Assembly: GCA_002104905.1 (NCBI GenBank) | Contig: MCFE01000037.1 | Span: 1 to 64,000 of the forward strand | Reading direction: 5' to 3' | Length of the DNA stretch: 64,000 nucleotides | Origin: Basidiobolus meristosporus CBS 931.73 | Taxonomy: Eukaryota > Fungi > Basidiobolomycota | Shown: piece after piece, positions 1-64,000 of the stretch | Layout of the letters: every line of letters starts with the position of its first letter | How positions within the stretch are numbered: the stretch's first letter is position 1 | The notes under the pieces: generated by a model | The model's input: only the letters and a program-made list of their open reading frames with translations | Told to the model about the DNA's origin: nothing | The model's database searches: none | Position numbers and translations under genes: made by a program

Positions 1-334
1 GGGACCTCTCAGAGCATATATTCAGACATCATTTGGACATTCCACTCTTTGTACCATTCTCCCTGGAAAAAGTACTCCTCAAAAGGTTTACCAGCTTGTT
101 GAAAAACTCTCCTTCCCTTCAAGTTACAAACTTCCTTGAGAAATACTACAGTGAACAAGCAGTTTTGCTACATTCTCCTCTAGACTTCAAAATTGAGGAT
201 ATTTGGGATACAGCAAAGTCCAAGTTTATCTTGTAGGCTTACTGCATCTCAAATATTCATATTCAATTTTGGCTTCTTTATTTATGGTTTAAATAAGGAT
301 TTCACCCTGTGGTGATTATCATCTCCCCCTAAGT
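1..334. mobile_element. Unassigned CpG-depleted repeat-like sequence abutting the truncated integrase
   Basis: Same CpG depletion as the Gypsy element, but it does not continue the integrase core (no SDNG/EF or YHP motifs). It may be a nested or different TE. Confidence 0.3.
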
Positions 335-3300
335 GCAATAGTGGCAGCATACGTTTCTGGGATAGCTTGAGGAAGACTAAACATGTGCTGACATCCACAA
401 TTACAAAGAGGTAGTGATTACCTTCATCACTAGTGGTGAAAGGTCCTGCTAGATCAATTGCAATATGATCCATAGGAATGCGTGCATGGATGGGACTCAA
501 TGGGTGAAATCCATGGCAGCTGATATTGTAAAGTTGACATTCTCTGCAAGACTTGACAAATTCTAGGCAGTCAGCTTTGATGTTTGGCCAGTGATATCCA
601 TCAGTGTGTAGCTCCTTCATAGGTGTGTCAGCTCCAAAGTGACCAAGTAAATGACTCCTCTGTATCAATGTTTTCCATTCATTGGCATGTGGGATTTTCC
701 AAGTTGCTGAATCCAGTTGAGGAATTATTTTGGATGTTGTAGAGAGCTTATGGGTTATGTCATGAATCACATGTCCCTCTCAATGTGAGGTTGGGAAAAG
801 TCTTGAAAGGTGGTCAGGCAGGATGTTGAGGATTCCTGGGCAATGAAAAACTGAATATTCATAATCAAGTTGAGTATTAAGCCAGTTTGTAAGCATTTGA
901 GTCAGAGTCTTTTGAGTATGGATATAGACAAGGGCTCAGTGGTCAGTATACAAGGAAAAAGGGTTACCCCAAAGTACTGATGAAGCTTCTTCAAGGCAAG
1001 GACTATAGCAAGTAGCTCCTTCTTGGTGGCAGAGTAGTTTCTTTCAGCAGGTTGTAGGGATCTGGCTTGAAAAGAGATTCAGTGAGGAGGATTTTGGTCT
1101 TCATCCTGGTATAGGACAGCCCCTAACCCAACATTAGATGCATCTGTAGCAACAATAAAGGTCTTAGTAAAGTCTGGGTAGGATGGAGTGGGTGCTTATG
1201 GGAGCAATTGGTAGAGTGACTGAAATGCTTGGTGATAAGCCTTGTTCCAGGCTGAGGGAAGATCAGGACTATGGTGTAATGCATCCAAAGGAGCACTCAA
1301 TGAGGATATGAGAGGAATGTGTTCCCTGAAATAGTCGAATACTCCAAGATAATGTTGGGGTTGCTTAGCACTTGTGGGTTTTGGCCATTCAGGAATATTG
1401 ACCAGTTTGAAAGGGTCAAGTTGGTGACCATCTGGTGTGACTATGAATCCAAGTAGATTGATTTTGAGGCTAGCAAAACTGCACTTTTCAGCATTAAGAA
1501 TCAGTCCAGCAGCTGTCAGTCTATTGCTGACATCAATGACATGAGTTGCATGATCATCACAGTTTGTGGAAAATATGATTACATCATCAGCAAATACCAA
1601 GGTGTATGATGCATTTTTAAGTATTATTGTCATGGCTCTCTGAAATATGCTGGTAGGGGTCTTTAGGCCAAATGGAGCTCCCTGAAACATCCATTGCATA
1701 TTATTCCAAGTAAAGGCAGTCTTATGCTGATGATCAGGATAGATCTGAATTGGTAATGTGCATTCTTTGAGTCCAATTTGGAGAATACTTTTGTGCCTAA
1801 TAGTGAGGAAAAGATATCCTGGATTCTTAGGACTGAGAATTTATCATCTTGGAGAAGCTTGTTCAGAGGTCTAGGATCCAAACAGGGTCTCTTCAGAGTT
1901 AGATTTCCATATGCATCCTTCTTGGGTGCAAGTGTCAAAGGGCTGTTGAATGTTGTGTTGACAGGGGCTTGAGTGATAATTCCATTGTCAGCCCACTTTT
2001 GGACTATTTCATCAACCAAGTGTTGACAAGAATGGGGAATTGGGTATTGCCTCCTCCATGTTGACTCGCCAGGTGGGGTTTCTAGTGTAGCAATGGATTC
2101 TGGAATAGTGAAGACACTGCTCCTGGGAATGGCTTGGTTTCTTTCTATGGCCAGCTGAATATTCAATTTGACTGATTGAGAATACACTTGAAAAGTTGGG
2201 GCTGACTCCTCTGCTTCCACATGGGGTGAGATAATCTCTGGAATCTGATCTATTATGGGTGGCTGAGATTCAGTGATTCCAGGATATGAAACTGGTAGTC
2301 CACCTATGTGAAAGCCAGGTTTGGTGAAGGTGTCTAAGGTAATGACTACCTGAGGTCCATCTGGAATGTCAATAACTTCCATTTGATGGATTATAGTTAT
2401 TGAAACACAATGTATGCTGATTGGGTTGATGATACCAATTCTTGGGGCTGAGAAGTCCTTGGCTGCATATATAATTTCTCCTGGTTGCTTTTCTATTTCC
2501 AATTCAAGATCTTTGACTACATTAGGTGATACAATGGAGTTAGATGATCCAGTATCCAGTAGTGCTAAATATGATTGGCTGTTGAGTTTGAGCGGCACCA
2601 TTTTAGCTTTTGGATGCGCAATTGGTTGCTTTTTTTCTTGAACAGTGGCAATTTTAGCCAGAATTTCAAGGAGGTTGTGATAATCTTGAACTGTAAGTTC
2701 TTCATATACTTCCTTATTCTCTGTCATTTTATTGTTTGAACTTTCATTTTGGATCTGAGTAATCCTTGGCAATGGTGTAAAGTTCTTCTCAGGACAGGCA
2801 GGTGATCTATGTCCCATCTTTCCACATTTAAAGCATTTGTCATCAACATATGGATTATCAATTTTGGTATTTTGCTGCTTCTCTGACATGTTTCCTGACT
2901 TGTTTGACTGCTTAGTGATGCCTTTGCATTCACTAGTAGAGTGATAGCATCTTCCATGAAGCTCACAATGCTTGGTAGCAGTTGACTACTTCTTGGTCAC
3001 ATGACTGCACTCTTTTCCTGTTGTTGCTGCATCTTGAGTGGAGTTGCCTGAAGCCTGGCTAGCAGCCGTGGTCATGGTGGTTGCTAGTGTACATATCTCT
3101 GAGATTTTGTCATAAGTGCATGCAGGGTTGCATGCTTTGACAATAGCAATATTACTCTACAGCTGGTGTGAAAAGTTTGAAAGAAAATGAGAAGTAAGCA
3201 ATGGATTGTCAGCACTAACTCCAGCTAATCTCATTTGTCTCTGGAATCTATTACAGAAGTGTTGCACAGATTCACCTTATTGCATTTTAGTTTTCTATAA

Positions 3301-3917
3301 GTTGCAGTTTAGATGCGCTTTCTTGAGAGGATCATCAAAATGGCCGCAAAAGAGGTTCTGGGCAACTTTCCATGTATTATCAGAAGGAATGTTCACTTCA
3401 ACCCAGTCAGCACCTTGAATGGTGAGACAGAGAGGCAAAAGTTCAGCCCAATTGATGTTGGGGTCTAGCTGGTGTGCAGCTAAGACATGATAAACTTGTA
3501 AAGAAACTCAGTAGGATTCTTGATGACATTGGCTCCTTCCACATAAAGAGGCAAGGATCCTGGGACAACCACCAGGGCAGGTCTAGAGGGAGATGTAGAC
3601 CTGGAGGATCCAAAGGCATGACTTCTTGGTGGCTGATGCAGAGCAAGGCTGAGTGGATTTTCAATGCTGTCAATTACAATGGCAATATTCTCCAGGGCTT
3701 CTTTGATAATTCCAATTTCATCTTGGTAACTGGAAATAACTTCAAGAAGTTCATCTCTACAATGATTGTCAGATCTTGTCTTGGCAAGCCTTGAGTGCTC
3801 AAGCATCAAAGTGTTTCTTTCATGCAAGATGTTTTCAAGCTGTTCTGTTAGTTCTTCCTGATTTCTGTGGGCTTCTTCCAACATGGAAAGATTTGGATTG
3901 CTTGCTGCTGAGGACAT
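335..3917 (-). mobile_element. Degenerate Ty3/Gypsy LTR retrotransposon (gag-PR-RT-RNaseH-IN), 3'-truncated within integrase
   Basis: Minus-strand domains occur in Gypsy order: coiled-coil gag (3917-3480), CCHC knuckle CFKCGKMGHRSPAC (~2830), protease LLDTGS, RT (PFGL...VFADD, 1196-1699), RNase H (IVATDAS...YSATKKELLAIV...TDH, ~1170-830) and integrase Zn finger/core (HLLGHFG...CRECQ...IAIDLAGP, 770-335). There are many stops and frameshifts. Integrase similarity stops at ~335. Confidence 0.95.
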
Positions 3918-5400
3918 ATTGTAAAGTGGTTGAATGTAATGGAATTCAACAAAAAAAATGTTGTATCCAAGAGAAAAGTGTAATAAACTCTTGAATGAGT
4001 TAACTGAACCTAAGTGAAAACTAAGTGCAGAATCTCAGAATTGTTAAGAATGACAGAAATATTAGCAGAGATGTTCTGGTCTAATATTGGTCTTATATAC
4101 AGCTGAGTTAGGCTATAAAGGCAACAGAGTAGGTTTGCTATGCAGGCTAGGCTTAGTGTTTTTGAGAGTGCAAAATGTGCTAGGCTTGGGTAGAAACTAG
4201 AATGGAATTGTTGAATTCGTAATTTTGCTGAGGCACAATCTTAATTTTGTTGAGACACGCACTAAACCAAAAGATTCAGTAAACTTTATTTATATTCTTC
4301 TGATCAAGTTGAATCAGTAAGCACCAAGAGACTGGACTAATTGAAATCTGTTGGGGTGTTGATAGGTGCATTAGATAAATGAGAAATTGCATCATTAATC
4401 AGCTGATGTCTTGGCAACTACTAAGTGGTTGGATGGATCTCAGATGACTAATCCTTGGGAAAGGCTTAGCAGATCAGTTGAGGACCTAATGACCAAATGA
4501 AAATTGATCAGGTGTGACAGCTAAAAATAGATTCTGAGAAGTGATAAAATAAACCATAACAGGGATTAGTTATGTTTGAGTTAGGGAAAATCAGTTAGGG
4601 TACTAGATTTTCTCATGGAGTAAAATAGGCTAAGTTTTAAATGTTGATGCACAACAGAAAACTTACCCAGGACATGAAAATTAGATAAGTTGTCCAAGCA
4701 GCCCCAAACCTTGCACACATGCTCTTGGGACCTTCCTATATCTATTTTATATGCTTGCTATGCCAAGACTATATAAAAATATAAGTACTACTTTTACATT
4801 CCATAAATCATTAAGTGAAAGCCACATAATATACTTGTCCTCCCAATCACTTCCAATATCTCCAAAACTCTTACAACAATTAGAAGATCAAGTAGATTTT
4901 GTGGTTTTCACTTAATGACTTAATGAATGCAGAAGTAAAATTTATACTTTACATGGCCTTAGCAAAGCAAGTGTGCACAATATGTTTAGGTAGACCTCAA
5001 GCATATGTGTGTAAAGTTTGGGACTGATTTGGACAACTCTGAAAATTCTCATGTTTTGAGTACCTGATACTCTGGTGAAAATGTCACAAGAGAATCCCAA
5101 GAGGGCATGTGGTCAGAATTCTCAGAGATATGTAGGTAAATATCAGTTTGAACAAATTAGGTGAATATTTAGGTGTAATTACAAGTTTTTACAACATTGT
5201 TATAATAGTGTTTACATTGATTCCATCTGCTGAGCAGTTGAGTAAGCCAGCTGGGTGATCTTTTATAGCACTCAATGTGAGATGGTATTGAGTATCTGCA
5301 TTTGAGGATTTGACATAAAATGTAGGACATCAGCACAATTGAAAATCACCCAATTTCAGCTTAGTTGGCTTATGCAGTTCTGGTTCACAATTGGTATTTT
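3918..5400 (-). mobile_element. Putative 5' UTR/LTR and adjacent TE-derived sequence
   Basis: Non-coding, CpG-depleted and upstream of gag, with a minus-strand TATATAA at ~4095. LTR boundaries and PBS could not be defined because no second LTR is in the window. Confidence 0.4.
4664..5062. repeat. ~400-bp imperfect palindrome (foldback/MITE-like)
   Basis: Left arm 4664-~4845 is the reverse complement of right arm ~4878-5062. Examples: CATTAAGTGAAAGCCACA vs TGTGGTTTTCACTTAATG, and AGTTGTCCAAGCAGCCCCAAAC vs GTTTGGGACTGATTTGGACAACT. The loop is ~30 nt. Confidence 0.8.
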
Positions 5401-5879
5401 ACAAACTTATACGAATCAATTGTAGCTTATACTATACTTTCCACACACCAGCCCTGTTCTCTATCTATGGCAGCAACAGTTTGCTGCATACCGGCAACTG
5501 GCACACTAGGTAATGGCTTCAGTATTCTAATTTCACAATAAGTGACTGCATATCAAAAGGTAGCCATAGGTAGTGCTGTTACAGTTCAATCAATTCCGTA
5601 TGTCTTGAAGACCAGACCAATCCCTAAAGCCATATTCCTAGGTGAGATAGTTCCATAAGTAAACCTTCAGTATGATCATTAGGCTTAGCCAGCCTGCGAA
5701 CACAACTAAACTGGTTTGTATGACCCTTCAATCCTCCATAACAGATTTGACGTGTGCTGACCATATGCGGGCTATATCAACCTAACCAAGTAACTCATTC
5801 AAAAAGGACAATCTCCATGTCCATCGGCTCGGTCAAAAATGGAGTTTAGCATGATTTTCCATGATACTCAGTTCCTTAC

Positions 5880-6540
5880 TGATTCATAATGTTAACTCTA
5901 AATGGGAATTTTGACTAAAAGACCTTTTAAGTAATCTATTGGCTATGTGGCACAAATCTTAATTGGAAACCAGCATATTTGTTATGCCAAGTAGTTCCTT
6001 TACCGCACACGCTTAGATACTGCGAGGGGCATTCATGAATATGGTTTATAAGGAAAGCTGAAGCATCACTAGCGGCATGGCTAATTCATATTCCAAAGAC
6101 GTGAGTAACTTTTGAAATATGCAGTGAACTGACGGGTGCCCAATTGTATTGGTATTTTGGAGATTTTAACTTAGTTTCCGCAAACTGTCTCGCCAGGGCA
6201 TGCATCCACAATATTTGTTCTCCTTGGGGCATGGTGAAGGATTCCAGTATTCCCTTACTGACCTGACAATTTTTCCATCATTGGTATAGATTCTTCCAAG
6301 TTTCGCTCTGAAATTGCTGAGAAGGAAGAACCTTATGCACTAGCCTCTGTTTATAGCCTGCGTTATCGTAGTTCCAAGTTCCTTGCGATGTGATAGAACA
6401 TTTTCGGTTCACTTGCTGTCTATTAATCCGTTTGATGTATACCATCCGTATTGGGGGTGTTATCAATAGAGACGATCTATAAAGTCCTGTATGTGAAATG
6501 CTCCTACTTTGGGAATTTTCGGGAAACTTCCCAGAAACAG
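5880..6540 (-). pseudogene. Possible decayed coding remnant, unassigned
   Basis: Protein-like stretches are interrupted by stops (AFHIQDFIDRLY**HPQYGWYTSNGLI; ESFTMPQGEQILWMHALARQFAE...GTTWHNKYAGFQLRFV). No family recognised. Confidence 0.2.
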
Positions 6541-6741
6541 TATCAGCAGTGTTGTTTTTCCGTGGATTACCATTTCCTACCAAGCGGCATTTCACTACCC
6601 GAATTACCACAATAGACGGACACAATCAGTCTCTACTAAATTAGGGCGAAATCTCTGGTTGCTCTTACGATTGGTAACGAATCTTGGGAAATAGAACTGC
6701 TTTATAAGCGTGACTGAGCTCCGTGCTTTGATGGAAATATC

Positions 6742-8145
6742 ATGAAGCTTCCGACCCTTTTCCTCTCGCTTACCTCGCTGTTCGCAGCAAACGTGCTCTC
6801 GCAGGCAATGCACAACATTGCTAGCCTCCCCGACGACGGAAAGAAATTTATCTCCTTTCAGACAGACGTCAGGTCTGTTCCTGAATTCAGTCCTAACGAC
6901 ACCTACTGGTCAGCCATCGACTGGAACAACGGATATATGGGAATGCAGACATGGGCCAACAAACGTGTATTCCTCTTCTCTCTCTGGGACAACAGCAATG
7001 GAGAAGCAACCGTACTGGAAGCATGCGATGAGTGTGTGACTAGTCGCTTTGGCCACGAGGGCACTGGGTCCCATATGCAGTATTTCTATCCATGGCTTGA
7101 TGGAGTGGATTACGGCTTCCAAATTGATTACGAGGAGGACGGTGATTATTTGATCTACACAGCCCACCTACGTATCGATGGCAAATGGATGCAATTTGGA
7201 AAATTACGTGTTATAAATGACAACCTAAGCTATGGCCTTGGCTACTTCGAGCAGTTTCTCGAAAATCCGCTGGGACTCAGCAATGGAATGCGAGTGGGCG
7301 TTTGGAGTAAACAAGCCTACAAACATGACGGCAGTAAGTACTGGTACCCCTCGCTAGGTGGCTCAATAACGTATACATATCCTGGGCCCGACGGTACATG
7401 GGGCGCAGGTTTTGCAGAAGACAAAACGGCAATCTGGATGTCTATCAACGGTCCAGCCGACTATCATGGATACAACAACAAGCCCATACAATGGCAGTGG
7501 TATCCCTACGATGCCGCTAATTTGGGAATAGACATCGTTGTTGCAAATGAAACTGATAGACGTTGTGGCTGGTTCGGGGACGTGATGCGTCAGTGCCAAC
7601 CTGGCTACTGCTGCTCCAGCTATGGCTACTGTGGCACCACCTATGTTTACTGCGAAGGCTCAACCAAACTAGAATATGATGCCCCCGTGACAAACCGCCG
7701 GCCCCAGGTTAAGAAGACCGCAAAGGAGCAAGGAACCAAGACCAAGTCGCATATTCCCTCTCTGCACTCTAATGACCTAAAGCTTTCTAAATTTAAACTT
7801 GCCAATAATGCCGGTAGCTGTTCCTGCACTAGGGACTTAGCAGATGTATACATCGATGATTTCTTAGTTGCATATCAAAATCAAGGCTATTTGTGGGATG
7901 AGGCTGCTTGGAAGTCGGGCTCGGCCCTATTTGACTATAGAGGCAAGAGTGGTGCTGGTAAAGATTATGATTTACATATCGAAGTACAATCTCGATCACC
8001 TTTGAAGGAAGGAAAACAAATTGGCAGGCCGCTCTACGAGTGCTTCCAGCAGTCGGAGAAGCTACCCAGCTTGAGCAACATCCAAACCCCGAAAAAATGC
8101 ATCCTGGATGTCGACTCAGTCTCCGTTATTGCTTCCTTCAAATAG
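6742..8145 (+). CDS. Secreted protein: DUF3472-like domain + CBM18/hevein chitin-binding domain + unassigned C-terminal domain
   Basis: Intronless 467-aa ORF with signal peptide MKLPTLFLSLTSLFAANVLS. DUF3472-like motifs: YWSAIDWNNGYMGMQ, RVFLFSLWD, FGHEGTG...YPW, FLENP. Hevein motif CG-x7-C-x4-CCSSYGYCGTT-x3-C at ~7561-7660. Confidence 0.85.
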   Translation: MKLPTLFLSLTSLFAANVLSQAMHNIASLPDDGKKFISFQTDVRSVPEFSPNDTYWSAIDWNNGYMGMQTWANKRVFLFSLWDNSNGEATVLEACDECVTSRFGHEGTGSHMQYFYPWLDGVDYGFQIDYEEDGDYLIYTAHLRIDGKWMQFGKLRVINDNLSYGLGYFEQFLENPLGLSNGMRVGVWSKQAYKHDGSKYWYPSLGGSITYTYPGPDGTWGAGFAEDKTAIWMSINGPADYHGYNNKPIQWQWYPYDAANLGIDIVVANETDRRCGWFGDVMRQCQPGYCCSSYGYCGTTYVYCEGSTKLEYDAPVTNRRPQVKKTAKEQGTKTKSHIPSLHSNDLKLSKFKLANNAGSCSCTRDLADVYIDDFLVAYQNQGYLWDEAAWKSGSALFDYRGKSGAGKDYDLHIEVQSRSPLKEGKQIGRPLYECFQQSEKLPSLSNIQTPKKCILDVDSVSVIASFK

Positions 8146-8946
8146 ATGCTTGCGTTTGAATGTCAGTCACCTTTACCGCTACAATATGCTTATCGATGAA
8201 AACGCTGGTACGATAAGTGTGCACTGTGCATTTCCAACACCCACGTATTACTGCCACAACCATGTGTAAAGTGTATACAGTGTTTTTGCGAATTATCATC
8301 AATAAATACAGGCACCACGTGTTACACAAAACAGTACGATCACTTTTCTACGAGCAACGTTTTAGCCTGTACTGGTTAGACAACATCTTCCTTCTGATGT
8401 TTACAACTAAAGACTTGACTGCCAAAGATGGTGATTTTAGTTGATTTTCTGAGCACTGTTTGATGGTCGCAACTCCACCATAAATATGGAATGGTGTGCC
8501 ATACTAAACACCTACCAAATATGGAACTAATCAGGAGATTACTTATTTGGGATTAACTGCGCATTCACGTTTGATGTTGTGCAGCACTCCCGAGTAGTTG
8601 GATCTGAGGCATTGGAGTGTTTGTTTATTCACACCGCGTGACCTCGTCGTGTCAAAAGATTTTGTAAGCAAAATTGTTTACAGGTCCAGAACCGTTCAAT
8701 CCATGTCTTGAGCTAAAACTGATAGTGTGGAGCATTAGACCAAGGCCAAGCCAGTAAGTGCACTATTAGTATCAAATTAAGCATGCCCACCGAGGAAAGA
8801 CAATGGCATGATTCAACACCCGGCAAAGCAGTGGAGTAACTCATCCACCAAACAAAGTGGAATATTATAGCTGACAGTAAAAATCCAATAGAGGTGTGTA
8901 TAAGGTAGTCCACATCCGTATTGATGTAGGTAACGCAATTTTTAGA

Positions 8947-9127
8947 GTAGTGCAGTGCTAAAAGTTATCAGAGATTTCAATGCTAGCATGGTGAAAGCAC
9001 TCTATAGCAGTGCTAAAAGTTATCAGAGATTTCAATGCTAGCATGGGTGAAAAGCACTATACATAGTAGTGCAGTGCTAAAATATCAGATTCAATGCTAG
9101 CATGGGTGAAAATCGCACTCTATAGCA
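8947..9127. repeat. Minisatellite, 3 copies of a ~55-64 bp unit
   Basis: Units GCAGTGCTAAAAGTTATCAGAGATTTCAATGCTAGCATGGTGAAAGCACTCTATA start at 8952, 9007 and 9071. Each contains the palindrome ATGCTAGCAT. Confidence 0.9.
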
Positions 9128-9400
9128 ATAATTGTTTCTAATGTTTATTACTATAGAATACAAATTAAAGGGTGATGGGTCGGAATATTTCTAGATACAA
9201 GGATACCGCCGGAGATCAAGAAATACTCTTCGTGGTTCAGCAAATTAATTACTAAAATGAAGAAATGGGAGCGCTGGGGAATGATAAATAGGGGTCGGAC
9301 TGTTGCGTTCTAATTCTAAAAGATGGAATTTTCAAAAAATTCGTACATTCGAACAGAAGAAAGGATGGGAATGTGCTGACTATCGGAATACCACCTCCGC

Positions 9401-12400
9401 TTAGCCGACGATCTTCTCCACCATGGAGCTGGCCAGCTCGGCATTACGAATCATTTGGCCAACAGACAGCGCTTGGAAGGAGCCGCAGTCCACCAAGCCG
9501 GAGAAGCCAAGCTCGGATAAGATCGCGTTCTGATTCCGCCTCTTGGTGGTGTCTCTGGGGCGCGACACCATCGTGTACAGAATCGAGTGGACTGCCTCAA
9601 TGATGGGCACATTCTGGCTGCTGTTGAGGATTTGGTTCATCTTTGTCTGGAGATTGTCGTACCTGGAATGCGGCCAAATATGGGTTAGCATCAAACATGC
9701 ACGACGAATACTTCGGTTCACGCTCACTCACACTAGGGAAAAGACATCAGGCAGCGCAACGGCTGCTTCGGCCAGGAAGCTGTAAAGGAATAGGAACTCC
9801 GCTTCGTATTCGGCATTGTTTAGCATGGTAACCATGAGAGAGACCAACAGTATAGCCGTGGTATCATCAGGAATTACAAATCTATCGAGTAGTTTGAAAT
9901 ATGTATGACTTAGGACGGTGTTGTCGATCTCCAGGTCGTATATGCCTACGGTCCACAGCAACTCTCGAAGCTCCCCGTTCTTAGCCGCGGTAGGCAACAG
10001 TGGTGCAATGTAGCCCAACAAGTTAGGGTTCACTCGCTGCTTATCAGCGTTGCCTTTGTTGAAGATTTCCAGGAAAGACTTCAGCACGTTGGACGTGGCA
10101 GTCTTTGTGGATGGCTGCTTCAATCCCTTCAGCAAGGTGGCGGCCAGGGCAAAAGAAAAGTTTGTGCGGAATTGAATGCCGGTGGCCTTGTCCAACTCTA
10201 TCGCAATATCTTCCAACGGCTCACGGGCCTTCATTAGGAAACTGTCAGGAGTCTCGTCCGCGAAGAATCCATTGGTGTCCAAGGAACGCACCACGACCTC
10301 CATTAGATTGAGTGCACTATGGAAGAGAGGAAGATGTCCGATTTGTACAAGAGCAGCACCAAGCCAGAACATCTGCTGTAGATATCTTGAATTGTGCGGG
10401 AGGTTCTCGACGATGTTCGTCAAGCACGTGACAATACTAACGATCAGGTTGCAATCGCTTTCGTCGAACAAGGCTAATGAGCCGCGCAATGCGACCAGGA
10501 TTTGATACAAGAGATCATCGTCCACCTCATCCTTTGCCAGGCAGCCAAGCACGATAAAGGCTCTAGGCTGGACGGCCGGGTTGAAATTGAAAGCAGTGCT
10601 CGTAACCAGACTCATCCATCTAGCTCTCCATATGTTGGCGACATCTACAGCATTTGAGGGTTAGAAAGCATCGCAAAACTCAAGCATTCTCCACACTTAC
10701 CGGTAGATACGGCGCCAAGCTCAATCACCTCCAATAACGAATGCACTATGGTCTCCAGTGAGGTAAGCGGCACCGATTCTGGCATGTCGGGCACGGCATC
10801 GGGAAGTCTCGCAAAAGCGTTCCCGATCATCCTGTTCAAACCAAACAACAGCCGGAACTTGGGCTCGGAGAACTCGCCCAACAGGTGATTCAGCTTCTTT
10901 AGATTGGCCTCCTCCAGCGGCAATGAGGTGCAGAGCGATTGCACGATATTGACAACCAAGCCGTGGATGGAAGAGCGAATGATAGGAGGGCCGATCGAAA
11001 CCAGCATCGACACGATGTGAAACAGCTCGGGCAAATAGTGTTGAACATGCAACCGGTTGTTGAAAGAGAGCATCAAGTTGAATCGAATCAGCACCGCTAT
11101 CTCCACCCAGGACGAATGATCGGTCAAGGTTCTCATGGGCTTGTTGGAGGTGCTGGAGATCACCTTACGAAGTCGGGATATCAGCTTTCCTCTGACATTG
11201 ACCGACGACAAAGTAACCGCGGTCTCCGCCATGAGTTCGGCCTGTGGAGACCCGATTCCATGCTCAACCGCATACTGCACGAATGCATCCAGCACCGGAG
11301 TGATAATCTCGTCGACCTTGCCGATGGTACGCCATATCTTTGCCTGGATCGCCGGGGTGATCTCCACTTCTTTCACCGTCATATCGATGAACACCTTGAT
11401 GATCTCCTTCGTCTTTGCCAGATTGTGCTGGTTGTCACCATCGTTCCTGGAGAATTCCGCCAGATTTGACAACCACGGAGCCATGTATTCTAAGCAAAGG
11501 TGCTTCAGGGACGGGGTTGACTTGTTAAACCCAACGAAGCACTCGCTCAGAAACTCCAGAGTGAGGTGTGGCTCGGAGGCGGCCAGCATCTCGGATATTG
11601 AGACGATAAAACTCGAGTTGTTTGAAGGGATGCATAGCCCTTGCGCGCTCAACAATTGGTTTCCGACATTGAAATTGAACGTCAGGCTCAGAGCGTACAG
11701 CAGATTATACGCAGCAGACCGGAGGTTCGGGTCCTCGCTCCCGCTGTTCAGCAAAGCCATGTTCAGCAAGGTGCCCGGCACATCGTTCGGACGGATGATC
11801 CTCTCCGACACGTTGACTGGCTTGGATAGTTGGAATCTGGCCTTCGAATTCCTGATGGCCTTGAATATGAGATCGACCTTGGGACTTGCAAAGGTCATCG
11901 AGGAATTCCCACGATCGTACTTGATCACCAGATTGTTTTCGTCGTTGCGGGTGGTGACGAGTGCAACATCGTCAATATCCGATACATGATACACGTCGTT
12001 GAAGTAGGAATTCAAGCCGAAGATATCCTGCTTTCGAAGCGACGTCACTTGGACCGTCTCGTTGGTGATCTTGATGATGGTAGGCATCGGCTGCCTGAAA
12101 TGGGGGATCTTTGTCACCGGCGAGAAGATAAGTCCGGGGTCGGTTTCTAGAGCAATGGTGCCCTTGGGTAACCTCAGCTCTTGCAGTGGGATGTAGTCGT
12201 AGAGATCGTTGAGGTTCGAAGGGAAGATCGTTTTCTTGCCTATCTTGGTCGTCAGCGGACGGCCCAGCTTCTTGCTGAACTTCTTGAAGGCTGAGTTGAC
12301 ATTGTACATGTACAAAGCAGCTAGATTCTGGACGGCATCTGAGGGCAAGATCTGCAGGAACTGGTTGATCCATTGGTTCTGTATTTCGTTGGCATGGCCA

Positions 12401-15400
12401 AACTGTGTGATGTCAACCAAAAGCTCGTAGGGTTTCCCCATGACCGACTCCATAGTCTGCAAGATATGAAGAATCAACAGTTCCATGTCGATGGCATCCG
12501 CGATCACTCGTCGAAGGATCAAGTACAAAACAGGCCTCCGCTCCTTAGACAAACCGCCTTCGTAAAACAGCCGCTTAGATTTGATGGGCTCCGTGTTACG
12601 GTAGCCATTTCGCTGCATGAACTCCCGGAACATCTCATTTGAGGCGCCAATCTTCGAATCGAACGAAGACCGCTCAACCCTCGGAACATCAGGTGGTGGG
12701 CCCAGTTGTGCTAGCACGGTCGATAGCTTCTCGTGTGCCTTCTTGCTTGTTGACTGAGGCTTTTCCAGATCAGAATTAACCGAGCCATTGGCCACTAGAC
12801 CAGTGTTGGGGGCAATCAGGAATGGCTTCGATTGCTTGCGAGTGCTCAAATCGCGGCCTATCCGCTCGAGGTTGTCGAAGACGTGACGATGCAACCTGGA
12901 GAGATCCGTGTCTTCCAGACGCGAATTGGTTGTGATGATGGACTCCGTATCGGAGTCGGATGGGGCGACCGATATGTCCAGCAAAAAGTTGGAAACTTTG
13001 TGGATATTCGAGGTCAGGAAATCGTTCAACGTGATCATGAAAGACTCCTTGGTCCCGAATAGTACGTTGTTTGCCAAGTTCTGGATCACCTTCGTGATCA
13101 ACAGCAGCCCCCGCCTGATCTCTTTGTTGTCAAACGACGCCACCAGATTGTGGGTCTCTGGAGCTACGATGGCAGGGCAGAAGAATCGAAGGAAGATGAA
13201 TCCACCTACGGCCGCTGATTTGGCTTCGGGGAATCGTTCGCCAACAATGGTAGACAAAAAGTGGCAGATCTCCCGGAAAGCGCGCGGAACTTTAGGGGCC
13301 GAGGCAACAATCACATCCAGGAAGGCTTGAGACATTTGCTTAAGGTTGGCCAGGTTTTTGGCCGCATCGCTATTCATCGACATCTTGGTGGGGTCCAGTT
13401 CATACGCAAGGTGATTGTTGGAAACCATCTCTCTAAGGATGGGCTGCAGGGTGGATCGGAGGTACTCTGAGCCGTACATCTTGGCAAACGCCGCCAGGAG
13501 CCTGGTAGCCATGCAGTTTCGTCGGAAAAGCTCCGAGGAGGATTCGGTCTTCATCAGCTCTCTCTCGATGACCGCTTTCATCAATTTCATGGTGTTTCCG
13601 CGCGTGTCGAAAATCGCCAGCAACACCGAAGCAAGCTCATCAATGTCCGGGACCGGACAGACTTCGCAAAGGGAGAGTGCGATGACGAGATCGTCATCAG
13701 TGATCAGCTCCACCAGTTTGTCGTAACGGTCAGTCATCGAGCTTTCGGCCAACCCCTCGAACTCCGTTCCCTGGTTGAGAATGTTTGTGAGCACTTGCAT
13801 GAAAGCAGTACGGGTCTTTGGATCGTCGTGGTAGCCCATCGACAAAGAATACTTCAAACCAGAGTCAATATTGGCGCTCAGGAGGTTTGACAACGCTAGA
13901 ATCGTGTAATCTTTGAGGGGTCCCAGATCCTTGCAATACTCCTTGGACTAATTTCCAGAAATGTTAACCTAGCGGCTGTTGTGGGTGTGATTACGGCTGG
14001 GGCTTACCTTTGAGAGCAAGGATTGAAGGTCAGGGTTGTTCTTGGCTCTACCATTATCAATGGCCTGTCGAAAGTTTGATGAATTGGCCCTGGGCCTTTC
14101 GGTGAGAAATATGGGATGAATTTACCTTTTCCGGGATGACCTCTAGAATTCTACAACGATTTAGCAGCTTGATGAAGAAGGAGAAGTACTTGTAAAAGAG
14201 TCGTGATTTGCTTTGGCGCAAGTCAGCATCGTGCTGCAGTGGCTCTGATGGCTGCAAGGGCAGCTGGAACAAAAGCACCACAATGGTCTTCATGCATGCT
14301 TGGTCCAAGTCTCTGTGCAGCTTTTCGTTTTTGTGGAAAATGATCTGCTCCTCCAACGTCATTTGGTTGTCGCTCGATTTCTGTTCAATCTTGGCGATTA
14401 GATTCTGCCACTGCTTAGACGCTACCAATGCCGCCACTTACCATAGAGTAGTCGGATGTCCACTCCACGACCGTTTCCAGCATTCTGTTGCGGAACTTGA
14501 TCTCCTGTCGAAGACTAATGTAATCCTTCTTGCTCATTAGGATTTCGCACATCTGGCACATCTTGATCTTGATTCTCAGCGCAACATGTCCGAAGCCCAG
14601 TCGGTTCAAATACCGAGCGAATGAGAGTATAAGGTTGCCGATATCAATGGAATAGAACTGCTCTGATGGCTCCTGTGTTCCCCATAAGCGAAAGGATTAG
14701 CAACCTGTTGGTGTGAACACATAAATCGCGAAAGGGCCAACCTGCAAACGATCCAATATAAGTCTGACCACCGAGATAGCCTGTTCAACAAACAGAGTGT
14801 ACGTATCCTTGCAAATCGCTTCGCCCTCGGCATCGAAGAAAACCACAACAATGCTCTCCAGTTGTTTGAAGAGTATAGCTAGATAAGTTGGTCACGTTAG
14901 CAAAACACATGAAGGAAGACATCATGGAAAACGATAGATACCATGCAAGGCGGGGCTTAGTTCAGCTCCCAAGATCTCCTTTATCCCCTCGCGGACAATC
15001 ACATTGTCGCACACTAACCATTCCACCATCTCCTGGATAAAGCGATTGATCATTTTGCTGGTCTCTAAAATTCTGCGGTTTTCGCTACTGGATCTATGAA
15101 GCGTGTGTGGGGAAGGGAATACCGAAGCGTCATGCTCGTTTCTCTTTGCCGCGGAGCTTCGGAGGCATACTCCACCCAGCGCACACAAGAAACCGGTGTA
15201 ATTCTGCCATTCCCCACGGTCTTCAACTGGCTCAGTTTGTGGGACACTTACGATCGATTTGGTTGCGTTAGTTAGCTTCTCGTAAAATACTCCAGCAACG
15301 CGTCGACGCGTATCCGGTTGCTCAGGCTGAGCATCGTCCGGAGGACGGGCAATGTTCTGCATCAGCATTCTCCAGCGTCTGTAAGCCTCCTCGCACGCGG

Positions 15401-18124
15401 CAAGATTCCCATCTGTACGGTTGACGATCTGACGTAGCATGCGACGGATTCGTTTTTGTTGGGCCACTCTACCAGTGACAAAGGTTCCCTCGGAAGACAA
15501 TTCTCTGTACACTTCGTGGTTCTCAACTATGGTCAGCAGCGAGTGCTGTGGATCTTCATTCTCTTCCGTGATATCTGCTTCCACACACAAATGGCCAAGG
15601 CATTTCAATGCGAGAGAACAGATTTCGGTTTCGGGTGAACAGAGAGAAATCAGCAATGCGACCTCCAGCCAGATACTGGCGTTCACTCGATCCATTGTAT
15701 CTGCTCCCTCGGTGGCCAAGTCTTGGTGCTGTCTCAAGAACTCATTTCTTCGGATTAGCAGCTGATGAATCAGCTCCAGGGTGAACCTGATGCCCTCGTC
15801 TCTCTCCTTGTAATCCAGCATTTGCTTGGCAATAGTCAACATAACCTGAGAACTGATGATCCAGAACGACTTCATCATGCTAGATGGACACCACTGCTCG
15901 ATGTAGGTGCACTGATGCAGCTCCAACAACGCCTCGGCCGCAGTAGTTCTGATCGAGACATTGGTTTCTTGGAGGAAGTTTGTGATTCCAATCAAAAGTA
16001 ATCGGTTTTCTTCACACCTGGTGCTAGTGTTTTCATTAACTATCGCCAGCATGGGGTCGGTGCGGTACAGCTTGAGGAGATTCAGGACGATTTCGAACCT
16101 GTCGTTGGCCTCCTCCAGCTGAGATCTGCGAGATTTCCGGTCGAGGGATTTCTTGATATCTGGCTTGTCTCGGGCAATGTTTTCTTGGAACAGCTGGCGT
16201 AGTGGGGAGGCGATGGTGGAATACATGGTGGAAATGCTTGGGTTCCAAGGCAAGTGGCTCTCCGAAGCGATGGTATAGCAGGTCTTCACTAACACCAACC
16301 TGAAGGCGATCGGGGCATTCGCTTGCAAGCAAATAGGAATCAAAGACTTCAAGGCATGCTCGGGATTCAGTCGAAATAGGGCGGTAAGGCAGTCGGTCAT
16401 TAGCTTCTGGTCAATTATATCGTCATAATTGAGAAACGGCTTCTGCGGATCGAACAACTTCTCGCGTAGCTCGCTTTCGATCTCGGGCACAAGCAATTTC
16501 AGGGCAGCATTTTCCACTTTAGATACATATGTGGAGGCCTTGCATAGGTCTACGAACGAAAAGGCCGCCACCTCCGCCAAGCGCGAGCTCCTCAGGGACT
16601 TCCGAAGATTGTCGTAGAACTGAGCTTTTTTGTTTGCCCCCTCGTCCGACAAAGCCACCACCATCAGGATGTCCGGGCACAGAGTGAGAAGCATCACTTG
16701 AAGTGGCCATAAAATCATCTTTCGCTTGTTACTATCGGCAAGAGAGTTGCAAACGTCAAACAAAATCTCCGGTCCGCCTGGGTTGAAAGACGATCGTATT
16801 AGAATGGATATGAGCCAGGAATAAGATCTCGATGGTGTTCTCACCTTCCAGTCGTTTCTCGCTCTGGCACAGTGCGATGAAGTCCATTGGGTACACCTCT
16901 ATGAAACTCCAAATGGCCTTTCGCAATATGATGGCCATCTCCATTTGAGCGGGGCGTTTAAACTGAAGGAAGACGACGCACAACTCTAAATTCACAACCT
17001 AGATTAGCCTCTAACCGCGCGAAGAGACTCCACCGTCTTAACAATTACCTTGCAGGATTGTAGAGAGTCTTCTTGAGTTCAGGTTGCACCATTCCAACAG
17101 CTTCAGCTCCGAGGTATCGGCATTCTCATCGCTTGTGGACGTGAGTATTGCCATCCTGGACTTTATTCGCTGGTAAACAATAGGCCAGTTCGATGCACTA
17201 ATGTAAAACAAGATGTGGCCCGCGGCATGATGAATCCCCTTCATTAGCTCGGTGTAGACTCTGCTGATGGAGGAATGAAGTGCGGACGATGGGGAAGGGG
17301 TAGTGGCGGCCATCGAGCCCATGGAAAAGTTGGAGAATGTCGGCTTGTTGCTTTGACCATAAATATCGCCCGAATCGACGAAGTACGATTGCTGTAAAAA
17401 GCGAAATACAATGCTCAAAATGTATTTTGCTAAAGGCTCCTCCAGAGGCGGCGGGTCTTCGAGGGACTCGGTCGAAAGAAAGGTAGGAAGATTGGTTTCA
17501 AAGCTTCCAATGGATGAAGTATGTCTTGAGAATGATGTAAGGTCACTAGTTGAATCGTATGGATTATTGCTGGTCCGTCTAGTGAAGGTTTCCGGAGAAT
17601 CACACTTGGGGCGTGAAGAATCCTCCTGTGAACTTTGCTCCGACTCCTTAGAGGTGCTATTTTGGTCGCGATAGCATTTCCAGTGATGGCCCATACAAGC
17701 ACCCAGCACTCTCAATACAAAAAGTTGCGACTGTAATAACTCTACCGGTGGAGGGTCTTCACTCATCAACATTGGTGACTACATTTTGTTCAAGGGTTAT
17801 TACGTGGCAACTAAAACTGAAGTCATAGCAAGAGCCATTCGATACCTTGTTGATACTCTCTAATAGATTCATAAGAGCATGTGCTGTAACCCCAAGTCGA
17901 TATTGTGACAAGTCAACTAACGATTGTACAGTTTGTTGAACTAAAGGATCGGTTTCAACAGCTTCAAGCTTCCTTCCGCTATTGCAGGTAGCTAACGAAA
18001 AGTTTGGAAAACAGTGAAGTCAGCCATATTTCTCGACATAAAACGATACGAATGATGAGGTTTCTGGTACCTTGACACCAAAACGGTTGATCAAGGATAG
18101 TATCAATATTGTATCTCCATTCAT
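9401..18124 (-). CDS. NF1: Neurofibromin/IRA-type Ras GTPase-activating protein (RasGAP + Sec14-PH), ~12 exons
   Basis: The RasGAP signature FLRFFCPAIVAP...LLITKVIQNLAN is followed by Sec14-like and PH-like regions and C-terminal WRARWMSLVTSTAF. Exon 1 is MNGDTILILSLINRFGVK (18124-18071), then exons 17991-17846, 17778-17049, 16985-16845, 16777-14942 and others. There is an apparent 1-nt deletion at ~17987. Confidence 0.95.
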
Positions 18125-19071
18125 CCCGGCAGTCTATTAGTGAAGAAAAGCGTTAGTAAACTTTCGTCTCAAAGGCCGGCTGCTCCTGAGCCGGTTTGGA
18201 AAATCAAGAAGCAAAAAAAGTGTCGGGGAAAGCGGCCAAAATGTCAACAACCCATGCTCTTGAGGATTGGCTAAAATATAGAGAAGTACTACTCGTCATC
18301 TAAAATGCCATCCCAACGAAAGGCTCAGGAAGAACACGAAACAAACCGGCCAAGATGGAGCCTTTCTATCTACAAAACATCTACGCTCTAAAAATCATAG
18401 GAAATAACATACCCTTGTGGGTAAAGAACAGAACTTGGGGGAAGAAGCTCAAGCTACAGAATATAAATGAGCAAGGTCTGTTTTCACGTGGAAAAGGAGG
18501 GATTCGATGGAGGACTGCTTAACAAGGACAAGAAAAAATTGAACAACGAAGTAGAAGAGAAAGAATACAGATGTGTAAGGTTCGGAGAGTTACCAACCGA
18601 AAGGAAAAGCGAGGTTGTCTCAAGTGCAAATGGAAAGGTTACTCTTTGGGTAATTCATTAATTATGGGCATATGGATTTCGTAGATAACACCGAGGGAAT
18701 TCCCATTATTAAATGCAGGATTGTATTGAGGATTTTCATCAAACACCATTTTAAGCATAATGCTAAATGAACTTGGTCTAAAATGAAATGGCTAACTTAA
18801 TTGCACTAGCAATCATAGATACAATCATCATTTGCAATCGTTTGAAGAAAATTATATTGGTCGAGACGGAAATCTCCCATATTATTGAGTAACATTCAAA
18901 AGTTGATGTGAATTCCTAACCCTTTCCGGTGGGCTTGGTGGTGGGCTTGGAGGTAGTGGTACTGATATGGTAAGGCTAAGCTTTCTCCAAGTTTGGGTGC
19001 TAAATAGTGCTTAGAACCCATCTTCCAAGGGAGACTTCCCTTCACTTGCCTGCATCCATAAGGCCCCACAG

Positions 19072-19945
19072 ATGCCTCCAGCCTCAGCAACGAACAAAAC
19101 ATGCTCACTAACCGATAGCTTCGCCTTGATCATTCAAGGGATACTCGCATTAATATCATTATCCACGTTGATGAGTAAGGCCAATCGCAATATTCTGAGC
19201 CCCCCCCCCATGCTAAGCTTTTCCGACAACAGTAAAACGGCACCGCGAGAGTCCTAGAAGGCCTCTTTTGGTTTGGTATTTCAATGTCGAACTTATAGTA
19301 CTGGCTAGTTTATGATGCTAAAATGCGCCCCAGGTTCTACGACACTTCCAAGCAGGCTTTCGCAGCAGCCTTCATTCACCTCATTAATATCATCGCGGCT
19401 TACACAACCACCCAAACCAACCCCACATTAAATCCGTGTGAATGGTAATGATCTCTTTTCATGGAGTGAAGGAATTCAACTATTAACAAAGTGATTAGGT
19501 ACTTTTTAAGTATTTTAATCGATACAACCATAGGAGTGGCTACTTTATTTGTTCTCCTTAGCGTGTCGAATGCCCTTATTTGCCGATTCGAAATGCGTTC
19601 ATTGTATTCGGGGCAGTATGGGGATCCACCAAAGATGTCCGTTTGGTTGAAGCAACTTTTTCTGTTTATCACCATTGCTAGTATTAACAAGGCACTGTTA
19701 GTACTGTTGTTTCTGATACCCTACATTCTACTGCTGGCTCACTATCTCTCTCGCCACTTGCTGGTAATCCAAGGATGCAAGTAGTGGTTGTGATGCTAGT
19801 GTTCCCTCTCATCATGAACACTCTTCAATTTTGGCTCATAGATCAACTATTGAAAGCCAAAAAATTATTCCCCGTTAGTCCTTGGCAAGTGGCAAAGCCC
19901 GGAATGGTGGATGTCCGCAAGCCGTGCCCAATATACCTATCATGA
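19072..19945 (+). CDS. STIMATE/TMEM110-family (vacuolar) membrane protein, 4 exons
   Basis: Spliced product has C..DSFALIIQGILALISLSTL, KRHRESPRRPLLVWFYDTSKQ, NPCEWYFLSILIDTT, GQYGDPP...WLKQ and VMLVFPLIMNTLQFWLIDQLLK. There is a frameshift in the (TC)4 run at 19745-19752. Confidence 0.85.
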
Positions 19946-20306
19946 CATTTATATAACCACTCTACCCATGTCTATGTAAGATAAGATAAAGAAATCCTGA
20001 ATGGATTGCTTATATAAGTAAAGCACAAATAGAACCCAGCTGCATTAACTATGTTTAGATGGTGTGTTGCTTAGTGAGACCTCAATCCCAGCGCCACTTG
20101 ATACCCCTATAACACCCGACGGTTACCACGAATTGGTGTTACACCATAATACATGACAAACCCTGTTCGAAACGATGAGTAGGCTTGACTTCAACATTTG
20201 AGGTATTGTTCCCAGGTATTGTTCCCTTTTGACAGTCTACATGATTTTGGGTAACGCAAGGGCTATGAATCGACCGATACCACACAATGAAATCTTTCCA
20301 ATAAGA

Positions 20307-20473
20307 TCTTCTCCCCAATCAACAAGTGGTATCCTCACACTCTGGTATGAGCTACGTGGTGATGTGATGTACCATACTGTACTGCTTAAGGGCTCCATGT
20401 GGGCAACAAGTGATCCATGTAGGACAAGGAAAGCACCTGTAGTGGCATAGCACCATACTCCTCTCCCCACATT
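20307..20473 (-). repeat. Dispersed repeat, copy A (homologous to 25342-25568, inverted)
   Basis: Its reverse complement matches 25342-25568 in four collinear blocks, e.g. AATGTGGGGAGAGGAGTATGGTGCTAT vs AATATGGGGAAAGGAGTATGGCGCTAT, and GTTGATTGGGGAGAAGAT vs GTTGATTGGGGAGAGGAT. Confidence 0.8.
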
Positions 20474-21221
20474 ACCCGATGTTTCCAAGTGGTAGGATAA
20501 CTGGATGGTAGCTGAAAGATGGACAACAAATCGAGTTGATGGTCAATCGGTGCGTGATTTGCATGCTCGCAAAGCCGGATTAAATACTTTTACCAAGGAA
20601 TCAGATGCGTGGATAGTGATTCCCTCAGCTAGAAGATATAGAAAAATAGCTCGCGATGGAATGAAATTAATTGTGTAGAGATCACTATTCACGTGGTAAT
20701 GAACCCATGATGCAACGTGTTGATGAAAACGGGATAGACAGATGATATTCCCGATTATATAATCCGGGATAATAAAATCTAGTTTCTGTGATCACTTGAT
20801 TTAAGTATGATTTCGGGTCACGAATATCCACGCACGAATATTACCGGTTTGAGTTGGCCATCCCAACCGCTTCAGCAATACCAAAAGGTTGGTTGACTCG
20901 GTGGAGCTCGCGAATATTTCATAAATAAGCTTAACCCCTGGATCTAGTAACAGATCGAGTTCCACCGAGTCAGCTTCCCAATGAGCCGCGATTTCGAATA
21001 ATTGACCGTTGGGATGTGAAAACCAGTGGAGTACTGCTTTGGGCATAAGAAATTCTCCGAAATTTATCACGGCGTCACTTGCTTAGTAAATGGAACGATA
21101 TCCATAGTGAAGTCTAGCATTGGGTTCATGCCTATTGTGGACTGGTGACTGTACAATGTCCCGACTTCCCGGCCTAATTTAGAATCCCCACGTCTTATTT
21201 TAGGCAGAAAAAATGTAACAC

Positions 21222-21406
21222 TGTACGAGGCCACCTATACCTTTTCCTCACCAATCATCGCATTCGACCGAGACCATACAAATTAGGCGATTTTATTGGC
21301 ATGTCTTAGGCACTTGCCTTCCTCTGGCCAATAACTTACCTGTATCAGCAGAGTAATATTGGGGAGTTGTGGTTGGTGGACGAGAGGGTATAGGTGGCCT
21401 CTCACA
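21222..21406. mobile_element. MITE-like element with terminal inverted repeats
   Basis: TGTACGAGGCCACCTATACC (21222) and GGTATAGGTGGCCTCTCACA (21387-21406) are near-perfect inverted repeats, with weaker pairing ~25 nt further in. A TA-CGAGG start resembles Tc1/mariner ends. Confidence 0.7.
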
Positions 21407-21939
21407 AAGGGGTGATTGGTGGATCAACTATATATTATGCTAAAATGGGAATAATTTTATGTGTTATTGGAGTGCGCGCCTCAACGGAAAATCAATCTAT
21501 CCTTTGCCTGCCATAGGTTGCTGAAACTTTAATTCACTAATTCAGAGGGTCTTCCAATGGAAAAAGTTGATACCTACTTATGAGTAATGGCTGGTCAGAT
21601 TTAGTATCCATTAAATTGCAGCGTCGTCTAGCTCAGGGTAGGTCACTGCTTCCTGCCAAAATGATGGTTTCTCTAAATCTAAAAAAGCGATCACTTTAGA
21701 CAATTAAAGCATCAGTGAGGTATTGTTCTCTAGTAGTATGAATACTATACAACTCCATTTATTTACATTGGAAGGAAAAGCGAGATGGGTTCAAAATCAA
21801 TGTATAAGTGCCACAGATAGGATGAATTGAATATGGTTATCCGCGCGAAAGAATATGAGATGTGTCAAGAGAATAAGTGTCCTTTGGTGAATATGGCTTT
21901 CAAATATTAAAAAGATTCTTCCTATTACACTCCAGTAGT

Positions 21940-23133
21940 CTAAGCTTGTTGTGAGACAATCGCCTCCTCCAATAGTTTGGCTCTCTTCTCGAAGAACTCA
22001 TACCACATTTTCAGTTCGTTTGGAGAGAGCTGGGAAAGAGAATCCTGGAAGCGCGATTCATTGAAGTCGAAAAGGGGACTCATTGGGTACTGTTCCATAT
22101 AAGGTGAGGAAAGTGAGGGTGTGTGCGGTGGTGTTAATGGTGGCATGGTCTCCGAGCCTTGTTGTTCGGGAGTGACCATTGCCCAATCCCTTCTTCTGCG
22201 CTGGATCTTTGATTTACGCATGGTTACTGGACGGTCCTTATGGTGGAGTCGAGAGTAGAGTCCACATGCATTGCATATGGGCTGGCCTTTGTCGTTTTTC
22301 CTCCAAAGGGGGGTTTTTGTCTGATGACAGTTGACACATTCAATGACGGCTTCCTCACCATCCTTCGACTTGGTGACGGTGGGTTGGGGTGTCTTACGAG
22401 GGTTCTGGCTAGGGTAAGGCTTAACGTGATCAGGTACAGCAGGTTTGTGGCGAATGTGCAACGGGCGATGAGCTTGATACTGCTTATAGTAAAGACCACA
22501 CGCGTTACATAATGAGTGTTTCCTATCAGGAGTACGTCTCCAGAGTGGGGTACTAGTGACACCACAGTTGAAACAAACCAAGTCGCGTTGTGACTTGGTC
22601 TTACTGACAGGCTTCTTCTCGGCATCCATTCCATTATCAGATTGTTTGGTCAATGGGGAAGCATCGGGGCCTGAGGAGTAGTTCTCTTCGTTCAAGTCGA
22701 AGTAAAGATCAAAACCATTCTCGTCCATCATGGAGTAGTTGTTGCGGTTGTGTTGGTCATTTTGTACTTGGTTTAGAGTCATGGTCCCATTGGCAACGAG
22801 CTGTTGCTGTAGTGTGATGATCTCCAGTGGGGACATTGTGTTCATCATGGAGTTGTTGACGTGAAGTTCGTTGGCAAGAAAGCCTGGGCTATCCGGGCTG
22901 CTACATATGCTTTCAATAGGGCTAAAGCCAGGAGTGAGCATGTTTGTGAAGTCAAAGGCGTGGGTAGCAGATGTGCTATTGAAGCTGTCAGTAAGTGAGA
23001 GGTCCGAGCGTGGAGCAGTCCATGAGAAAGTGTCGGACACTGGTATCTTCATATCCTGATATTGGGAGACCAGGGCAGCTTCTGGAGTATGTTTGCAGGA
23101 ATCTTGGTTGACAAAATCGAAGTTGAACGACAT
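21940..23133 (-). CDS. GATA transcription factor with two zinc fingers
   Basis: Intronless, ATG at 23133. Fingers are CFNCGVTSTPLWRR...CNACGLYY and CVNCHQTKTPLWRK...CNACGLY, with a basic tail RKSKIQRRRR. Confidence 0.92.
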   Translation of the reverse strand: MSFNFDFVNQDSCKHTPEAALVSQYQDMKIPVSDTFSWTAPRSDLSLTDSFNSTSATHAFDFTNMLTPGFSPIESICSSPDSPGFLANELHVNNSMMNTMSPLEIITLQQQLVANGTMTLNQVQNDQHNRNNYSMMDENGFDLYFDLNEENYSSGPDASPLTKQSDNGMDAEKKPVSKTKSQRDLVCFNCGVTSTPLWRRTPDRKHSLCNACGLYYKQYQAHRPLHIRHKPAVPDHVKPYPSQNPRKTPQPTVTKSKDGEEAVIECVNCHQTKTPLWRKNDKGQPICNACGLYSRLHHKDRPVTMRKSKIQRRRRDWAMVTPEQQGSETMPPLTPPHTPSLSSPYMEQYPMSPLFDFNESRFQDSLSQLSPNELKMWYEFFEKRAKLLEEAIVSQQA

Positions 23134-24398
23134 GGTACTATGCAGGCGGAGTGGAGTGTGGGGGACGTAGAGAGTGGAAGTTTGCTGGAAACAGAACAAC
23201 TATAAAGGATAAATTACAATCGGTCACAGAATGCTTTTCTAATGCACTTCTTTGTTTAGAATATAGATCAAATGCTGTTGGAAGTGAGTGTTCCTTTTTT
23301 CGTCTGGCGGTTAGTGGGCTTTTATAGGAAATCTTTGCCTACCAGTAGCGTTGGCCAATCAAGAGGAATCAGGTAGGTCAGGAATTAGGTGAGCTGAGGG
23401 TTGTTGCACGAACCAATATAGGAAATTGCTGTTTGGGATCAATTGAAATAATTGACCTAACACCACAGAGTGTGGTGCTCATTCTCTCGTAATAGACACT
23501 TAAGGAAATGTACATTTCGGTCGAAATGGTGAGTGATCAAGTGACCTAAATCTCAGATGAACATGGAATTTCCATTTTGTTACTTGCAGCTGGAGTAGCT
23601 TCGATACGGGATATTTAGTGGGATCGAGCTTGGCAGGTCCATCGAAGTGTGGAAATGAAACCAGGCCGGCATTTTTAGGGGATTTCCACCATTCGAGTCA
23701 ATTGGTTTACGCCACCGTTGGTGTTGGCAAGTGTTGAGGATTTTCAATGGCCACGGCCCATTAGCAGTGCTCGGGGATTAATGAAAACCGATTGCTGGAG
23801 GGAGCAATGGCCAATCAACAGTCGAGTCACCTGATTCGATGGGAATTATTGTTGAATATTCGAATGTGATCACCCGCGGTAGGAATGCCTATCTCTATGA
23901 AACGCTTGCCAAAATAGTAGAGGCTGGAGGTAGCCAGGAGCCTACCTCTGTGGCACTTTTGGCCAAAGTAATGAAACTCAATGCCATACCTAGGCCACAG
24001 TCCAAAAAAATCTGCTCATCTTCCTTAACTACTGGTATTGGCGCTGTTCGTTGTACATAACTCCATACTTTTTGGTACTTGAATAGCATGATGATATATG
24101 ACCAACCGCCCACTGATCACTGTTGTGCTTGCAAAGTTATTCGAGCACAACATTAGCCACGACTAATATGGCGATTTTGAGATGAAGTAATCATCTGCGA
24201 ATCTTATACTCTCGATAAACTCTATCTGATCACTTGCATTGCTCTTGTGGGCGTTTAAGCATTTGAGAAGCCGAACACCCTGACTCCCTACCACCTACGT
24301 AGAAGCTAAACGCCTCAATTCTCCGCAATTTACGACATATATTCTGTAGCGAACCAGTGTTGCTGGTCTTGGTTCTCTTCGCCAAAATCTAAAAAGCT

Positions 24399-24440
24399 TG
24401 TACGAGGCCACCTATATCAACTGAAACCCCATATTACTAA
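24399..24440 (+). mobile_element. Solo terminal repeat of the 21222-21406 MITE family
   Basis: TGTACGAGGCCACCTATA is identical to 21222-21239 and is followed by CCCCATATTACT, similar to the inner right arm of that element. Confidence 0.6.
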
Positions 24441-25341
24441 CGTGGGGTGGAAATGGTTATTCAAAGAATGTAAATTTGGATTCAAATGTCACGCAGTGGA
24501 TTCGTCTTACTGTCTGAGACAGCGATCGTATGACCTTGGAGATTATCCTGGCTCATCATTGATCCTCCAAAGAGTTCTGGCTCTGAACTTCGTTGTGGCC
24601 ATGTGCCCTTTCTGCAGACGATCGACTAAATGACCAGTAAACTTGAAAGAAAGCAGGCTGATGTCACTCTGTGACTGTTCTGGAATGGGTCAGCAAGAAA
24701 CAAACCGGTTGATTCGAATTGATGGCTTGTGGGTACGACTATCCGTAACCTAGGGATAAGTCGGAGCTCTTCGTGGCGCACTCTGGCATTCATTCACATC
24801 ATACCATCTGATGTGATTCTAGTACTCCTAATTTGTTTGCTATCATGACCCCATCCAAATGAGTGTTTTTCTACCTTGATCTGGTTTGTCTAACGGGTTA
24901 GAAGAAAGGTTGTCTGGTTGAGCTGAATGGGCAACTGGATACCAGAATCCGTGTCACCTACCACTCTCCTCCTAGTTTATCTTATCTTGTCTAAACTTAC
25001 CTCATGCACCATGAGCATTCTGATCCTCAGTTGAAGAAAAAATTTCTGCTTTAGTGGCAAAGCAAATCTTCGCATACACAGGAATTAATACCAATACGTT
25101 GAGTGGTGATACAAGTATTTTCGACATTAAGCTTAAGTTAGCGAAGTGGGGAAAGCTACGCCGTAAAGGTTTTCTTTTAGGCGTTGGTGTAGGCCGATTA
25201 GTCCGAATGGTATGCAAAACCTCACGCCGCTTCTCCCATCCGGTCCTGTAGCTTAAGCAAATCACACAAGGATTGGGCGCTAACTCAATTCACTATCACT
25301 CAACACTAATCTAGCTATCCTCCCACTTCAAAACATCAGGC

Positions 25342-25568
25342 AATATGGGGAAAGGAGTATGGCGCTATAGGTACATCCCTGTCCCACATGGATAACTTGC
25401 TGCCCACACCCACATTGGCACGGGAGCCGGTTCTCGTATCGATTCCTGCACGCAACACAACACAACACAACACGGCACGCACGGTACGGTACAGCACATC
25501 ACAACGTAGCTATACCAGAATGTGAGGATCGTTTGGTTAAGTTGACACTAGTTGATTGGGGAGAGGAT
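25342..25568 (+). repeat. Dispersed repeat, copy B, with internal (CAACA)n/(GGTAC)n microsatellite
   Basis: Homologous to the reverse complement of 20307-20473. It carries an extra pentamer-repeat insert at ~25450-25500. Confidence 0.8.
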
Positions 25569-26122
25569 GGGTGATCCGAGTCATTGGTTTTATTCATGTG
25601 GCAACATCCGCCAGTATTTTTTCGCTATAGTATGCTGAATCATTTCATCTGAGTCAAACCCACTAAAAAGTGCATTGCAATATACCTTGTATGCAGTGAA
25701 GGACGATGGGATCTGATGATAGATCTGAGCGACATATAGGATCGGAGCGTGTAGGAGAGTGAGGTGGCGCCCAGTTGAAGCCAGCGAATTTAGGAATATC
25801 GTGGATTTTCTCGTGGAATTTTGACCTTGGTGCGGAAACGTGTCATTGACGCTGTGAGACATTTCGTCCGTTTGTCGAAGCCTTCTTCGAAATAGCCACG
25901 TTTTCTTGGCAGTCGTCGTGGGCAGAATTCATCCTACGCTGCTATATATCGTGGATCCATCCTACACCATCATCTATCATGTCCCGGATTATATCGTCCT
26001 ACTAATCCAATGTGATACAGAGATTTGGTTTGCATCAATGGTCGGTTAATCCTGATCACACATAGGCATTAGCTATACAGTTTAACCTTGCTCACATACT
26101 ACAAAACTACAACAAACCTAGG

Positions 26123-26806
26123 ATGTCTGAGCATTCCGAAACCATCTTCGAGAATCTACGCGATTACAACTTTGACGAGGACAAATCCTTTCAAGTGATT
26201 ATTTTTATCTAGTCGTATCTCTTTTCTCATGCCAACTGTATCTCTTGAAACCAAATAGGTTGGTCTACGCTCCATTTTGGAACTACAAAAAGACAAGCCG
26301 AAGGAGGAGGTGGATGTCGCTATAGAGAAAGCCAAGTTTTTTTACTATTCAAAGTAGGCTTTTGTTTAGATTAGTCCTACGCAGTGCACAGCATTCAGCC
26401 GGACATCTTTAGGTGTATACAGAAGGTAGATTACAAAGAGTACTTGCAGTGGAAAGCCAAGCAAGAGCTTTCCAAAACCTCAGAGGACGCATCAACCCTA
26501 CCAAGTGCTGTTGATACTGCTGACGGTATGTTATCGATAACCCGTGGCGTATTAGATGACTACCTTCTAAGGCATTTTCGCATAGACGTAGGACCTGAGT
26601 ACCCCAAATCTTTCCAAGAGATTTGTGAGTTGATCGCTTCTGGCAAACCGATTCCTGGTAATGAGTAATAGGTGATTCAAAGATCCGAACTATTCTTCTT
26701 ATACAGTTCCAATGCAGGCATAAAACAAATTCCCAACAAGCTCAGTGAGGTGACCCCCAGTGAGTCCACCTTAAAGCCTAGACCCAAGCCTTGGGAAAAA
26801 GCCTAG
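26123..26806 (+). CDS. PEX39: PEX39-like (C6orf226/Yjr012c family) peroxisomal PTS2-import factor, 5 exons
   Basis: Spliced: MSEHSETIFENLRDYNFDEDKSFQ|VGLRSILELQ...EKAKFFYYSK|...DYKEYLQW...|YPKSFQEICELIASGKPIPG|IKQIPNKL...KPRPKPWEKA*. The SF.E..ELI..GKP.PGIK.IP and terminal KPWE motifs are typical of the family. Confidence 0.75.
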
Positions 26807-26939
26807 TGACATGTATATTTCGTTCAGCTCAACCGATTAAATACTTCCAACTGAAAGACATTTGTATGTGAAAAGTACAATATTTATTGAATGGGGAATG
26901 GTGGAATGAAAGTAAGTCCGGGTAATACAGTCCTGCCTA

Positions 26940-29900
26940 TTATTCCCTGATTTTGACGCGGACATATGGAACCTGCGTATTTGCAAATGCTTCGGTCAGC
27001 TCTGGAGCAGGACTTCTTGCTCTAGATTTGCTTAGCTTACCTCTACATCTTCGCCATCACGATCGTTGACGCATATTTCCATCACAAGTGATTTGACATG
27101 GGAGGGAAGTGGCTTCTTGGAAACCGCCACTACCAGTTTGGACAGTCTGTGGGAGGGAAGATGAGGTTAGTCGGGGTTGTTAAAAGCTCCATAGTAGCAA
27201 AACTTTACTTCATGGGAAGCCTCTCATCCAACTTCTTTTTAGGCATAAAGAAGGAATACAACATGCTCACCCCACTAGAGACCATGGTGACCTCTAGATC
27301 GTGCTTCTCTTTAAAGTGATTAATGAACCCTTGCAGCGTGATATCCCCGTCAATTTCGAATCGATCCCACAAGGTAAATTTGGTGTCATGGTACTGCAGT
27401 CAGGAGAGCAGAATCAGTCGGACTAGGGCTCAGATCGTCTGGACACATACATGGCATCGTACCTTAAATTCGGGAGCGGCAATGGGCTCCGAGAACCCAA
27501 AGAATGGCAAGGCAAGGTTGACAAATCCATTCTTGAAGTCCTCCAAATTCTTTCTGCCATCGATGAGCTAGTACGGGTTAAAGCTGTGGCTGTAGGTGTA
27601 TATGTACTGGTTTGGCTCATACCTTGTATAACTCCAAGCAAACCAAGCCAGTCACCAGCGCAGTGGTGGTGGCAATGGCTGGAATGATTTTCCCGGCAAT
27701 AAACTTGGTCTGGTGACGACTAGCAATGGAGATGGCGTAGTTTTGTGCACGCAAGTTGGATGCCGCCGTGATGAAATCCATGTGGAAGTTGGTATCGTCA
27801 TCCTATTCATCGCATTGCCTCGTGTTAGCCGAGAAGCCCTGAGATAGAGGGGGTTGGGGGCTCTTACCTTTTCGAACTCTATCGCGTTCAGTCGGAAGCC
27901 TGCTAATGACGAAGGTTTGGGCAATGATTGGATGATGTCCTCGAGGTCTGATTGACCTAAGCGGCAGGACGATGGATAAGTATGAAATCAGTGTGCTTTG
28001 TGCTAGAATCGTGACTTACTTGTGGATTGAGAGATGTTCTCATTCTCTTGGACCTGAATCTTGACTCCTTGCTTGGGGGTAAATGGTGGGACCTCCACCT
28101 TCGATACCATTGTCTTGATGACCTCCCTATCCGTTTCCCCTACGAGACAAGGCCATGTTAATACTGCGAGGATCATATGAGCTTGGCTGCCTATCTCACC
28201 CTTGAGGCCAAACATGAAGGCACGAAGGTTTGCTGCAGTCAACACGAAGTCTAGGTGCAAGTTCTAAAAGAAGACAAGTCAGATGCAGGTGTGGATATGT
28301 AATGCAACCGAATGGATAGATACATTGTTCGGATCGAATTGAATGGCATCGGGAGCCCTCTTGGGGCCTGACCAGAATGGAGTCCCCGAGGATGTTACCT
28401 GAATAAGACAACAAACAATTAGCCCTTGGGTCCGAGGAAAAATGGATGCGTATTGTGCCTACCGAGTCTCGAGGGAAGTTGTAAAGTAGCTGTAGAATAG
28501 TGTTGTGGTAGTATTCTTCAAACTGCTGTCTAGCCCAGTTGACGCAGTCTTCAAAGAACAAGGCCTTAGATTTGACCAGGCAATTATGCAGCCCTTCCAA
28601 AATCTCTTTCTGCGATGGTGTTAAAAGAGAGCAGCATGATTCATGACAAGCGAGCAAACATCACCTGATTTCCCGTCTGCTTCAGCACCTGATCGATATA
28701 GTTTCGGTTGGCTCAGGTACAGATTGACGTTTTCCGGCTGTTGTTTGAAAAGCCCCTCAAACAAGTCCCGCGACCATTGAATGGTGTGCTCGATAGCATT
28801 CGGGAAATTCTTGAGCGTGCAGATGGGAATGGACTTTTCCGGTGGGTCTTGTGAAGAGGAGTATGATTCAGTAAGGAATGGAATGACCACTTGGGTGTTC
28901 CCCTTGGTTCCAAGAGTTCCCGATTCCAAGAGGGGCTTTCTAAAGAAAACGCAACGTCTATCTACATATTTTCTAGTATCAACATTGTCCAAAGCGTTGG
29001 TGACCCCGTCCAGATTCTCAAAGAAGTCGTCGTTGTAGATATTCTCGGTATCCACACCAATGCGATCTTGGTGAGGAATCACCTTCCCCTCAATCTCTGG
29101 ATTCATCTTGACAATGGCGCGGGTTGCAGTCTCGGATTTGAGCTGGCCGACATCTGAGGCCCGGAAAAGGAATTGTCGGTTCAGGTTACTCTTTTCGATC
29201 GTGTCCATATCTGTAAGATGTATGAGTCCTTCGGCGCCGGTGCCGAGCCCCATCATTCCCCAGTTCTTCAACATCTCGCACCCGATAGCTCCAGCGCCCA
29301 CCAGGAATTGGCGGTTGTTGGCGATCTTCTGCTGAAATTGGCACCCAAAAACGGCAATTTGTCCGTCGTATCTTGAGTTAAGAGGCTTGCAAGACTCCTC
29401 GGTGAGTGATACACTTTTTGGAAGAGATTCGAGGGAGTCGAAGTAGAGGTGCTGATAGATGGGGTGGAATTTGCCCGTCAATGATTTCAACGCCTCTTGG
29501 GCAACGATACCCCCGATAAGTGCACACATGGGTGATAGATAACCTTGCGCTTGATACGCCAGCTCCTTGAGGAGCCTCTCGTCTAGCTCGATCTCCTCTT
29601 TCATCTTGGCTGAAATGTCTCTGGCGAAAGTTAGAACCTGCAAGGCATCTTCTTCATTTCTTGGACGAGGCAGGCTCCCGTTGTTGTTGGATGTGAACTT
29701 GTTCAAGGCTTGGAAGCCGATGTGAAGCTGTGCAGGCCTATCGAATTTAGCAAAATCCGAGATAAGGTACTCGGGGGTTTCCAATCTATCCTTAAGAGAA
29801 GCAAACTCCAGCTGCTTTGGGGCCTTAACTTGAGTGAAGATGCCCCCTTTAACATAGTCGTCAAACGTAGTGGTGTCGCCAATGCTGAATGTATATGGCC

Positions 29901-30946
29901 CAAGAAACTTAATTTTCCTGGGCTCGCAATCGTTCAATTCCGTCATGCCCGCTACTTCCTTGAATGTGACATAGTCGCCGTCCTCTAACCCGTGTCTAGA
30001 CTCGTCCAGGCATGTAACAACACCCTCCTTATCCTTACTAACCATGGCGATCATCCCACTCAAAGGGTTCTCGCCGGTAGTATCGACTACGGTGAAGCTC
30101 CTCCCGAAATCGCAAAACACCGAACCAAACAATCCTCGGACATCGGCACTAATAAAATATATGTCGTTCTCATGCGTGTAATCGTTGATCTCGAGTTGCT
30201 GCTCTAGTGGACACTCCGTAAGGACCACGACCTAGAAAATTGGGATGGAATTCGTTAGTATGTACGTGGAATGTAACGCTGGAATGACGTACTTTGAATT
30301 TTTTCAACTTATCAAGAGTGAGCTCTCCATCTAGTATAGAGACAGGGACGTATTGATTGAGTTCTGCTAGACGTGGGCGAGTGGCCTCTGCTCTGGTCTT
30401 GCCAATGTCCTCTACAGTGAGAAAGAACTACATGTAGGCTTCTGTCAGTATCCTGCCACATATGCTACCACCGTGGGTGTCACTCACCTGGGCGGACAAA
30501 TCCGATATCTGTACTGACTGAGGATCATATATGGTGACAGATTTAACCCCGGCGAGGACAACATTCTTGGCTTTACAGAATAGATAAATATATCGGAAAG
30601 AAGGAAGAAAGGCTTAGCCGGACAGCTTCTCCGCTTACCAATCTCAACTCCAAGTCCTTTCAGGCCCACTATCAGGACATGGGCACTGCTCATTTTCTTC
30701 ATGGCGTCGTGGCCGAGAACATACCTGGAATGCCAAGGGAAGGTGAGCAAGCGTAACAGGAATGGATTCCCAAGAGGCGAACACGACGTACAATTGTCTG
30801 GAATATAGACCCTCGTCGATTTCGTTCTCGTTTTGGTCGATCTCCATTCTTGTCTAGAGGGGAGAGTTTGGGAGATCAGCCACGTCCTCAAGCTTTCTAA
30901 GTATCATGTAGCCAGACGAACGAACCTCACCAGGATTTACGGTCAT
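26940..30946 (-). CDS. UBA1: Ubiquitin-activating enzyme E1, multi-exon
   Basis: Motifs [44 protein letters not shown], catalytic [24 protein letters not shown] and C-terminal [10 protein letters not shown]. The start may be 30946 (short exon) or 30847. There is an apparent +1 frameshift at 28702-28704. Confidence 0.96.
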
Positions 30947-31316
30947 GTCGAATAAAATGGGTTTATTGCTGAACGTCTCCGATTAAAGTTAAAAGGGAAA
31001 TATTGCAAAAATCGAGCATCATGCTGGTTGTTTTCGTTTTTGGCTTACCCACCCCTTTTTGACCCAAATCACTTATGCGGGATGGTCGAGTAACTCGAGA
31101 TTGATTCACAAAATTACGTAGACAGGCCAACAATCATCAGTACCATCGCAGCCACCACTACCACCAATGATAAATAGGTTGAAGTCTTCAAACACATGTA
31201 TTAAGGTAACATACAATTACTAGCGCTTAGTGAATAAATGTACAAAAAGAATCAGAATAGAATAGCCAGATGAGAGGTGTGAATGAAGTTCTAGATCCCC
31301 CAATGTGCGCACTCCG

Positions 31317-33242
31317 CTACATCTCGGCATCCCTTCGCTGAAATTGCGCCCTATTTCTACGAGTGCGCTCGCCAAGATCAATGGAGTTGAAGTAGGCGGC
31401 CTTGTGTGCCTCGTTAAGAAAGCGTGCCTTGGATGCATCCCCCCGAGACATTCTTGCTTGCTGCTCGCGAAGGGCCTCCTCGGCCTCCTGACGATTGATC
31501 TCCTCGACCCTTTGCTTTCTCTCCTGGTCGAGGCTCTGGGCTGCCTCGGCCATCTCGCGAAGGCGCCGTTGCTTCTCCAACTCCACAATACTCATATCAA
31601 GTGTGACTGCTTCATCAGCCATCGCGGTCTTGCGGCTTACGCTGTGGACTGGATGAACGAGATTTCGATCTGGCCGGACGCGCATTGTGACGAGGTTTGT
31701 GAGATCTAGGTGAAGGGTGATCGCTTGTATCTTACGGTGGTTTGGACTTCTGCTTCTTGACCTCCCTCTAACATATCTAGTAGGCTGCTGCTCTCCCCTA
31801 GACTCCCTTGGTGACAATGGACTCGGTTCGCGTCTGAATCGATGAGTTTTTTCTACTCGGTCTGGTGATCTCGACTGGGATCGATTCCGTCCATTAGCAT
31901 GTTTGCTTCTCAAAGAACGGTCGTTTGGAGATTTAGATCTGTCTCTGTTGTCGTGGCGACTTCTACGTGGAGATGGTGATCTGTTTCTGTTTCCATTGCG
32001 ACCTCTGCGAGGTGATGGTGATCTGTCTCTACTTGCATTGCGGCCTCTACGGGGTGATAGTGATCTGTCTCTACTTGCATTGCGACCTCTACGGGGTGAT
32101 AGTGATCTGTCTCTGCTTTCATTGCGACCTCTGCGAGGCGATATAGACCTAGGGGGAGACCGCTGATTTCTACGTGGCGACTGCTTGCGACCTCTGTGAG
32201 GCGATGATGATCTGTCTCTACTTTCATTGCGACCTCTGCGAGGCGAAATGGACCTAGGGGAAGCCCGACGATGATGCTTACGCTCCTTGGATCTGCTATT
32301 GGCCTTCTCTTCGTTGTCGGAGTCCGAGTGCCTTCTTTTCTTTTCCTTGTCTCGCTTTGACTTTTTACTCTTCTTCTTATCCTTCTTCTTGCTCAATTGC
32401 TACAAGAAAGGTTTCGGTTTGAGCCTAAGTGTAAATCAGGGATCAGATAATTCATTGACTTACCTTCTCGTATTGTTTCATTTTCAATGGGTTGTTCATA
32501 ATCATTTTCAGGCTCTCCTGCTCCCTTCGCCTGATTGCAAGCAACGGGTCTTCTCTAACCTTAGCCTGCGTATCACGATAGGTGTTGGCGTTTACGTTGA
32601 TGGTGTTTACAAAAACAGAGCTAGAGTCTTGAGAGAGCTAGAAGTGCGACAAGCGCCTGAGTATTAGTATTCGACGTCAGAAAATTAAGATCGCAGTTGG
32701 AACTTGGTAAAGGCTTCCCCGGATACCTCGTGTGCGCCTACTTTTGCTCAACCTGCCTATTAGGCCAAACAAAATGGACAATACCTCTGACACTTTTGTT
32801 CCTTGTTCGATCAGGGAATCCACCCGCTTTTTTCCCAAAAGAAAAGCTTCCAAGTCGTCATTTTGGGTGGCAGAAGACTGAGTAGGTCCAGCAGCATACA
32901 TCCAATCCAACTTCTCCGAACGTTTTCTGGGTGAAATTGGGTAAATATAGAGCAAGGATCGGCCAAAAAGCCGTAAGTACTTACCTCGCGCCGCTACTCT
33001 CCTGAAGCCGTTGAAGCTCTTGTAACTGCCTCTCTTCATCGAGTTCCTTTTTCAGCTGATCTAGCTTTTTCTGTTCTTCCAACGCCTTTTGCTCCTCCTT
33101 CCACACGCGCTCCTGGTTCCTAAGAGTGGCCGGATGCCACGATTTTTTCAGATTCTATTCAAGTTTAAAAACACGATTAATACAAGCATGGGATAGAGAC
33201 TGGGTTGAAGATGCCACCACTTACGAGATCTCCTCCTCCCAT
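31317..33242 (-). CDS. CWC25: Pre-mRNA splicing factor Cwc25, multi-exon
   Basis: MGGGDL|[42 protein letters not shown], then a long RS-rich region. Confidence 0.92.
31936..32260 (-). repeat. Coding 42-bp tandem repeat in the CWC25 RS domain
   Basis: GCGRCCTCT recurs at 31998, 32040, 32082 and 32124 (period 42), encoding [14 protein letters not shown]-type units. Confidence 0.85.
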
Positions 33243-33510
33243 ATTGCGTTACAGGCAGAAAGTCGTCGTTAACTCCTGCCAAGCTCACCGATTAGTTATT
33301 AGAGGGGGAAAATAATAATTATCACTCAGCACGTGAGCACCATCGCAATAAATGATGGTTATTTTTAAGCACATACTAAACCAGTACCCAAGAAAAGCAA
33401 ACAACCATGGAAAAAATCGGGAAACAGAAATGGAAATGGAAAAAAAGGCCAATGAACATGGGTGAAAAAAAAGCGGTGAGCAGTGAATGGAGAATAATGG
33501 CCTGATCAGA

Positions 33511-33523
33511 TATAAATTTTTCA
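33511..33523 (+). promoter_or_regulatory. TATA box overlapping an RRPE-like motif in the divergent CWC25/RPS22 promoter
   Basis: TATAAATTTTTCA contains TATAAA and AAATTTTTCA (reverse complement of the RRPE TGAAAAATTT). A similar TGAAAAAAAT lies at 34237 upstream of the Grn1-domain gene. Confidence 0.45.
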
Positions 33524-33580
33524 TCACCGGGCTTTCTCGCACTCTCTCTCTTCGACCCTACGGCCGTCTATTTGCTGAAG

Positions 33581-33671
33581 GTTAGTAAACCTGTACCATG
33601 GATGGATTGACATCCATTACGGATATCGTGTGTTGATCAAGGGCTCATCCATGTTGTTGTCTTCGTTATAG
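33581..33671 (+). other. Predicted 5'-UTR intron of RPS22 containing a stem-loop
   Basis: GAAG|GTTAGT ... TTATAG| ends 10 nt before the ATG. CATGGATG (33597-33604) is complementary to CATCCATG (33646-33653). Confidence 0.6.
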
Positions 33672-33681
33672 CTTGCTTAAA

Positions 33682-34074
33682 ATGGTCAGAATCTCCGTCT
33701 TGAACGATTGCCTTAAGAACATCAACAACGCCGAGAAGCGTGGCAAGCGCCAAGTTCTTATCAGACCTTCCTCCAAGGTCATCGTTAAGTTCTTGTCTGT
33801 TATGCAGAAGCACGGTTACATCGGTGAATTCGAAGAAATTGATGACCACCGTTCCGGCAAGATCGTCATCCAACTTAACGGTCGCTTGAACAAGTGCGGT
33901 GTCATCTCCCCCCGTTTCAACATCAAGCTTACCGACATTGAGAACTGGATCAACCAATTGTTGCCTTCCCGTCAGTTCGGTTACATCGTTCTTACCACCT
34001 CCGCTGGTATCATGGACCACGAAGAGGCCCGTAGAAAGCACACTGGTGGCAAGATCTTGGGTTACTTCTATTAA
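33682..34074 (+). CDS. RPS22: 40S ribosomal protein uS8 (S22/S15a)
   Basis: [33 protein letters not shown]...GKILGYFY, 130 aa, with strong codon bias. Confidence 0.98.
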
Positions 34075-34400
34075 GTCAATTGATGTCCACATTCTTTATG
34101 AAATAAAATCAAGTCGACTGTACCATTATACATACTGTTCATATTCTAATATCCGAAGTTTGGCGGGGCATTGAAAATGCGCGCATGTGTCGGGGACCGA
34201 ACGTTGGTGGGAATAAGCGGTCATGAATTTTTTTGATGAAAAAAATCCACCTGATCGCTGGGATCATACCACCATGACAGCCTTAGAATTAACCTGGAAA
34301 AAAAAGAAAAAAGAAAATCGACTAGGAAACTAAATGTGAATTGCGCTCTATCTTATAATCAATTAGCTTGTGAAGTTCTACTCCTTTTCTCTTCACAGCC

Positions 34401-34902
34401 ATGGTCAGAAAGAGTAAGTCCTGAGTATTTGCCGTTCCCTCGTATGCGCAGTATACTCAAATACCATTCTAGAGTCACAAAGTAAGCGTATGTCATGCGC
34501 CAAGCGTTTCAAAATCACAAAGAGAGCCGCCGAAAAGCATCGTAAAGATCGTAAGGATGCCAAGAAAAACCCCAGACCTAAAAGTTGGTGTCTTTTGTAG
34601 CCTTTTATCTGTGCCATGCTGCAAATACTGACACGTTTCCACAACAGAGGCTAAGAAAGATCCCGGAATTCCCAACAATTGGCCATTCAAAGAACAGCTT
34701 TTGAACCAGATCGAGGAGGAAAGAGTCAAGGTACACACAATCTTGTCTTTATGTGAAGCCTGCTCAACTGACTAACACCCTTCCTTTCTCATAGGAGGCT
34801 GAAAGTAAGGAGCGGAACAAGCGTCTTTGTCAGCGGTTACAGAAAAAGGCAGCTGCTGCTGAGGCCAAGGCCAGCACCGTTGTTGCTAATGTCGAAAACT
34901 AA
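34401..34902 (+). CDS. Stand-alone GN3L_Grn1 (Nug1/GNL3 N-terminal) domain protein, no GTPase domain, 4 exons
   Basis: Spliced ~105 aa: MVRKKSQSKRMSCAKRFKITKRAAEKHRKDRKDAKKNPRPKKAKKDPGIPNNWPFKEQLLNQIEEER...NVEN*. The stop is at 34900-34902 and DIS3 ends 340 bp later. Confidence 0.8.
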
Positions 34903-35242
34903 AAAGTTCACTCCTCGGACTCATCTACCATCACTCTTCCCCTGGACCTTATCAACTTTTCCTCTGCACATTTTAGTTCTATGTAAGTTAATTAAATATC
35001 AATCCTGAAGATCGGAGAACAGTAGGCGTTTTTCGCGTCAAAATAAACCTATTCCCAATAGACTTGATAAGAATGATACGGGTGTATATATGCGTGTATG
35101 TATGTATGTAAGAGAGTGTGCGATTAGATATATATTATGATTTATTTCACAGAACCACCAATTTAAACAGATACATGGTGAAGGAAGCACGAGAGTCAAA
35201 AAAGTACATTTGCACAAGAATGAATTGGCCGGATTAAACACA

Positions 35243-38230
35243 TTAATTGATTACTTGGGTCGTCTTCTTTACGCGCTTTACTACTTGTTCATCTTCCTTG
35301 TCCAAGTTCTTGCCTTTCACCACTCGGGTCGTTTCTTGCTTCGTAACGCTCAATCCAGGTATATGTGGCTCGACTAAATCCATGCGGAGTTTCTGACGCA
35401 TTCCACCAGATCCTCCCCCGACAAGATCCTCGTCAACTGTGAGCTGAACAGTGACCTTACTGAAGAGCTTAATGCTGACACTGGAGTCGTTTGCGTCCAA
35501 GCTATCAGTGGTGGTGTTGTATGTGAAGTACGGCGTATCCTTGGAATCCGTTGGGTTGGCGTGGACTATGCTCTCGATACCGTAACGAGGTACCAAAACA
35601 ATGAATCCGTTCTTCAAAACACGGGTAACATAGCCTTCTTCCTGGACTAATTTGCCTCGGAAGAAAAGATTTGTATACAACTCCACTGAGCTTCTAGAGG
35701 CGTGTTGAGCCATGCGATGGCGACGGTTCAGAACATCGCTGATCTTGCTCATTTTATCCTTATCGGTCAATTCTGCGGAGTAGGATCCTTCCACGCCGAT
35801 GCAGGCCGATAGTAATCTGTGAACCATGACATCGGCATATCTTCTAATGGGTGATGTGAAGTGTGTGTAGATTGGTGTGGCAAGACCGTAATGCACGAAC
35901 TCTTGCTGTGGCACCGTGCCGGATGAGAAATACACAGCTTGCATCATACAACGGGTTGTCATGATACGAAGTAGCTTGTTGAAGTAGGGGTCATCTGGGA
36001 TCACCGCGGTATCCAGGGAGTCGGCCAACGCCTTTGAAGACTCAATGTTGATCTTGAAGCCTAGGGCCTCGGTGGCCTTCAGAAGCTGCTCAAACTTGGA
36101 TTCGGGTGGAGTAGGGTGACGACGCAACATCGAAGAGTCCGGAAAGTGGGAGAAGATTTTCTTGGCGACTGAGATGTTAGCCAGCAACATGAATTCTTCG
36201 ACCAGTGCGTTGGTTTCCTTCAATTCCTTTAGCTCAACATCCACAGGGTCTTGGGAGTCATTTTCCAGGTTGAATCGAACCTCCGGACTGGCTAATGTAA
36301 GTGCTCCGCTGTTGATTCTGCTTTGTCTTAGTTTCTTGGCTAGGTTGTTGAGGATTCGAATTCCCTTAGTAAGGTCATCCTGCATGCGGGCATCATCGAT
36401 ACGTAACTGTGCTTCGTCATATGTCAACGAGGCCTTGGAGGCGATGATACTCTTGGTGAAGCGTACGTCTTGGATTTCCGCTTGTTCGTTAAGTTCCCAA
36501 ATGCAAGAGAATGCCAATCTGTCCACGTTGGATCTCAAGGAGCAAAGGTTGGTACCAAGAAGAGGAGGCAACATATCAATACGTCTATCAACCAGATACA
36601 CTGTGGTACCACGGCTAGCCGCTTCGTTATCCATGGCAGTTCCATTCTTAACAAAGTGGGTGACATCAGCGATGTGTACGCCAACCTCGTAGTTTCCGTT
36701 GGGTAGAGTTCGGACGTGAAGTGCATCATCAATGTCCGTACAGCCGGGTGGATCGATACTGCATACGTTCAAATGACGCAGGTCTGTTCTACGAGCAATC
36801 TCTTGCTCGCTGGCGATCCATTCGGTTCCTTCAGGGGGTAAATCGTTGAGAACTTGTTGCGAGAACTCATGATGAGGAACATCGTGTTCTAACAAAAGCA
36901 CCTCAGTCTCAGTATTGCGATCACCTGCTTCACCCAAAGCCTTAATGAAGTGACCAGCTGGATAGGTGGTGTTTTTTGCCCACGAGTCAATTGAAACAAT
37001 GATTCGCTGACCAAGAAGGTTATTTGCTTGACGGGTTCTGATCTTAATCTTCGGAACCCTTTGGTCAATAGGGACAAAGAGTACATTTTGGGGTGCGGTG
37101 GAGTTGTTGGCAATTCTAACGGATTTCTTCTCGATGAAGCCACAGTACGGGCGCCAGTTGCGTCTGATAATACCGACAACCTTGCCGGTAGGCTGGGCGC
37201 GTTCATTACTTTCACTGGATTCCGTTTGGGTGGCGGCTACATCTTCACTCTTTGCTTCCTTCGAGTCTTCGTTGGACTCTTCAACGTTCTTTTCGTCATC
37301 CTCATCAATGACAGCGGCTGAAGGTTGGGAGCTCTTCTTCCACTCAGATTTAGGGAGGAGTTTTACGGCGATGGTATCTCCATGCACAGCTCGGTTTAAA
37401 TTGGTTCTGCCAAGAATCATGATTTCTCTATCTTCACCTTCCACCATAGCATAGATAGTCCCTTCGAGGTAGTTGTGGAGACTAATATTTAGTGTGCCTT
37501 GATGCAGATTGCCTGCCTTGAGTCCAGAGGAGATTTGCAATGAGGTAAGATACTCCTCGTGCTGGAGCTTCTTATCAACTCCAACCTGGGCTGCTGCAGT
37601 CTCTGATTGAGCAATCATATCGAGTAATTCAGGCTTGTCGAGTGCTTCAATATATTCCCTAACGGAGCAGGTTGGTATTCCCTCCTCCTTAGCCTTGGCT
37701 CTGTTTGCGGCGTCGTCACTTAACAGGATCACTTTAAGGCCATCCTTCACTTCGATATCCTTCAGATGCTCATTGTACCATTTAGTGGCAACTCGAATGG
37801 CTCTATCGTTTCGATCGTTGGGCGATTCGTCCTTTATCCGCTCAACGTATGTATCTCTATTATGTTCATTGGAAAAAACATAGAAACGACGGTTAGTGTC
37901 GTTGATGACTGCTCTTAGTCTATTGTATACAGGCAAGCTAAGGTTGCGAAGCTCTTCTAGGACAGTTTGGAGTACGATAACATCGTAAAATAGTGGGTGC
38001 TCTACGATGTCAATTTGGTTCATGAAAATGTTCGTGTCGGGAATAATGTAGTGTTGGTGTTCAAACAAAGGATTCATTTGGGGTGAAAGGGAAAGTATGG
38101 GCTGTTCGTGCTTGCACACTTGGCAACCAGAGCACGAGCACCAAATGTCATCGCGAAGGTAATGCTCCTTAACTACGCGGACGACATTCCCCTTCTTCGT
38201 ACGCTTGACAAAAGACTTTGAACGCAACAT
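35243..38230 (-). CDS. DIS3: Exosome catalytic subunit Dis3/Rrp44
   Basis: Intronless 995 aa. It has the N-terminal HYLRDDI.C motif, PIN domain (PDTN...NDRNDRAIR), RNB catalytic SIDPPGCTDIDDALH, and HFTSPIRRY. Confidence 0.98.
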   Translation of the reverse strand: MLRSKSFVKRTKKGNVVRVVKEHYLRDDIWCSCSGCQVCKHEQPILSLSPQMNPLFEHQHYIIPDTNIFMNQIDIVEHPLFYDVIVLQTVLEELRNLSLPVYNRLRAVINDTNRRFYVFSNEHNRDTYVERIKDESPNDRNDRAIRVATKWYNEHLKDIEVKDGLKVILLSDDAANRAKAKEEGIPTCSVREYIEALDKPELLDMIAQSETAAAQVGVDKKLQHEEYLTSLQISSGLKAGNLHQGTLNISLHNYLEGTIYAMVEGEDREIMILGRTNLNRAVHGDTIAVKLLPKSEWKKSSQPSAAVIDEDDEKNVEESNEDSKEAKSEDVAATQTESSESNERAQPTGKVVGIIRRNWRPYCGFIEKKSVRIANNSTAPQNVLFVPIDQRVPKIKIRTRQANNLLGQRIIVSIDSWAKNTTYPAGHFIKALGEAGDRNTETEVLLLEHDVPHHEFSQQVLNDLPPEGTEWIASEQEIARRTDLRHLNVCSIDPPGCTDIDDALHVRTLPNGNYEVGVHIADVTHFVKNGTAMDNEAASRGTTVYLVDRRIDMLPPLLGTNLCSLRSNVDRLAFSCIWELNEQAEIQDVRFTKSIIASKASLTYDEAQLRIDDARMQDDLTKGIRILNNLAKKLRQSRINSGALTLASPEVRFNLENDSQDPVDVELKELKETNALVEEFMLLANISVAKKIFSHFPDSSMLRRHPTPPESKFEQLLKATEALGFKINIESSKALADSLDTAVIPDDPYFNKLLRIMTTRCMMQAVYFSSGTVPQQEFVHYGLATPIYTHFTSPIRRYADVMVHRLLSACIGVEGSYSAELTDKDKMSKISDVLNRRHRMAQHASRSSVELYTNLFFRGKLVQEEGYVTRVLKNGFIVLVPRYGIESIVHANPTDSKDTPYFTYNTTTDSLDANDSSVSIKLFSKVTVQLTVDEDLVGGGSGGMRQKLRMDLVEPHIPGLSVTKQETTRVVKGKNLDKEDEQVVKRVKKTTQVIN

Positions 38231-38599
38231 GTTTCAATATAATACGAGGCACGTTAAAATCCTGAGAAAAGCCAAGTGGAAAATCCCCTTTGTCTCAAGT
38301 ACACTAGCGTCTCCCAGCGTACTTTGCCAAAAAAAGGAAAAAAAAAGAAGCAAAAAAAGTATCCATGCAATTGACAGATCTCGCTTCCAATCTCCAAGTA
38401 TATCGTTCTAGGATACTCTACCACGGAAATGATGTTGGCGATTTGTCACTCAGAATCAGTTGAATCAAATAGTAAACAAAGCAAAAAATGATTTGGATAA
38501 TCTATACGTACACGGCTTCGGAATTAGGAACTCATACCCTAACATACTTTTACTACTTTGTGAATATCTATTCAGCTTCGAGTTCCCTACCAAGTAGTC

Positions 38600-39181
38600 A
38601 TGTCCATGTACGGTGACGAAGCATACAAGCTCGCAAAGGAAGCAAAGCGCGCCAGTGAACGGCTACCCCCATACAACGAAGAATTGGTGCGAAATGTATG
38701 TCGAGAGATTCGGATTCTTTTTGATGATCTGCAACGTGCGATGCAAGATAAAGAATATCGCACACAGGCTGATAATGGACGCCGTTGCGCTGCCCTTATA
38801 CAACATACAAGCCTTCGTCGCAACAAACGATGCTTACTTGCATATCACAAGCAACGCTTAGAGCGCGTGAAAGAAATAGCCTGGGCAATTGGAGAAGTAC
38901 CAGAAGACATCCAAGACAACCTATCATCCAACGAAATCGAAGCCTTCAAAGAGTATAAGCATATCTTGCAAGAATACGACCAACAATACCTTCCCATCAA
39001 TCTCATGTCGGATCTCCAACCACCCAAAGACCTCTATATTGAAGTGAGAGTCCTTAAAGATTGTGGCGAGATTCAGACCGACAACGGAGCCATTAGGCTG
39101 GAGAAGAATAGCCAGCACTTTATCAAAAAGACAGACGTAGAGCGATTTATTGCACAAGGATACATTAAACACATAGGCTAA
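38600..39181 (+). CDS. PSF1: GINS complex subunit Psf1
   Basis: MYGDEAYKL.KE, LPPYNEELVR, RNKRCLLAYH..RL and PPKDLYIEVRVLKDCGEIQT; divergent from DIS3. Confidence 0.95.
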   Translation: MSMYGDEAYKLAKEAKRASERLPPYNEELVRNVCREIRILFDDLQRAMQDKEYRTQADNGRRCAALIQHTSLRRNKRCLLAYHKQRLERVKEIAWAIGEVPEDIQDNLSSNEIEAFKEYKHILQEYDQQYLPINLMSDLQPPKDLYIEVRVLKDCGEIQTDNGAIRLEKNSQHFIKKTDVERFIAQGYIKHIG

Positions 39182-39635
39182 ACCTCAACCTAGTGTCAAC
39201 GACTCATGTTAGTAGGGATGTTGAAAGCCCATAATGGTCGGCATCACGAGGTAGCTACAGATCAGGCGTCGCTGGGGCCACTCTTGAAAGAATACCTTTT
39301 GTTTGGGATTTCGGAGCGTTCATTAGACATTGTGTCTACACATGAGCCTCGATTGACTTCAAAATAAATGATGTTACGCGCACCAGAGTCCGAGGATAGT
39401 GGTCGCAGCATTAGGCGGCACAACTGTGCTAATTAATGAAATCGGAGAGTTTTTTCGGAGTGAATGGGAACGTATTGAAACAAAAGCCAATCATATAGAG
39501 GAGATTTTACATTGGCTCCTGCATCGGAGACAAAGGAGAATCAAAAGGTTCGGAACGTGGGCTGTTTCGCGGAGGAAGCGCTGCCTATAAAAGATTAGCC
39601 CGCTTGTTGCATCGATCCTCCGATTTATTTACGAG

Positions 39636-40182
39636 ATGAAAACCGAATTTCCTTCGCTTCTCCAGTTCGGTATGGGTGTTGCCTACATCGTCGGATACGT
39701 GGGTGGTTCACATGTAGATATAGAGAGTTGAAGCGCCGTACTGATCGTTTCTTATTCCAGCAGAAACCTCAGCCCCAGCCCGTAGCCACTCTCAAAAACG
39801 AGATCTCCAACTGGATCTCCAACTTTATAGATCGCGCATACTTGGTGTTATCACCTGATCCATCAGCTCCGCGCCCCGTGAAAAAATCGCCAAGCACCCG
39901 CTCTGGTCACAGTAGAGCTAGGGAAACAATCGCTATCCCACATGTTCCCAGGAAGAAGAGACGCAGCCTCAATGAGGTTCAAGCGCAGCTGATCTACAAT
40001 ATCGAATTCAAGTGTAAGTGAGAATGAGCCAGTCATCGCCCATTCCTTTTCTAAACACCACCTCGGTATCAGGGCAAACAAAGCAATACCTGCTCAATTG
40101 GGGGTTTGATGGAAGAATGATCTTGCCCCCGTCGCTTCAGCCGATTCCCAGCCCCAGGGCCTTCATACTCAATCACCGTTAA
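39636..40182 (+). CDS. Hypothetical ~150-aa protein, 3 predicted exons
   Basis: Can be spliced with GT-AG introns to MKTEFPSLLQFGMGVAYIVGYVGGSH|QKPQPQ...RKKRRSLNEVQAQLIYNIEFK|WQTKQYLLNWGFDG...*. No family recognised. Confidence 0.4.
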
Positions 40183-41373
40183 GCTTGCTGATCATTTCAT
40201 TTCAACGCTGTTCGGGCGGTTACACAATTGGCTCCAAACCATAGAGATATCACCCTCACGCTTTATTACATATTTATGTGACATGACCACTCTCACCTTC
40301 TAATTCACACGTTTTCAAGTTGACCTTGTACTCGCATTTCCCACTATAGTTACATTGGATAGATACAATGATACTACTGATTATCGCTCCATTCGAACTA
40401 CGCTTACGATAAATATCGGAAGAACAGTGCTTAATTCAAAGAGTGACTTTCATCACTTGCCGGGATCCTGAAGCTGGGAATCCTAGTTGATTTTTGCCAT
40501 TCCTATTAGTCTAGGCCATGCTCATGACTAATGATTCCAGGCTAAGCTTGCCCGGATTGAGGAATAATTAATAGAGCTTTCAGAGTTCTTCAAAAGATTT
40601 TGACGTTATAGCTCGCAGGCATGAAGTGTGACCTGATAAGACTAATCGAGGCAATTGACTTGGTAATTGAAAAGTAACTCTATATCTCCAAACTCGCCCA
40701 TCATGATGATGAATTAGGACTTCCCCGACAGAACTGAGGCCGAGATTACAATATACAGTAACATTGATGTATAAGCCACACCAAATATATGTAAACATGA
40801 TATACGTAATCAGCAACTCCACGTTTATAAGACAAAATAGGAAGTGGCCGCTCTTTGGAAGTACTAGCGGAACTCGAAGAATTCTCCATATCGAGTACGG
40901 GGAAGAATTAATTTATTTAGACTAAATACCAACATACTAATTCCAAAATGAATATAGAAATGATCATCCGAAAATTTAAAGTTGGGTAATACCGAGCCAC
41001 TGCCGGAAAGGGCGATGAAAGCGGAGTAAATTGTGGTACAAAACGACTAATTCTATGTAACCACTCAAAATGCTCATCTTAATGCCTGAGCGAAAAAATT
41101 GATCGAAGCCGAAAAAGCTGTCACTGGTAACCATAAGCGTAACAGTTCCATGGAACCTATAGAAAATAATATATTTGGCTAAATTTGTCTGCCAAACGGA
41201 GTAGTAATTGCTTCAACACAAGCCTGAATGTGATACCAGACTACAACCAACGATTGGTAGATTACAGTCTGCGAAATATCATAACATGAATGCCAGAAAT
41301 GATTCAAAGACTTGGAAGAAGTATAAATATGATCCATTTCATGTAAAGCAAATCAGTTCTCTCAATTAACATT

Positions 41374-43059
41374 ATGGTTGCAATTAAATTACTATCCGCC
41401 GTTTCTCTCCTCGCCGCCACTTCCATGGCTTGGGTTTGGCCCTTGCCTGAGAAGATGGAAATCGGTGAGAGCATCCTGACCGTCAGACATGGCTTCGATA
41501 TCGACATCGAGGCGAAGTCCGGAAGAGACATCCTGCGCAGGGCTGTCAAGCGCTACAAAAAGATCATCTTCAACACTGGCGAGTTCGGTGACTTGTTGCA
41601 CCCAGTCACCAAAACTGTGTTCCCCACCCCTACTCCCAACGTGCCGATCCACGAGCCCATCCCCGAGGCCAAGACCACTCGCATCAAGGGTCTTGTCATC
41701 AAGGTCAAGGGGAAGAACACGAAACTGAACCTTGACACCGACGAGTCATACACTCTTGATGTCCCAGCTGATGGCTCACGCGCTGTCATTGAGGCAGAGA
41801 GTGTGTACGGAGCTCTCCGTGGTTTGGAGTCCTTCTCTCAACTCGTTCACTGGAGCAGTGATGTCAACCAACACCGCATCCCCATGGCCCCAGTCAAGAT
41901 CGAGGACAAGCCTGCCTTCCCCCATCGTGGTTTCCTCATCGATACCTCTCGTAACTACCTCCCTGTTGACGACATCAAGCGCATCTTGGATGGCATGTCC
42001 TACAACAAGCTCAACATCTTCCATTGGCACGTCATTGACCAGCACAGCTTCCCCCTCATGACCAAGACTTACCCTGAGCTGGCCATCCACGGAGCCTACA
42101 CCAAGAAGTGGATCTATGATGAGGATGATGTCCGTGAGATTGTCCGCTATGCCAAGGACAGAGCCATCCGTGTGATTCCTGAGTTCGATATTCCAGGCCA
42201 TGCTTACTCCTGGGGTCTGGCTATGCCTGACATCGTCAACTGCATGAACATGCAGCCCGATTGGGACACCTATGCCGCCGAGCCCAACAGCGGACAACTG
42301 GACATCATCAACCCCAAGACTGATGAGGTTGTCCAGAACTTCCTCAAGGAAGTCGCCCAATGGTTCGATGACGACTTCATCCACATCGGTGGTGACGAGG
42401 TCAACATGAAGTGTTGGGAGATCACTCCAGGATACCCCGAGTATCTTGAGAAGCACAACAAGACCATGGAGGATGTGCTCTCCGACTTCGTCATCAAGAC
42501 CCACAAATGGGTCCGTGAGAACAACAAGACCCCCATCACCTGGCAAGAGGCCCTCACCAGTCACAACATCTCCATGGAGAAGGATGTTGCCGTCCAAGTA
42601 TGGCTCAGCCCTGAGGATGCTATTGATGTTGTCCGTGCTGGACACAGAGTGATTTCATCCAGCTATGAAAGATGGTATCTTGACTGCGGTCACGGTGGCT
42701 GGATCAGTGACAACGAAGGCAACTCGTGGTGCGATCCCTTCAAGAGCTGGCAAAAGGCCTACAACTACGACATCACAGCCAACATGACTGCTGAGGAGGC
42801 CAAGCTGGTTATTGGCGGTGAGGCTCCTGCCTGGGCCGAACAAATCGACCCCATGAACATTCACCAAACCTTGTGGCCACGTGGTGCAGCTGTTGCCGAG
42901 GTTCTCTGGTCCGGCATCAAGCTTGAGGACGGCACCTACCGCAAGACCGGTGATGTGTTCCCACGTATTCATGAGCAAAGAGCACGCATGGTTGACCGTG
43001 GTCTTCCTGCCGAGCCTTTGCAACCTTTGTGGTGTGCCCGCAACCCCAGAAATTGCTAA
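41374..43059 (+). CDS. Secreted GH20 beta-N-acetylhexosaminidase, copy 1 (allotype A)
   Basis: Signal peptide, HRGFLIDTSRNY, catalytic HIGGDE, WYLDCGHGGW, GGEAPAWAEQ. TATAAATA at 41322. Confidence 0.97.
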   Translation: MVAIKLLSAVSLLAATSMAWVWPLPEKMEIGESILTVRHGFDIDIEAKSGRDILRRAVKRYKKIIFNTGEFGDLLHPVTKTVFPTPTPNVPIHEPIPEAKTTRIKGLVIKVKGKNTKLNLDTDESYTLDVPADGSRAVIEAESVYGALRGLESFSQLVHWSSDVNQHRIPMAPVKIEDKPAFPHRGFLIDTSRNYLPVDDIKRILDGMSYNKLNIFHWHVIDQHSFPLMTKTYPELAIHGAYTKKWIYDEDDVREIVRYAKDRAIRVIPEFDIPGHAYSWGLAMPDIVNCMNMQPDWDTYAAEPNSGQLDIINPKTDEVVQNFLKEVAQWFDDDFIHIGGDEVNMKCWEITPGYPEYLEKHNKTMEDVLSDFVIKTHKWVRENNKTPITWQEALTSHNISMEKDVAVQVWLSPEDAIDVVRAGHRVISSSYERWYLDCGHGGWISDNEGNSWCDPFKSWQKAYNYDITANMTAEEAKLVIGGEAPAWAEQIDPMNIHQTLWPRGAAVAEVLWSGIKLEDGTYRKTGDVFPRIHEQRARMVDRGLPAEPLQPLWCARNPRNC

Positions 43060-43659
43060 ATATTATATCCTAACCTTGATTAGGGGCTTTCAGTACAATG
43101 CTCGTGTAGTACTCCCCTAGTTTCGTTTTGTATTCACATTGACTTGATATTTCTATTACGATTATATATAAATTCCATTCTTTACTGAAATCAGATTGAC
43201 GACCGTAAACTTGAAAAGCTCTGTTCTCAAGATACATAGAGTATACAGTGCACTCAAATATGTGAATCATGAAACATGAAATATACTCTTGAGACTAATC
43301 GCTATGGACTCCAACTGGATGAGAATCAAGCTGCTTGTATATATCACAGTTAATTTCTATTTTTGCAAGTGTAGCTAGTGTAACCAAGTTTGTCGGTGAT
43401 CCAAACTACGTCGAATTCGGAACGATTGTCAAAATAGACATATTTTTTGACCAATACGCCCTGGATGTTCGTTGCGACGAACTCGGAAAGGAAGTGATTT
43501 CTATTTCGGGAAGTAAGCGACTGATCAGCTGATTTTTAGAGTAGGGTGTAATTTTCCCGAATTAGTTATATTACGTTGCTCCAGATACTTCATTTCAATG
43601 GTCAGATCGGTATAAATATGGAGCTCAGTCCTAGGTGGTAATCAAAAGTTCTCATTTCA

Positions 43660-45345
43660 ATGGTTGCCATTAAGCTTCTCTCCGCCGTCTCACTATTCGC
43701 CGCCACTTCCATGGCTTGGGTTTGGCCCTTGCCTGAGAAGATGGAAATCGGTGAGAGCATCCTGACCGTTAGACATGGCTTCGATATCGACATCGAGGCT
43801 AAGTCCGGAAGAGATATCCTGCGCAGGGCTGTCAAGCGCTACAAGAAGATCATCTTCAACACTGGTGAATATGGTGATCTACTGCACCCAGTCACCAAAA
43901 CTGTGTTCCCCACCCCTACTCCCAACGTGCCGATCCACGAGCCCATCCCCGAGGCCAAGACCACCCGCATCAAGGGTCTTGTCATCAGAGTCAATGGTAA
44001 GAACACTGACTTGAACATCGAGACCGATGAGTCCTACAAACTTGACGTCCCAGCTGATGGCTCAGAGGCTGTCATCGAGGCCGAGACCGTGTACGGAGCT
44101 CTGCGTGGTTTGGAGTCCTTCTCTCAACTTGTTCACTGGAGCAGTGATGTCAACCAACACCGCATCCCCATGGCCCCAGTCAAGATCGAGGACAAGCCTG
44201 CCTTCCCCCATCGTGGTTTCCTCATCGATACCTCTCGTAACTACCTCCCTATCGCTGACATCAAGCGCATCTTGGATGGCATGTCCTACAACAAGCTCAA
44301 CATCTTCCATTGGCACGTCATTGACCAGCACAGCTTCCCCCTCATGACCAAGACCTACCCTGAGCTGGCCATCCACGGAGCCTACACCAAGAAGTGGATC
44401 TACGATGAGGATGATGTCCGTGAGATTGTCCGCTATGCCAAGGACAGAGCCATCCGTGTGATTCCTGAGTTCGATATTCCAGGCCATGCTTACTCCTGGG
44501 GTCTGGCTATGCCCGACATCGTCAACTGCATGAACATGCAGCCCGACTGGGACACCTATGCCGCCGAGCCCAACAGCGGTCAACTGGACATCATCAACCC
44601 CAAGACTGATGAGGTTGTCCAGAACTTCCTCAAGGAAGTCGCCCAATGGTTCGATGACGACTTCATCCACATCGGTGGTGACGAGGTCAACATGAAGTGT
44701 TGGGAGATCACTCCAGGATACCCCGAGTATCTTGAGAAGCACAACAAGACCATGGAGGATGTGCTCTCCGACTTCGTCATCAAGACCCACAACTGGGTCC
44801 GCGACAACAAGAAGACCCCCATCACCTGGCAAGAGGCCCTCACCAGTCACAACATCTCCATGGAGAAGGATGTTGCCGTCCAAGTATGGCTCAGCCCTGC
44901 GGATGCTATAGATGTTGTCCGTGCTGGACACAGAGTGATTTCATCCAGCTATGAAAGATGGTATCTTGACTGCGGTCATGGTGGCTGGATCAGTGACAAC
45001 GAAGGCAACTCATGGTGTGACCCACACAAGAGCTGGCAAAAGGCATACAACTACGACATCACAGCCAACATGACTGCTGAGGAGGCCAAGCTGGTTATTG
45101 GCGGTGAGGCTCCTGCCTGGGCCGAACAAATCGATACCACCAACATTGATCGTACCTTGTGGCCACGTGGTGCAGCTGTTGCCGAGGTTCTCTGGTCCGG
45201 CATCAAGCTTGAGGATGGCACCTACCGCAAGACCGGTGATGTGTTCCCACGTATTCATGAGCAAAGAGCACGCATGGTTGATCGTGGCATTCGTGCTGTA
45301 CCTTTGCAACCTTTGTGGTGTGCTCGTAACCCACGCAATTGCTAA
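43660..45345 (+). CDS. Secreted GH20 beta-N-acetylhexosaminidase, copy 2 (allotype B)
   Basis: Same motifs as copy 1, 561 aa. TATAAATA at 43611. Confidence 0.97.
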   Translation: MVAIKLLSAVSLFAATSMAWVWPLPEKMEIGESILTVRHGFDIDIEAKSGRDILRRAVKRYKKIIFNTGEYGDLLHPVTKTVFPTPTPNVPIHEPIPEAKTTRIKGLVIRVNGKNTDLNIETDESYKLDVPADGSEAVIEAETVYGALRGLESFSQLVHWSSDVNQHRIPMAPVKIEDKPAFPHRGFLIDTSRNYLPIADIKRILDGMSYNKLNIFHWHVIDQHSFPLMTKTYPELAIHGAYTKKWIYDEDDVREIVRYAKDRAIRVIPEFDIPGHAYSWGLAMPDIVNCMNMQPDWDTYAAEPNSGQLDIINPKTDEVVQNFLKEVAQWFDDDFIHIGGDEVNMKCWEITPGYPEYLEKHNKTMEDVLSDFVIKTHNWVRDNKKTPITWQEALTSHNISMEKDVAVQVWLSPADAIDVVRAGHRVISSSYERWYLDCGHGGWISDNEGNSWCDPHKSWQKAYNYDITANMTAEEAKLVIGGEAPAWAEQIDTTNIDRTLWPRGAAVAEVLWSGIKLEDGTYRKTGDVFPRIHEQRARMVDRGIRAVPLQPLWCARNPRNC

Positions 45346-45951
45346 GATATGTAGCAAGATTATATCATTTGTAAAAGTTACATATTTTGGTTATATATAC
45401 TTTGAATCATCTGAGCTCAGACTGAAAATAAATAATTGGTGTTATTAAAAATAACTTGTATATTTCTTACAATTACTCTAAATGAAATTATTGACCCGGA
45501 GCACTAATATATAATATATTTCTGGGCCGTGTAACCATTACGCTGAAGTATTGTGCCTTACAAAGAATGTAACCAATATTTAGAATTCCGATCGTGACTT
45601 GTTCGTGGGAAAATTTGATTTTGATCGGTATCGTACATTATGATTAATCAATCATTCATCGATTTCTTCCATTCGGATCATTCACCAAACTAGGAATTCA
45701 TTAATATATTCTTTACAGAAGACCACCTCCGTTCAAATCCAGTTTGATGAAATTATGCCTTCTCCACAAATCGCAACATTATTTTATTTCCCAGGCCTAG
45801 ATGTCGCTTTTTGGGAATCGATTTGGCCTCCGCTACTTGAGGCGATTGAAAAGAATGGATGGAAAATCCAGGGCAGCTGGACACTTTCAATTTAATATCC
45901 ACTGAGCACTATAAATATGAGGGTCAGCATTGAAATGTGAAAACAATATCA

Positions 45952-47640
45952 ATGGTCGCAATTAAATTATTATCCGCTGTCTCACTCCTCGCCGCCACTT
46001 CCATGGCTTGGGTTTGGCCCTTGCCTGAGAAGATGGAAATCGGTGAGAGCATCCTGACCGTTAGACATGGCTTCGATATCGACATCGAGGCGAAGTCCGG
46101 AAGAGACATCCTGCGCAGGGCTGTCAAGCGCTACAAGAAGATCATCTTCAACACTGGTGAATATGGTGATCTGTTGCACCCAGTCACCAAAACTGTGTTC
46201 CCCACCCCTACCCCCAATGTGCCAATCCACGAGCCCATCCCCGAGGCCAAGACCACCCGCATCAAGGGTCTTGTCATCAGAGTCAATGGTAAGAACACTG
46301 ACTTGAACATCGAGACCGATGAGTCCTACAAACTTGATGTCCCAGCTGATGGCTCAGAGGCCGTCATCGAGGCCGAGACCGTGTACGGAGCTCTCCGTGG
46401 TTTGGAGTCCTTCTCTCAACTCGTTCACTGGAGCAGTGATGTCAACCAACACCGCATCCCCATGGCTCCAGTCAAGATTGAGGACAAGCCTGCCTTCCCC
46501 CATCGTGGTTTCCTCATCGATACCTCTCGTAACTACCTCCCCATCGCTGACGACATCAAGCGCATCTTGGATGGCATGTCCTACAACAAGCTCAACATCT
46601 TCCACTGGCACGTCATTGACCAGCACAGCTTCCCACTCATGACCAAGACCTACCCTGAGCTGGCCATCCACGGAGCCTACACCAAGAAGTGGATCTACGA
46701 TGAGGATGATGTCCGTGAGATTGTCCGCTATGCCAAGGACAGAGCCATCCGTGTGATTCCTGAGTTCGATATTCCAGGCCATGCTTACTCCTGGGGTCTG
46801 GCTATGCCCGACATCGTCAACTGCATGAACATGCAGCCTGACTGGGACACCTATGCCGCCGAGCCCAACAGCGGTCAACTGGACATCATCAACCCCAAGA
46901 CTGATGAGGTTGTCCAGAACTTCCTCAAGGAAGTCGCCCAATGGTTCGATGATGACTTCATCCACATCGGTGGTGACGAGGTCAACATGAAGTGTTGGGA
47001 GATCACTCCAGGATACCCCGAGTATCTTGAGAAGCACAACAAGACCATGGAGGATGTGCTTCTCGACTTCGTCATCAAGACCCACAACTGGGTCCGCGAC
47101 AACAAGAAGATCCCCATCACCTGGCAAGAGGCCCTCACCAGTCACAACATCTCCATGGAGAAGGACGTTGCCGTCCAGGTGTGGCTCAGCCCTGCGGATG
47201 CTATTGATGTTGTTCGTGCTGGACACAGAGTGATTTCATCCAGCTATGAAAGATGGTATCTTGACTGCGGCCACGGTGGCTGGATCAGTGACAACGAAGG
47301 TAACTCATGGTGTGACCCACACAAGAGCTGGCAAAAGGCATACAACTACGACATCACAGCCAACATGACTGCTGAGGAGGCCAAGCTGGTTATTGGCGGT
47401 GAGGCTCCTGCCTGGGCCGAACAAATCGATACCACCAATATCGATCGTACCTTGTGGCCACGTGGTGCAGCTGTTGCCGAGGTTCTCTGGTCCGGCATCA
47501 AGCTTGAGGATGGCACCTACCGCAAGACCGGTGATGTGTTCCCACGTATTCATGAGCAAAGAGCACGTATGGTTGATCGTGGCATTCGTGCTGTACCTTT
47601 GCAACCTTTGTGGTGTGCTCGTAACCCACGCAATTGCTAA
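45952..47640 (+). CDS. Secreted GH20 beta-N-acetylhexosaminidase, copy 3 (allotype B, 562 aa)
   Basis: Same motifs, with one extra Asp (PIADDIK). TATAAATA at 45910. Confidence 0.97.
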   Translation: MVAIKLLSAVSLLAATSMAWVWPLPEKMEIGESILTVRHGFDIDIEAKSGRDILRRAVKRYKKIIFNTGEYGDLLHPVTKTVFPTPTPNVPIHEPIPEAKTTRIKGLVIRVNGKNTDLNIETDESYKLDVPADGSEAVIEAETVYGALRGLESFSQLVHWSSDVNQHRIPMAPVKIEDKPAFPHRGFLIDTSRNYLPIADDIKRILDGMSYNKLNIFHWHVIDQHSFPLMTKTYPELAIHGAYTKKWIYDEDDVREIVRYAKDRAIRVIPEFDIPGHAYSWGLAMPDIVNCMNMQPDWDTYAAEPNSGQLDIINPKTDEVVQNFLKEVAQWFDDDFIHIGGDEVNMKCWEITPGYPEYLEKHNKTMEDVLLDFVIKTHNWVRDNKKIPITWQEALTSHNISMEKDVAVQVWLSPADAIDVVRAGHRVISSSYERWYLDCGHGGWISDNEGNSWCDPHKSWQKAYNYDITANMTAEEAKLVIGGEAPAWAEQIDTTNIDRTLWPRGAAVAEVLWSGIKLEDGTYRKTGDVFPRIHEQRARMVDRGIRAVPLQPLWCARNPRNC

Positions 47641-48435
47641 AGATACAAGATGGGTTTTGCACATCTAATTGATGGCCCTCATTTTTACATTTGATGTTAA
47701 CAATTTCTTCATTCGATATCTGTAATAAAACCAACTTATTTATGTAATTGATTTGGCAATAGTATCTATGCATTATGTCAATCTACAATGATATTTCCGT
47801 TAGACTAAGAATCTTAGACACGTTTGCCATAAAAGGTATCTCTTTAAATTGCGGAGAACGGAGCACGGAAAATATTCCTCAAATGTATGGGTATCAAATT
47901 GAATTTAAGAGGTTTCTAGAAGTGTAACGAGTCTGGTTGGAAAAGATTTTCACACCATACGAGTGATGGAATGGCACCAATGGCTGTCGCACACAATAAT
48001 TCTAGGTTAGAGAGTACTACGCCACAAAAAGACCACATGGATAGCATTGGGAACTGAAATGGGTCATATGTCGCTTCAGCAGGAATACAAAATCACGTAT
48101 TAACTAAAAAAAAATTCCCCTCTACTAAAGTAAAATGGTATAACTAGGCTTAAGGCCATGCCTTATCCAAATCAAATGTGGAGAACAACATGTGGGAATG
48201 CTACTTGAAATTTTCAGTTAAATTGATAGCTAAATTTAATGATTATATAGTTCGCGATCGCTACACTAGTTTAAATTTAGTGAATTCCTTTGAACCCCGA
48301 CTGTTTATTGGCTGTATCACAGGTCATCAGAAGAATTAGGTCTCCACAAACTGATTCCTAGAAATGAAGAACATATAAATAAGTCAGTTATTGACGTTGT
48401 CTACAAATCACAAGAATCAAAATCCATTTACAATA

Positions 48436-50121
48436 ATGGTAGCAATCAAACTCCTCTCCGCTGTCTCACTCCTGGCTGCTTCTTCCATGGCTTGGGTTTG
48501 GCCCTTGCCTGAGAAGATGGAAATCGGTGAGAGCATCCTGACAGTCAGACATGGCTTCGATATCGACATCGAGGCTAAGTCTGGAAGAGATATCCTACGC
48601 AGGGCTGTCAAGCGCTACAAGAAGATCATCTTCAACACTGGTGAATATGGTGATCTGTTGCACCCAGTCACCAAAACTGTGTTCCCCACCCCTACTCCCA
48701 ACGTGCCAATCCACGAGCCCATCCCCGAAGCCAAGACCACTCGCATCAAGGGTCTTGTCATCAGAGTCAATGGTGAGAACACTGACTTGAACATCGAGAC
48801 CGATGAGTCCTACAAACTTGACGTCCCAGCTGATGGCTCAGAGGCTGTCATCGAGGCCGAGACCGTGTACGGAGCTCTCCGTGGTTTGGAGTCCTTCTCT
48901 CAACTCGTTCACTGGAGCAGTGATGTCAACCAACACCGCATCCCCATGGCCCCAGTCAAGATCGAGGACAAGCCTGCCTTCCCCCATCGTGGTTTCCTCA
49001 TCGATACCTCTCGTAACTACCTCCCCATCGCTGACATCAAGCGCATCTTGGATGGCATGTCCTACAACAAGCTCAACATCTTCCACTGGCACGTCATCGA
49101 CCAGCACAGCTTCCCCCTCATGACCAAGACCTACCCTGAGCTGGCCATCCACGGAGCCTACACCAAGAAGTGGATCTACGACGAGGATGATGTCCGTGAG
49201 ATTGTCCGCTATGCCAAGGACAGAGCCATCCGTGTGATTCCTGAGTTCGATATTCCAGGCCATGCTTACTCCTGGGGTCTGGCTATGCCCGACATCGTCA
49301 ACTGCATGAACATGCAGCCTGACTGGGACACCTATGCCGCCGAGCCCAACAGCGGTCAACTGGACATCATCAACCCCAAGACTGATGAGGTTGTCCAGAA
49401 CTTCCTCAAGGAAGTCGCCCAATGGTTCGATGATGACTTCATCCACATCGGTGGTGACGAGGTCAACATGAAGTGTTGGGAGATCACTCCAGGATACCCC
49501 GAGTATCTTGAGAAGCACAACAAGACCATGGAGGATGTGCTCTCCGACTTCGTCATCAAGACCCACAACTGGGTCCGCGACAACAAGAAGATCCCCATCA
49601 CCTGGCAAGAGGCCCTCACCAGTCACAACATCTCCATGGAGAAGGATGTTGCCGTCCAGGTGTGGCTCAGCCCTGCGGATGCTATTGATGTTGTCCGTGC
49701 TGGACACAGAGTGATTTCATCCAGCTATGAAAGATGGTACCTTGACTGCGGTCACGGTGGCTGGATCAGTGACAACGAAGGCAACTCATGGTGTGACCCA
49801 CACAAGAGCTGGCAAAAGGCATACAACTATGACATCACAGCCAACATGACTGCTGAGGAGGCCAAGCTGGTTATTGGCGGTGAGGCTCCTGCCTGGGCCG
49901 AACAAATCGATATCACCAATATCGATCGTACCTTGTGGCCACGTGGTGCAGCTGTTGCCGAGGTTCTCTGGTCCGGCATCAAGCTTGAGGATGGCACCTA
50001 CCGCAAGACCGGTGATGTGTTCCCACGTATTCATGAGCAAAGAGCACGCATGGTTGATCGTGGCATTCGTGCTGTACCTTTGCAACCTTTGTGGTGTGCT
50101 CGTAATCCACGCAATTGCTAA
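48436..50121 (+). CDS. Secreted GH20 beta-N-acetylhexosaminidase, copy 4 (allotype B)
   Basis: Same motifs. TATAAATA at 48374. Confidence 0.97.
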   Translation: MVAIKLLSAVSLLAASSMAWVWPLPEKMEIGESILTVRHGFDIDIEAKSGRDILRRAVKRYKKIIFNTGEYGDLLHPVTKTVFPTPTPNVPIHEPIPEAKTTRIKGLVIRVNGENTDLNIETDESYKLDVPADGSEAVIEAETVYGALRGLESFSQLVHWSSDVNQHRIPMAPVKIEDKPAFPHRGFLIDTSRNYLPIADIKRILDGMSYNKLNIFHWHVIDQHSFPLMTKTYPELAIHGAYTKKWIYDEDDVREIVRYAKDRAIRVIPEFDIPGHAYSWGLAMPDIVNCMNMQPDWDTYAAEPNSGQLDIINPKTDEVVQNFLKEVAQWFDDDFIHIGGDEVNMKCWEITPGYPEYLEKHNKTMEDVLSDFVIKTHNWVRDNKKIPITWQEALTSHNISMEKDVAVQVWLSPADAIDVVRAGHRVISSSYERWYLDCGHGGWISDNEGNSWCDPHKSWQKAYNYDITANMTAEEAKLVIGGEAPAWAEQIDITNIDRTLWPRGAAVAEVLWSGIKLEDGTYRKTGDVFPRIHEQRARMVDRGIRAVPLQPLWCARNPRNC

Positions 50122-50845
50122 TATTGGATGAACAGTATAAGTTAAAAATCAATGATCTTGTGACAGCTTGCTGAATATTAATAAATATACCCCTTTTGTG
50201 TACTGTAATAACAGTTTCATTTGTTGTGGGTTCGAATATTGAAATTTACGCTAGTTATTTACGATAAATACATTTGCGGGTGATACGAAATGGTTCGGCA
50301 ATATAGAGTAAATCTCAAACCATTTTCGTTGAAATAATGTAAATTTCTAACTATAGGCGAAAAGATTTCCTTATATGATCTAATTACAGCTCGTGGTAGT
50401 AAAATCATCCTGATGCCTGGATTTTATATGCCATCCAACCAAGTAATAATGCTTATACCGTTTGAGATGAATGGTAACTATTAATTAATATCACCCCTCG
50501 AAAATTCTACAAATGAAGCAGTGTCATCCATTCTAGATTGGAGATTACCTTGACTAGAATGGTTAGAAAAAATCATCCAGGAAATTCTATTTCCCTTAAG
50601 AGTTGTGGCGGGCGCGATCATTTTCTCACTGCGAATAAATATATATACCATTTGAAACTCAGTGATGGAAAATAGACATATTGTTTTTTAGTACATTGCG
50701 CGTCGGACCTAGAATGACAAATGAAATATAGCCAAAGTATTTTGAGAAAAGTCAGCGAGTGGAGTAAGAATCTTCTTTTAGTGTAGAATTTCCCTATAAA
50801 TAGCGTACGGTATTGGTATGCATTTCGTACAAAAAATTCGATTCT

Positions 50846-52531
50846 ATGGTTGCGATCAAACTACTTTCTGCTGTCTCCCTCCTCGCCGCATCTTCCATGG
50901 CTTGGGTTTGGCCCTTGCCTGAGAAGATGGAAATCGGTGAGAGCATCCTGACAGTCAGAAATGGCTTCGATATCGACATTGAGGCTAAGTCTGGAAGAGA
51001 CATCCTGCGCAGGGCTGTCAAGCGCTACAAGAAGATCATCTTCAACACTGGCGAGTTCGGTGACTTGTTGCACCCAGTCACCAAAACTGTGTTCCCCACC
51101 CCCACCCCCAATGTGCCAATCCACGAGCCCATCCCCGAGGCCAAGACCACTCGCATCAAGGGTCTTGTCATCAGAGTCAATGGTGAGAACACTGACTTGA
51201 ACATCGAGACCGATGAGTCCTACAAACTTGACGTCCCAGCTGATGGCTCAGAGGCTGTCATCGAGGCCGAGACCGTGTACGGAGCTCTCCGTGGTTTGGA
51301 GTCCTTCTCTCAACTCGTTCACTGGAGCAGTGATGTCAACCAACACCGCATCCCCATGGCCCCAGTCAAGATCGAGGACAAGCCTGCCTTCCCCCATCGT
51401 GGTTTCCTCATCGATACCTCTCGTAACTACCTCCCTGTTGACGACATCAAGCGCATCTTGGATGGCATGTCCTACAACAAGCTCAACATCTTCCACTGGC
51501 ACGTCATTGACCAGCACAGCTTCCCCCTCATGACCAAGACCTACCCTGAGCTGGCCATCCACGGAGCCTACACCAAGAAGTGGATCTACGATGAGGATGA
51601 TGTCCGTGAGATTGTCCGCTATGCCAAGGACAGAGCCATCCGTGTGATTCCTGAGTTCGATATTCCAGGCCATGCTTACTCCTGGGGTCTGGCTATGCCC
51701 GACATCGTCAACTGCATGAACATGCAGCCCGACTGGGACACCTATGCCGCCGAGCCCAACAGCGGACAACTGGACATCATCAACCCCAAGACTGATGAGG
51801 TTGTCCAGAACTTCCTCAAGGAAGTCGCCCAATGGTTCGATGACGACTTCATCCACATCGGTGGTGACGAGGTCAACATGAAGTGTTGGGAGATCACTCC
51901 AGGATACCCCGAGTATCTTGAGAAGCACAACAAGACCATGGAGGATGTGCTCTCCGACTTCGTCATCAAGACCCACAAATGGGTCCGTGAGAACAACAAG
52001 ACCCCCATCACCTGGCAAGAGGCCCTCACCAATCACAACATCTCCATGGAGAAGGACGTTGCCGTCCAGGTGTGGCTCAGCCCTGAGGATGCTATTGATG
52101 TTGTCCGTGCTGGACACAGAGTGATTTCATCCAGCTATGAAAGATGGTATCTTGACTGCGGTCACGGTGGCTGGATTAGTGACAACGAAGGCAACTCGTG
52201 GTGCGATCCCTTCAAGAGCTGGCAAAAGGCATACAACTACGACATCACAGCCAACATGACTGCTGAGGAGGCCAAGCTGGTTATTGGCGGTGAGGCTCCT
52301 GCCTGGGCCGAACAAATCGACCCCATGAACATTCACCAAACCTTGTGGCCACGTGGTGCTGCTGTTGCCGAGGTTCTCTGGTCCGGTATCAAGCTTGAGG
52401 ATGGCACCTACCGCAAGACCGGTGATGTGTTCCCACGTATTCATGAGCAAAGAGCACGCATGGTTGACCGTGGTCTTCCTGCCGAACCTTTGCAACCTTT
52501 GTGGTGTGCACGCAACCCAAGAAACTGCTAA
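50846..52531 (+). CDS. Secreted GH20 beta-N-acetylhexosaminidase, copy 5 (allotype A)
   Basis: Same motifs. TATAAATA at 50795. Confidence 0.97.
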   Translation: MVAIKLLSAVSLLAASSMAWVWPLPEKMEIGESILTVRNGFDIDIEAKSGRDILRRAVKRYKKIIFNTGEFGDLLHPVTKTVFPTPTPNVPIHEPIPEAKTTRIKGLVIRVNGENTDLNIETDESYKLDVPADGSEAVIEAETVYGALRGLESFSQLVHWSSDVNQHRIPMAPVKIEDKPAFPHRGFLIDTSRNYLPVDDIKRILDGMSYNKLNIFHWHVIDQHSFPLMTKTYPELAIHGAYTKKWIYDEDDVREIVRYAKDRAIRVIPEFDIPGHAYSWGLAMPDIVNCMNMQPDWDTYAAEPNSGQLDIINPKTDEVVQNFLKEVAQWFDDDFIHIGGDEVNMKCWEITPGYPEYLEKHNKTMEDVLSDFVIKTHKWVRENNKTPITWQEALTNHNISMEKDVAVQVWLSPEDAIDVVRAGHRVISSSYERWYLDCGHGGWISDNEGNSWCDPFKSWQKAYNYDITANMTAEEAKLVIGGEAPAWAEQIDPMNIHQTLWPRGAAVAEVLWSGIKLEDGTYRKTGDVFPRIHEQRARMVDRGLPAEPLQPLWCARNPRNC

Positions 52532-53242
52532 AGGGCATACCAAGATAATTTTGATATAGTATTGACTAAATTTCATGTTGTAAAGGCACATAATAGCATT
52601 TCAATAAAATCAATGAATAGCATCAATGTAGTCCCATTTTTGAATTAAGTCCTATAAATCTGGATTTGCAACTTATTTAAACGAATGAATTGTGACCTCT
52701 AGAATCCAGAATAATATTATAATGGGAGAGGTAGCACCAAGGAGCCATTTTACTGCACCCGTTTGTTACACGGAGATTTAATGTGCACACTTCACTAATG
52801 CAAGGACAGATTGTATAATCAGCTAGGATGAAGATAATGGCGCCACAGATACACGTTACTAACGCCTTCATTTCTCGAGAATTTCGAAGGAATGACATAT
52901 CAAATACTTGGAAATTCATTAGCGGCCTCAAAATCAGTAGGATAGTTCTCATTATGGTACTGTAACGTGAAAGCAATATTTTAATTTAACTCGAAATTGA
53001 TGCCAATACGATGCTTTTACCATTGGTAATATTACCATTGAAAGTTGTAGCCACATAACTGGCCTTTCCTTTTCATTCTACCCTGTTACTTATGGTTTGA
53101 TTGATTGTAAACTTCGTGCGTAAAAGAATTTACTATTGCGAATTTTCCAGCGTCCCGCGAAAGAACTGACAATATAAATACTCACGACCATGCCCAATAG
53201 TTAAAGCATACCCCATAACAGAAAACACCAACAGTAACATAA

Positions 53243-54928
53243 ATGGTGGCAATCAAGCTTCTCTCTGCTGTCTCCCTCCTCGCCGCATCTTCCATGGCTT
53301 GGGTTTGGCCCTTGCCTGAGAAGATGGAAATCGGTGAGAGCATCCTGACCGTTAGACATGGCTTCGATATCGATATCGAGGCTAAGTCCGGAAGAGATAT
53401 CCTGCGCAGGGCTGTCAAGCGCTACAAGAAGATCATCTTCAACACTGGCGAGTTCGGTGACTTGTTGCACCCAGTCACCAAAACTGTGTTCCCCACCCCC
53501 ACCCCCAATGTGCCAATCCACGAGCCCATCCCCGAGGCCAAGACCACTCGCATCAAGGGTCTTGTCATCAGAGTCAATGGTGAGAACACTGACTTGAACA
53601 TCGAGACCGATGAGTCCTACAAACTTGATGTCCCAGCTGATGGCTCAGAGGCTGTCATCGAGGCCGAGACCGTGTACGGAGCTCTCCGTGGTTTGGAGTC
53701 CTTCTCTCAACTCGTTCACTGGAGCAGTGATGTCAACCAACACCGCATCCCCATGGCTCCGGTCAAGATCGAGGACAAGCCTGCCTTCCCCCATCGTGGT
53801 TTCCTCATCGATACCTCTCGTAACTACCTCCCCATCGCTGACATCAAGCGCATCTTGGATGGCATGTCCTACAACAAGCTCAACATCTTCCACTGGCACG
53901 TCATCGACCAGCACAGCTTCCCCCTCATGACCAAGACCTACCCTGAGCTGGCCATCCACGGAGCCTACACCAAGAAGTGGATCTACGATGAGGATGATGT
54001 CCGTGAGATTGTCCGCTATGCCAAGGACAGAGCCATCCGTGTGATTCCTGAGTTCGATATTCCAGGCCATGCTTACTCCTGGGGTCTGGCTATGCCTGAC
54101 ATCGTCAACTGCATGAACATGCAGCCCGATTGGGACACCTATGCCGCCGAGCCCAACAGCGGTCAACTGGACATCATCAACCCCAAGACTGATGAGGTTG
54201 TCCAGAACTTCCTCAAGGAAGTCGCCCAATGGTTCGATGACGACTTCATCCACATCGGTGGTGACGAGGTCAACATGAAGTGTTGGGAGATCACTCCAGG
54301 ATACCCCGAGTATCTTGAGAAGCACAACAAGACCATGGAGGATGTGCTCTCCGACTTCGTCATCAAGACCCACAAATGGGTCCGTGAGAACAACAAGACC
54401 CCCATCACCTGGCAAGAGGCCCTCACCAATCACAACATCTCCATGGAGAAGGACGTTGCCGTCCAGGTGTGGCTCAGCCCTGAGGATGCTATTGATGTTG
54501 TCCGTGCTGGACACAGAGTGATTTCATCCAGCTATGAAAGATGGTATCTTGACTGCGGTCACGGTGGCTGGATTAGTGACAACGAAGGCAACTCGTGGTG
54601 CGATCCCTTCAAGAGCTGGCAAAAGGCATACAACTACGACATCACAGCCAACATGACTGCTGAGGAGGCCAAGCTGGTTATTGGCGGTGAGGCTCCTGCC
54701 TGGGCCGAACAAATCGACCCCATGAACATTCACCAAACCTTGTGGCCACGTGGTGCTGCTGTTGCCGAGGTTCTCTGGTCCGGCATCAAGCTTGAGGACG
54801 GCACCTACCGCAAGACCGGTGATGTGTTCCCACGTATTCATGAGCAAAGAGCACGCATGGTTGACCGTGGTCTTCCTGCCGAGCCTTTGCAACCTTTGTG
54901 GTGTGCTCGCAACCCCAGAAACTGCTAA
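53243..54928 (+). CDS. Secreted GH20 beta-N-acetylhexosaminidase, copy 6 (allotype A with B-type PIADIK)
   Basis: Same motifs. TATAAATA at 53173. Confidence 0.97.
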   Translation: MVAIKLLSAVSLLAASSMAWVWPLPEKMEIGESILTVRHGFDIDIEAKSGRDILRRAVKRYKKIIFNTGEFGDLLHPVTKTVFPTPTPNVPIHEPIPEAKTTRIKGLVIRVNGENTDLNIETDESYKLDVPADGSEAVIEAETVYGALRGLESFSQLVHWSSDVNQHRIPMAPVKIEDKPAFPHRGFLIDTSRNYLPIADIKRILDGMSYNKLNIFHWHVIDQHSFPLMTKTYPELAIHGAYTKKWIYDEDDVREIVRYAKDRAIRVIPEFDIPGHAYSWGLAMPDIVNCMNMQPDWDTYAAEPNSGQLDIINPKTDEVVQNFLKEVAQWFDDDFIHIGGDEVNMKCWEITPGYPEYLEKHNKTMEDVLSDFVIKTHKWVRENNKTPITWQEALTNHNISMEKDVAVQVWLSPEDAIDVVRAGHRVISSSYERWYLDCGHGGWISDNEGNSWCDPFKSWQKAYNYDITANMTAEEAKLVIGGEAPAWAEQIDPMNIHQTLWPRGAAVAEVLWSGIKLEDGTYRKTGDVFPRIHEQRARMVDRGLPAEPLQPLWCARNPRNC

Positions 54929-55536
54929 ATGGCTTACCCTAAATGCTTCGACCAGGTTATGTTGAAGATGAAAGCCGAATAAGCATCATGATTTTTGAAG
55001 TTTTTTAATAATTAAGTTATAAATCAACAATAACGGCAATGATATAAATAAACACATTTCCCTACTAATTGCAGACGTGTGAATATTTCCAGACAATCTT
55101 TTCTATTGAAAACCTTTCCCCTGGGATGTCGAGAGTATCAAATTCATATGGTGGCGTAATATGGTTAGTTTTTATTCACTCACTGTGATGATCCCAGATA
55201 AATTTAGTTAAAATCCTTGAGCATTTCATCCTTAATGGTTATATAGCGTAAGTTACAGTGATTAATACTTGCTATTTATAGCTTGATTAAGTCCCAACAA
55301 ATCCAAGTGATTTTCTATAAATTCGGTGAGCTTAAACTGCATTTGGATAGAATGGAAATTGTGGAGGTCTTCAGGCTGGAGTAGGATGTTGTTTTTAATC
55401 TGAATTACCTCCATTCATAGTCACATCGAGCAGCCATATATAGCACCTGGACCTTCCTAGATTCCAGCACGCATTCCGACTCCTTATAAATAATGCAACC
55501 AGGATTCTGTCTAGGAACAATTCATTTCCTCACTCG

Positions 55537-57222
55537 ATGGTTGCTATTAAACTACTCTCCGCTGTTTCGCTCCTTGCCGCCTCTTCCATGGCTTGGGTTT
55601 GGCCCTTGCCTGAGAAGATGGAAATCGGTGAGAGCATCCTGACCGTTAGACATGGCTTCGATATCGACATTGAGGCTAAGTCCGGAAGAGACATCCTGCG
55701 CAGGGCGGTCAAGCGCTACAAGAAGATCATCTTCAACACTGGTGAATATGGTGATCTGTTGCACCCAGTCACCAAAACTGTGTTCCCCACCCCTACTCCC
55801 AATGTGCCAATCCATGAGCCCATCCCCGAAGCCAAGACCACTCGCATCAAGGGTCTCGTCATCAGAGTCAATGGCGAGAACACTGACTTGAACATCGAGA
55901 CCGATGAGTCCTACAAACTTGATGTCCCAGCTGATGGCTCAGAGGCTGTCATCGAGGCCGAGACCGTGTACGGAGCTCTCCGTGGTTTGGAGTCCTTCTC
56001 TCAACTCGTTCACTGGAGCAGTGATGTCAACCAACACCGCATCCCCATGGCTCCGGTCAAGATCGAGGACAAGCCTGCCTTCCCCCATCGTGGTTTCCTC
56101 ATCGATACCTCCCGTAACTACCTCCCCATCGCTGACATCAAGCGCATCTTGGATGGCATGTCCTACAACAAGCTCAACATCTTCCACTGGCACGTCATCG
56201 ACCAGCACAGCTTCCCCCTCATGACCAAGACCTACCCTGAGCTGGCCATCCACGGAGCCTACACCAAGAAGTGGATCTACGATGAGGATGATGTCCGTGA
56301 GATTGTCCGCTATGCCAAGGACAGAGCCATCCGTGTGATTCCTGAGTTCGATATTCCAGGCCATGCTTACTCCTGGGGTCTGGCTATGCCCGACATCGTC
56401 AACTGCATGAACATGCAGCCCGACTGGGACACCTATGCCGCCGAGCCCAACAGCGGTCAACTGGACATCATCAACCCCAAGACTGATGAGGTTGTCCAGA
56501 ACTTCCTCAAGGAAGTCGCCCAATGGTTCGATGACGACTTCATCCACATCGGTGGTGACGAGGTCAACATGAAGTGTTGGGAGATCACTCCAGGATACCC
56601 CGAGTATCTTGAGAAGCACAACAAGACCATGGAGGATGTGCTCTCCGACTTCGTCATCAAGACCCACAACTGGGTCCGCGACAACAAGAAGATCCCCATC
56701 ACCTGGCAAGAAGCCCTCACCAGTCACAACATCTCCATGGAGAAGGATGTTGCCGTCCAGGTGTGGCTCAGCCCTGCGGATGCTATAGATGTTGTCCGTG
56801 CTGGACACAGAGTGATTTCATCCAGCTATGAAAGATGGTATCTTGACTGCGGTCACGGTGGCTGGATCAGTGATAACGAAGGCAACTCATGGTGTGACCC
56901 ACACAAGAGCTGGCAAAAGGCATACAACTACGATATCACAGCCAACATGACTGCTGAGGAGGCCAAGCTGGTTATTGGCGGTGAGGCTCCTGCCTGGGCC
57001 GAACAAATCGATACCACCAACATTGATCGTACCTTGTGGCCACGTGGCGCTGCTGTTGCCGAGGTTCTCTGGTCCGGCATCAAGCTTGAGGATGGCACCT
57101 ACCGCAAGACCGGTGATGTGTTCCCACGTATTCATGAGCAAAGAGCACGTATGGTTGACCGTGGCATTCGTGCTGTACCTTTGCAACCTTTGTGGTGTGC
57201 TCGTAACCCACGCAATTGCTAA
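55537..57222 (+). CDS. Secreted GH20 beta-N-acetylhexosaminidase, copy 7 (allotype B)
   Basis: Same motifs. TATAAATA at 55485. Confidence 0.97.
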   Translation: MVAIKLLSAVSLLAASSMAWVWPLPEKMEIGESILTVRHGFDIDIEAKSGRDILRRAVKRYKKIIFNTGEYGDLLHPVTKTVFPTPTPNVPIHEPIPEAKTTRIKGLVIRVNGENTDLNIETDESYKLDVPADGSEAVIEAETVYGALRGLESFSQLVHWSSDVNQHRIPMAPVKIEDKPAFPHRGFLIDTSRNYLPIADIKRILDGMSYNKLNIFHWHVIDQHSFPLMTKTYPELAIHGAYTKKWIYDEDDVREIVRYAKDRAIRVIPEFDIPGHAYSWGLAMPDIVNCMNMQPDWDTYAAEPNSGQLDIINPKTDEVVQNFLKEVAQWFDDDFIHIGGDEVNMKCWEITPGYPEYLEKHNKTMEDVLSDFVIKTHNWVRDNKKIPITWQEALTSHNISMEKDVAVQVWLSPADAIDVVRAGHRVISSSYERWYLDCGHGGWISDNEGNSWCDPHKSWQKAYNYDITANMTAEEAKLVIGGEAPAWAEQIDTTNIDRTLWPRGAAVAEVLWSGIKLEDGTYRKTGDVFPRIHEQRARMVDRGIRAVPLQPLWCARNPRNC

Positions 57223-57671
57223 GCATGATATTCTCGGGCTAAATATCAATTACCATCTTCATAAAAAGAATCATTAATTATATGACCACTCATTCTTGAG
57301 TGACTCAATATTGACTATAAGGCACTATTTTTGTAATAAATGAGTCGGTTCATTTTCAGTGAAATTATTATACGTGGGTTTTTGGGATTAAAGAGTCTGA
57401 TTCTCACACCAGGCGTTATCTTCCCAGTCTTCACAGAAGAGATACAACATGCTTAGCTTTGTTTTCAATCACTATCTACGAGCTAGAATACGGATACTAT
57501 AGAGTTTCTATATTGTGACCAGCCAGCCAAGGATTTAATATTCATTTTGAGGTAGCACTCAGTAGTAAAAGTGTAGAAGAGAAATATAATACAGATAGCG
57601 GTAGGTTCATGGTAACATTACTTTCTAATCAGTACTTTACAGTAGGTCCGACGGTTGCTTCCTATCCGTGA

Positions 57672-59390
57672 CTAGTGTCGGATATTCGGAACCAGGGAAG
57701 CAGTGAATAGAATGGCCAGAAGATTGATGAACAGGAAGATGCAGAACGTATAAGAGTTAAGCTTTTCGTTAAGCACGGGGGTGAGCAACCCAACTGAGAA
57801 TGTGCATCTATTGATGATCCAACTGGGTTAGTTCTGGTCAATACTTCCAGTAGAGTGCAAACTTACATCCAGCCGATGTTATTAGCCATCGAAACCACCG
57901 CACTGACAGCTGAGGTTGGCATCATTTCTGGGATCATGACTACGGTGATTGGGCCAAGACCGATGGCAAAGGAGCCTACGAATATGATGGCTTTAACGGT
58001 TCATTAGTTTCGAAACAACTACCAGAGGTACAATTATAATACACACCTCCAGTAACAACTGCAGCATCAATAGAATTCAACGAGGACACCACCAAAATTA
58101 TCGACGCAATTACCATTCCCACTTCGCTGATCAGGAGTAGGGTCTTCCTGCCAGCCCGTTCAATTACCATGGCAGATATGAATGTCATCATCATGTTCAT
58201 GGCTGCGATACCGACGGTGACCAGCTCCGCCTTTTGAGGGCCGAAAACTCGTTCGAAAATGGACGTTGAGTAATAGACGATGCCGATAATCCCCGAAAGC
58301 GGTTGAAAAGCGAAGAGTGTGATCCCAATCAAAGCCGCTTTTCGTAGCTTGTTGTCACGCAGGATCTGGAAGATGTTCAAAGGCTTCACGGTCTCAATAA
58401 CCGTTATGCCTGTTTCAAGGCTAACCCCTATCTTACTCATTCTAAAGGTATTTGAAGGGCTTTTGGGACTTTTGCAACTCACGGAGCTTCTAGGGCTCAT
58501 GGGATCTTTTGGTAACACCGGGCTCGCGCATGAGTTCCTGGAGTAAAGCGATGCGCGGGAAGGTGTCGGTACCTTTTGCGAATCCAGCATTTCCTGGAAC
58601 TCTTGCTCAATGTGGTATCCACGGCGTAATCTCTCCAACGAGGCCCTTGCCCTTGCCATATCCCCTTTAAGAATTAGGAATCGAGGTGTCTCTTTACAAA
58701 AAGGCAATAGACACAGCTGTAGCAAAGCTGGACCAATGGTTCCACCCATCAACCATCTCCATCCAGGGATGCCGATGAATGGGATGCAGAGTCCCTGAGA
58801 AACAAATATTCCCAGCATCTGGGAAAGCTCCAAGCCGATCCCCAATGACCCTCTTAATTTTTCAGTAGAGATCTCAGCTAGATAGGCTGGCACTGCCACA
58901 CCAACCACGCCACTAGCAACTCCTACCAACACCCGGCCAATAGTAAAGATCGGTATGGAGGTGCTCATGGACAACATCAAGCCACCAATTAGAAAGAGAA
59001 TGTTATTCCAGAAGAGGGTTTTCTTGCGGCCGTATTGAGCCGTCAGGCTACCAGCTAAAGTGCTACCTATTAGGCCACCGATTGCAAAAATCCCCACCAC
59101 GAATCCCCTGATGGTGTGCAGATAACAGCGTTAACACAGATTCTCAAACAGATATGGACACACACTTACCAGGTCCATGGGGTCATGGGCAGACAATCGG
59201 GAAAGTAAGAGGCGGAGTTGCTGTTGGGGACGCAATTTATAATTGTCCCCTGAGAAATATTTGGCACGCCTGCGTTGTAACCGGCATTGAACCCACCCAG
59301 GATGGCGGTGAAGGCGCAAAACAATACGTATCCAGAGGCCCTTTGCTCTCTAGAATCCAACAATTCATTGGGGACTGACATGCTTTTCAT
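57672..59390 (-). CDS. MFS sugar-porter (GLUT-like) transporter, 4 exons
   Basis: GGFNAGYNAGVPN, VGIFAIGGLIGS, YGRKK, GRVLVG, YLAEISTEKLRGSLG, ETPRFL, IERAGRKTLLL and GSFAIGLGPI. The predicted C-terminus VPNIRH* is unusually short. Confidence 0.9.
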
Positions 59391-61027
59391 TGAGATTCTT
59401 CACAATACAAAGGGTGATCTGGTTAAAGAGGATACTGGAGAGTATAAGGTTGTTGTCTATTGAAGGAGGATGTCAATCTCGAACTTTGAGAAAATGACTG
59501 ACGAGGCTCTAGAGGCTGAGCGGCTCATATTTTATATACGAAGCACGACCCACATCGTCTGAACTGTCATTGTGCAGGGTGGCCCGATGAGCTCATAGAC
59601 GAAATAGAATGGCTGATTGATGAAGAGTGGATATTTTCCAAAGCAAAGGACATATTGTATAATGTACTGCACTGCAGGAGGGAGAAATCCAGAGGGTGGA
59701 AGGTGATTGTTGTTCACCCTGGAGTGGGGTGGCGGGCTTGCCAATGGGCTTGCCAATATATCCCCATTCACCACAAACATATGACATTGACACCCTATAG
59801 ATATATCCCATTGTTCGCGTCCGGGTGCAGGTGAACTGATCTAATTAAAAGGCACTCTACCTCATTTTAATGGCGCAAATCCATCCCTTCGTGCAAATCC
59901 AGTTGTGATCGATCACTGCTCGACCAGAGTTTCGGAATACTCCCTGGTTGGTAGTGTGCCAATGGGCGTTTGCATAAACCGGTAGAATACTCATTCATTT
60001 ACAGTGTAATGTCATAGCTATTCTTTGCCAACACACATGATGTCATAGAGAGACTCTATCCCGCCGCCATAATGGATACCCTGTTCTCAATAGATGGGTT
60101 GGGGACAGAAGGACTCTAAATGCGAAGGGACAATGACATTGGAGACCTAAAAATAACCTACATCTCGACAAGCTAAGCTTCCGTGGGTGCCCAGCGAATT
60201 GCATTCCAAATCTAGATTGTACAGCATATGGACGTCAAGTCACCCCACATACCATTCGCACCACTCGCCGAAAGCATCTTTGGATGCAATTACGTGCTCC
60301 TTCACACTCTTCTCCCTTCCTATGCTGCATTTGTAGGACATATTTAACCCGTGGATGAGATATGACGCATGCAAATGAGTCAACTGAAAAGTCGGGCCCA
60401 CACGCCTGTGGTACAAGCCTGACTGATGTCATCAAGCCTATTTTTAGGTCGGAGATTTATGTGTGCTGATCAGCATTATTTGTCGTTTGTCTTGGACAAA
60501 GGGTAATCCATGTCTAACGTTGGGGATCTACGCTCTCAGTAATGGAGAAAACCACTACGAGCAAGGTGTATGTACGAACAGTGTATGCATGAACAAGTGA
60601 TGGTTATTTGGAAAGAGCTGGCTAAAGTTTCGGGAATCAGTTGGCTAAAAATCCCCCACCAAGGTCTAGAGGGTGTCTACACGAGGTGATATCCTAAATG
60701 GTCTTGGTCAAATTCGGTTTAAATGCAGTGGAGGCACCCCGCAAATTTTCGTCTATCTATTCACCTGCTCCGAAACCATGCTAACCCACTCTGCCGCCCG
60801 TGTTCAAGTAAGTACCTTTCTCCTTTTACAAACCACTCTCAGAGACTGACATCCGGAAAGGTGGCTCTTCGCAGCCCTAGTATGCGCCGCTTTATTGGCC
60901 ACACCAACATCCAGCCACAAAAAAGCAAGGGTCTGGTTAAGCCGCTGGCTACGCTCACTGGAGTTTCAGTGTTTGTCTACGCCTGCATGAGGTCCTCGCT
61001 TGCCATCGGAAAGCACCCATAAAACCT

Positions 61028-61135
61028 AAAACGATCAATAAACTATTTGCACCGGTTTATCTGCGCTGTCCATGAAAAATCCAAAATGATCAATAAACTA
61101 TTTGAGCTGGTTTATTTGCGTTGTCCATGAAAACC
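61028..61135. repeat. Two-copy 55-bp direct repeat
   Basis: AAAAYGATCAATAAACTATTTG...GGTTTATYTGCGYTGTCCATGAAAA at 61028 and 61083, just 3' of the CRD-like gene. Confidence 0.8.
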
Positions 61136-61261
61136 ATTCATACGCCGATATACAAAATTTTCTAAGGTCCATCCATTCGCTTCTCCTTGTGCTCCACCTC
61201 TGGCTCCAAGTCACTCTCGTCGGAATCCTAAACAAGTGATGAGTCATTCTGGTGAGCACTA

Positions 61262-62280
61262 TCAAGCCTCCATGGATGTTACCTCCAGAACAAATATCTC
61301 CCGGCTCATTCGAGCTTGGTATACAGCAGCGGTTGTGGTTTTCATCTCCGGGTCTTCCGTTGGCCCCCACACTTGTTTGTATCTGAGCTTCCTTTGACGA
61401 AGCGTACGGAGGAACAACGCCAACCCCACTGCGCCCACGCCTCCTACCACAGCGATCACCAGGAAAGCAAGCAGCCATGTGTGATTCCTTGAATCATCAC
61501 CAAGTTTTACATGTTCACCATCCACCCTCGACTGACTTGGACCTGAGATAAGTGGTAGGCTCAATGGATTATCAGGCATAGGTTTCTTGAGCTCAAGATC
61601 GTCCTGAGACAGTACTAGAGGTGCGCTATCGTTACCGGTACTCTTTTCATTTTTGGAGGGCGAAGGATTCTTTCCGCTCAACGGATATTGACTTGAGTAT
61701 GCAAAGCAGTCACTAGAGTTGTGGAACGCTTGACTGTCGAGATTTTTCTCAAGCACCGATTTGTCAAGATATGTCACCGAGTTCTTGCACACTGAAAACG
61801 CATGATCGCTACACACAAAACATCAGCCTAGGCGATTCCGAATGAGGATTTTGGGCTACTAACATGACTAGAGGACACGCCGGATAAATAGCACGCGTTA
61901 TCGGATCACACTTCCGGTACGCCGAAGCACACAGCATGTCTCTAATGGCGAGGAAACACTTTGCATCTGCACTCGCGTAGCCTTCCATGCTGATTTGATT
62001 GAAGAGCACTGGTGGCTGCTGATTAGAACCGCTACCACTGCAGAGCCATCTTACCACGAACCTTTGATTTTGTCCTCAGCCACAGCGGTGTTGTTGATTA
62101 TCGTATCATAACCAACATCCTGGCACATGCTTGATGGATTATTCAAGGGCCCGCAATAACTACCGCTGCCTTGGATTTCAACATCAGTTAACCAATTGAC
62201 CTCGTCAACCAGAGTTACCAGAGCCTACCAAGGGTTACCAGGGCTCCGCCCAATAATAGAGTGCACCATCTTGAAGCCAT
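61262..62280 (-). CDS. Single-pass membrane protein with Frizzled-CRD-like cysteine-rich ectodomain, 4 predicted exons
   Basis: Predicted: signal MASRWCTLLLGGALVTL|GSGSYCGPL...MCQDVGYD...|...KCFLAIRDMLCASAYRKCDP...YPACPL..|DHAFSVC...DCF, then an S/P-rich stalk, TM WLLAFLVIAVVGGVGAVGLALFL and a short basic tail. Confidence 0.65.
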
Positions 62281-62676
62281 TGGTTCGTATTGCTCAAACT
62301 GCTCTTCAATGCGGACAGGTGGATGGCAAACAATCTGATATATACTGGATCCATTGACATCCCCTAAATTCCCCGAGATGAGGAGTGGCATGTACCCAAT
62401 CTAGTGGATCTCTATGGATCAAACGGCCACCAAACATATGTATGATAACGGCTGCTCACTGTTACACTCGTTGATGTCCGACACAAACCTGTAACATTTC
62501 CTGTACCAGCTATCACGCCCAACTGTAACGGTCGAAATTTGCAATCGTATTTGGTATTTTATATGGTGTGAGGATCATCCAGAATGGGTGGGGATGGTGA
62601 TCTATGCATTAAACCCCAAATGCCAACCAACTTGCTGGCGAGCATTGTTAAAGTTACAACAGTGTTTAGCAATTAT

Positions 62677-64000
62677 TTACAACTTGAGGGATTTCAAAAG
62701 CTGGGTACAAACATCCTTGTACTCCCACGGATGTCCACTCAACCGGCTGAACCTTATCCCGTGAAGCCCAAGAAGCAACGCAACCTTTACAATTGTTATT
62801 TGGAAGCACAAAACCCCCTCTTCACCTCGGACGACCTCAGCGATCGGTTCGTCGCCCTCATCCTCAGAGGTACTTTCATCCGAGAACGACCCCGACTCCC
62901 TCCTCTCGTCGGAGCAGCGGTCTGGGCTTGGTGTGGCATCAGAATTGTCGGGAAACAGCGCAGACTTGTGGCCCCGCAGTCCAAGCCGGGAACTCCAGTT
63001 CCGCTGTGGCTCTGGTGAGAGTAGAGTTTTGTTGGGTTCGTGTTTGCGATTTAAACGCCTGTTAGGCTTGTAGATGCATTCAAAGTATCCTTTTCCTTCG
63101 CGCCATTCAATCCCCAGCGCGTCTAAGGATTTTACGATATTCAACCGTATGGCGGCTGGCTTTTTGGTAGTAGTGGTCGTCACAGAAAACAGTCCTTTGA
63201 GGAATACCGGCCTGATGTACGCATCAGCGGTGCAGCTCGGACTCTGCGGCGGTGTTTGTCTCTGGGACTCGGTGGGTGCACCGGTTAGCAGTATGGTTGG
63301 TAAAGGCTCTTGGTGTTGAGCTGGCTCGGGACATACTTCGGCATCGTCCTGGCGCTTGGACTGCGAGGTATGCATGGATTTACTGCGTGACACGGCATCG
63401 TTGGATGATTTTTCGCTTTTGGATTTCTGGCTACCATACCTTCCCATTGCGGGTCGGAGGGCTTGGCTGATGCGACGAAAGACTTTCCCGGAACTGGACT
63501 CTGGTTGGATGACGCCGGTTAGTGATTAGTGCTGAGGTGCTTGAGAATTCCATGGTGTTACCTGAGAAGGATTTTTTGATTTTTCGGATTGAATCCTTGC
63601 GCTTTTCGGCTGGGGGCGGCGTTAGGTGTTGGCTCTGGGGCACAACGACCGGAGCTTGCACTTTTTCGCGATCCATCTTCTCCTGCACCAGGTAATAAAT
63701 GGATAGAAGGGGGTGGCGGAAGTGATCGTGCTGTTCCTTATATGCTTCACTCTCCAAGACACCCTCCAGCTGAGCCCGAATACTCTCTTCACCACCAAAC
63801 TCGAATCCGGCCATCCGTTTGATCACATCACCATCCAATGGTGATGCAAGTGGCTTACGTTGAGGAACATGACTCTCGACAGGGCTTTCATAGTCAATAT
63901 TCATCCACGGGTGCTGAATGATCTCATCCATTGTTGCTCGCTCTGAGGGATCGGCCACCAGTATTCTAGATAAGAGACTCTTGCACTCTGTTATGTGGTC
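62677..64000 (-). CDS. KIN1: Kin1/Kin2 (MARK/Par-1 family) Ser/Thr kinase, 3' part (kinase domain lies beyond the window)
   Basis: Kinase end ECKSLLSRILVADPSERATMDEIIQHPWMN, HPLLSIYYLVQEK, VFLKGLFSVTTTTTK and KA1 domain FQITIVKV.LL.LHGIRFSRLSG..W.YK.....LL..LKL*. An intron at ~63501-63561 joins the two ORFs. Confidence 0.93.

Follow-up and report, generated by a model that had tools for sequence, protein, structure and literature searches.

What kind of protein results when a domain found mostly in bacteria, DUF3472, is joined in a fungus to a hevein-type chitin-binding module, and is such a gene a recent bacterial import? The window that we analysed is a stretch of 64,000 nucleotides of contig MCFE01000037.1 from Basidiobolus meristosporus CBS 931.73, an insect-dispersed fungus that inhabits herptile guts and whose capilloconidia stick to insects (PMC7466969). 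The 467-aa gene of this strain is intact. The ORF list contains one long ORF at the locus and the NCBI model is a single exon of 1404 bp (467 aa plus stop) identical to it, so the gene is intronless as annotated, as the first-pass annotation had stated. Its features and surroundings are collected in Table 1.

Table 1. Positions in the window of the DUF3472-CBM18 gene, its predicted modules and residues of interest, and its flanking features.
Feature	Position	Strand	Basis
Retroelement fragments (gag zinc knuckle, aspartyl protease, RT), upstream flank	282..2889	-	Pfam
Complete single-exon gene, 467 aa + stop	6742..8145	+	ORF list; matches NCBI gene model
Predicted signal peptide, aa 1-22, cleavage after SQA	6742..6807	+	Read from sequence
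DUF3472/PF11958 beta-sandwich domain, aa 23-262, putative catalytic module	6808..7527	+	Pfam, AF2, VIA
Glu106 codon (FGHEGTG), putative first catalytic glutamate	7057..7059	+	Conservation, HC7 alignment
Glu174 codon (FLENP), putative second catalytic glutamate	7261..7263	+	HC7 alignment, conservation
CBM18 hevein-type module, aa 273-310, six Cys	7558..7671	+	Pfam PF00187, phmmer
Basic Lys/Thr-rich linker, aa 311-350	7672..7791	+	Composition
Segment in long forms (window gene, P0001), absent from 330-aa paralogues	7727..8213	+	blastn
C-terminal Cys-containing alpha/beta module, aa 351-467, putative lectin-like domain	7792..8142	+	Conservation, AF2
NF1-like RasGAP gene (part), downstream eukaryotic neighbour	9728..13893	-	Pfam RasGAP, CRAL_TRIO_2, PH_NF1

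The gene had also been placed at the edge of TE-rich DNA, and it does lie there, because retroelement fragments occupy the upstream flank and GC content upstream of the gene drops to 0.35–0.40. Over the gene itself GC is 0.44–0.48, like that of neighbouring genes; the contig ends 6.7 kb away, and the downstream neighbour is part of a 2600-aa NF1-like RasGAP gene model. The same window also contains seven large tandem ORFs.

A signal peptide can be read at the N-terminus, with a hydrophobic core at aa 3–19 and SQA at aa 20–22, and this end of the protein is conserved in two paralogues, P0001 and P0002; secretion of the protein is predicted on this basis. Pfam at E≤1 reported two families only, namely DUF3472 (PF11958, InterPro IPR021862, renamed ‘BPSS1860’ in a newer release; E 7.1e-37, score 127.9 bits, cut-off 24.8, aa 14–238) and Chitin_bind_1 (PF00187; score 30.2 bits, cut-off 27.8, aa 274–305, a narrow margin), with no match to Peptidase_A4/G1, neprosin or glycoside hydrolase families, and a search of NCBIfam returned no match. 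Judged by these scores, neither Pfam match is due to chance. The division of the protein by the first-pass annotation into signal peptide, DUF3472, CBM18 and a Cys-containing tail of no named family is therefore retained, as is its reading of the product as a probable secreted, chitin-directed protein, which we accept on the Pfam and phmmer domain matches. The domain of ∼210 aa that it described is present but larger than thought, the folded unit in the AF2 model comprising ∼240 aa (aa 22–262, pLDDT 93.8). All of the motifs that it quoted were found, namely W61..GYMGMQ69, FSLWD (aa 79–83), FGHEGTG (aa 103–109) and FLENP (aa 172–176), and the protein carries every family-invariant residue (GY.G.Q, S.WD, FG.EG.G, W and F.E).

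Among 136 family members, Glu106 is kept in 98% and Glu174 in 93%, and no other Glu column is conserved across the family; Gln69, like Glu174, is nearly invariant. The CBM18-bearing clade keeps both glutamates. Some other Basidiobolus paralogues lack both and must therefore be non-enzymatic. The description of DUF3472 as uncharacterised is outdated, as one member, HC7 of Bacillus cereus, is a mucinase of the di-glutamate type and hydrolyses peptide bonds by means of a Glu pair (PMC13003899), and another, BPSS1860, is an attachment factor of Burkholderia (PMC7998038). The HC7 structures 8PMU, 8PN3 and 8PN5 are deposited under the name ‘DUF3472 domain-containing protein’, the latter two being E200A substrate complexes. 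Glu174 shares a profile column (FxE) with HC7 Glu200, the residue that is Ala in 8PN3 and 8PN5. The counterpart of Glu106 in HC7 is the Glu of its FGGEGTG motif, the putative other catalytic glutamate of that enzyme, which we identify by its conservation. At position 175 both the window protein and 4QHW carry Asn, versus Asp in HC7 and in 65% of the family.

A single-sequence phmmer search with the window protein did not reach HC7, and a profile of the 136 homologues matched 4QHW at 1e-67 and HC7 (8PMU) at 2e-42. The AF2 model agrees with these assignments, giving Z 30.1 to 4QHX and 26.4 to 8PMU in the VIA fold search and, in Foldseek against the family structures (the 4QHW and 8PMU fold), E-values of 4.5e-17 and about 1e-13. 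The best VIA match outside the family is neprosin (7ZVC_A, Z 14.8 over 192 residues), with which GH16 lichenases (Z 13.6–13.8) are statistically tied. Aspergilloglutamic peptidase (1Y43_B) scores Z 9.7 over 151 residues at 3% identity, a value that falls among unrelated ConA-like lectins, lyases and glycoside hydrolases, so that this beta-sandwich likeness is not distinctive.

The chitin-binding module is flagged as a weak match in precomputed annotation, but phmmer aligned it with lectin-C, hevein and Ac-AMP2. It has six Cys (275, 285, 290, 291, 297 and 304), as in Ac-AMP2, and the last two Cys of the eight-Cys heveins are missing. In the alignment with lectin-C and hevein, Ser292, Tyr294, Tyr296 and Tyr303 fall where those proteins bind sugar, and by this comparison the aromatic platform is intact. 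With the hevein/CBM18 modules of fungal chitinases, lectins and Ac-AMP2 it shares the size (∼35 aa), the richness in Cys and the Ser-x-aromatic-x-aromatic...aromatic platform; it differs from them in being fused to DUF3472, a combination that was seen solely in B. meristosporus among the protein searches made.

The tail (aa 351–467, ∼117 aa) carries Cys at 360, 362, 434 and 453 and has conserved counterparts in P0001 and in P0018 of B. ranarum (phmmer 1e-22). It has no Pfam family, and the C-X8-C-X2-C motif of DUF26 is absent from it. Its AF2 model (pLDDT 77.7) has the order beta-alpha-beta-beta-alpha-beta-beta, and its best solved matches are Y3, Gnk2, DUF26, LDL and KP4 at Z 6.1–7.7 over 82–99 aligned residues, a range that the fold-search tool itself grades as ambiguous; for DUF26/Gnk2 the values are Z 7.0–7.2 and Foldseek E 0.015–0.06. 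The modelled tail thus weakly resembles lectins of the Y3/Gnk2/KP4 type. LacdiNAc, alpha-Gal and mannose are the sugars that proteins with these nearest folds bind. Y3 of Coprinus comatus, the LDL lectins, Gnk2/DUF26 and KP4 are likewise small, secreted, disulfide-bonded alpha/beta sandwiches, although they share no sequence similarity with it. Atlas feature and shape searches with the tail returned noise-level GpJ/PNGase matches and PAS-like folds at TM about 0.4. The PAS-like reading was rejected because the tail is, as predicted, a secreted, disulfide-bearing module and because both solved-structure searches rank DUF26/Gnk2 first.

All three folded modules are under purifying selection, with dN/dS of 0.16 for the DUF3472 domain, 0.13 for CBM18 and 0.14 for the tail. 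Selection on the linker, which is basic (10 K/R versus 4 D/E at aa 306–350), is relaxed, as its dN/dS is 0.45.

As to origin, DUF3472 is indeed mostly bacterial, as had been asserted: a profile search of genome contigs, made with an alignment (A2) that labels one bacterial clade only, found at least 590 bacterial loci in many phyla, and in the Atlas the nearest clusters are wholly (100%) bacterial. The inference of horizontal acquisition that the first-pass annotation had tied to this gene is contradicted by the tree, in which a single clade (UFboot 100/SH-aLRT 95) holds all 18 Basidiobolus paralogues and has as its sister a Mucorales gene lying amid ordinary eukaryotic genes, with the labelled bacteria outside. 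The domain thus groups with fungal homologues, an outcome that the annotation itself had named as evidence against its proposal. Word-index protein searches, whether run with the full-length protein, the domain or the 136-sequence profile, retrieved almost nothing but B. meristosporus paralogues; at least 20 Basidiobolus gene models are the closest relatives, in one clade whose branch lengths exceed one substitution per site. The clade adjoining the fungal one (P0006, P0007, P0011, P0016 and P0019) lies on contigs that are 37–52% coding, have 37–40% GC and carry tandem copies, and it looks eukaryotic, short of proof. Within the expansion, the segment that the 330-aa paralogues lack shows in blastn alignments to L003/L004, which end at 7726 and restart at 8214.

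One might nevertheless propose a recent bacterial import that gained a fungal CBM18 on arrival, with the missing introns and the TE edge marking the landing site. The retroelement fragments, the mainly bacterial family, the reported richness of Basidiobolus in HGT candidates (PMC7466969) and the several transfers of DUF3472 from bacteria to animals (PMC7864903) would all suit such an event, as would the intronless state of the gene, but 36% of native B. meristosporus genes are without an intron (PMC7466969) and intronlessness is therefore weak evidence for transfer. The single, deeply branched Basidiobolus clade, the Mucorales sister in its normal eukaryotic neighbourhood, the identity of only ∼25% between the window domain and any bacterial sequence, and a GC content like that of neighbouring genes make this scenario very improbable, and we reject it on the tree. 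The CBM18 fusion arose within an old Basidiobolus-specific expansion, and any bacterial origin of the domain is ancient.

As to function, the interpretation that we favour, though we put its chance at about even, is that of a secreted, modular, glycan-guided DUF3472 hydrolase that probably cuts mucin-like O-glycoproteins near chitin. Glu106 and Glu174 of the beta-sandwich would correspond to the di-glutamate centre of HC7, and CBM18, possibly together with the lectin-like tail, would attach the enzyme to chitin or to surfaces rich in HexNAc such as the insect peritrophic matrix, cuticle debris in the guts of insect-eaters, or fungal walls, much as CBM5 may do for HC7. Once docked, the catalytic domain would most likely cut the backbone of densely O-glycosylated proteins in or beside the chitin. 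We infer the catalytic competence, the specificity for peptide rather than glycosidic bonds, the natural substrate and the sugar binding by the tail. Weighing against this interpretation are the identity of ∼20% to HC7, the lack of a known activity for 4QHW, the role of BPSS1860 as an adhesin, Asn175, and a marginal CBM18 with six Cys.

The first-pass annotation had guessed at a protease or hydrolase from a loose echo of G1 glutamic peptidase motifs in GMQ and EQFLENP. The guess is reasonable because of the likeness to HC7, which cleaves peptides and whose two family-invariant Glu are conserved here, and because of a fold resembling that of the glutamic peptidases neprosin and aspergilloglutamic peptidase, but the motif basis fails, since an echo that yields no Peptidase_A4/G1 match at E≤1 does not amount to homology. 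G1 peptidases use a Gln/Glu dyad, and an eqolisin-type enzyme of that class could draw on the near-invariance of Gln69 and Glu174 and on the 1Y43_B match. With that match lost in the crowd of ConA-like folds and with HC7 using two Glu rather than Gln/Glu, we rejected this reading, which we regard as extremely improbable. Unlikely, but to be taken more seriously, is a glycoside hydrolase or transglycosylase whose Glu pair would serve as acid/base and nucleophile on chitin, chitosan or beta-glucan, with CBM18 targeting the substrate as in fungal chitinases. CBM18 modules in CAZy are usually joined to chitin-active enzymes, the ConA-like jelly roll resembles GH16 lichenases as closely as it does neprosin, and the deposited title of 4QHW reads ‘putative two-domain sugar hydrolase’; yet the GH16 motif ExDxxE was not found in the window protein, no glycoside hydrolase family was matched by Pfam at E≤1, and the sole member with demonstrated catalysis, HC7, cuts peptide bonds.

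Alternatively, the DUF3472 domain may do no more than bind glycans, a role that has been proposed for BPSS1860, with CBM18 tying the protein to chitin of the fungus's own wall or of insects for attachment. Loss of BPSS1860 costs Burkholderia pseudomallei 90% of its host-cell attachment (PMC7998038), the capilloconidia of Basidiobolus adhere to insects (PMC7466969), many fold matches at Z 8–10 are lectins and carbohydrate-binding modules, and the Glu-less paralogues show that the family includes forms lacking the putative catalytic residues. Dispensable catalysis is nonetheless unlikely in the CBM18 clade because all residues invariant in the family, both Glu and Gln69 among them, are kept there at dN/dS 0.16, and we consider a purely adhesive role here quite unlikely. 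A broader extension of the hydrolase interpretation, which we offer tentatively and think rather doubtful, is that di-glutamate O-glycoprotein peptidases underwent their first eukaryotic radiation in Basidiobolus (at least 20 genes). One sub-clade would have become three-module enzymes (catalytic sandwich, CBM18 and a lectin-like domain not described before) that anchor on chitin and dismantle the mucin-chitin of the insect peritrophic matrix or of host gut mucus, and the Glu-less sister arrays would be derived binders.

To our knowledge, mucin- or glycoprotein-cutting proteases are known almost solely from bacteria. The gene is an atypical fungal form of an enzyme family that was defined only recently, not a fresh bacterial import, and it illustrates that a bacterial-type domain in an intronless gene does not equal recent transfer and that ‘DUF’ no longer means uncharacterised. 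An active fungal member with a chitin anchor would carry di-glutamate chemistry into eukaryotes and would be a testable candidate for passage of chitin-mucin barriers by a gut-dwelling, insect-vectored fungus. Were the radiation real, its three-module enzyme would be a fungal counterpart of the bacterial mucinases, with a bearing on gut colonisation and perhaps on gastrointestinal basidiobolomycosis.

Comparison with known systems places these possibilities in context. Neprosin (G3, 7ZVC) and aspergilloglutamic peptidase (G1, 1Y43) share the beta-sandwich with the window protein and make carboxylate-based catalysis plausible in its modelled fold, although neither has a sequence-family match to it. 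BPSS1860 belongs to the same Pfam family and works at a host surface as a secreted or surface-exposed protein, but it is a single-domain bacterial protein described as an adhesin with no reported enzymology. The closest solved structure is that of BACCAC_02064 from Bacteroides caccae (4QHW/4QHX; rmsd 1.8 A over 229 residues), which shares the FLEN motif, has an N-terminal DUF5077 that is missing in the fungal clade, and lacks the CBM18 and the tail of the window protein. The DUF3472 proteins of centipede venoms are likewise eukaryotic, secreted members of a mainly bacterial family; they mostly keep DUF5077 and nest among bacteria as recent transfers (PMC7864903), unlike the Basidiobolus genes, which form an old fungal clade with a single DUF3472 domain free of DUF5077. 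HC7, from B. cereus K8, represents a class defined only in 2024 (Narimatsu et al. 2024 Nat Catal 7:386, as cited in PMC13003899), and its substrate range is described there as tuned by a chitin-type CBM5 (PMC13003899). Family, fold and both invariant Glu are common to HC7 and the window protein, as are secretion (predicted for the latter) and the order of a catalytic domain followed by a chitin-type carbohydrate-binding module. An accessory module of the kind found in HC7-type mucinases is thus present directly after the domain, but it belongs to another family, the eukaryotic hevein-like CBM18. The window protein differs further in its fungal host, its Asn for Asp after the second Glu and its additional C-terminal lectin-like module. 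If it is active, the pair would exemplify one catalytic domain that has acquired HexNAc-binding modules of non-homologous families, CBM5 in Bacillus and CBM18 in Basidiobolus.

The gene is one unbroken ORF of 467 codons, and the annotated gene model on MCFE01000037.1, at 1404 bp, is a single exon. Its product begins with a predicted signal peptide, read from the N-terminal sequence, in which SQA ends at residue 22; the DUF3472 domain, a CBM18 module, a basic linker (10 K/R against 4 D/E) and a final 117 residues with four cysteines follow. These features, the position at the edge of TE-rich DNA and every motif quoted in the first-pass annotation were found as described there.

Coordinates of the gene, its domains and associated loci
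Feature	Location	Remarks
DUF3472-CBM18 gene	window 6742-8145(+)	467 aa
DUF3472 (PF11958)	aa 14-238	Pfam, E 7.1e-37
CBM18 (Chitin_bind_1, PF00187)	aa 274-305	Pfam, 30.2 bits, cut-off 27.8
C95/C98 CxxC pair	aa 95-98 (window 7024-7035)	eight residues ahead of Glu106
Retroelement gag-protease and RT fragments	upstream flank of gene	
NF1-like RasGAP gene	downstream flank	
Segment alignable to upstream region of both P0002 copies	window 5622-6741	the ~1.1 kb leading up to the start codon
Dispersed repeat	window 4598-5196	short segments recurring in flanks of paralogue loci L002 and L003, 77-93% identity, both orientations
Putative transcription factor ORF	window 21940-23199(-)	two GATA zinc fingers
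Seven tandem ORFs	window 41374-57222(+)	561-576 aa; opposite-strand shadow ORF of ~289 aa for each
P0002, 330-aa DUF3472-CBM18 paralogue	L003 3227-4219(-) and 8001-8993(+)	divergent pair, recurring in L004 (two contigs)
P0115-type paralogues	L006 (MCFE01000078.1) 2637-3443 and 10001-10807	tandem array, intronless, 268-aa DUF3472
Metagenomic DUF3472 array	L001 1076-15024 (JGI metagenome 3300047123, Ga0499899_0084)	at least 5 tandem copies, 60-76% identical, ~2.5-3 kb apart

When 1.84 billion representatives were searched exhaustively with HMMER, 315 relatives emerged at E≤1e-3 and only 16 at E≤1e-10. Thirteen positions are nearly invariant in an alignment of 136 of the 315, and AlphaFold2 run on this alignment gave an all-beta sandwich (pLDDT 93.8, pTM 0.92). 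The profile of the alignment, compared with PDB sequences, matched Bacteroides caccae BACCAC_02064 (4QHW; 1e-67) and HC7, a di-glutamate mucinase of Bacillus cereus deposited as 'DUF3472 domain-containing protein' (2e-42); the structural model matched the same two proteins by Foldseek (E 4.5e-17 for 4QHW and ~1e-13 for 8PMU/8PN3/8PN5) and by VIA-align (Z 30.1 and 26.4).

Exactly two glutamate columns are conserved in the alignment, Glu106 in FGHEGTG (98%) and Glu174 in FLENP (93%); Gln69, Asp83 and Arg184 are likewise conserved. The HMMER alignments show FQEDW in wild-type HC7 but FQADW in the E200A chain, and a residue count gives the changed residue as position 200. Because HC7 Glu200 shares a profile column with Glu174, and the glutamate of HC7 FGGEGTG aligns with Glu106, the window protein retains both candidate catalytic carboxylates; from its conservation, we infer that the counterpart of Glu106 is the second catalytic residue of HC7. 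The CxxC pair is kept in the CBM18 clade, not family-wide, and may give this clade a disulfide of its own close to the active site.

Several catalytic readings of this fold, and one non-catalytic reading, have to be weighed. After the family itself, the next VIA-align match was neprosin, a glutamic-class endopeptidase (Z 14.8 over 192 residues); aspergilloglutamic peptidase stood lower in the list (Z 9.7). A G1 peptidase, to which the motif comparison of the first-pass annotation pointed, would draw on the latter match but is improbable: the Pfam search gave no Peptidase_A4 hit at E≤1, and unrelated ConA-like proteins score about as high. A glycosidase, a less likely rival, could appeal to the GH16 lichenases (Z 13.6-13.8), although the ExDxxE motif of GH16 is absent. 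A non-catalytic adhesin, likewise less likely, would be in keeping with the other studied member, BPSS1860 of Burkholderia pseudomallei, after which Pfam now names PF11958 and which is a surface protein required for host-cell attachment (PMC7998038), and with paralogues that lack both glutamates: these are replaced in P0073 and in the tandem P0115/P0161-P0163 genes. P0009/P0155 have Asp at the second glutamate position. P0115 and P0161-P0163 have lost Gln69 as well and so are probably non-catalytic derivatives. Every invariant residue is, however, kept in the CBM18 clade, in the single-domain pair P0004/P0153, in a Mucorales gene and in a bacterial representative, and the contrast with the paralogues that replaced them argues that the glutamates of the window protein are retained for function.

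Horizontal acquisition, as the first-pass annotation had proposed for the domain, would agree with its bacterial type, but the domain clusters with fungal homologues, which contradicts a recent transfer. All close relatives in cluster look-ups were from Basidiobolus, comprising at least 20 B. meristosporus gene models together with B. ranarum proteins (25-89% identity, mostly single-domain; Pfam found DUF3472 alone in the ten checked). The next named match was an intronless gene of Chlamydoabsidia padenii (Mucorales), on a 1.1-Mb contig and flanked by Argonaute, aconitase, G-gamma and kinase genes. In an IQ-TREE phylogeny (74 rows, LG+C20+F+G4, drawn with distant clades as outgroup), with which a 136-row tree agrees, 18/18 Basidiobolus rows formed one clade (UFboot 100/SH-aLRT 95) with Chlamydoabsidia and P0082 as sister (96/80); a further clade of metagenomic sequences joined these (99/96), and labelled bacteria (DUF5077 plus DUF3472) fell outside. 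The four proteins with CBM18 group together (100/99), with P0004/P0153 as their sister (100/100), and thus the hevein fusion was assembled within an old fungal expansion. The lack of introns is weak evidence, as the same holds for 36% of native B. meristosporus genes (PMC7466969). A bacterial origin of the entire fungal clade is plausible because the family is overwhelmingly bacterial and seems patchily distributed in fungi, and because earlier moves of DUF3472 into animals are on record (PMC7864903); such a transfer would be ancient and unconnected to the window gene specifically. A bacterial-genome scan with a neighbouring clade gave at least 590 loci, spread over Armatimonadota, Verrucomicrobiota, Planctomycetota, Acidobacteriota, Bacteroidota and further groups. 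The metagenomic array contig (40% GC, only ~52% coding) probably belongs to an uncultured eukaryote with its own DUF3472 expansion, in a clade adjoining the fungal one.

Within B. meristosporus, P0002 copies inside one pair are near-identical (dS 0.015, versus ~0.4 to the window gene), which points to a recent duplication, to gene conversion or to haplotypes in the assembly. The alignable segment before the window gene is part of one match (mean 75% identity) extending across the coding region, so the duplicated unit takes in the promoter region. The repeat farther upstream is dispersed and associated with DUF3472-CBM18 genes.

Within CBM18, aa 273-310 can be aligned to lectin-C, to hevein and to hevein-like peptides of the six-Cys kind, with a framework of six cysteines (275, 285, 290, 291, 297, 304) and sugar-platform positions at Ser292, Tyr294, Tyr296 and Tyr303. 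The Pfam score barely exceeds its threshold, but comparison with paralogue P0001 gave a dN/dS of 0.13, which shows that the module is maintained; the tail gave 0.14 and the linker 0.45. No Pfam family was found by Pfam search in the tail (last ~117 residues), which is conserved in P0001. B. ranarum P0018 has it too (phmmer 1e-22), but there a Ser/Thr/Pro/Lys linker connects it to another DUF3472 paralogue, one that lacks CBM18; the tail is thus a mobile module inside the DUF3472 gene family. The DNA alignment to the P0002 loci ends at window 7726 and restarts at 8214, so the block encoding the tail was cleanly inserted or deleted. AlphaFold2 with three sequences gave a beta-alpha-beta-beta-alpha-beta-beta order (pLDDT 77.7, pTM 0.73), whose best solved matches (Y3, Z 7.7; Gnk2, 7.2; the DUF26 domains of PDLP8, 7.0, and PDLP5, 6.5; LDL, 6.6; Zt-KP4, 6.1) all belong to a single fold group of small secreted lectins and toxins; the scores that follow these six drop to 5.2 and 4.5. 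Independently, Foldseek placed DUF26 and ginkbilobin-2 top, yet at E 0.015-0.06, and the DUF26 Cys motif was not found in the tail sequence. With this modest support, the tail is probably a second glycan-binding module. Two other Basidiobolus paralogues, P0040 and P0063, end in Thr/Val-rich extensions of ~150 aa in which no Pfam family was found; they resemble stalks or wall anchors that carry heavy O-glycosylation.

We find the first-pass interpretation partly supported: the domain assignments stand, and an import tied to this gene does not, the architecture having arisen by domain shuffling inside a Basidiobolus-specific expansion. The protein, predicted to be secreted, would dock through CBM18, and perhaps the tail also, on chitin or HexNAc-rich surfaces, where the Glu106/Glu174 pair would hydrolyse a neighbouring substrate; densely O-glycosylated proteins, cut in their peptide backbone, are the likeliest. 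This proposal suits the ecology: Basidiobolus spores are carried on insects, and the fungus inhabits the guts of amphibians and reptiles that feed on insects (PMC7466969). HC7, according to the account in PMC13003899 (citing Narimatsu et al. 2024, Nat Catal 7:386), cleaves Tn- and T-O-glycan mucins, and its CBM5 broadens the substrate range. The window protein differs from it in sequence (~20% identity; HC7 was not reached by the single-sequence query without a profile) and at residue 175, which is Asn, as in 4QHW, and Asp in HC7. With DUF3472, CBM18 and a lectin-like tail in that order, it represents a new architecture in a family for which bacterial work has recently defined the chemistry.

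Follow-up and report, generated by a model that had tools for sequence, protein, structure and literature searches.

How can seven neighbouring genes remain alike over most of their reading frames when the DNA between them has nothing alignable in common? The question is raised by contig MCFE01000037.1 of Basidiobolus meristosporus CBS 931.73, on which positions 41374-57222 harbor seven head-to-tail, intronless GH20 beta-hexosaminidase genes. They lie within the window, the 64-kb stretch of DNA that was analysed as a whole. The repeat period is roughly regular (2.3-2.5 kb), and the reading frames are intact in all seven copies:

41374 to 43059, + strand: GH20 copy 1, 561 aa, intact ORF, the terminal and most divergent copy
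43660 to 45345, + strand: GH20 copy 2, 561 aa, haplotype group {2,3,4,7}
45952 to 47640, + strand: GH20 copy 3, 562 aa, the only copy not of 561 aa, with an additional Asp codon following codon 199
48436 to 50121, + strand: GH20 copy 4, 561 aa
50846 to 52531, + strand: GH20 copy 5, 561 aa, haplotype group {1,5,6}, 98.3% identical to copy 6
53243 to 54928, + strand: GH20 copy 6, 561 aa, a mosaic with a C-terminal half of the {1,5,6} type
55537 to 57222, + strand: GH20 copy 7, 561 aa

The GH20 catalytic domain has a (beta/alpha)8 fold. The array proteins, whose closest relatives are fungal beta-hexosaminidases, carry this domain with a GH20b N-terminal domain before it, as expected of the GH20 family. 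In copy 1 the Pfam matches are Glyco_hydro_20 (PF00728, E = 9.3e-100) at residues 182-514 and Glycohydro_20b2 (PF14845, E = 4.1e-23) at residues 21-157. All seven translations contain HIGGDEVN, with the adjacent Asp-Glu pair of the GGDE motif, which we take, as established knowledge, to be catalytic in GH20. The N-terminus, MVAIKLLSAVSLLAA(T/S)SMA, resembles a signal peptide, and secretion and enzyme activity are both predicted from the sequence; this N-terminus is under purifying selection (pN 0.03 vs pS 0.62). The insertion in copy 3 amounts to 3 nt (alignment columns 598-600), and copy 1 is 93.7-96.3% identical to the remaining six.

Outside the ATG and the TAA similarity is lost within 0-1 nt, with no leftover flank similarity. 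The spacers (which have no strand) and the box upstream of copy 1 are the following:

41322 to 41329, + strand: TATAAATA box of copy 1, at -52 relative to the ATG; one box per copy, seven in total
43060 to 43659: spacer 1-2, 600 bp, unique, GC 0.37, TATAAATA at 43611-43618
45346 to 45951: spacer 2-3, 606 bp, unique, AATAAA at 45427, TATAAATA at 45910-45917
47641 to 48435: spacer 3-4, 795 bp, unique, AATAAA at 47724, TATAAATA at 48374-48381
50122 to 50845: spacer 4-5, 724 bp, unique, AATAAA at 50180, TATAAATA at 50795-50802
52532 to 53242: spacer 5-6, 711 bp, unique, AATAAA at 52603, TATAAATA at 53173-53180
54929 to 55536: spacer 6-7, 608 bp, unique, AATAAA at 55047, TATAAATA at 55485-55492

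Comparison of spacer with spacer by blastn (word size 7) gives zero matches better than E = 0.01, and no pair among the six spacers and two outer flanks is significantly similar. Local-alignment scores of the spacers lie at the level of shuffled sequences (mean z 0.4), with one 18-nt match at z 5. An earlier note on this DNA had stated that the spacers share no alignable sequence, and both blastn and the shuffled-sequence comparison bear this out. The sole features common to the spacers are the TATAAATA box and AATAAA. Of the octamer's eight + strand occurrences in the 64-kb window, seven lie at -42 to -70 from the ATGs, and AATAAA lies at +59 to +119 from the stop in six of the seven copies. 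Each unit retains a predicted TATA box and poly(A) signal of its own; what is left of its spacer has diverged to saturation.

The tandem head-to-tail layout and the roughly regular period would suit homogenisation of entire repeat units by unequal crossing-over, as in rDNA-type arrays, which are likewise head-to-tail and concerted. There, however, the spacers are homogenised with the genes by unequal crossing-over, whereas those of the GH20 array share nothing. Unequal crossing-over inside the ORFs would moreover duplicate the intervening spacer, and no similar pair exists among the six spacers and two flanks, which makes this explanation very improbable. Because there is no duplicated spacer, no expansion from unequal crossing-over has survived since the spacers diverged. 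The array, having spacers neither homogenised nor duplicated, falls outside the rDNA-like unequal-crossover class.

Within the reading frames the picture is different from one end to the other. The CDS of the seven copies are 93.7-98.3% identical at the nucleotide level, and pS along them, from 5' to 3', takes the values 0.62, 0.18, 0.13, 0.06, 0.04, 0.17, 0.11 and 0.60, a symmetric, U-shaped profile that is lowest (0.04-0.06) at codons 201-400. No copy differs from another between nt 47 and nt 107. Sliding dS along the CDS, which the earlier note had proposed as a check, is accordingly non-uniform, with high ends and a low middle. Its description of the interiors as near-identical even at synonymous sites is too strong: the interior holds 153 variable sites and is only moderately homogenised, dS between copies being 0.06-0.22. 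These values do lie about 5-10 times below those of the edges, and mean pS is 0.12 in the interior vs 0.62 in codons 2-15. Two stretches of the coding sequence, given here for copy 1, are set apart from the interior:

41377 to 41418, + strand: unconverted 5' edge, codons 2-15, signal-peptide n and h regions
43036 to 43056, + strand: partly unconverted 3' edge, codons 555-561, at the equivalent position in all seven copies

The 5' edge comprises 42 nt directly after the ATG in every copy. Synonymous polymorphism affects all 14 degenerate codons in 2-15 vs 83 of 504 in 16-551 (Fisher p = 2.9e-11), with 2-4 synonymous codons in use per position among the seven copies. Its pS equals or exceeds the between-species interior value (0.55-0.58); the divergence at the edge is saturation at silent sites. 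A diverged 5' end of about 12 codons had been reported from four quoted codon strings; the strings match the sequence and the edge is real, but it extends over 15 codons (nt 4-45). At the other end, codons 555-560 are synonymously polymorphic without exception (pS 0.60). The switch between homogenised and diverged sequence thus lies at codons 15/16 on the 5' side, and from about codon 555 through the TAA on the 3' side. Identity had been said to stop at the TAA, for which seven 3' flanks were quoted correctly, but the decay begins about 20 nt before it. That the gene is eroded on the 3' side as well had been overlooked. Because edges and spacers are saturated, the edge divergence, which had been called ancient, is undatable.

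A mosaic structure is evident in the interior itself, by the PHI test (p = 0.001) and by a Hudson-Kaplan Rm of at least 17. Incompatible pairs make up 42% of those among informative sites, and the shared tracts are about 100-600 bp long. Tract mapping, another of the checks proposed, detects permutation-significant tracts between otherwise distant copies, in agreement with PHI and Rm. Copies 4 and 5 are identical over nt 295-590 (296 bp), a tract that spans both haplotype groups, and copies 6 and 7 are identical over nt 340-575; a further significant tract, between copies 5 and 6, covers nt 922-1541. At nt 320-385 six copies, across both main groups, carry one derived haplotype, and copy 1 retains outgroup-like states.

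Could the ORFs have been kept alike without any exchange, by purifying selection and codon bias alone? The dN/dS of about 0.1 among copies and the GC3 of the array genes (0.68, above most neighbouring genes) would be in keeping with this. Synonymous sites, however, are free to change, as seen in the interior dS of about 1.0-1.1 between species and in the 2-4 synonymous codons per position in codons 2-15, and neither the mosaic tracts nor the incompatible sites can arise without exchange. The chance that selection and codon bias suffice is close to negligible.

The locus is best explained as an old tandem array of independently promoted genes in concerted evolution via non-crossover ectopic (interlocus) gene conversion, to which we assign a probability of roughly 0.85. 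Purifying selection on the protein (dN/dS ~0.1) would preserve uninterrupted identity within the ORF, enabling homologous break repair from a paralogue. Strand invasion, heteroduplex extension and resolution would require homology at both sides, and tracts should therefore be dense in mid-gene and sparse toward the ends, terminating at the heterologous flanks. The outermost codons, carrying mismatches, may escape correction, and over the first 45 nt or so and the last 20 nt or so silent sites would drift to saturation, the amino acids being held by selection. The earlier note had likewise proposed old duplicates with ORFs rewritten by ectopic gene conversion, and the edges, the spacers, the mosaic and the clustering by species (below) support it. 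Rewriting is not continual, as had been supposed: an interior that keeps 153 variable sites, with dS as high as 0.22, points to conversion in episodes.

Comparison with Basidiobolus ranarum adds the dimension of species. In the tree, the seven copies form a single clade (100/100), separate from two adjacent B. ranarum copies, and the copies of a second GH20 array type likewise group by species (100/100; B. meristosporus, B. ranarum). ORFs thus cluster by species in both array types, as the earlier note had predicted. Identity is 94-98% within the array vs 81-83% to the B. ranarum copies. Concerted evolution is recognised here by paralogues closer to each other than to cross-species copies, by unhomogenised flanks and by mosaic, incompatible sites. 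At least two adjacent copies are present in B. ranarum, and their 849-bp spacer matches nothing in the 64-kb window. As between-species dS is about 1, neutral DNA is saturated between the species. With no alignable positional orthologues, and with saturated spacers and edges, it cannot be shown that the array duplications are earlier than the B. meristosporus/B. ranarum split.

The second GH20 array of B. meristosporus (MCFE01000088.1) and the arrays of B. ranarum contain the same enzyme family in the same tandem layout, with homology from ATG to stop, unalignable spacers and species-wise clustering as in the window; CDS-exact homology is thus seen again in both species. The second array shares only about 72% protein identity with the window array and, unlike it, has broken copies: one with an internal deletion at 1107-1977, one at 5147 with a frameshift at about codon 12, and one at 7825 with stops. 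Its intact copies are identical up to the ATG and have no eroded 5' edge, whereas the window array is eroded; in the second array the boundary falls exactly at ATG and TAA between copies 95-98% identical. The assertion that tracts cannot reach the edges therefore fits the array in the window but is no mechanical rule. That the boundary has crept inward is therefore contingent, and either mechanics or selection may be the cause.

A young array, produced by recent duplications of the ORF alone or of whole units with spacers later replaced, would explain why interior dS is just 0.06-0.22, and clustering by species would be equally expected from independent recent expansions. Yet a TATA box and a poly(A) signal accompany each copy at comparable spacing, embedded in sequence that is unrelated apart from them, and no residual flank similarity extends beyond ATG and TAA. 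Codons 2-15 and 555-560, which lie within the supposed duplicated unit, are saturated, the interior is mosaic with incompatible partitions, and the pattern would need an independent origin in four arrays. We regard recent duplication as highly unlikely, and parallel expansions in four arrays, instead of a shared old duplication, as unparsimonious but conceivable.

More weight, if still well short of even odds, may be given to the possibility that conversion is real and that selection, not a homology limit, sets the ORF boundary. Selection would remove conversions that overwrite copy-specific promoters and UTRs, and would favour enzyme homogeneity. A private promoter region per copy, with the TATA box alone in common, would allow copy-specific regulation, and the ATG/TAA-exact boundary of the second array is more abrupt than erosion of the edges alone would give. 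A selection-set boundary is also argued for by the authors of the KRTAP1 study (10.1101/282418). On the other hand, the present spacers lack any homology, so that conversion there is mechanically impossible, selection or not, and regulatory selection leaves the synonymous drift in codons 2-15 and 555-560 unexplained.

The earlier note had also raised, as speculative, a cDNA-templated route. Homogenisation templated by paralogue cDNA (reverse-transcribed mRNA) or by transcript RNA would be naturally limited to transcribed, intron-free sequence; the array genes are intronless and their homology is limited to the ORF. Heterologous UTRs would be clipped in homologous integration, which makes ORF-limited boundaries compatible with such a template. 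The positions of the TATA box and AATAAA, however, point to UTRs of some tens of nt on the 5' side and of at least 60-120 nt on the 3' side, in which nothing is common between copies, and the 5' limit lies 45 nt within the ORF. Poly(A)-primed cDNA would give a minimum at the 3' end, whereas the observed profile is symmetric. The same UTR argument led to rejection of this route for KRTAP1. With the inferred UTRs unhomogenised and the profile free of 3' bias, a cDNA or RNA template is disfavoured and appears improbable. Similarly little credence is due to a Basidiobolus-specific, transcript-guided repair (RNA or cDNA template) that would rewrite expressed ORFs only, in place of DNA-to-DNA conversion, a reading prompted by the recurrence of coding-exact homogenisation in the second GH20 array. 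No poly(A) remnants or A-runs are seen after the seven stops; lacking these, UTR co-homogenisation and 3'-biased tracts, the array does not belong to the retrocopy/cDNA class.

Gene conversion confined to reading frames is not a new process, and the seven-copy GH20 array is a very clean example of one known for decades. Coding-only concerted evolution is already known from Drosophila Amy (PMC3924832) and mammalian KRTAP1 (10.1101/282418). In Amy the concerted pattern is limited to the coding sequence and the flanks evolve independently (Shibata and Yamazaki 1995, as reviewed in PMC3924832); as in the GH20 array, within-species paralogues are more alike than between-species orthologues. Amy, however, is an inverted pair in an animal, whereas the GH20 genes form a seven-copy direct array in an early-diverging fungus. 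The mammalian KRTAP1 genes are tandem and single-exon like those of the GH20 array, but number four rather than seven. The KRTAP1 pattern is attributed to gene conversion in short tracts, the cDNA route being rejected because UTRs do not hitch-hike (Zhou et al., 10.1101/282418). The flanks of KRTAP1 can still be aligned across species, where they yield a tree ordered by position, whereas the flanks of the GH20 array are saturated. The GH20 array further differs from KRTAP1 in that its boundary lies inside the ORF, 45 nt in from the start and ~20 nt ahead of the stop codon, and this in-ORF boundary provides an internal yardstick for unconverted divergence.

The array comprises seven GH20 beta-hexosaminidase ORFs arranged head-to-tail, all of them uninterrupted (7/7). 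The window covers nucleotides 1-64000 of contig MCFE01000037.1 (Basidiobolus meristosporus CBS 931.73, GCA_002104905.1), and an exact protein look-up puts the copy at window 43660 at position 43660 of the record. The copies and their neighbours are:

38600-39181, + strand: GINS/PSF1 gene, neighbour of the array on its upstream side
41374-43059, + strand: GH20 copy 1, intact ORF, 561 aa; end copy, most divergent
43660-45345, + strand: GH20 copy 2, intact ORF, 561 aa
45952-47640, + strand: GH20 copy 3, intact ORF, 562 aa, one additional Asp codon
48436-50121, + strand: GH20 copy 4, intact ORF, 561 aa
50846-52531, + strand: GH20 copy 5, intact ORF, 561 aa
53243-54928, + strand: GH20 copy 6, intact ORF, 561 aa
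55537-57222, + strand: GH20 copy 7, intact ORF, 561 aa
57976-59100, - strand: MFS sugar transporter gene (PF00083, E = 2e-60), apparently with introns, converging on copy 7

Every copy carries GH20b and GH20 catalytic domains (PF14845, E = 4e-23; PF00728, E = 9e-100) and the GGDE motif (7/7), and the closest relatives of the proteins are fungal beta-hexosaminidases. A tblastn search of the window returns these seven alone, with no eighth or degenerate GH20 copy, and the window holds no repeated genes other than the array. The MFS transporter beside copy 7 suggests a locus for harvesting GlcNAc or chitin oligomers. An antisense ORF of 289-290 aa lies inside every GH20 gene (copy 1: window 41776-42645, - strand), together with several shorter ones; these are most likely a by-product of codon composition in the sense frame and not genes.

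Among the public models of the array, five of seven (P0001, P0122, P0123, P0125, P0126) have 544/545 aa and two have 561 aa. P0001, the short model whose sequence was inspected, begins at Met18 (MAWVWPLPEK...). Codons 2-17 are conserved in protein and saturated at silent sites (pN 0.03, pS 0.62), and the TATA-box octamer TATAAATA, which occurs eight times on the + strand of the window, lies in seven of these cases 42-70 nt upstream of an array ATG, one for each copy. Because of this conservation and the TATA box, the first ATG is taken as the real start. Judged by these sequence features, the first 17 residues are genuinely part of the protein, and the shorter public models omit a putative signal peptide.

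Within the ORFs the seven copies are 93.7-98.3% identical (153 variable columns). The spacers, which measure 600, 606, 795, 724, 711, and 608 bp in array order, have a GC content of 0.33-0.37 vs. 0.54 in the ORFs, and the earlier note had found no alignable sequence among them. This is borne out: blastn at word size 7 gives no spacer pair below E = 0.01, and local-alignment scores stay at the level of shuffled sequences (mean z 0.4), apart from one 18-nt match (z 5) that pairs spacers 1-2 and 4-5. Besides TATA and poly(A) signals, no common spacer motif exceeds shuffled expectation except this match. AATAAA occurs 59-119 nt past the stop codon in six of the seven copies. Because each copy's own TATAAATA and AATAAA recur in otherwise unlike spacers, every copy is regarded as a separate transcription unit, whose short 5′ UTR and 3′ UTR of at least ~60-120 nt would be private to it. 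The copy-specific UTRs and edges are unique tags for measuring the expression of near-identical copies individually. Unequal crossing-over is rejected as the homogenizing process, since it would duplicate spacers and no two spacers are alike.

All 14 degenerate codons among codons 2-15 vary synonymously across the array, each position using two to four different codons, vs. 83 of 504 in codons 16-551 (Fisher p = 2.9e-11). By the Nei-Gojobori method, codons 2-15 have a pS of 0.62 (range 0.38-0.77) and a pN of 0.03, and the interior has a pS of 0.12 (dS 0.06-0.22). The step from the 5′ edge to the interior, at codons 15/16, is abrupt because CDS nt 47-107 are identical in all seven copies. A second edge is present at the 3′ end, where codons 555-560 are all synonymously polymorphic (pS 0.60). 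Along the gene, pS from 5′ to 3′ (0.62, 0.18, 0.13, 0.06, 0.04, 0.17, 0.11, 0.60) is symmetric and U-shaped, so the interior is clearly homogenized relative to the edges. The earlier note, whose quoted sequence details are all correct in the seven copies, had described high synonymous divergence in the first codons and expected dS to be high at the start and low inside; both hold, pS falling from 0.62 to 0.04. Its description of the interior as near-identical at synonymous sites goes too far given the dS range, and although the flanks after the TAA differ as reported, identity does not end at the TAA, the erosion of codons 555-560 having been missed.

The invariant 61-nt stretch inside the 5′ boundary (CDS nt 47-107; copy 1, window 41420-41480; same place in each copy) has the core ATG GCT TGG GTN TGG CCC TTG CCN GAG AAG ATG GA, which is nearly unchanged, silent sites included, in a second array of the same genome (array B) and in B. 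ranarum, against a dS of ~1 elsewhere. Codon bias, an RNA/DNA element and a favored conversion-initiation site are candidate explanations. The converted interior has a GC3 of 0.67-0.69, vs. ~0.52 in codons 2-15, ~0.56 in the last ten codons and 0.36-0.60 in most neighboring genes; this contrast, drawn from a small edge sample of different amino-acid composition, is compatible with conversion biased toward GC or with codon bias linked to expression.

The interior is a mosaic. Informative sites back many incompatible groupings, among them {1,5,6} vs. {2,3,4,7} at 33 sites in short dense patches, {1,5}, {1,6}, {5,6}, {1,2}, and {1,2,3}. Incompatible pairs make up 42% of informative site pairs, the PHI statistic is lower than all but ~0.1% of permutations, and the Hudson-Kaplan minimum is 17 events. 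A GENECONV-like permutation yields significant identical tracts across groups, between copies 4 and 5 (nt 295-590), 6 and 7 (nt 340-575), and 2 and 5 (nt 341-443), as well as a 620-bp tract between copies 5 and 6 (nt 922-1541). At nt 320-385, copy 1 retains outgroup-shared states and the other six copies carry a common derived haplotype that looks as if spread by conversion; two of these six, copies 5 and 6, side with copy 1 at other sites. The {1,5,6}/{2,3,4,7} patches (CDS nt 207-220, 1134-1152, 1353-1367, 1476-1494, 1629-1677) mix silent and replacement changes (e.g., PMNIHQ vs. TTNIDR, LPAEP vs. IRAVP), and the two patch types are intermixed, running a b b b a a b from copy 1 to copy 7. 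The patches are islands resisting homogenization and possibly mark two maintained enzyme variants.

Array B, with ~72% protein identity to the window array, lies on contig MCFE01000088.1 (locus L001, record 108224-129831, reversed) and continues past this locus; it shows the same CDS-exact homology. B. ranarum (GCA_040143965.1) carries both array types. The features of these loci are:

L001 1107-1977: broken array B copy, internal deletion and stop
L001 2674-4362: intact array B copy
L001 5147-6837: array B copy, frameshift near codon 12
L001 7825-9513: array B copy, more diverged (87%), longest ORF just 282 aa
L001 9920-11608: intact array B copy
L002 (B. ranarum): end of one type-A copy, 849-bp spacer (L002:1543-2391), start of the next copy
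L004 (B. ranarum): type-B array

Public models in array B fuse or splice around the breaks (one fused model has 1061 aa), and its intact copies are 95-98% identical, with identity reaching the ATG. A further B. ranarum locus, L003, overlaps the second L002 copy at 111/111 identities and is thus most likely its continuation. In all four arrays, homology runs from the ATG to the stop codon and the spacers are unalignable. The only complete B. ranarum spacer, in L002, has no match in the window and chance-level matches in L001 and L004, and L004 spacers fail to align with those of L001; since neutral DNA is saturated between the species, positional matching of spacers across them is impossible. 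In the maximum-likelihood tree the array types split first, and within each type copies cluster by species (98-100% support), as had been expected of the ORFs; all seven copies of the window fall into a single clade (100/100). The neighboring type-A copies of B. ranarum share 92.5-96% identity with each other and 81-83% with every window copy. Interior dS between species is ~1.0-1.1 (pS 0.55-0.58), so synonymous sites are free to change and codon bias is excluded as the cause of identity. The coding-edge pS in the window (0.62) equals or exceeds this between-species interior pS. Over the 42 nt of codons 2-15, the B. ranarum copy agrees with the window copies at 28-31 positions and favors none of the seven, 14 codons being too few for orthology. 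Recent duplication is rejected for the array; the duplications appear to be at or beyond saturation in age, about as old as the species split or older. The tandem layout and similar spacing seen in both species are most parsimoniously explained by an array already present in their common ancestor, which they do not prove.

The best-supported mechanism is non-crossover ectopic gene conversion between paralogous ORFs, confined to surviving homology, with steps read from the sequence pattern. Purifying selection (dN/dS ~0.1 in the array ORFs) would slow ORF divergence enough to keep them recombinogenic, and unconstrained spacers would lose all homology. Tracts would require homology on both sides, covering the gene center most and the ends least, which would explain the U-shaped profile. 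The outermost codons would gather mismatches, pass out of reach of conversion and drift to saturation at silent sites, selection meanwhile retaining signal-peptide and C-terminal residues. The earlier note's interpretation, old duplicates with ectopic conversion confined to the ORF, is thereby supported. Its tracts that cannot reach the edges agree with the eroded edges of the window array but not with array B; because the intact copies there are identical up to the ATG, the 45-nt eroded edge is contingent and no fixed property of the machinery. Homogenization templated by cDNA, its speculative alternative, is disfavored: homologous integration would indeed trim heterologous ends, but the 5′ limit falls within the ORF, the inferred UTRs are not homogenized, poly(A) remnants are absent and the symmetric profile has no 3′ bias. 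As suggested for the mammalian keratin-associated tandem genes KRTAP1, one of the closest parallels, selection that removes conversions overwriting a copy's own promoter may help to sharpen the boundary of gene conversion.

The KRTAP1 study attributes that pattern to short-tract conversion and explicitly rejects reverse transcription (10.1101/282418). Yeast paralogues resemble this array in retaining homology across the ORF and just 0-10 bp of it in the flanks (PMC2728529). A literature search turned up no paper on hexosaminidase arrays in Basidiobolus. The array is an unusually clean case of an already described phenomenon, its merits being seven copies, complete spacer saturation, two eroded edges as an internal yardstick, and replication in a second array and a second species. 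Because saturated edges and spacers lie beside a homogenized core, this single 16-kb locus shows the conversion/mutation ratio, the tract lengths, the U-shaped dependence on position and how the homology boundary has crept inward. The locus is of practical use for annotation and for judging Basidiobolus gene-family "expansions": low dS between tandem paralogues must not be taken as recent duplication, a caution that bears on expansion claims in this gut-associated fungus.

Within B. meristosporus, arrays A and B differ by an interior dS of 0.82-0.90, below the 1.0-1.1 of type A between species, despite a dN twice that of the between-species type-A comparison. In two 90-nt windows (alignment columns ~601-690 and ~1141-1230), the window copies are 0.88 identical to array B vs. 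0.79-0.84 to B. ranarum type A. This closeness could stem from codon usage common to both arrays, from saturation or from rare conversion between the arrays.

Follow-up and report, generated by a model that had tools for sequence, protein, structure and literature searches.

The GH20 array and its support

The window (the whole stretch of DNA analyzed, 64,000 nucleotides) comprises bases 1-64000 of contig MCFE01000037.1 of Basidiobolus meristosporus CBS 931.73. Seven intact, intronless GH20 genes of 561-562 aa lie in it head to tail, as the preliminary description had stated, and all ORFs are complete from ATG to stop on the + strand. Their start-to-start spacing was measured at 2286-2484 nt, in agreement with the period of ~2.3-2.5 kb given before, and protein identity is at least 95% across all seven copies. 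The features of the locus are as follows (the protein allotypes A and B are treated below).

35243-38230, - strand, Dis3/Rrp44, farther upstream neighbor
38600..39181, + strand, PSF1/GINS gene, single-copy neighbor upstream of the array
39728..40021, + strand, small ORF without annotation, located between PSF1 and the array, with a match in B. ranarum contig L007
41374..43059, + strand, GH20 copy 1, 561 aa, allotype A
43660..45345, + strand, GH20 copy 2, 561 aa, allotype B
45952..47640, + strand, GH20 copy 3, 562 aa, allotype B, with an extra Asp codon at CDS nt 598-600
48436..50121, + strand, GH20 copy 4, 561 aa, allotype B
50846..52531, + strand, GH20 copy 5, 561 aa, allotype A
53243..54928, + strand, GH20 copy 6, 561 aa, allotype A
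55537..57222, + strand, GH20 copy 7, 561 aa, allotype B
43060-43659, 45346-45951, 47641-48435, 50122-50845, 52532-53242 and 54929-55536, the six inter-copy spacers, 600-795 nt each
41322..41329 (+), then 43611, 45910, 48374, 50795, 53173 and 55485, the TATAAATA boxes of copies 1-7
57672..59390, - strand, sugar-porter gene with introns (JGI model P0132, 483 aa, Sugar_tr, GLUT-like)

In the public gene models, the array likewise consists of seven genes, five of which begin at Met18 and therefore miss the predicted signal peptide. As a result of these starts, secretome and CAZyme surveys of the B. meristosporus genome will undercount secreted GH20s. The public model of copy 7 is the 561-aa form.

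The copies are 94-98% alike, and a second GH20 array of the same genome (see below) contains numerous 1-bp indels of the type left by errors in a long-read consensus. Both observations could speak for an artifact, in which a long-read assembler expanded fewer copies or stacked alleles in tandem. However, every junction is unique sequence, and since all eight flanks of the array copies are unique, repeat expansion by the assembler could not have created the copies. Logan DNA contigs (X1 and X2) reproduce the unique junctions compared with no mismatch, namely those from spacer 5-6 into copy 6, from copy 6 across the spacer into copy 7, and from copy 7 across the spacer into the transporter; these data sets are short-read-like and may derive from the assembly's own strain, so they are not fully independent. 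The junctions show word depths of ~154-220, that is, single-copy, whereas the common mid-CDS words sum to ~1100, about six times as much. Each copy also carries private substitutions, and the public models agree on the number of genes. An artifact of assembly is therefore considered extremely improbable, and the copy number of the preliminary description stands.

At least two copies are transcribed. A contig of a third data set (X3) carries the copy-3-private variants together with the 3′ flank of copy 3, and another contig, which covers this segment with other variants, belongs to at least one further copy. X3 is a single run; a splice joint and the absence of spacer cover suggest that it is RNA. 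In the spliced X3 contig, the porter intron 57991-58046 (GT..AG, - strand) is removed.

Enzyme identity, predicted secretion, and promoters

All seven copies contain the Pfam domains Glycohydro_20b2 and Glyco_hydro_20 (E about 1e-100), with a GH20b-type N-terminal domain in front of the catalytic domain. The profiles are matched over their full length (PF00728, E = 9e-100; PF14845, E = 4e-23). The motifs HIGGDE and W-x-E had been reported as kept, and they were located in 7/7 copies at residues 337/338 and 486/487 (AWxE, here AWAE), respectively, with WYLD at residue 434/435 in all of them. Thus, the catalytic Asp-Glu pair of H-x-G-G-D-E, the substrate-binding Tyr of WYLD, and the Trp and Glu of W-x-E are all present. 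The nearest solved structure is the hexosaminidase of Aspergillus oryzae (5OAR, E = 3e-94), in which GGDE is aligned, and human HexA/B and insect OfHex1 are among the closest solved relatives.

All copies begin with the hydrophobic N-terminus MVAIKLLSAVSLLAA(T/S)SMA followed by W. In detail, a basic residue is followed by an 11-residue hydrophobic core (mean Kyte-Doolittle about 2.0) and by S-M-A, then W20. The amino acids of this region are kept despite saturated synonymous sites (dS 1.27). These features, together with the amino-acid conservation, argue for the signal peptide that had been proposed for each of the seven copies. Judged from their sequences, the genes are NAG1/Hex-type GH20 β-N-acetylhexosaminidases, predicted to be secreted. 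The two-domain architecture of GH20b2 and a GH20 catalytic barrel, the GGDE pair, WYLD, and W-x-E are shared with the secreted GH20s of other fungi (Trichoderma NAG1/NAG2, Metarhizium MaNAG1/2, and A. oryzae Hex 5OAR), and the predicted signal peptide would be shared as well; the window copies show ~40-45% identity to other fungal members. In those fungi, one to three unlinked GH20 genes are found (PMC6415606), whereas here there are seven and ten in arrays, all intronless.

The TATA box, also noted before, is present as TATAAATA 42-70 nt before the ATG of each of the seven copies. Ten occurrences were counted in the window versus 1.6 expected, and it is the sole element common to all seven upstream regions. 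Beyond it, the search for promoter motifs gave only the weak hexamers AAATCA and ATTTTC and nothing convincing. No tRNA or Rfam elements were found in the spacers.

The C-ending codon bias was confirmed to resemble that of RPS22: the third position has C at 0.45 and A at 0.09 in the array, versus 0.47 and 0.08 in RPS22. This composition is unlike that of Dis3, PSF1, and the transporter. The earlier proposal of a locus amplified in dosage and regulation fits the ribosomal-protein-like codon bias and the seven unrelated promoters. Antisense ORFs of 289-290 aa, with no Pfam family, lie inside every GH20 copy; we read them as a side effect of the C-ending bias.

Divergence, gene conversion, and allotypes

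The coding sequences of the seven copies are 94-98% identical, with whole-CDS dS of 0.08-0.24 and dN/dS of 0.006-0.13; all seven genes are intact and under purifying selection. The similarity begins at the ATG and ends at the stop codon. Promoter and terminator regions are private to each gene and unrelated between copies, apart from the TATAAATA box. Comparisons of the spacers with each other and with the outer flanks gave no detectable similarity, and they are unalignable. Along the gene, the profile of dS is U-shaped: it falls from 1.27 at nt 1-48 to 0.15 at nt 49-150 and 0.05 at nt 601-1200, and reaches 0.81 over the final 36 nt. Sites vary among the copies in a mosaic pattern (PHI-type permutation p = 0.0005), 44% of the informative site pairs are incompatible in the four-gamete test, and long shared runs are significant for several copy pairs. 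Copy 1 has a private tract at CDS nt 329-429 (window 41702-41802) in which outgroup-like residues are kept. A recent conversion of this tract from the second array was ruled out, as 31-35 of 105 nt differ from the copies of that array, even though outgroup-like residues are common to both.

In B. ranarum, two neighboring copies separated by an 849-nt spacer lie on contig L004, where TATAAATA is found at -77. The dS between B. ranarum and every window copy is 1.0-1.2, versus 0.11 between the two L004 copies themselves. In the phylogenetic tree, the seven window copies form a single clade (100/100) whose nearest branches are B. ranarum sequences, and the copies of the second array group with their own B. 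ranarum sequences. Paralogs are closer than orthologs and a tandem structure exists in both species, a comparison which, with the short contigs of B. ranarum, applies to the family and not to copy-by-copy or spacer-by-spacer orthology. The mosaic signal of recombination and the rise in divergence toward the edges of the homology block complete the pattern of concerted evolution.

The homology limited to the CDS, the U-shaped dS, the mosaic sites, and the family in B. ranarum therefore indicate an old, homogenized array and not a recent amplification or an artifact. There is strong support that the duplications date back at least roughly to the split from B. ranarum, the dating referring to the family and not to the exact position. 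Copies would convert one another repeatedly, and their coding sequences would thereby stay 94-98% identical. Saturated dS in the first 16 and the last 12 codons, with almost none in the middle of the gene, would arise because conversion tracts require homology on both sides; gene ends would be reached seldom and the diverged flanks never. Overall, it is likely that the array is old and consists of seven functional, predicted-secreted GH20 genes, homogenized by CDS-limited conversion and giving a high output of exo-enzyme.

Two other sources of the low dS were ruled out. Constraint by codon bias does not agree with a dS of ~1.1 between species and a profile that is U-shaped and not flat, and in a cDNA-mediated (retro) homogenization the UTR-proximal sequence and the first 16 codons should not have been left unhomogenized, as they are here.

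If the copies were young tandem duplicates of a birth-and-death process, their similarity would reflect youth without any conversion. The whole-CDS dS of merely 0.08-0.24 and the monophyly of the window copies within the species would fit this, and the promoter-proximal spacer parts of the second array, 73-88% alike, show that duplication of whole units occurs in the family. However, neutral DNA at a dS of 0.1-0.2 would align easily, and here the spacers and flanks are without any similarity. Moreover, the dS at the gene ends (1.27 and 0.81) approaches the between-species value, site pairs fail the four-gamete test in a mosaic fashion, and the same tandem arrangement occurs in B. ranarum. Youth of the array is therefore very improbable, and the long-term conversion of old copies is preferred.

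CDS-limited conversion is known from the duplicated ribosomal-protein and TEF genes of yeast and from the globin and opsin pairs of primates. As in such concerted arrays and pairs, the window copies are closer within the species than between species, their sites are mosaic, the homology stops at the borders of the CDS, and divergence climbs toward the ends of the converted block. Unlike those cases, the window contains a seven-member array of secreted-type glycosidases in an early-diverging fungus, with interleaved allotypes and an unconverted tract in an edge copy. It is an unusually clean instance of concerted evolution, with borders exactly at the start and stop codons and with an edge copy that partly escaped homogenization, and could serve the study of conversion tract lengths and selection in fungi.

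The proteins form two allotypes, A (copies 1, 5, and 6) and B (copies 2, 3, 4, and 7), which are interleaved along the array. Fixed differences between them are 16 nonsynonymous to 17 synonymous, versus 15:80 for the other polymorphisms (Fisher p = 3e-4). About 12 residues separate the allotypes; allotype-specific residues are found at positions 71, 379-385, 415, 457, 494-499, and 545-548. Several of the differences lie just past the Trp and Glu motifs of the active site, and one creates an additional N-glycosylation sequon. Conversion has not erased the allotypes, which may be functionally distinct.

The second array, the sugar porter, and possible function

A second array of ten head-to-tail, intronless copies of 562 codons is located on contig MCFE01000088.1 of the same genome. 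Its copies are 95-98% alike except for two outliers, one at 87% and one truncated at about 92%, and in the assembly seven of its copies carry 1-bp indels. Protein identity to the window array is about 72%. The two arrays share the codon bias, and each has its own B. ranarum counterpart; the second differs in having spacers that retain partial similarity and 5′ ends that are homogenized. A chitin-deacetylase-like gene flanks it, and no transporter is found there. At least 19 GH20 loci were counted in the genome of B. meristosporus. Filamentous fungi mostly have ~2-3 GH20 genes, and the copy number, flagged earlier as unusually high, lies far above this value (PMC6415606). The window array clearly represents an expanded gene family, which is biology of a known kind. 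No description of either array was found in the literature on Basidiobolus with hexosaminidase or GH20. New with respect to the preliminary description are the ancient age, the CDS-limited concerted evolution, the two allotypes, and the second, ten-copy array.

Basidiobolus is a genus known from the guts of insect-eating animals, and the title of one paper calls it an amphibian gastrointestinal symbiont. From the insectivore-gut background, a chitin-rich niche is plausible, in line with the earlier idea of an arthropod- or fungus-feeding lifestyle. The array would yield a high, perhaps differently regulated, output of secreted exo-enzyme. Such an enzyme would split chitobiose and chito-oligomers, or other terminal β-GlcNAc/GalNAc, into free extracellular monosaccharide, and this output would suit a fungus that lives on what is left of insects in the guts and dung of insectivores.

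GH20 enzymes of the NAG1/Hex type act on many terminal β-HexNAc substrates. The same enzymes could hence be directed not at dietary chitin but at host or microbial glycans (mucin, β-GlcNAc/GalNAc termini of N-glycans, peptidoglycan fragments) or at remodeling and autolysis of the fungus's own wall. Such a role agrees with the kinship to human HexA/B and OfHex1, with the vertebrate guts in which the fungus lives, and with the lack of any linked chitinase or GlcNAc catabolic gene in the window. For wall remodeling, however, the predicted signal peptide and the ribosomal-protein-like codon bias are a poorer fit than for a bulk nutritional enzyme, and the second array is flanked by a chitin-deacetylase-like gene. 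Furthermore, NAG1 or NAG2 is needed for growth on chitin and chitobiose, and this orthologous pair of Trichoderma permits growth on chitin (PMC4950302). These points make a role other than in chitin use rather unlikely, while leaving some room for glycan foraging. Breakdown of dietary chitin, the preferred reading, could provide a genomic basis for a gut- and dung-associated, early-diverging fungus to exploit chitin-rich insect remains, by multiplying on a massive scale the genes for the final step of chitin breakdown, which is extracellular, and not through a novel enzyme.

A more far-reaching reading is tentative. It holds that the two arrays and at least 19 loci form by far the largest known fungal GH20 set, and that allotypes selected apart against conversion, together with seven promoters, give differently tuned and regulated enzymes for the passage from insect remains to insectivore gut to dung. 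If true, this would be a natural system pitting selection against conversion, with both measurable.

The sugar-porter gene follows the array convergently, as described before, on the - strand and 449 nt from the end of copy 7. The preliminary description had considered it as possibly coupled to the array, a suggestion that was not upheld: the Sugar_tr protein is GLUT-like and not NGT1-type, the gene is without the codon bias of the array, and no transporter lies by the second array. NGT1 presumably sits in another MFS branch than the porter (PMC4950302). The NGT1-type carrier is the main route of GlcNAc uptake in fungi (PMC4950302). The Pfam scans of large ORFs in the window gave no GlcNAc kinase, deacetylase, or deaminase; apart from the array, they detected only housekeeping genes, a DUF3472/chitin-binding protein, and the Sugar_tr porter. 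The combination of HXK, DAC, and NAG (GlcNAc kinase, GlcNAc-6-P deacetylase, and GlcN-6-P deaminase) with NGT1 that marks a GlcNAc utilization cluster was thus not found in the window. With the cluster of ascomycetes (Candida albicans, Trichoderma reesei; PMC4950302), the locus has in common the pathway step, that is, extracellular release of GlcNAc before uptake, and the idea of physical linkage. It differs in that neither a kinase, deacetylase, or deaminase nor an Ndt80-like regulator or NGT1-type carrier was found in the window; the linked carrier is the GLUT-like porter, and the locus is not a member of this cluster type.

In principle, the porter could be co-regulated with the array and import the GlcNAc (or glucosamine) that it releases. 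It lies close to copy 7, it is transcribed in the same RNA-like run (X3), and the growth that NGT1 mutants retain points to some GlcNAc import by hexose carriers (PMC4950302). Against this, the porter is a GLUT-like member of Sugar_tr with at least five paralogs in the genome, and neither its codon usage nor the surroundings of the second array point to a link. In addition, because a 77% paralog sits in a duplicated segment beside the same kinase neighbor, the porter belongs to the conserved backbone and not to the array. Coupled harvest and uptake is therefore doubtful, and the porter is probably just a neighbor.

Contig L007 of B. ranarum is colinear with the array's flanks, the array itself being absent; this contig may correspond to the window or to the paralogous segment L008. 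The small ORF at 39728..40021 is conserved in L007, with 77-85% over about 40 aa (tblastx).

Layout and reality of the GH20 array

The seven GH20 beta-N-acetylhexosaminidase genes are arranged head-to-tail, with a start-to-start spacing of 2286-2484 nt.

GH20 genes of the array (ORFs read from the first ATG)
41374-43059, + strand, copy 1, 561 aa
43660-45345, + strand, copy 2, 561 aa
45952-47640, + strand, copy 3, 562 aa
48436-50121, + strand, copy 4, 561 aa
50846-52531, + strand, copy 5, 561 aa
53243-54928, + strand, copy 6, 561 aa
55537-57222, + strand, copy 7, 561 aa

The preliminary description of seven intact genes with their motifs and a signal-peptide-type N-terminus was right in every detail checked. 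All seven proteins contain the Pfam domains Glycohydro_20b2 and Glyco_hydro_20 over the full profile lengths, as well as HIGGDE, WYLD and AWxE at constant positions and six cysteines. Copy 3 differs in length from the other six by one additional codon (CDS nt 598-600). The nearest solved structures are the Aspergillus oryzae hexosaminidase 5OAR, the insect OfHex1 and the human HexB.

The signal-peptide-type N-terminus of all seven proteins reads MVAIKLLSAVSLLAA(T/S)SMA and then WVWPLP. The public annotation includes all seven genes, and its models of five (copies 1, 3, 4, 5 and 6) begin at Met18, without the putative signal peptide. The first 17 codons (41374-41424 in copy 1, same place in copies 3-6) are conserved in protein despite saturated synonymous change, which makes Met1 the real start. 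Secretome predictions built on the public models would thus miss the copies cut at Met18.

The TATA box and the ribosomal-protein-like codon bias reported for these genes were both recovered. In detail, the window has 10 occurrences of TATAAATA where 1.6 are expected, and seven of them are located 42-70 nt upstream of the seven GH20 ATGs. Third codon positions of the array are C in 0.45 and A in 0.09 of cases, compared with 0.47 and 0.08 in RPS22; the respective values in Dis3, PSF1 and the transporter are 0.25-0.32 and 0.22-0.33. An antisense ORF of 289-290 aa is found within every copy (41776-42645, - strand, in copy 1). It matches no Pfam family; most likely it just reflects the C-ending codon bias of the sense strand.

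The array is real and not an assembly artefact. The six spacers between copies and the two outer flanks are all unique sequence (pairwise matches never exceed 32 nt; blastn, 7-nt words) and each copy carries private substitutions, so repeat expansion by the assembler cannot have produced it. Contigs from two public sequencing runs, X1 and X2, which may derive from the assembled strain itself, are DNA-like, with even depth over intergenic DNA and the transporter. They match three junctions with zero mismatches: from the last part of spacer 5-6 into copy 6 (53000-53293), from the end of copy 6 across the entire 6-7 spacer into the first part of copy 7 (54857-55611), and from the end of copy 7 across the downstream spacer into the transporter (57194-58999). 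Word depth at these junctions is 154-220 and mid-gene words common to the copies sum to ~1100, in rough agreement with six to seven copies, although such depths are not copy numbers. Loose ends in these contigs trace to a second GH20 array of the same genome.

Concerted evolution of the copies

The coding sequences of the seven copies are 93.7-98.3% identical in nucleotides. Their similarity runs from the ATG to the stop codon; when 150 nt on either side were aligned, only the TATA octamer was common. Pairwise whole-gene dS is 0.08-0.24 and dN/dS 0.006-0.13, but the dS profile along the gene is strongly U-shaped: it starts at 1.27 (nt 1-48), drops to 0.15 (nt 49-150) and then to 0.04-0.05 (nt 750-1200), and climbs again to 0.25 around nt 1400 and 0.81 over the final 36 nt. 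The copies are polymorphic at 153 sites, which partition them in a mosaic of mutually incompatible ways. The four-gamete test is failed by 44% of the informative site pairs, compatibility between adjacent sites exceeds that under permutation (p = 0.0005), and several pairs of copies have identical runs of significant length in common.

Old duplicates that swap sequence by gene conversion are expected to show this pattern. Conversion tracts would have to start and end within homologous DNA, and for this reason the edges of the homology block would be converted least and the unrelated flanks never. Three other explanations were rejected. After a recent burst of duplication the spacers would still be alignable, which they are not. 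Constraint by codon bias as the cause of the low dS is contradicted by the same sites, which changed freely between species. Homogenisation through cDNA should also have reached the UTRs and first codons, and these are not homogenised.

Comparison with B. ranarum (assembly GCA_040143965.1) bears on the age of the family. A short contig of this species, L004, contains parts of two copies, the end of one and the beginning of the next, separated by an 849-nt spacer with TATAAATA at -77. Its GH20 sequence is ~81% nucleotide-identical to each of the seven window copies alike, with dS of 1.0-1.2, compared with 0.11 between its own two copies. In the maximum-likelihood tree, the window copies form one clade (100/100), and the branches closest to it are B. 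ranarum sequences. At their unconverted ends, the window copies have diverged about as far as the two species have. Since both species carry the tandem family, paralogues group by species and the gene ends match the species divergence, the array is a case of concerted evolution. In contigs of X4, a 2025 run of another study compared with 53000-58999, GH20 coding sequence is 91-97% like the window copies, and the spacers and transporter of this region were not found at >=90% likeness. The source is probably a related Basidiobolus, and the result shows conservation to lie in the coding sequence between strains or species as well.

The copies fall into two allotypes, A {1,5,6} and B {2,3,4,7}, in the order A B B B A A B along the array. 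They are separated by 33 fixed nucleotide differences, mostly grouped in short blocks at codons 69-74, 379-385, 415, 452-457, 493-499, 544-548 and 557-560. The fixed differences are 16 nonsynonymous to 17 synonymous (one two-step Arg codon corrected), against 15 to 80 for the other polymorphisms outside a private tract of copy 1 (Fisher p = 3e-4). Allotype A has an additional NKT sequon at residue 384. Several blocks are located a few residues past the conserved Trp of VQVW and past AWAE, and judging from these motifs a position near the active site is plausible. The private tract of copy 1, the edge copy, covers CDS nt 329-429, where this copy differs from the others at 23-24 positions. Residues of the tract agree with those of B. 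ranarum and the second array, so it resembles a relic that escaped conversion more than a stretch acquired recently.

A second array and the genome-wide GH20 count

Contig MCFE01000088.1 (~118000-141000) contains ten further head-to-tail GH20 copies, with ~72% protein identity to the window copies and dS of 0.8-0.9. They are 95-98% alike, except for one copy at 87% and one truncated by an internal deletion at ~92%. Some promoter-proximal parts of the spacers are 73-88% alike and the 5' ends are homogenised. In the assembly, seven of these copies have 1-bp indels, nearly all adjoining a base of the same kind; the indels resemble consensus errors of long reads more than decay. A chitin-deacetylase-like gene (Polysacc_deac_1) flanks the array upstream. 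Its counterpart in B. ranarum is contig L005 (dN 0.11).

The two arrays plus the single genes P0005 and P0011 bring the genome to 19 GH20 loci or more. Among 15 filamentous fungi surveyed elsewhere, one orthologue each of NAG1 and NAG2 was the rule for most species (PMC6415606). The amplification proposed from the window stands. No paper describing Basidiobolus GH20 arrays was found in the literature. The window array is a new, clean example of two known phenomena, expansion of the GH20 family and concerted evolution of tandem arrays; what this analysis adds is how the array evolves and how far the expansion extends across the genome.

Neighbourhood, sugar porter, function and expression

RPS22, a GN3L-type gene, Dis3/Rrp44 and PSF1 lie upstream of the array; downstream are a convergent sugar porter, two genes with no family assigned, and a protein kinase. 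Elsewhere in the window are housekeeping genes, a retroelement fragment and a DUF3472/chitin-binding protein; genes of GlcNAc catabolism were not found in the 64 kb.

Other features of the window
1663-2889, - strand, retroelement gag/protease fragment, ORF with zinc knuckle and retroviral-type aspartyl protease domains
6742-8145, + strand, ORF with DUF3472 (E = 7e-37) then a Chitin_bind_1 module, ~33 kb upstream of the array
39728-40021, + strand, unannotated 97-aa ORF between PSF1 and the array, 77-85% like B. ranarum over ~40 aa (tblastx)
57672-59390, - strand, sugar porter P0132, 483 aa, Sugar_tr (E = 6e-83)

The 97-aa ORF matches no Pfam family. The DUF3472/Chitin_bind_1 ORF is another chitin-related secreted protein on the contig of the array.

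P0132 has at least five paralogues in B. meristosporus. Outside the genus, other early-diverging fungi supply its nearest relatives, 'general substrate transporters'; animal GLUT1/4-like carriers come next (~29-30% identity). A 77% paralogue, P0133, has the same neighbours (kinase and small genes) within a duplicated segment, which indicates that the porter is part of a conserved backbone. Contig L007 of B. ranarum (JASJQH010007637.1) is colinear with 33676-59079 for RPS22, the GN3L gene, the 97-aa ORF and the porter, with neither Dis3/PSF1 nor a GH20 copy between the shared flanking genes. As the L007 porter resembles P0132 and P0133 to about the same degree, this contig may be the counterpart of the paralogous segment, or the array may have reached its position after the species split.

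The proposed coupling of the array to uptake through this porter was not upheld. No transporter is found beside the second array and P0132 does not have the array's codon bias, so adjacency is all that speaks for coupling. In ascomycetes, GlcNAc is taken up chiefly via NGT1, a different MFS carrier (PMC4950302). Models P0018 (949 aa, GH20 domain in the C-terminal part) and P0048 (763 aa) from other Zoopagomycota-like NCBI genomes fuse an MFS_1-type transporter to GH20, which suggests that GH20 adjoins a different transporter family elsewhere.

Secreted fungal GH20 enzymes cleave chitobiose and chito-oligomers to GlcNAc. The genus Basidiobolus is associated with insect remains, insectivore guts and dung, and a paper title names it an amphibian gastrointestinal symbiont. 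The GH20 amplification, together with the ribosomal-protein-like codon bias, is best read as high-capacity GlcNAc harvest from chitin fragments; host-glycan foraging or wall turnover is also a possible role. Of the initial interpretation, enzyme identity, amplification and a plausible ecological fit are retained, and coupling to uptake is not. In Trichoderma, one of NAG1/NAG2 is necessary and sufficient for growth on chitin, and the dimer is cleaved outside the cell before uptake (PMC4950302). The seven unrelated promoters would allow differential regulation of the copies.

Run X3 was read as RNA: it gives only 27 Mb of contigs, leaves the spacers uncovered and includes a contig that joins 57990 to 58047 in the transporter, skipping 56 nt with GT..AG on the - strand. 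The GH20 contigs of this run show the private substitutions of copy 3 at three sites (CDS nt 528, 681 and 1317), differ from that copy at nt 516, and extend 64 nt into its own 3' flank. A second variant contig over the same segment indicates transcription of at least two copies, and the transporter too is transcribed.
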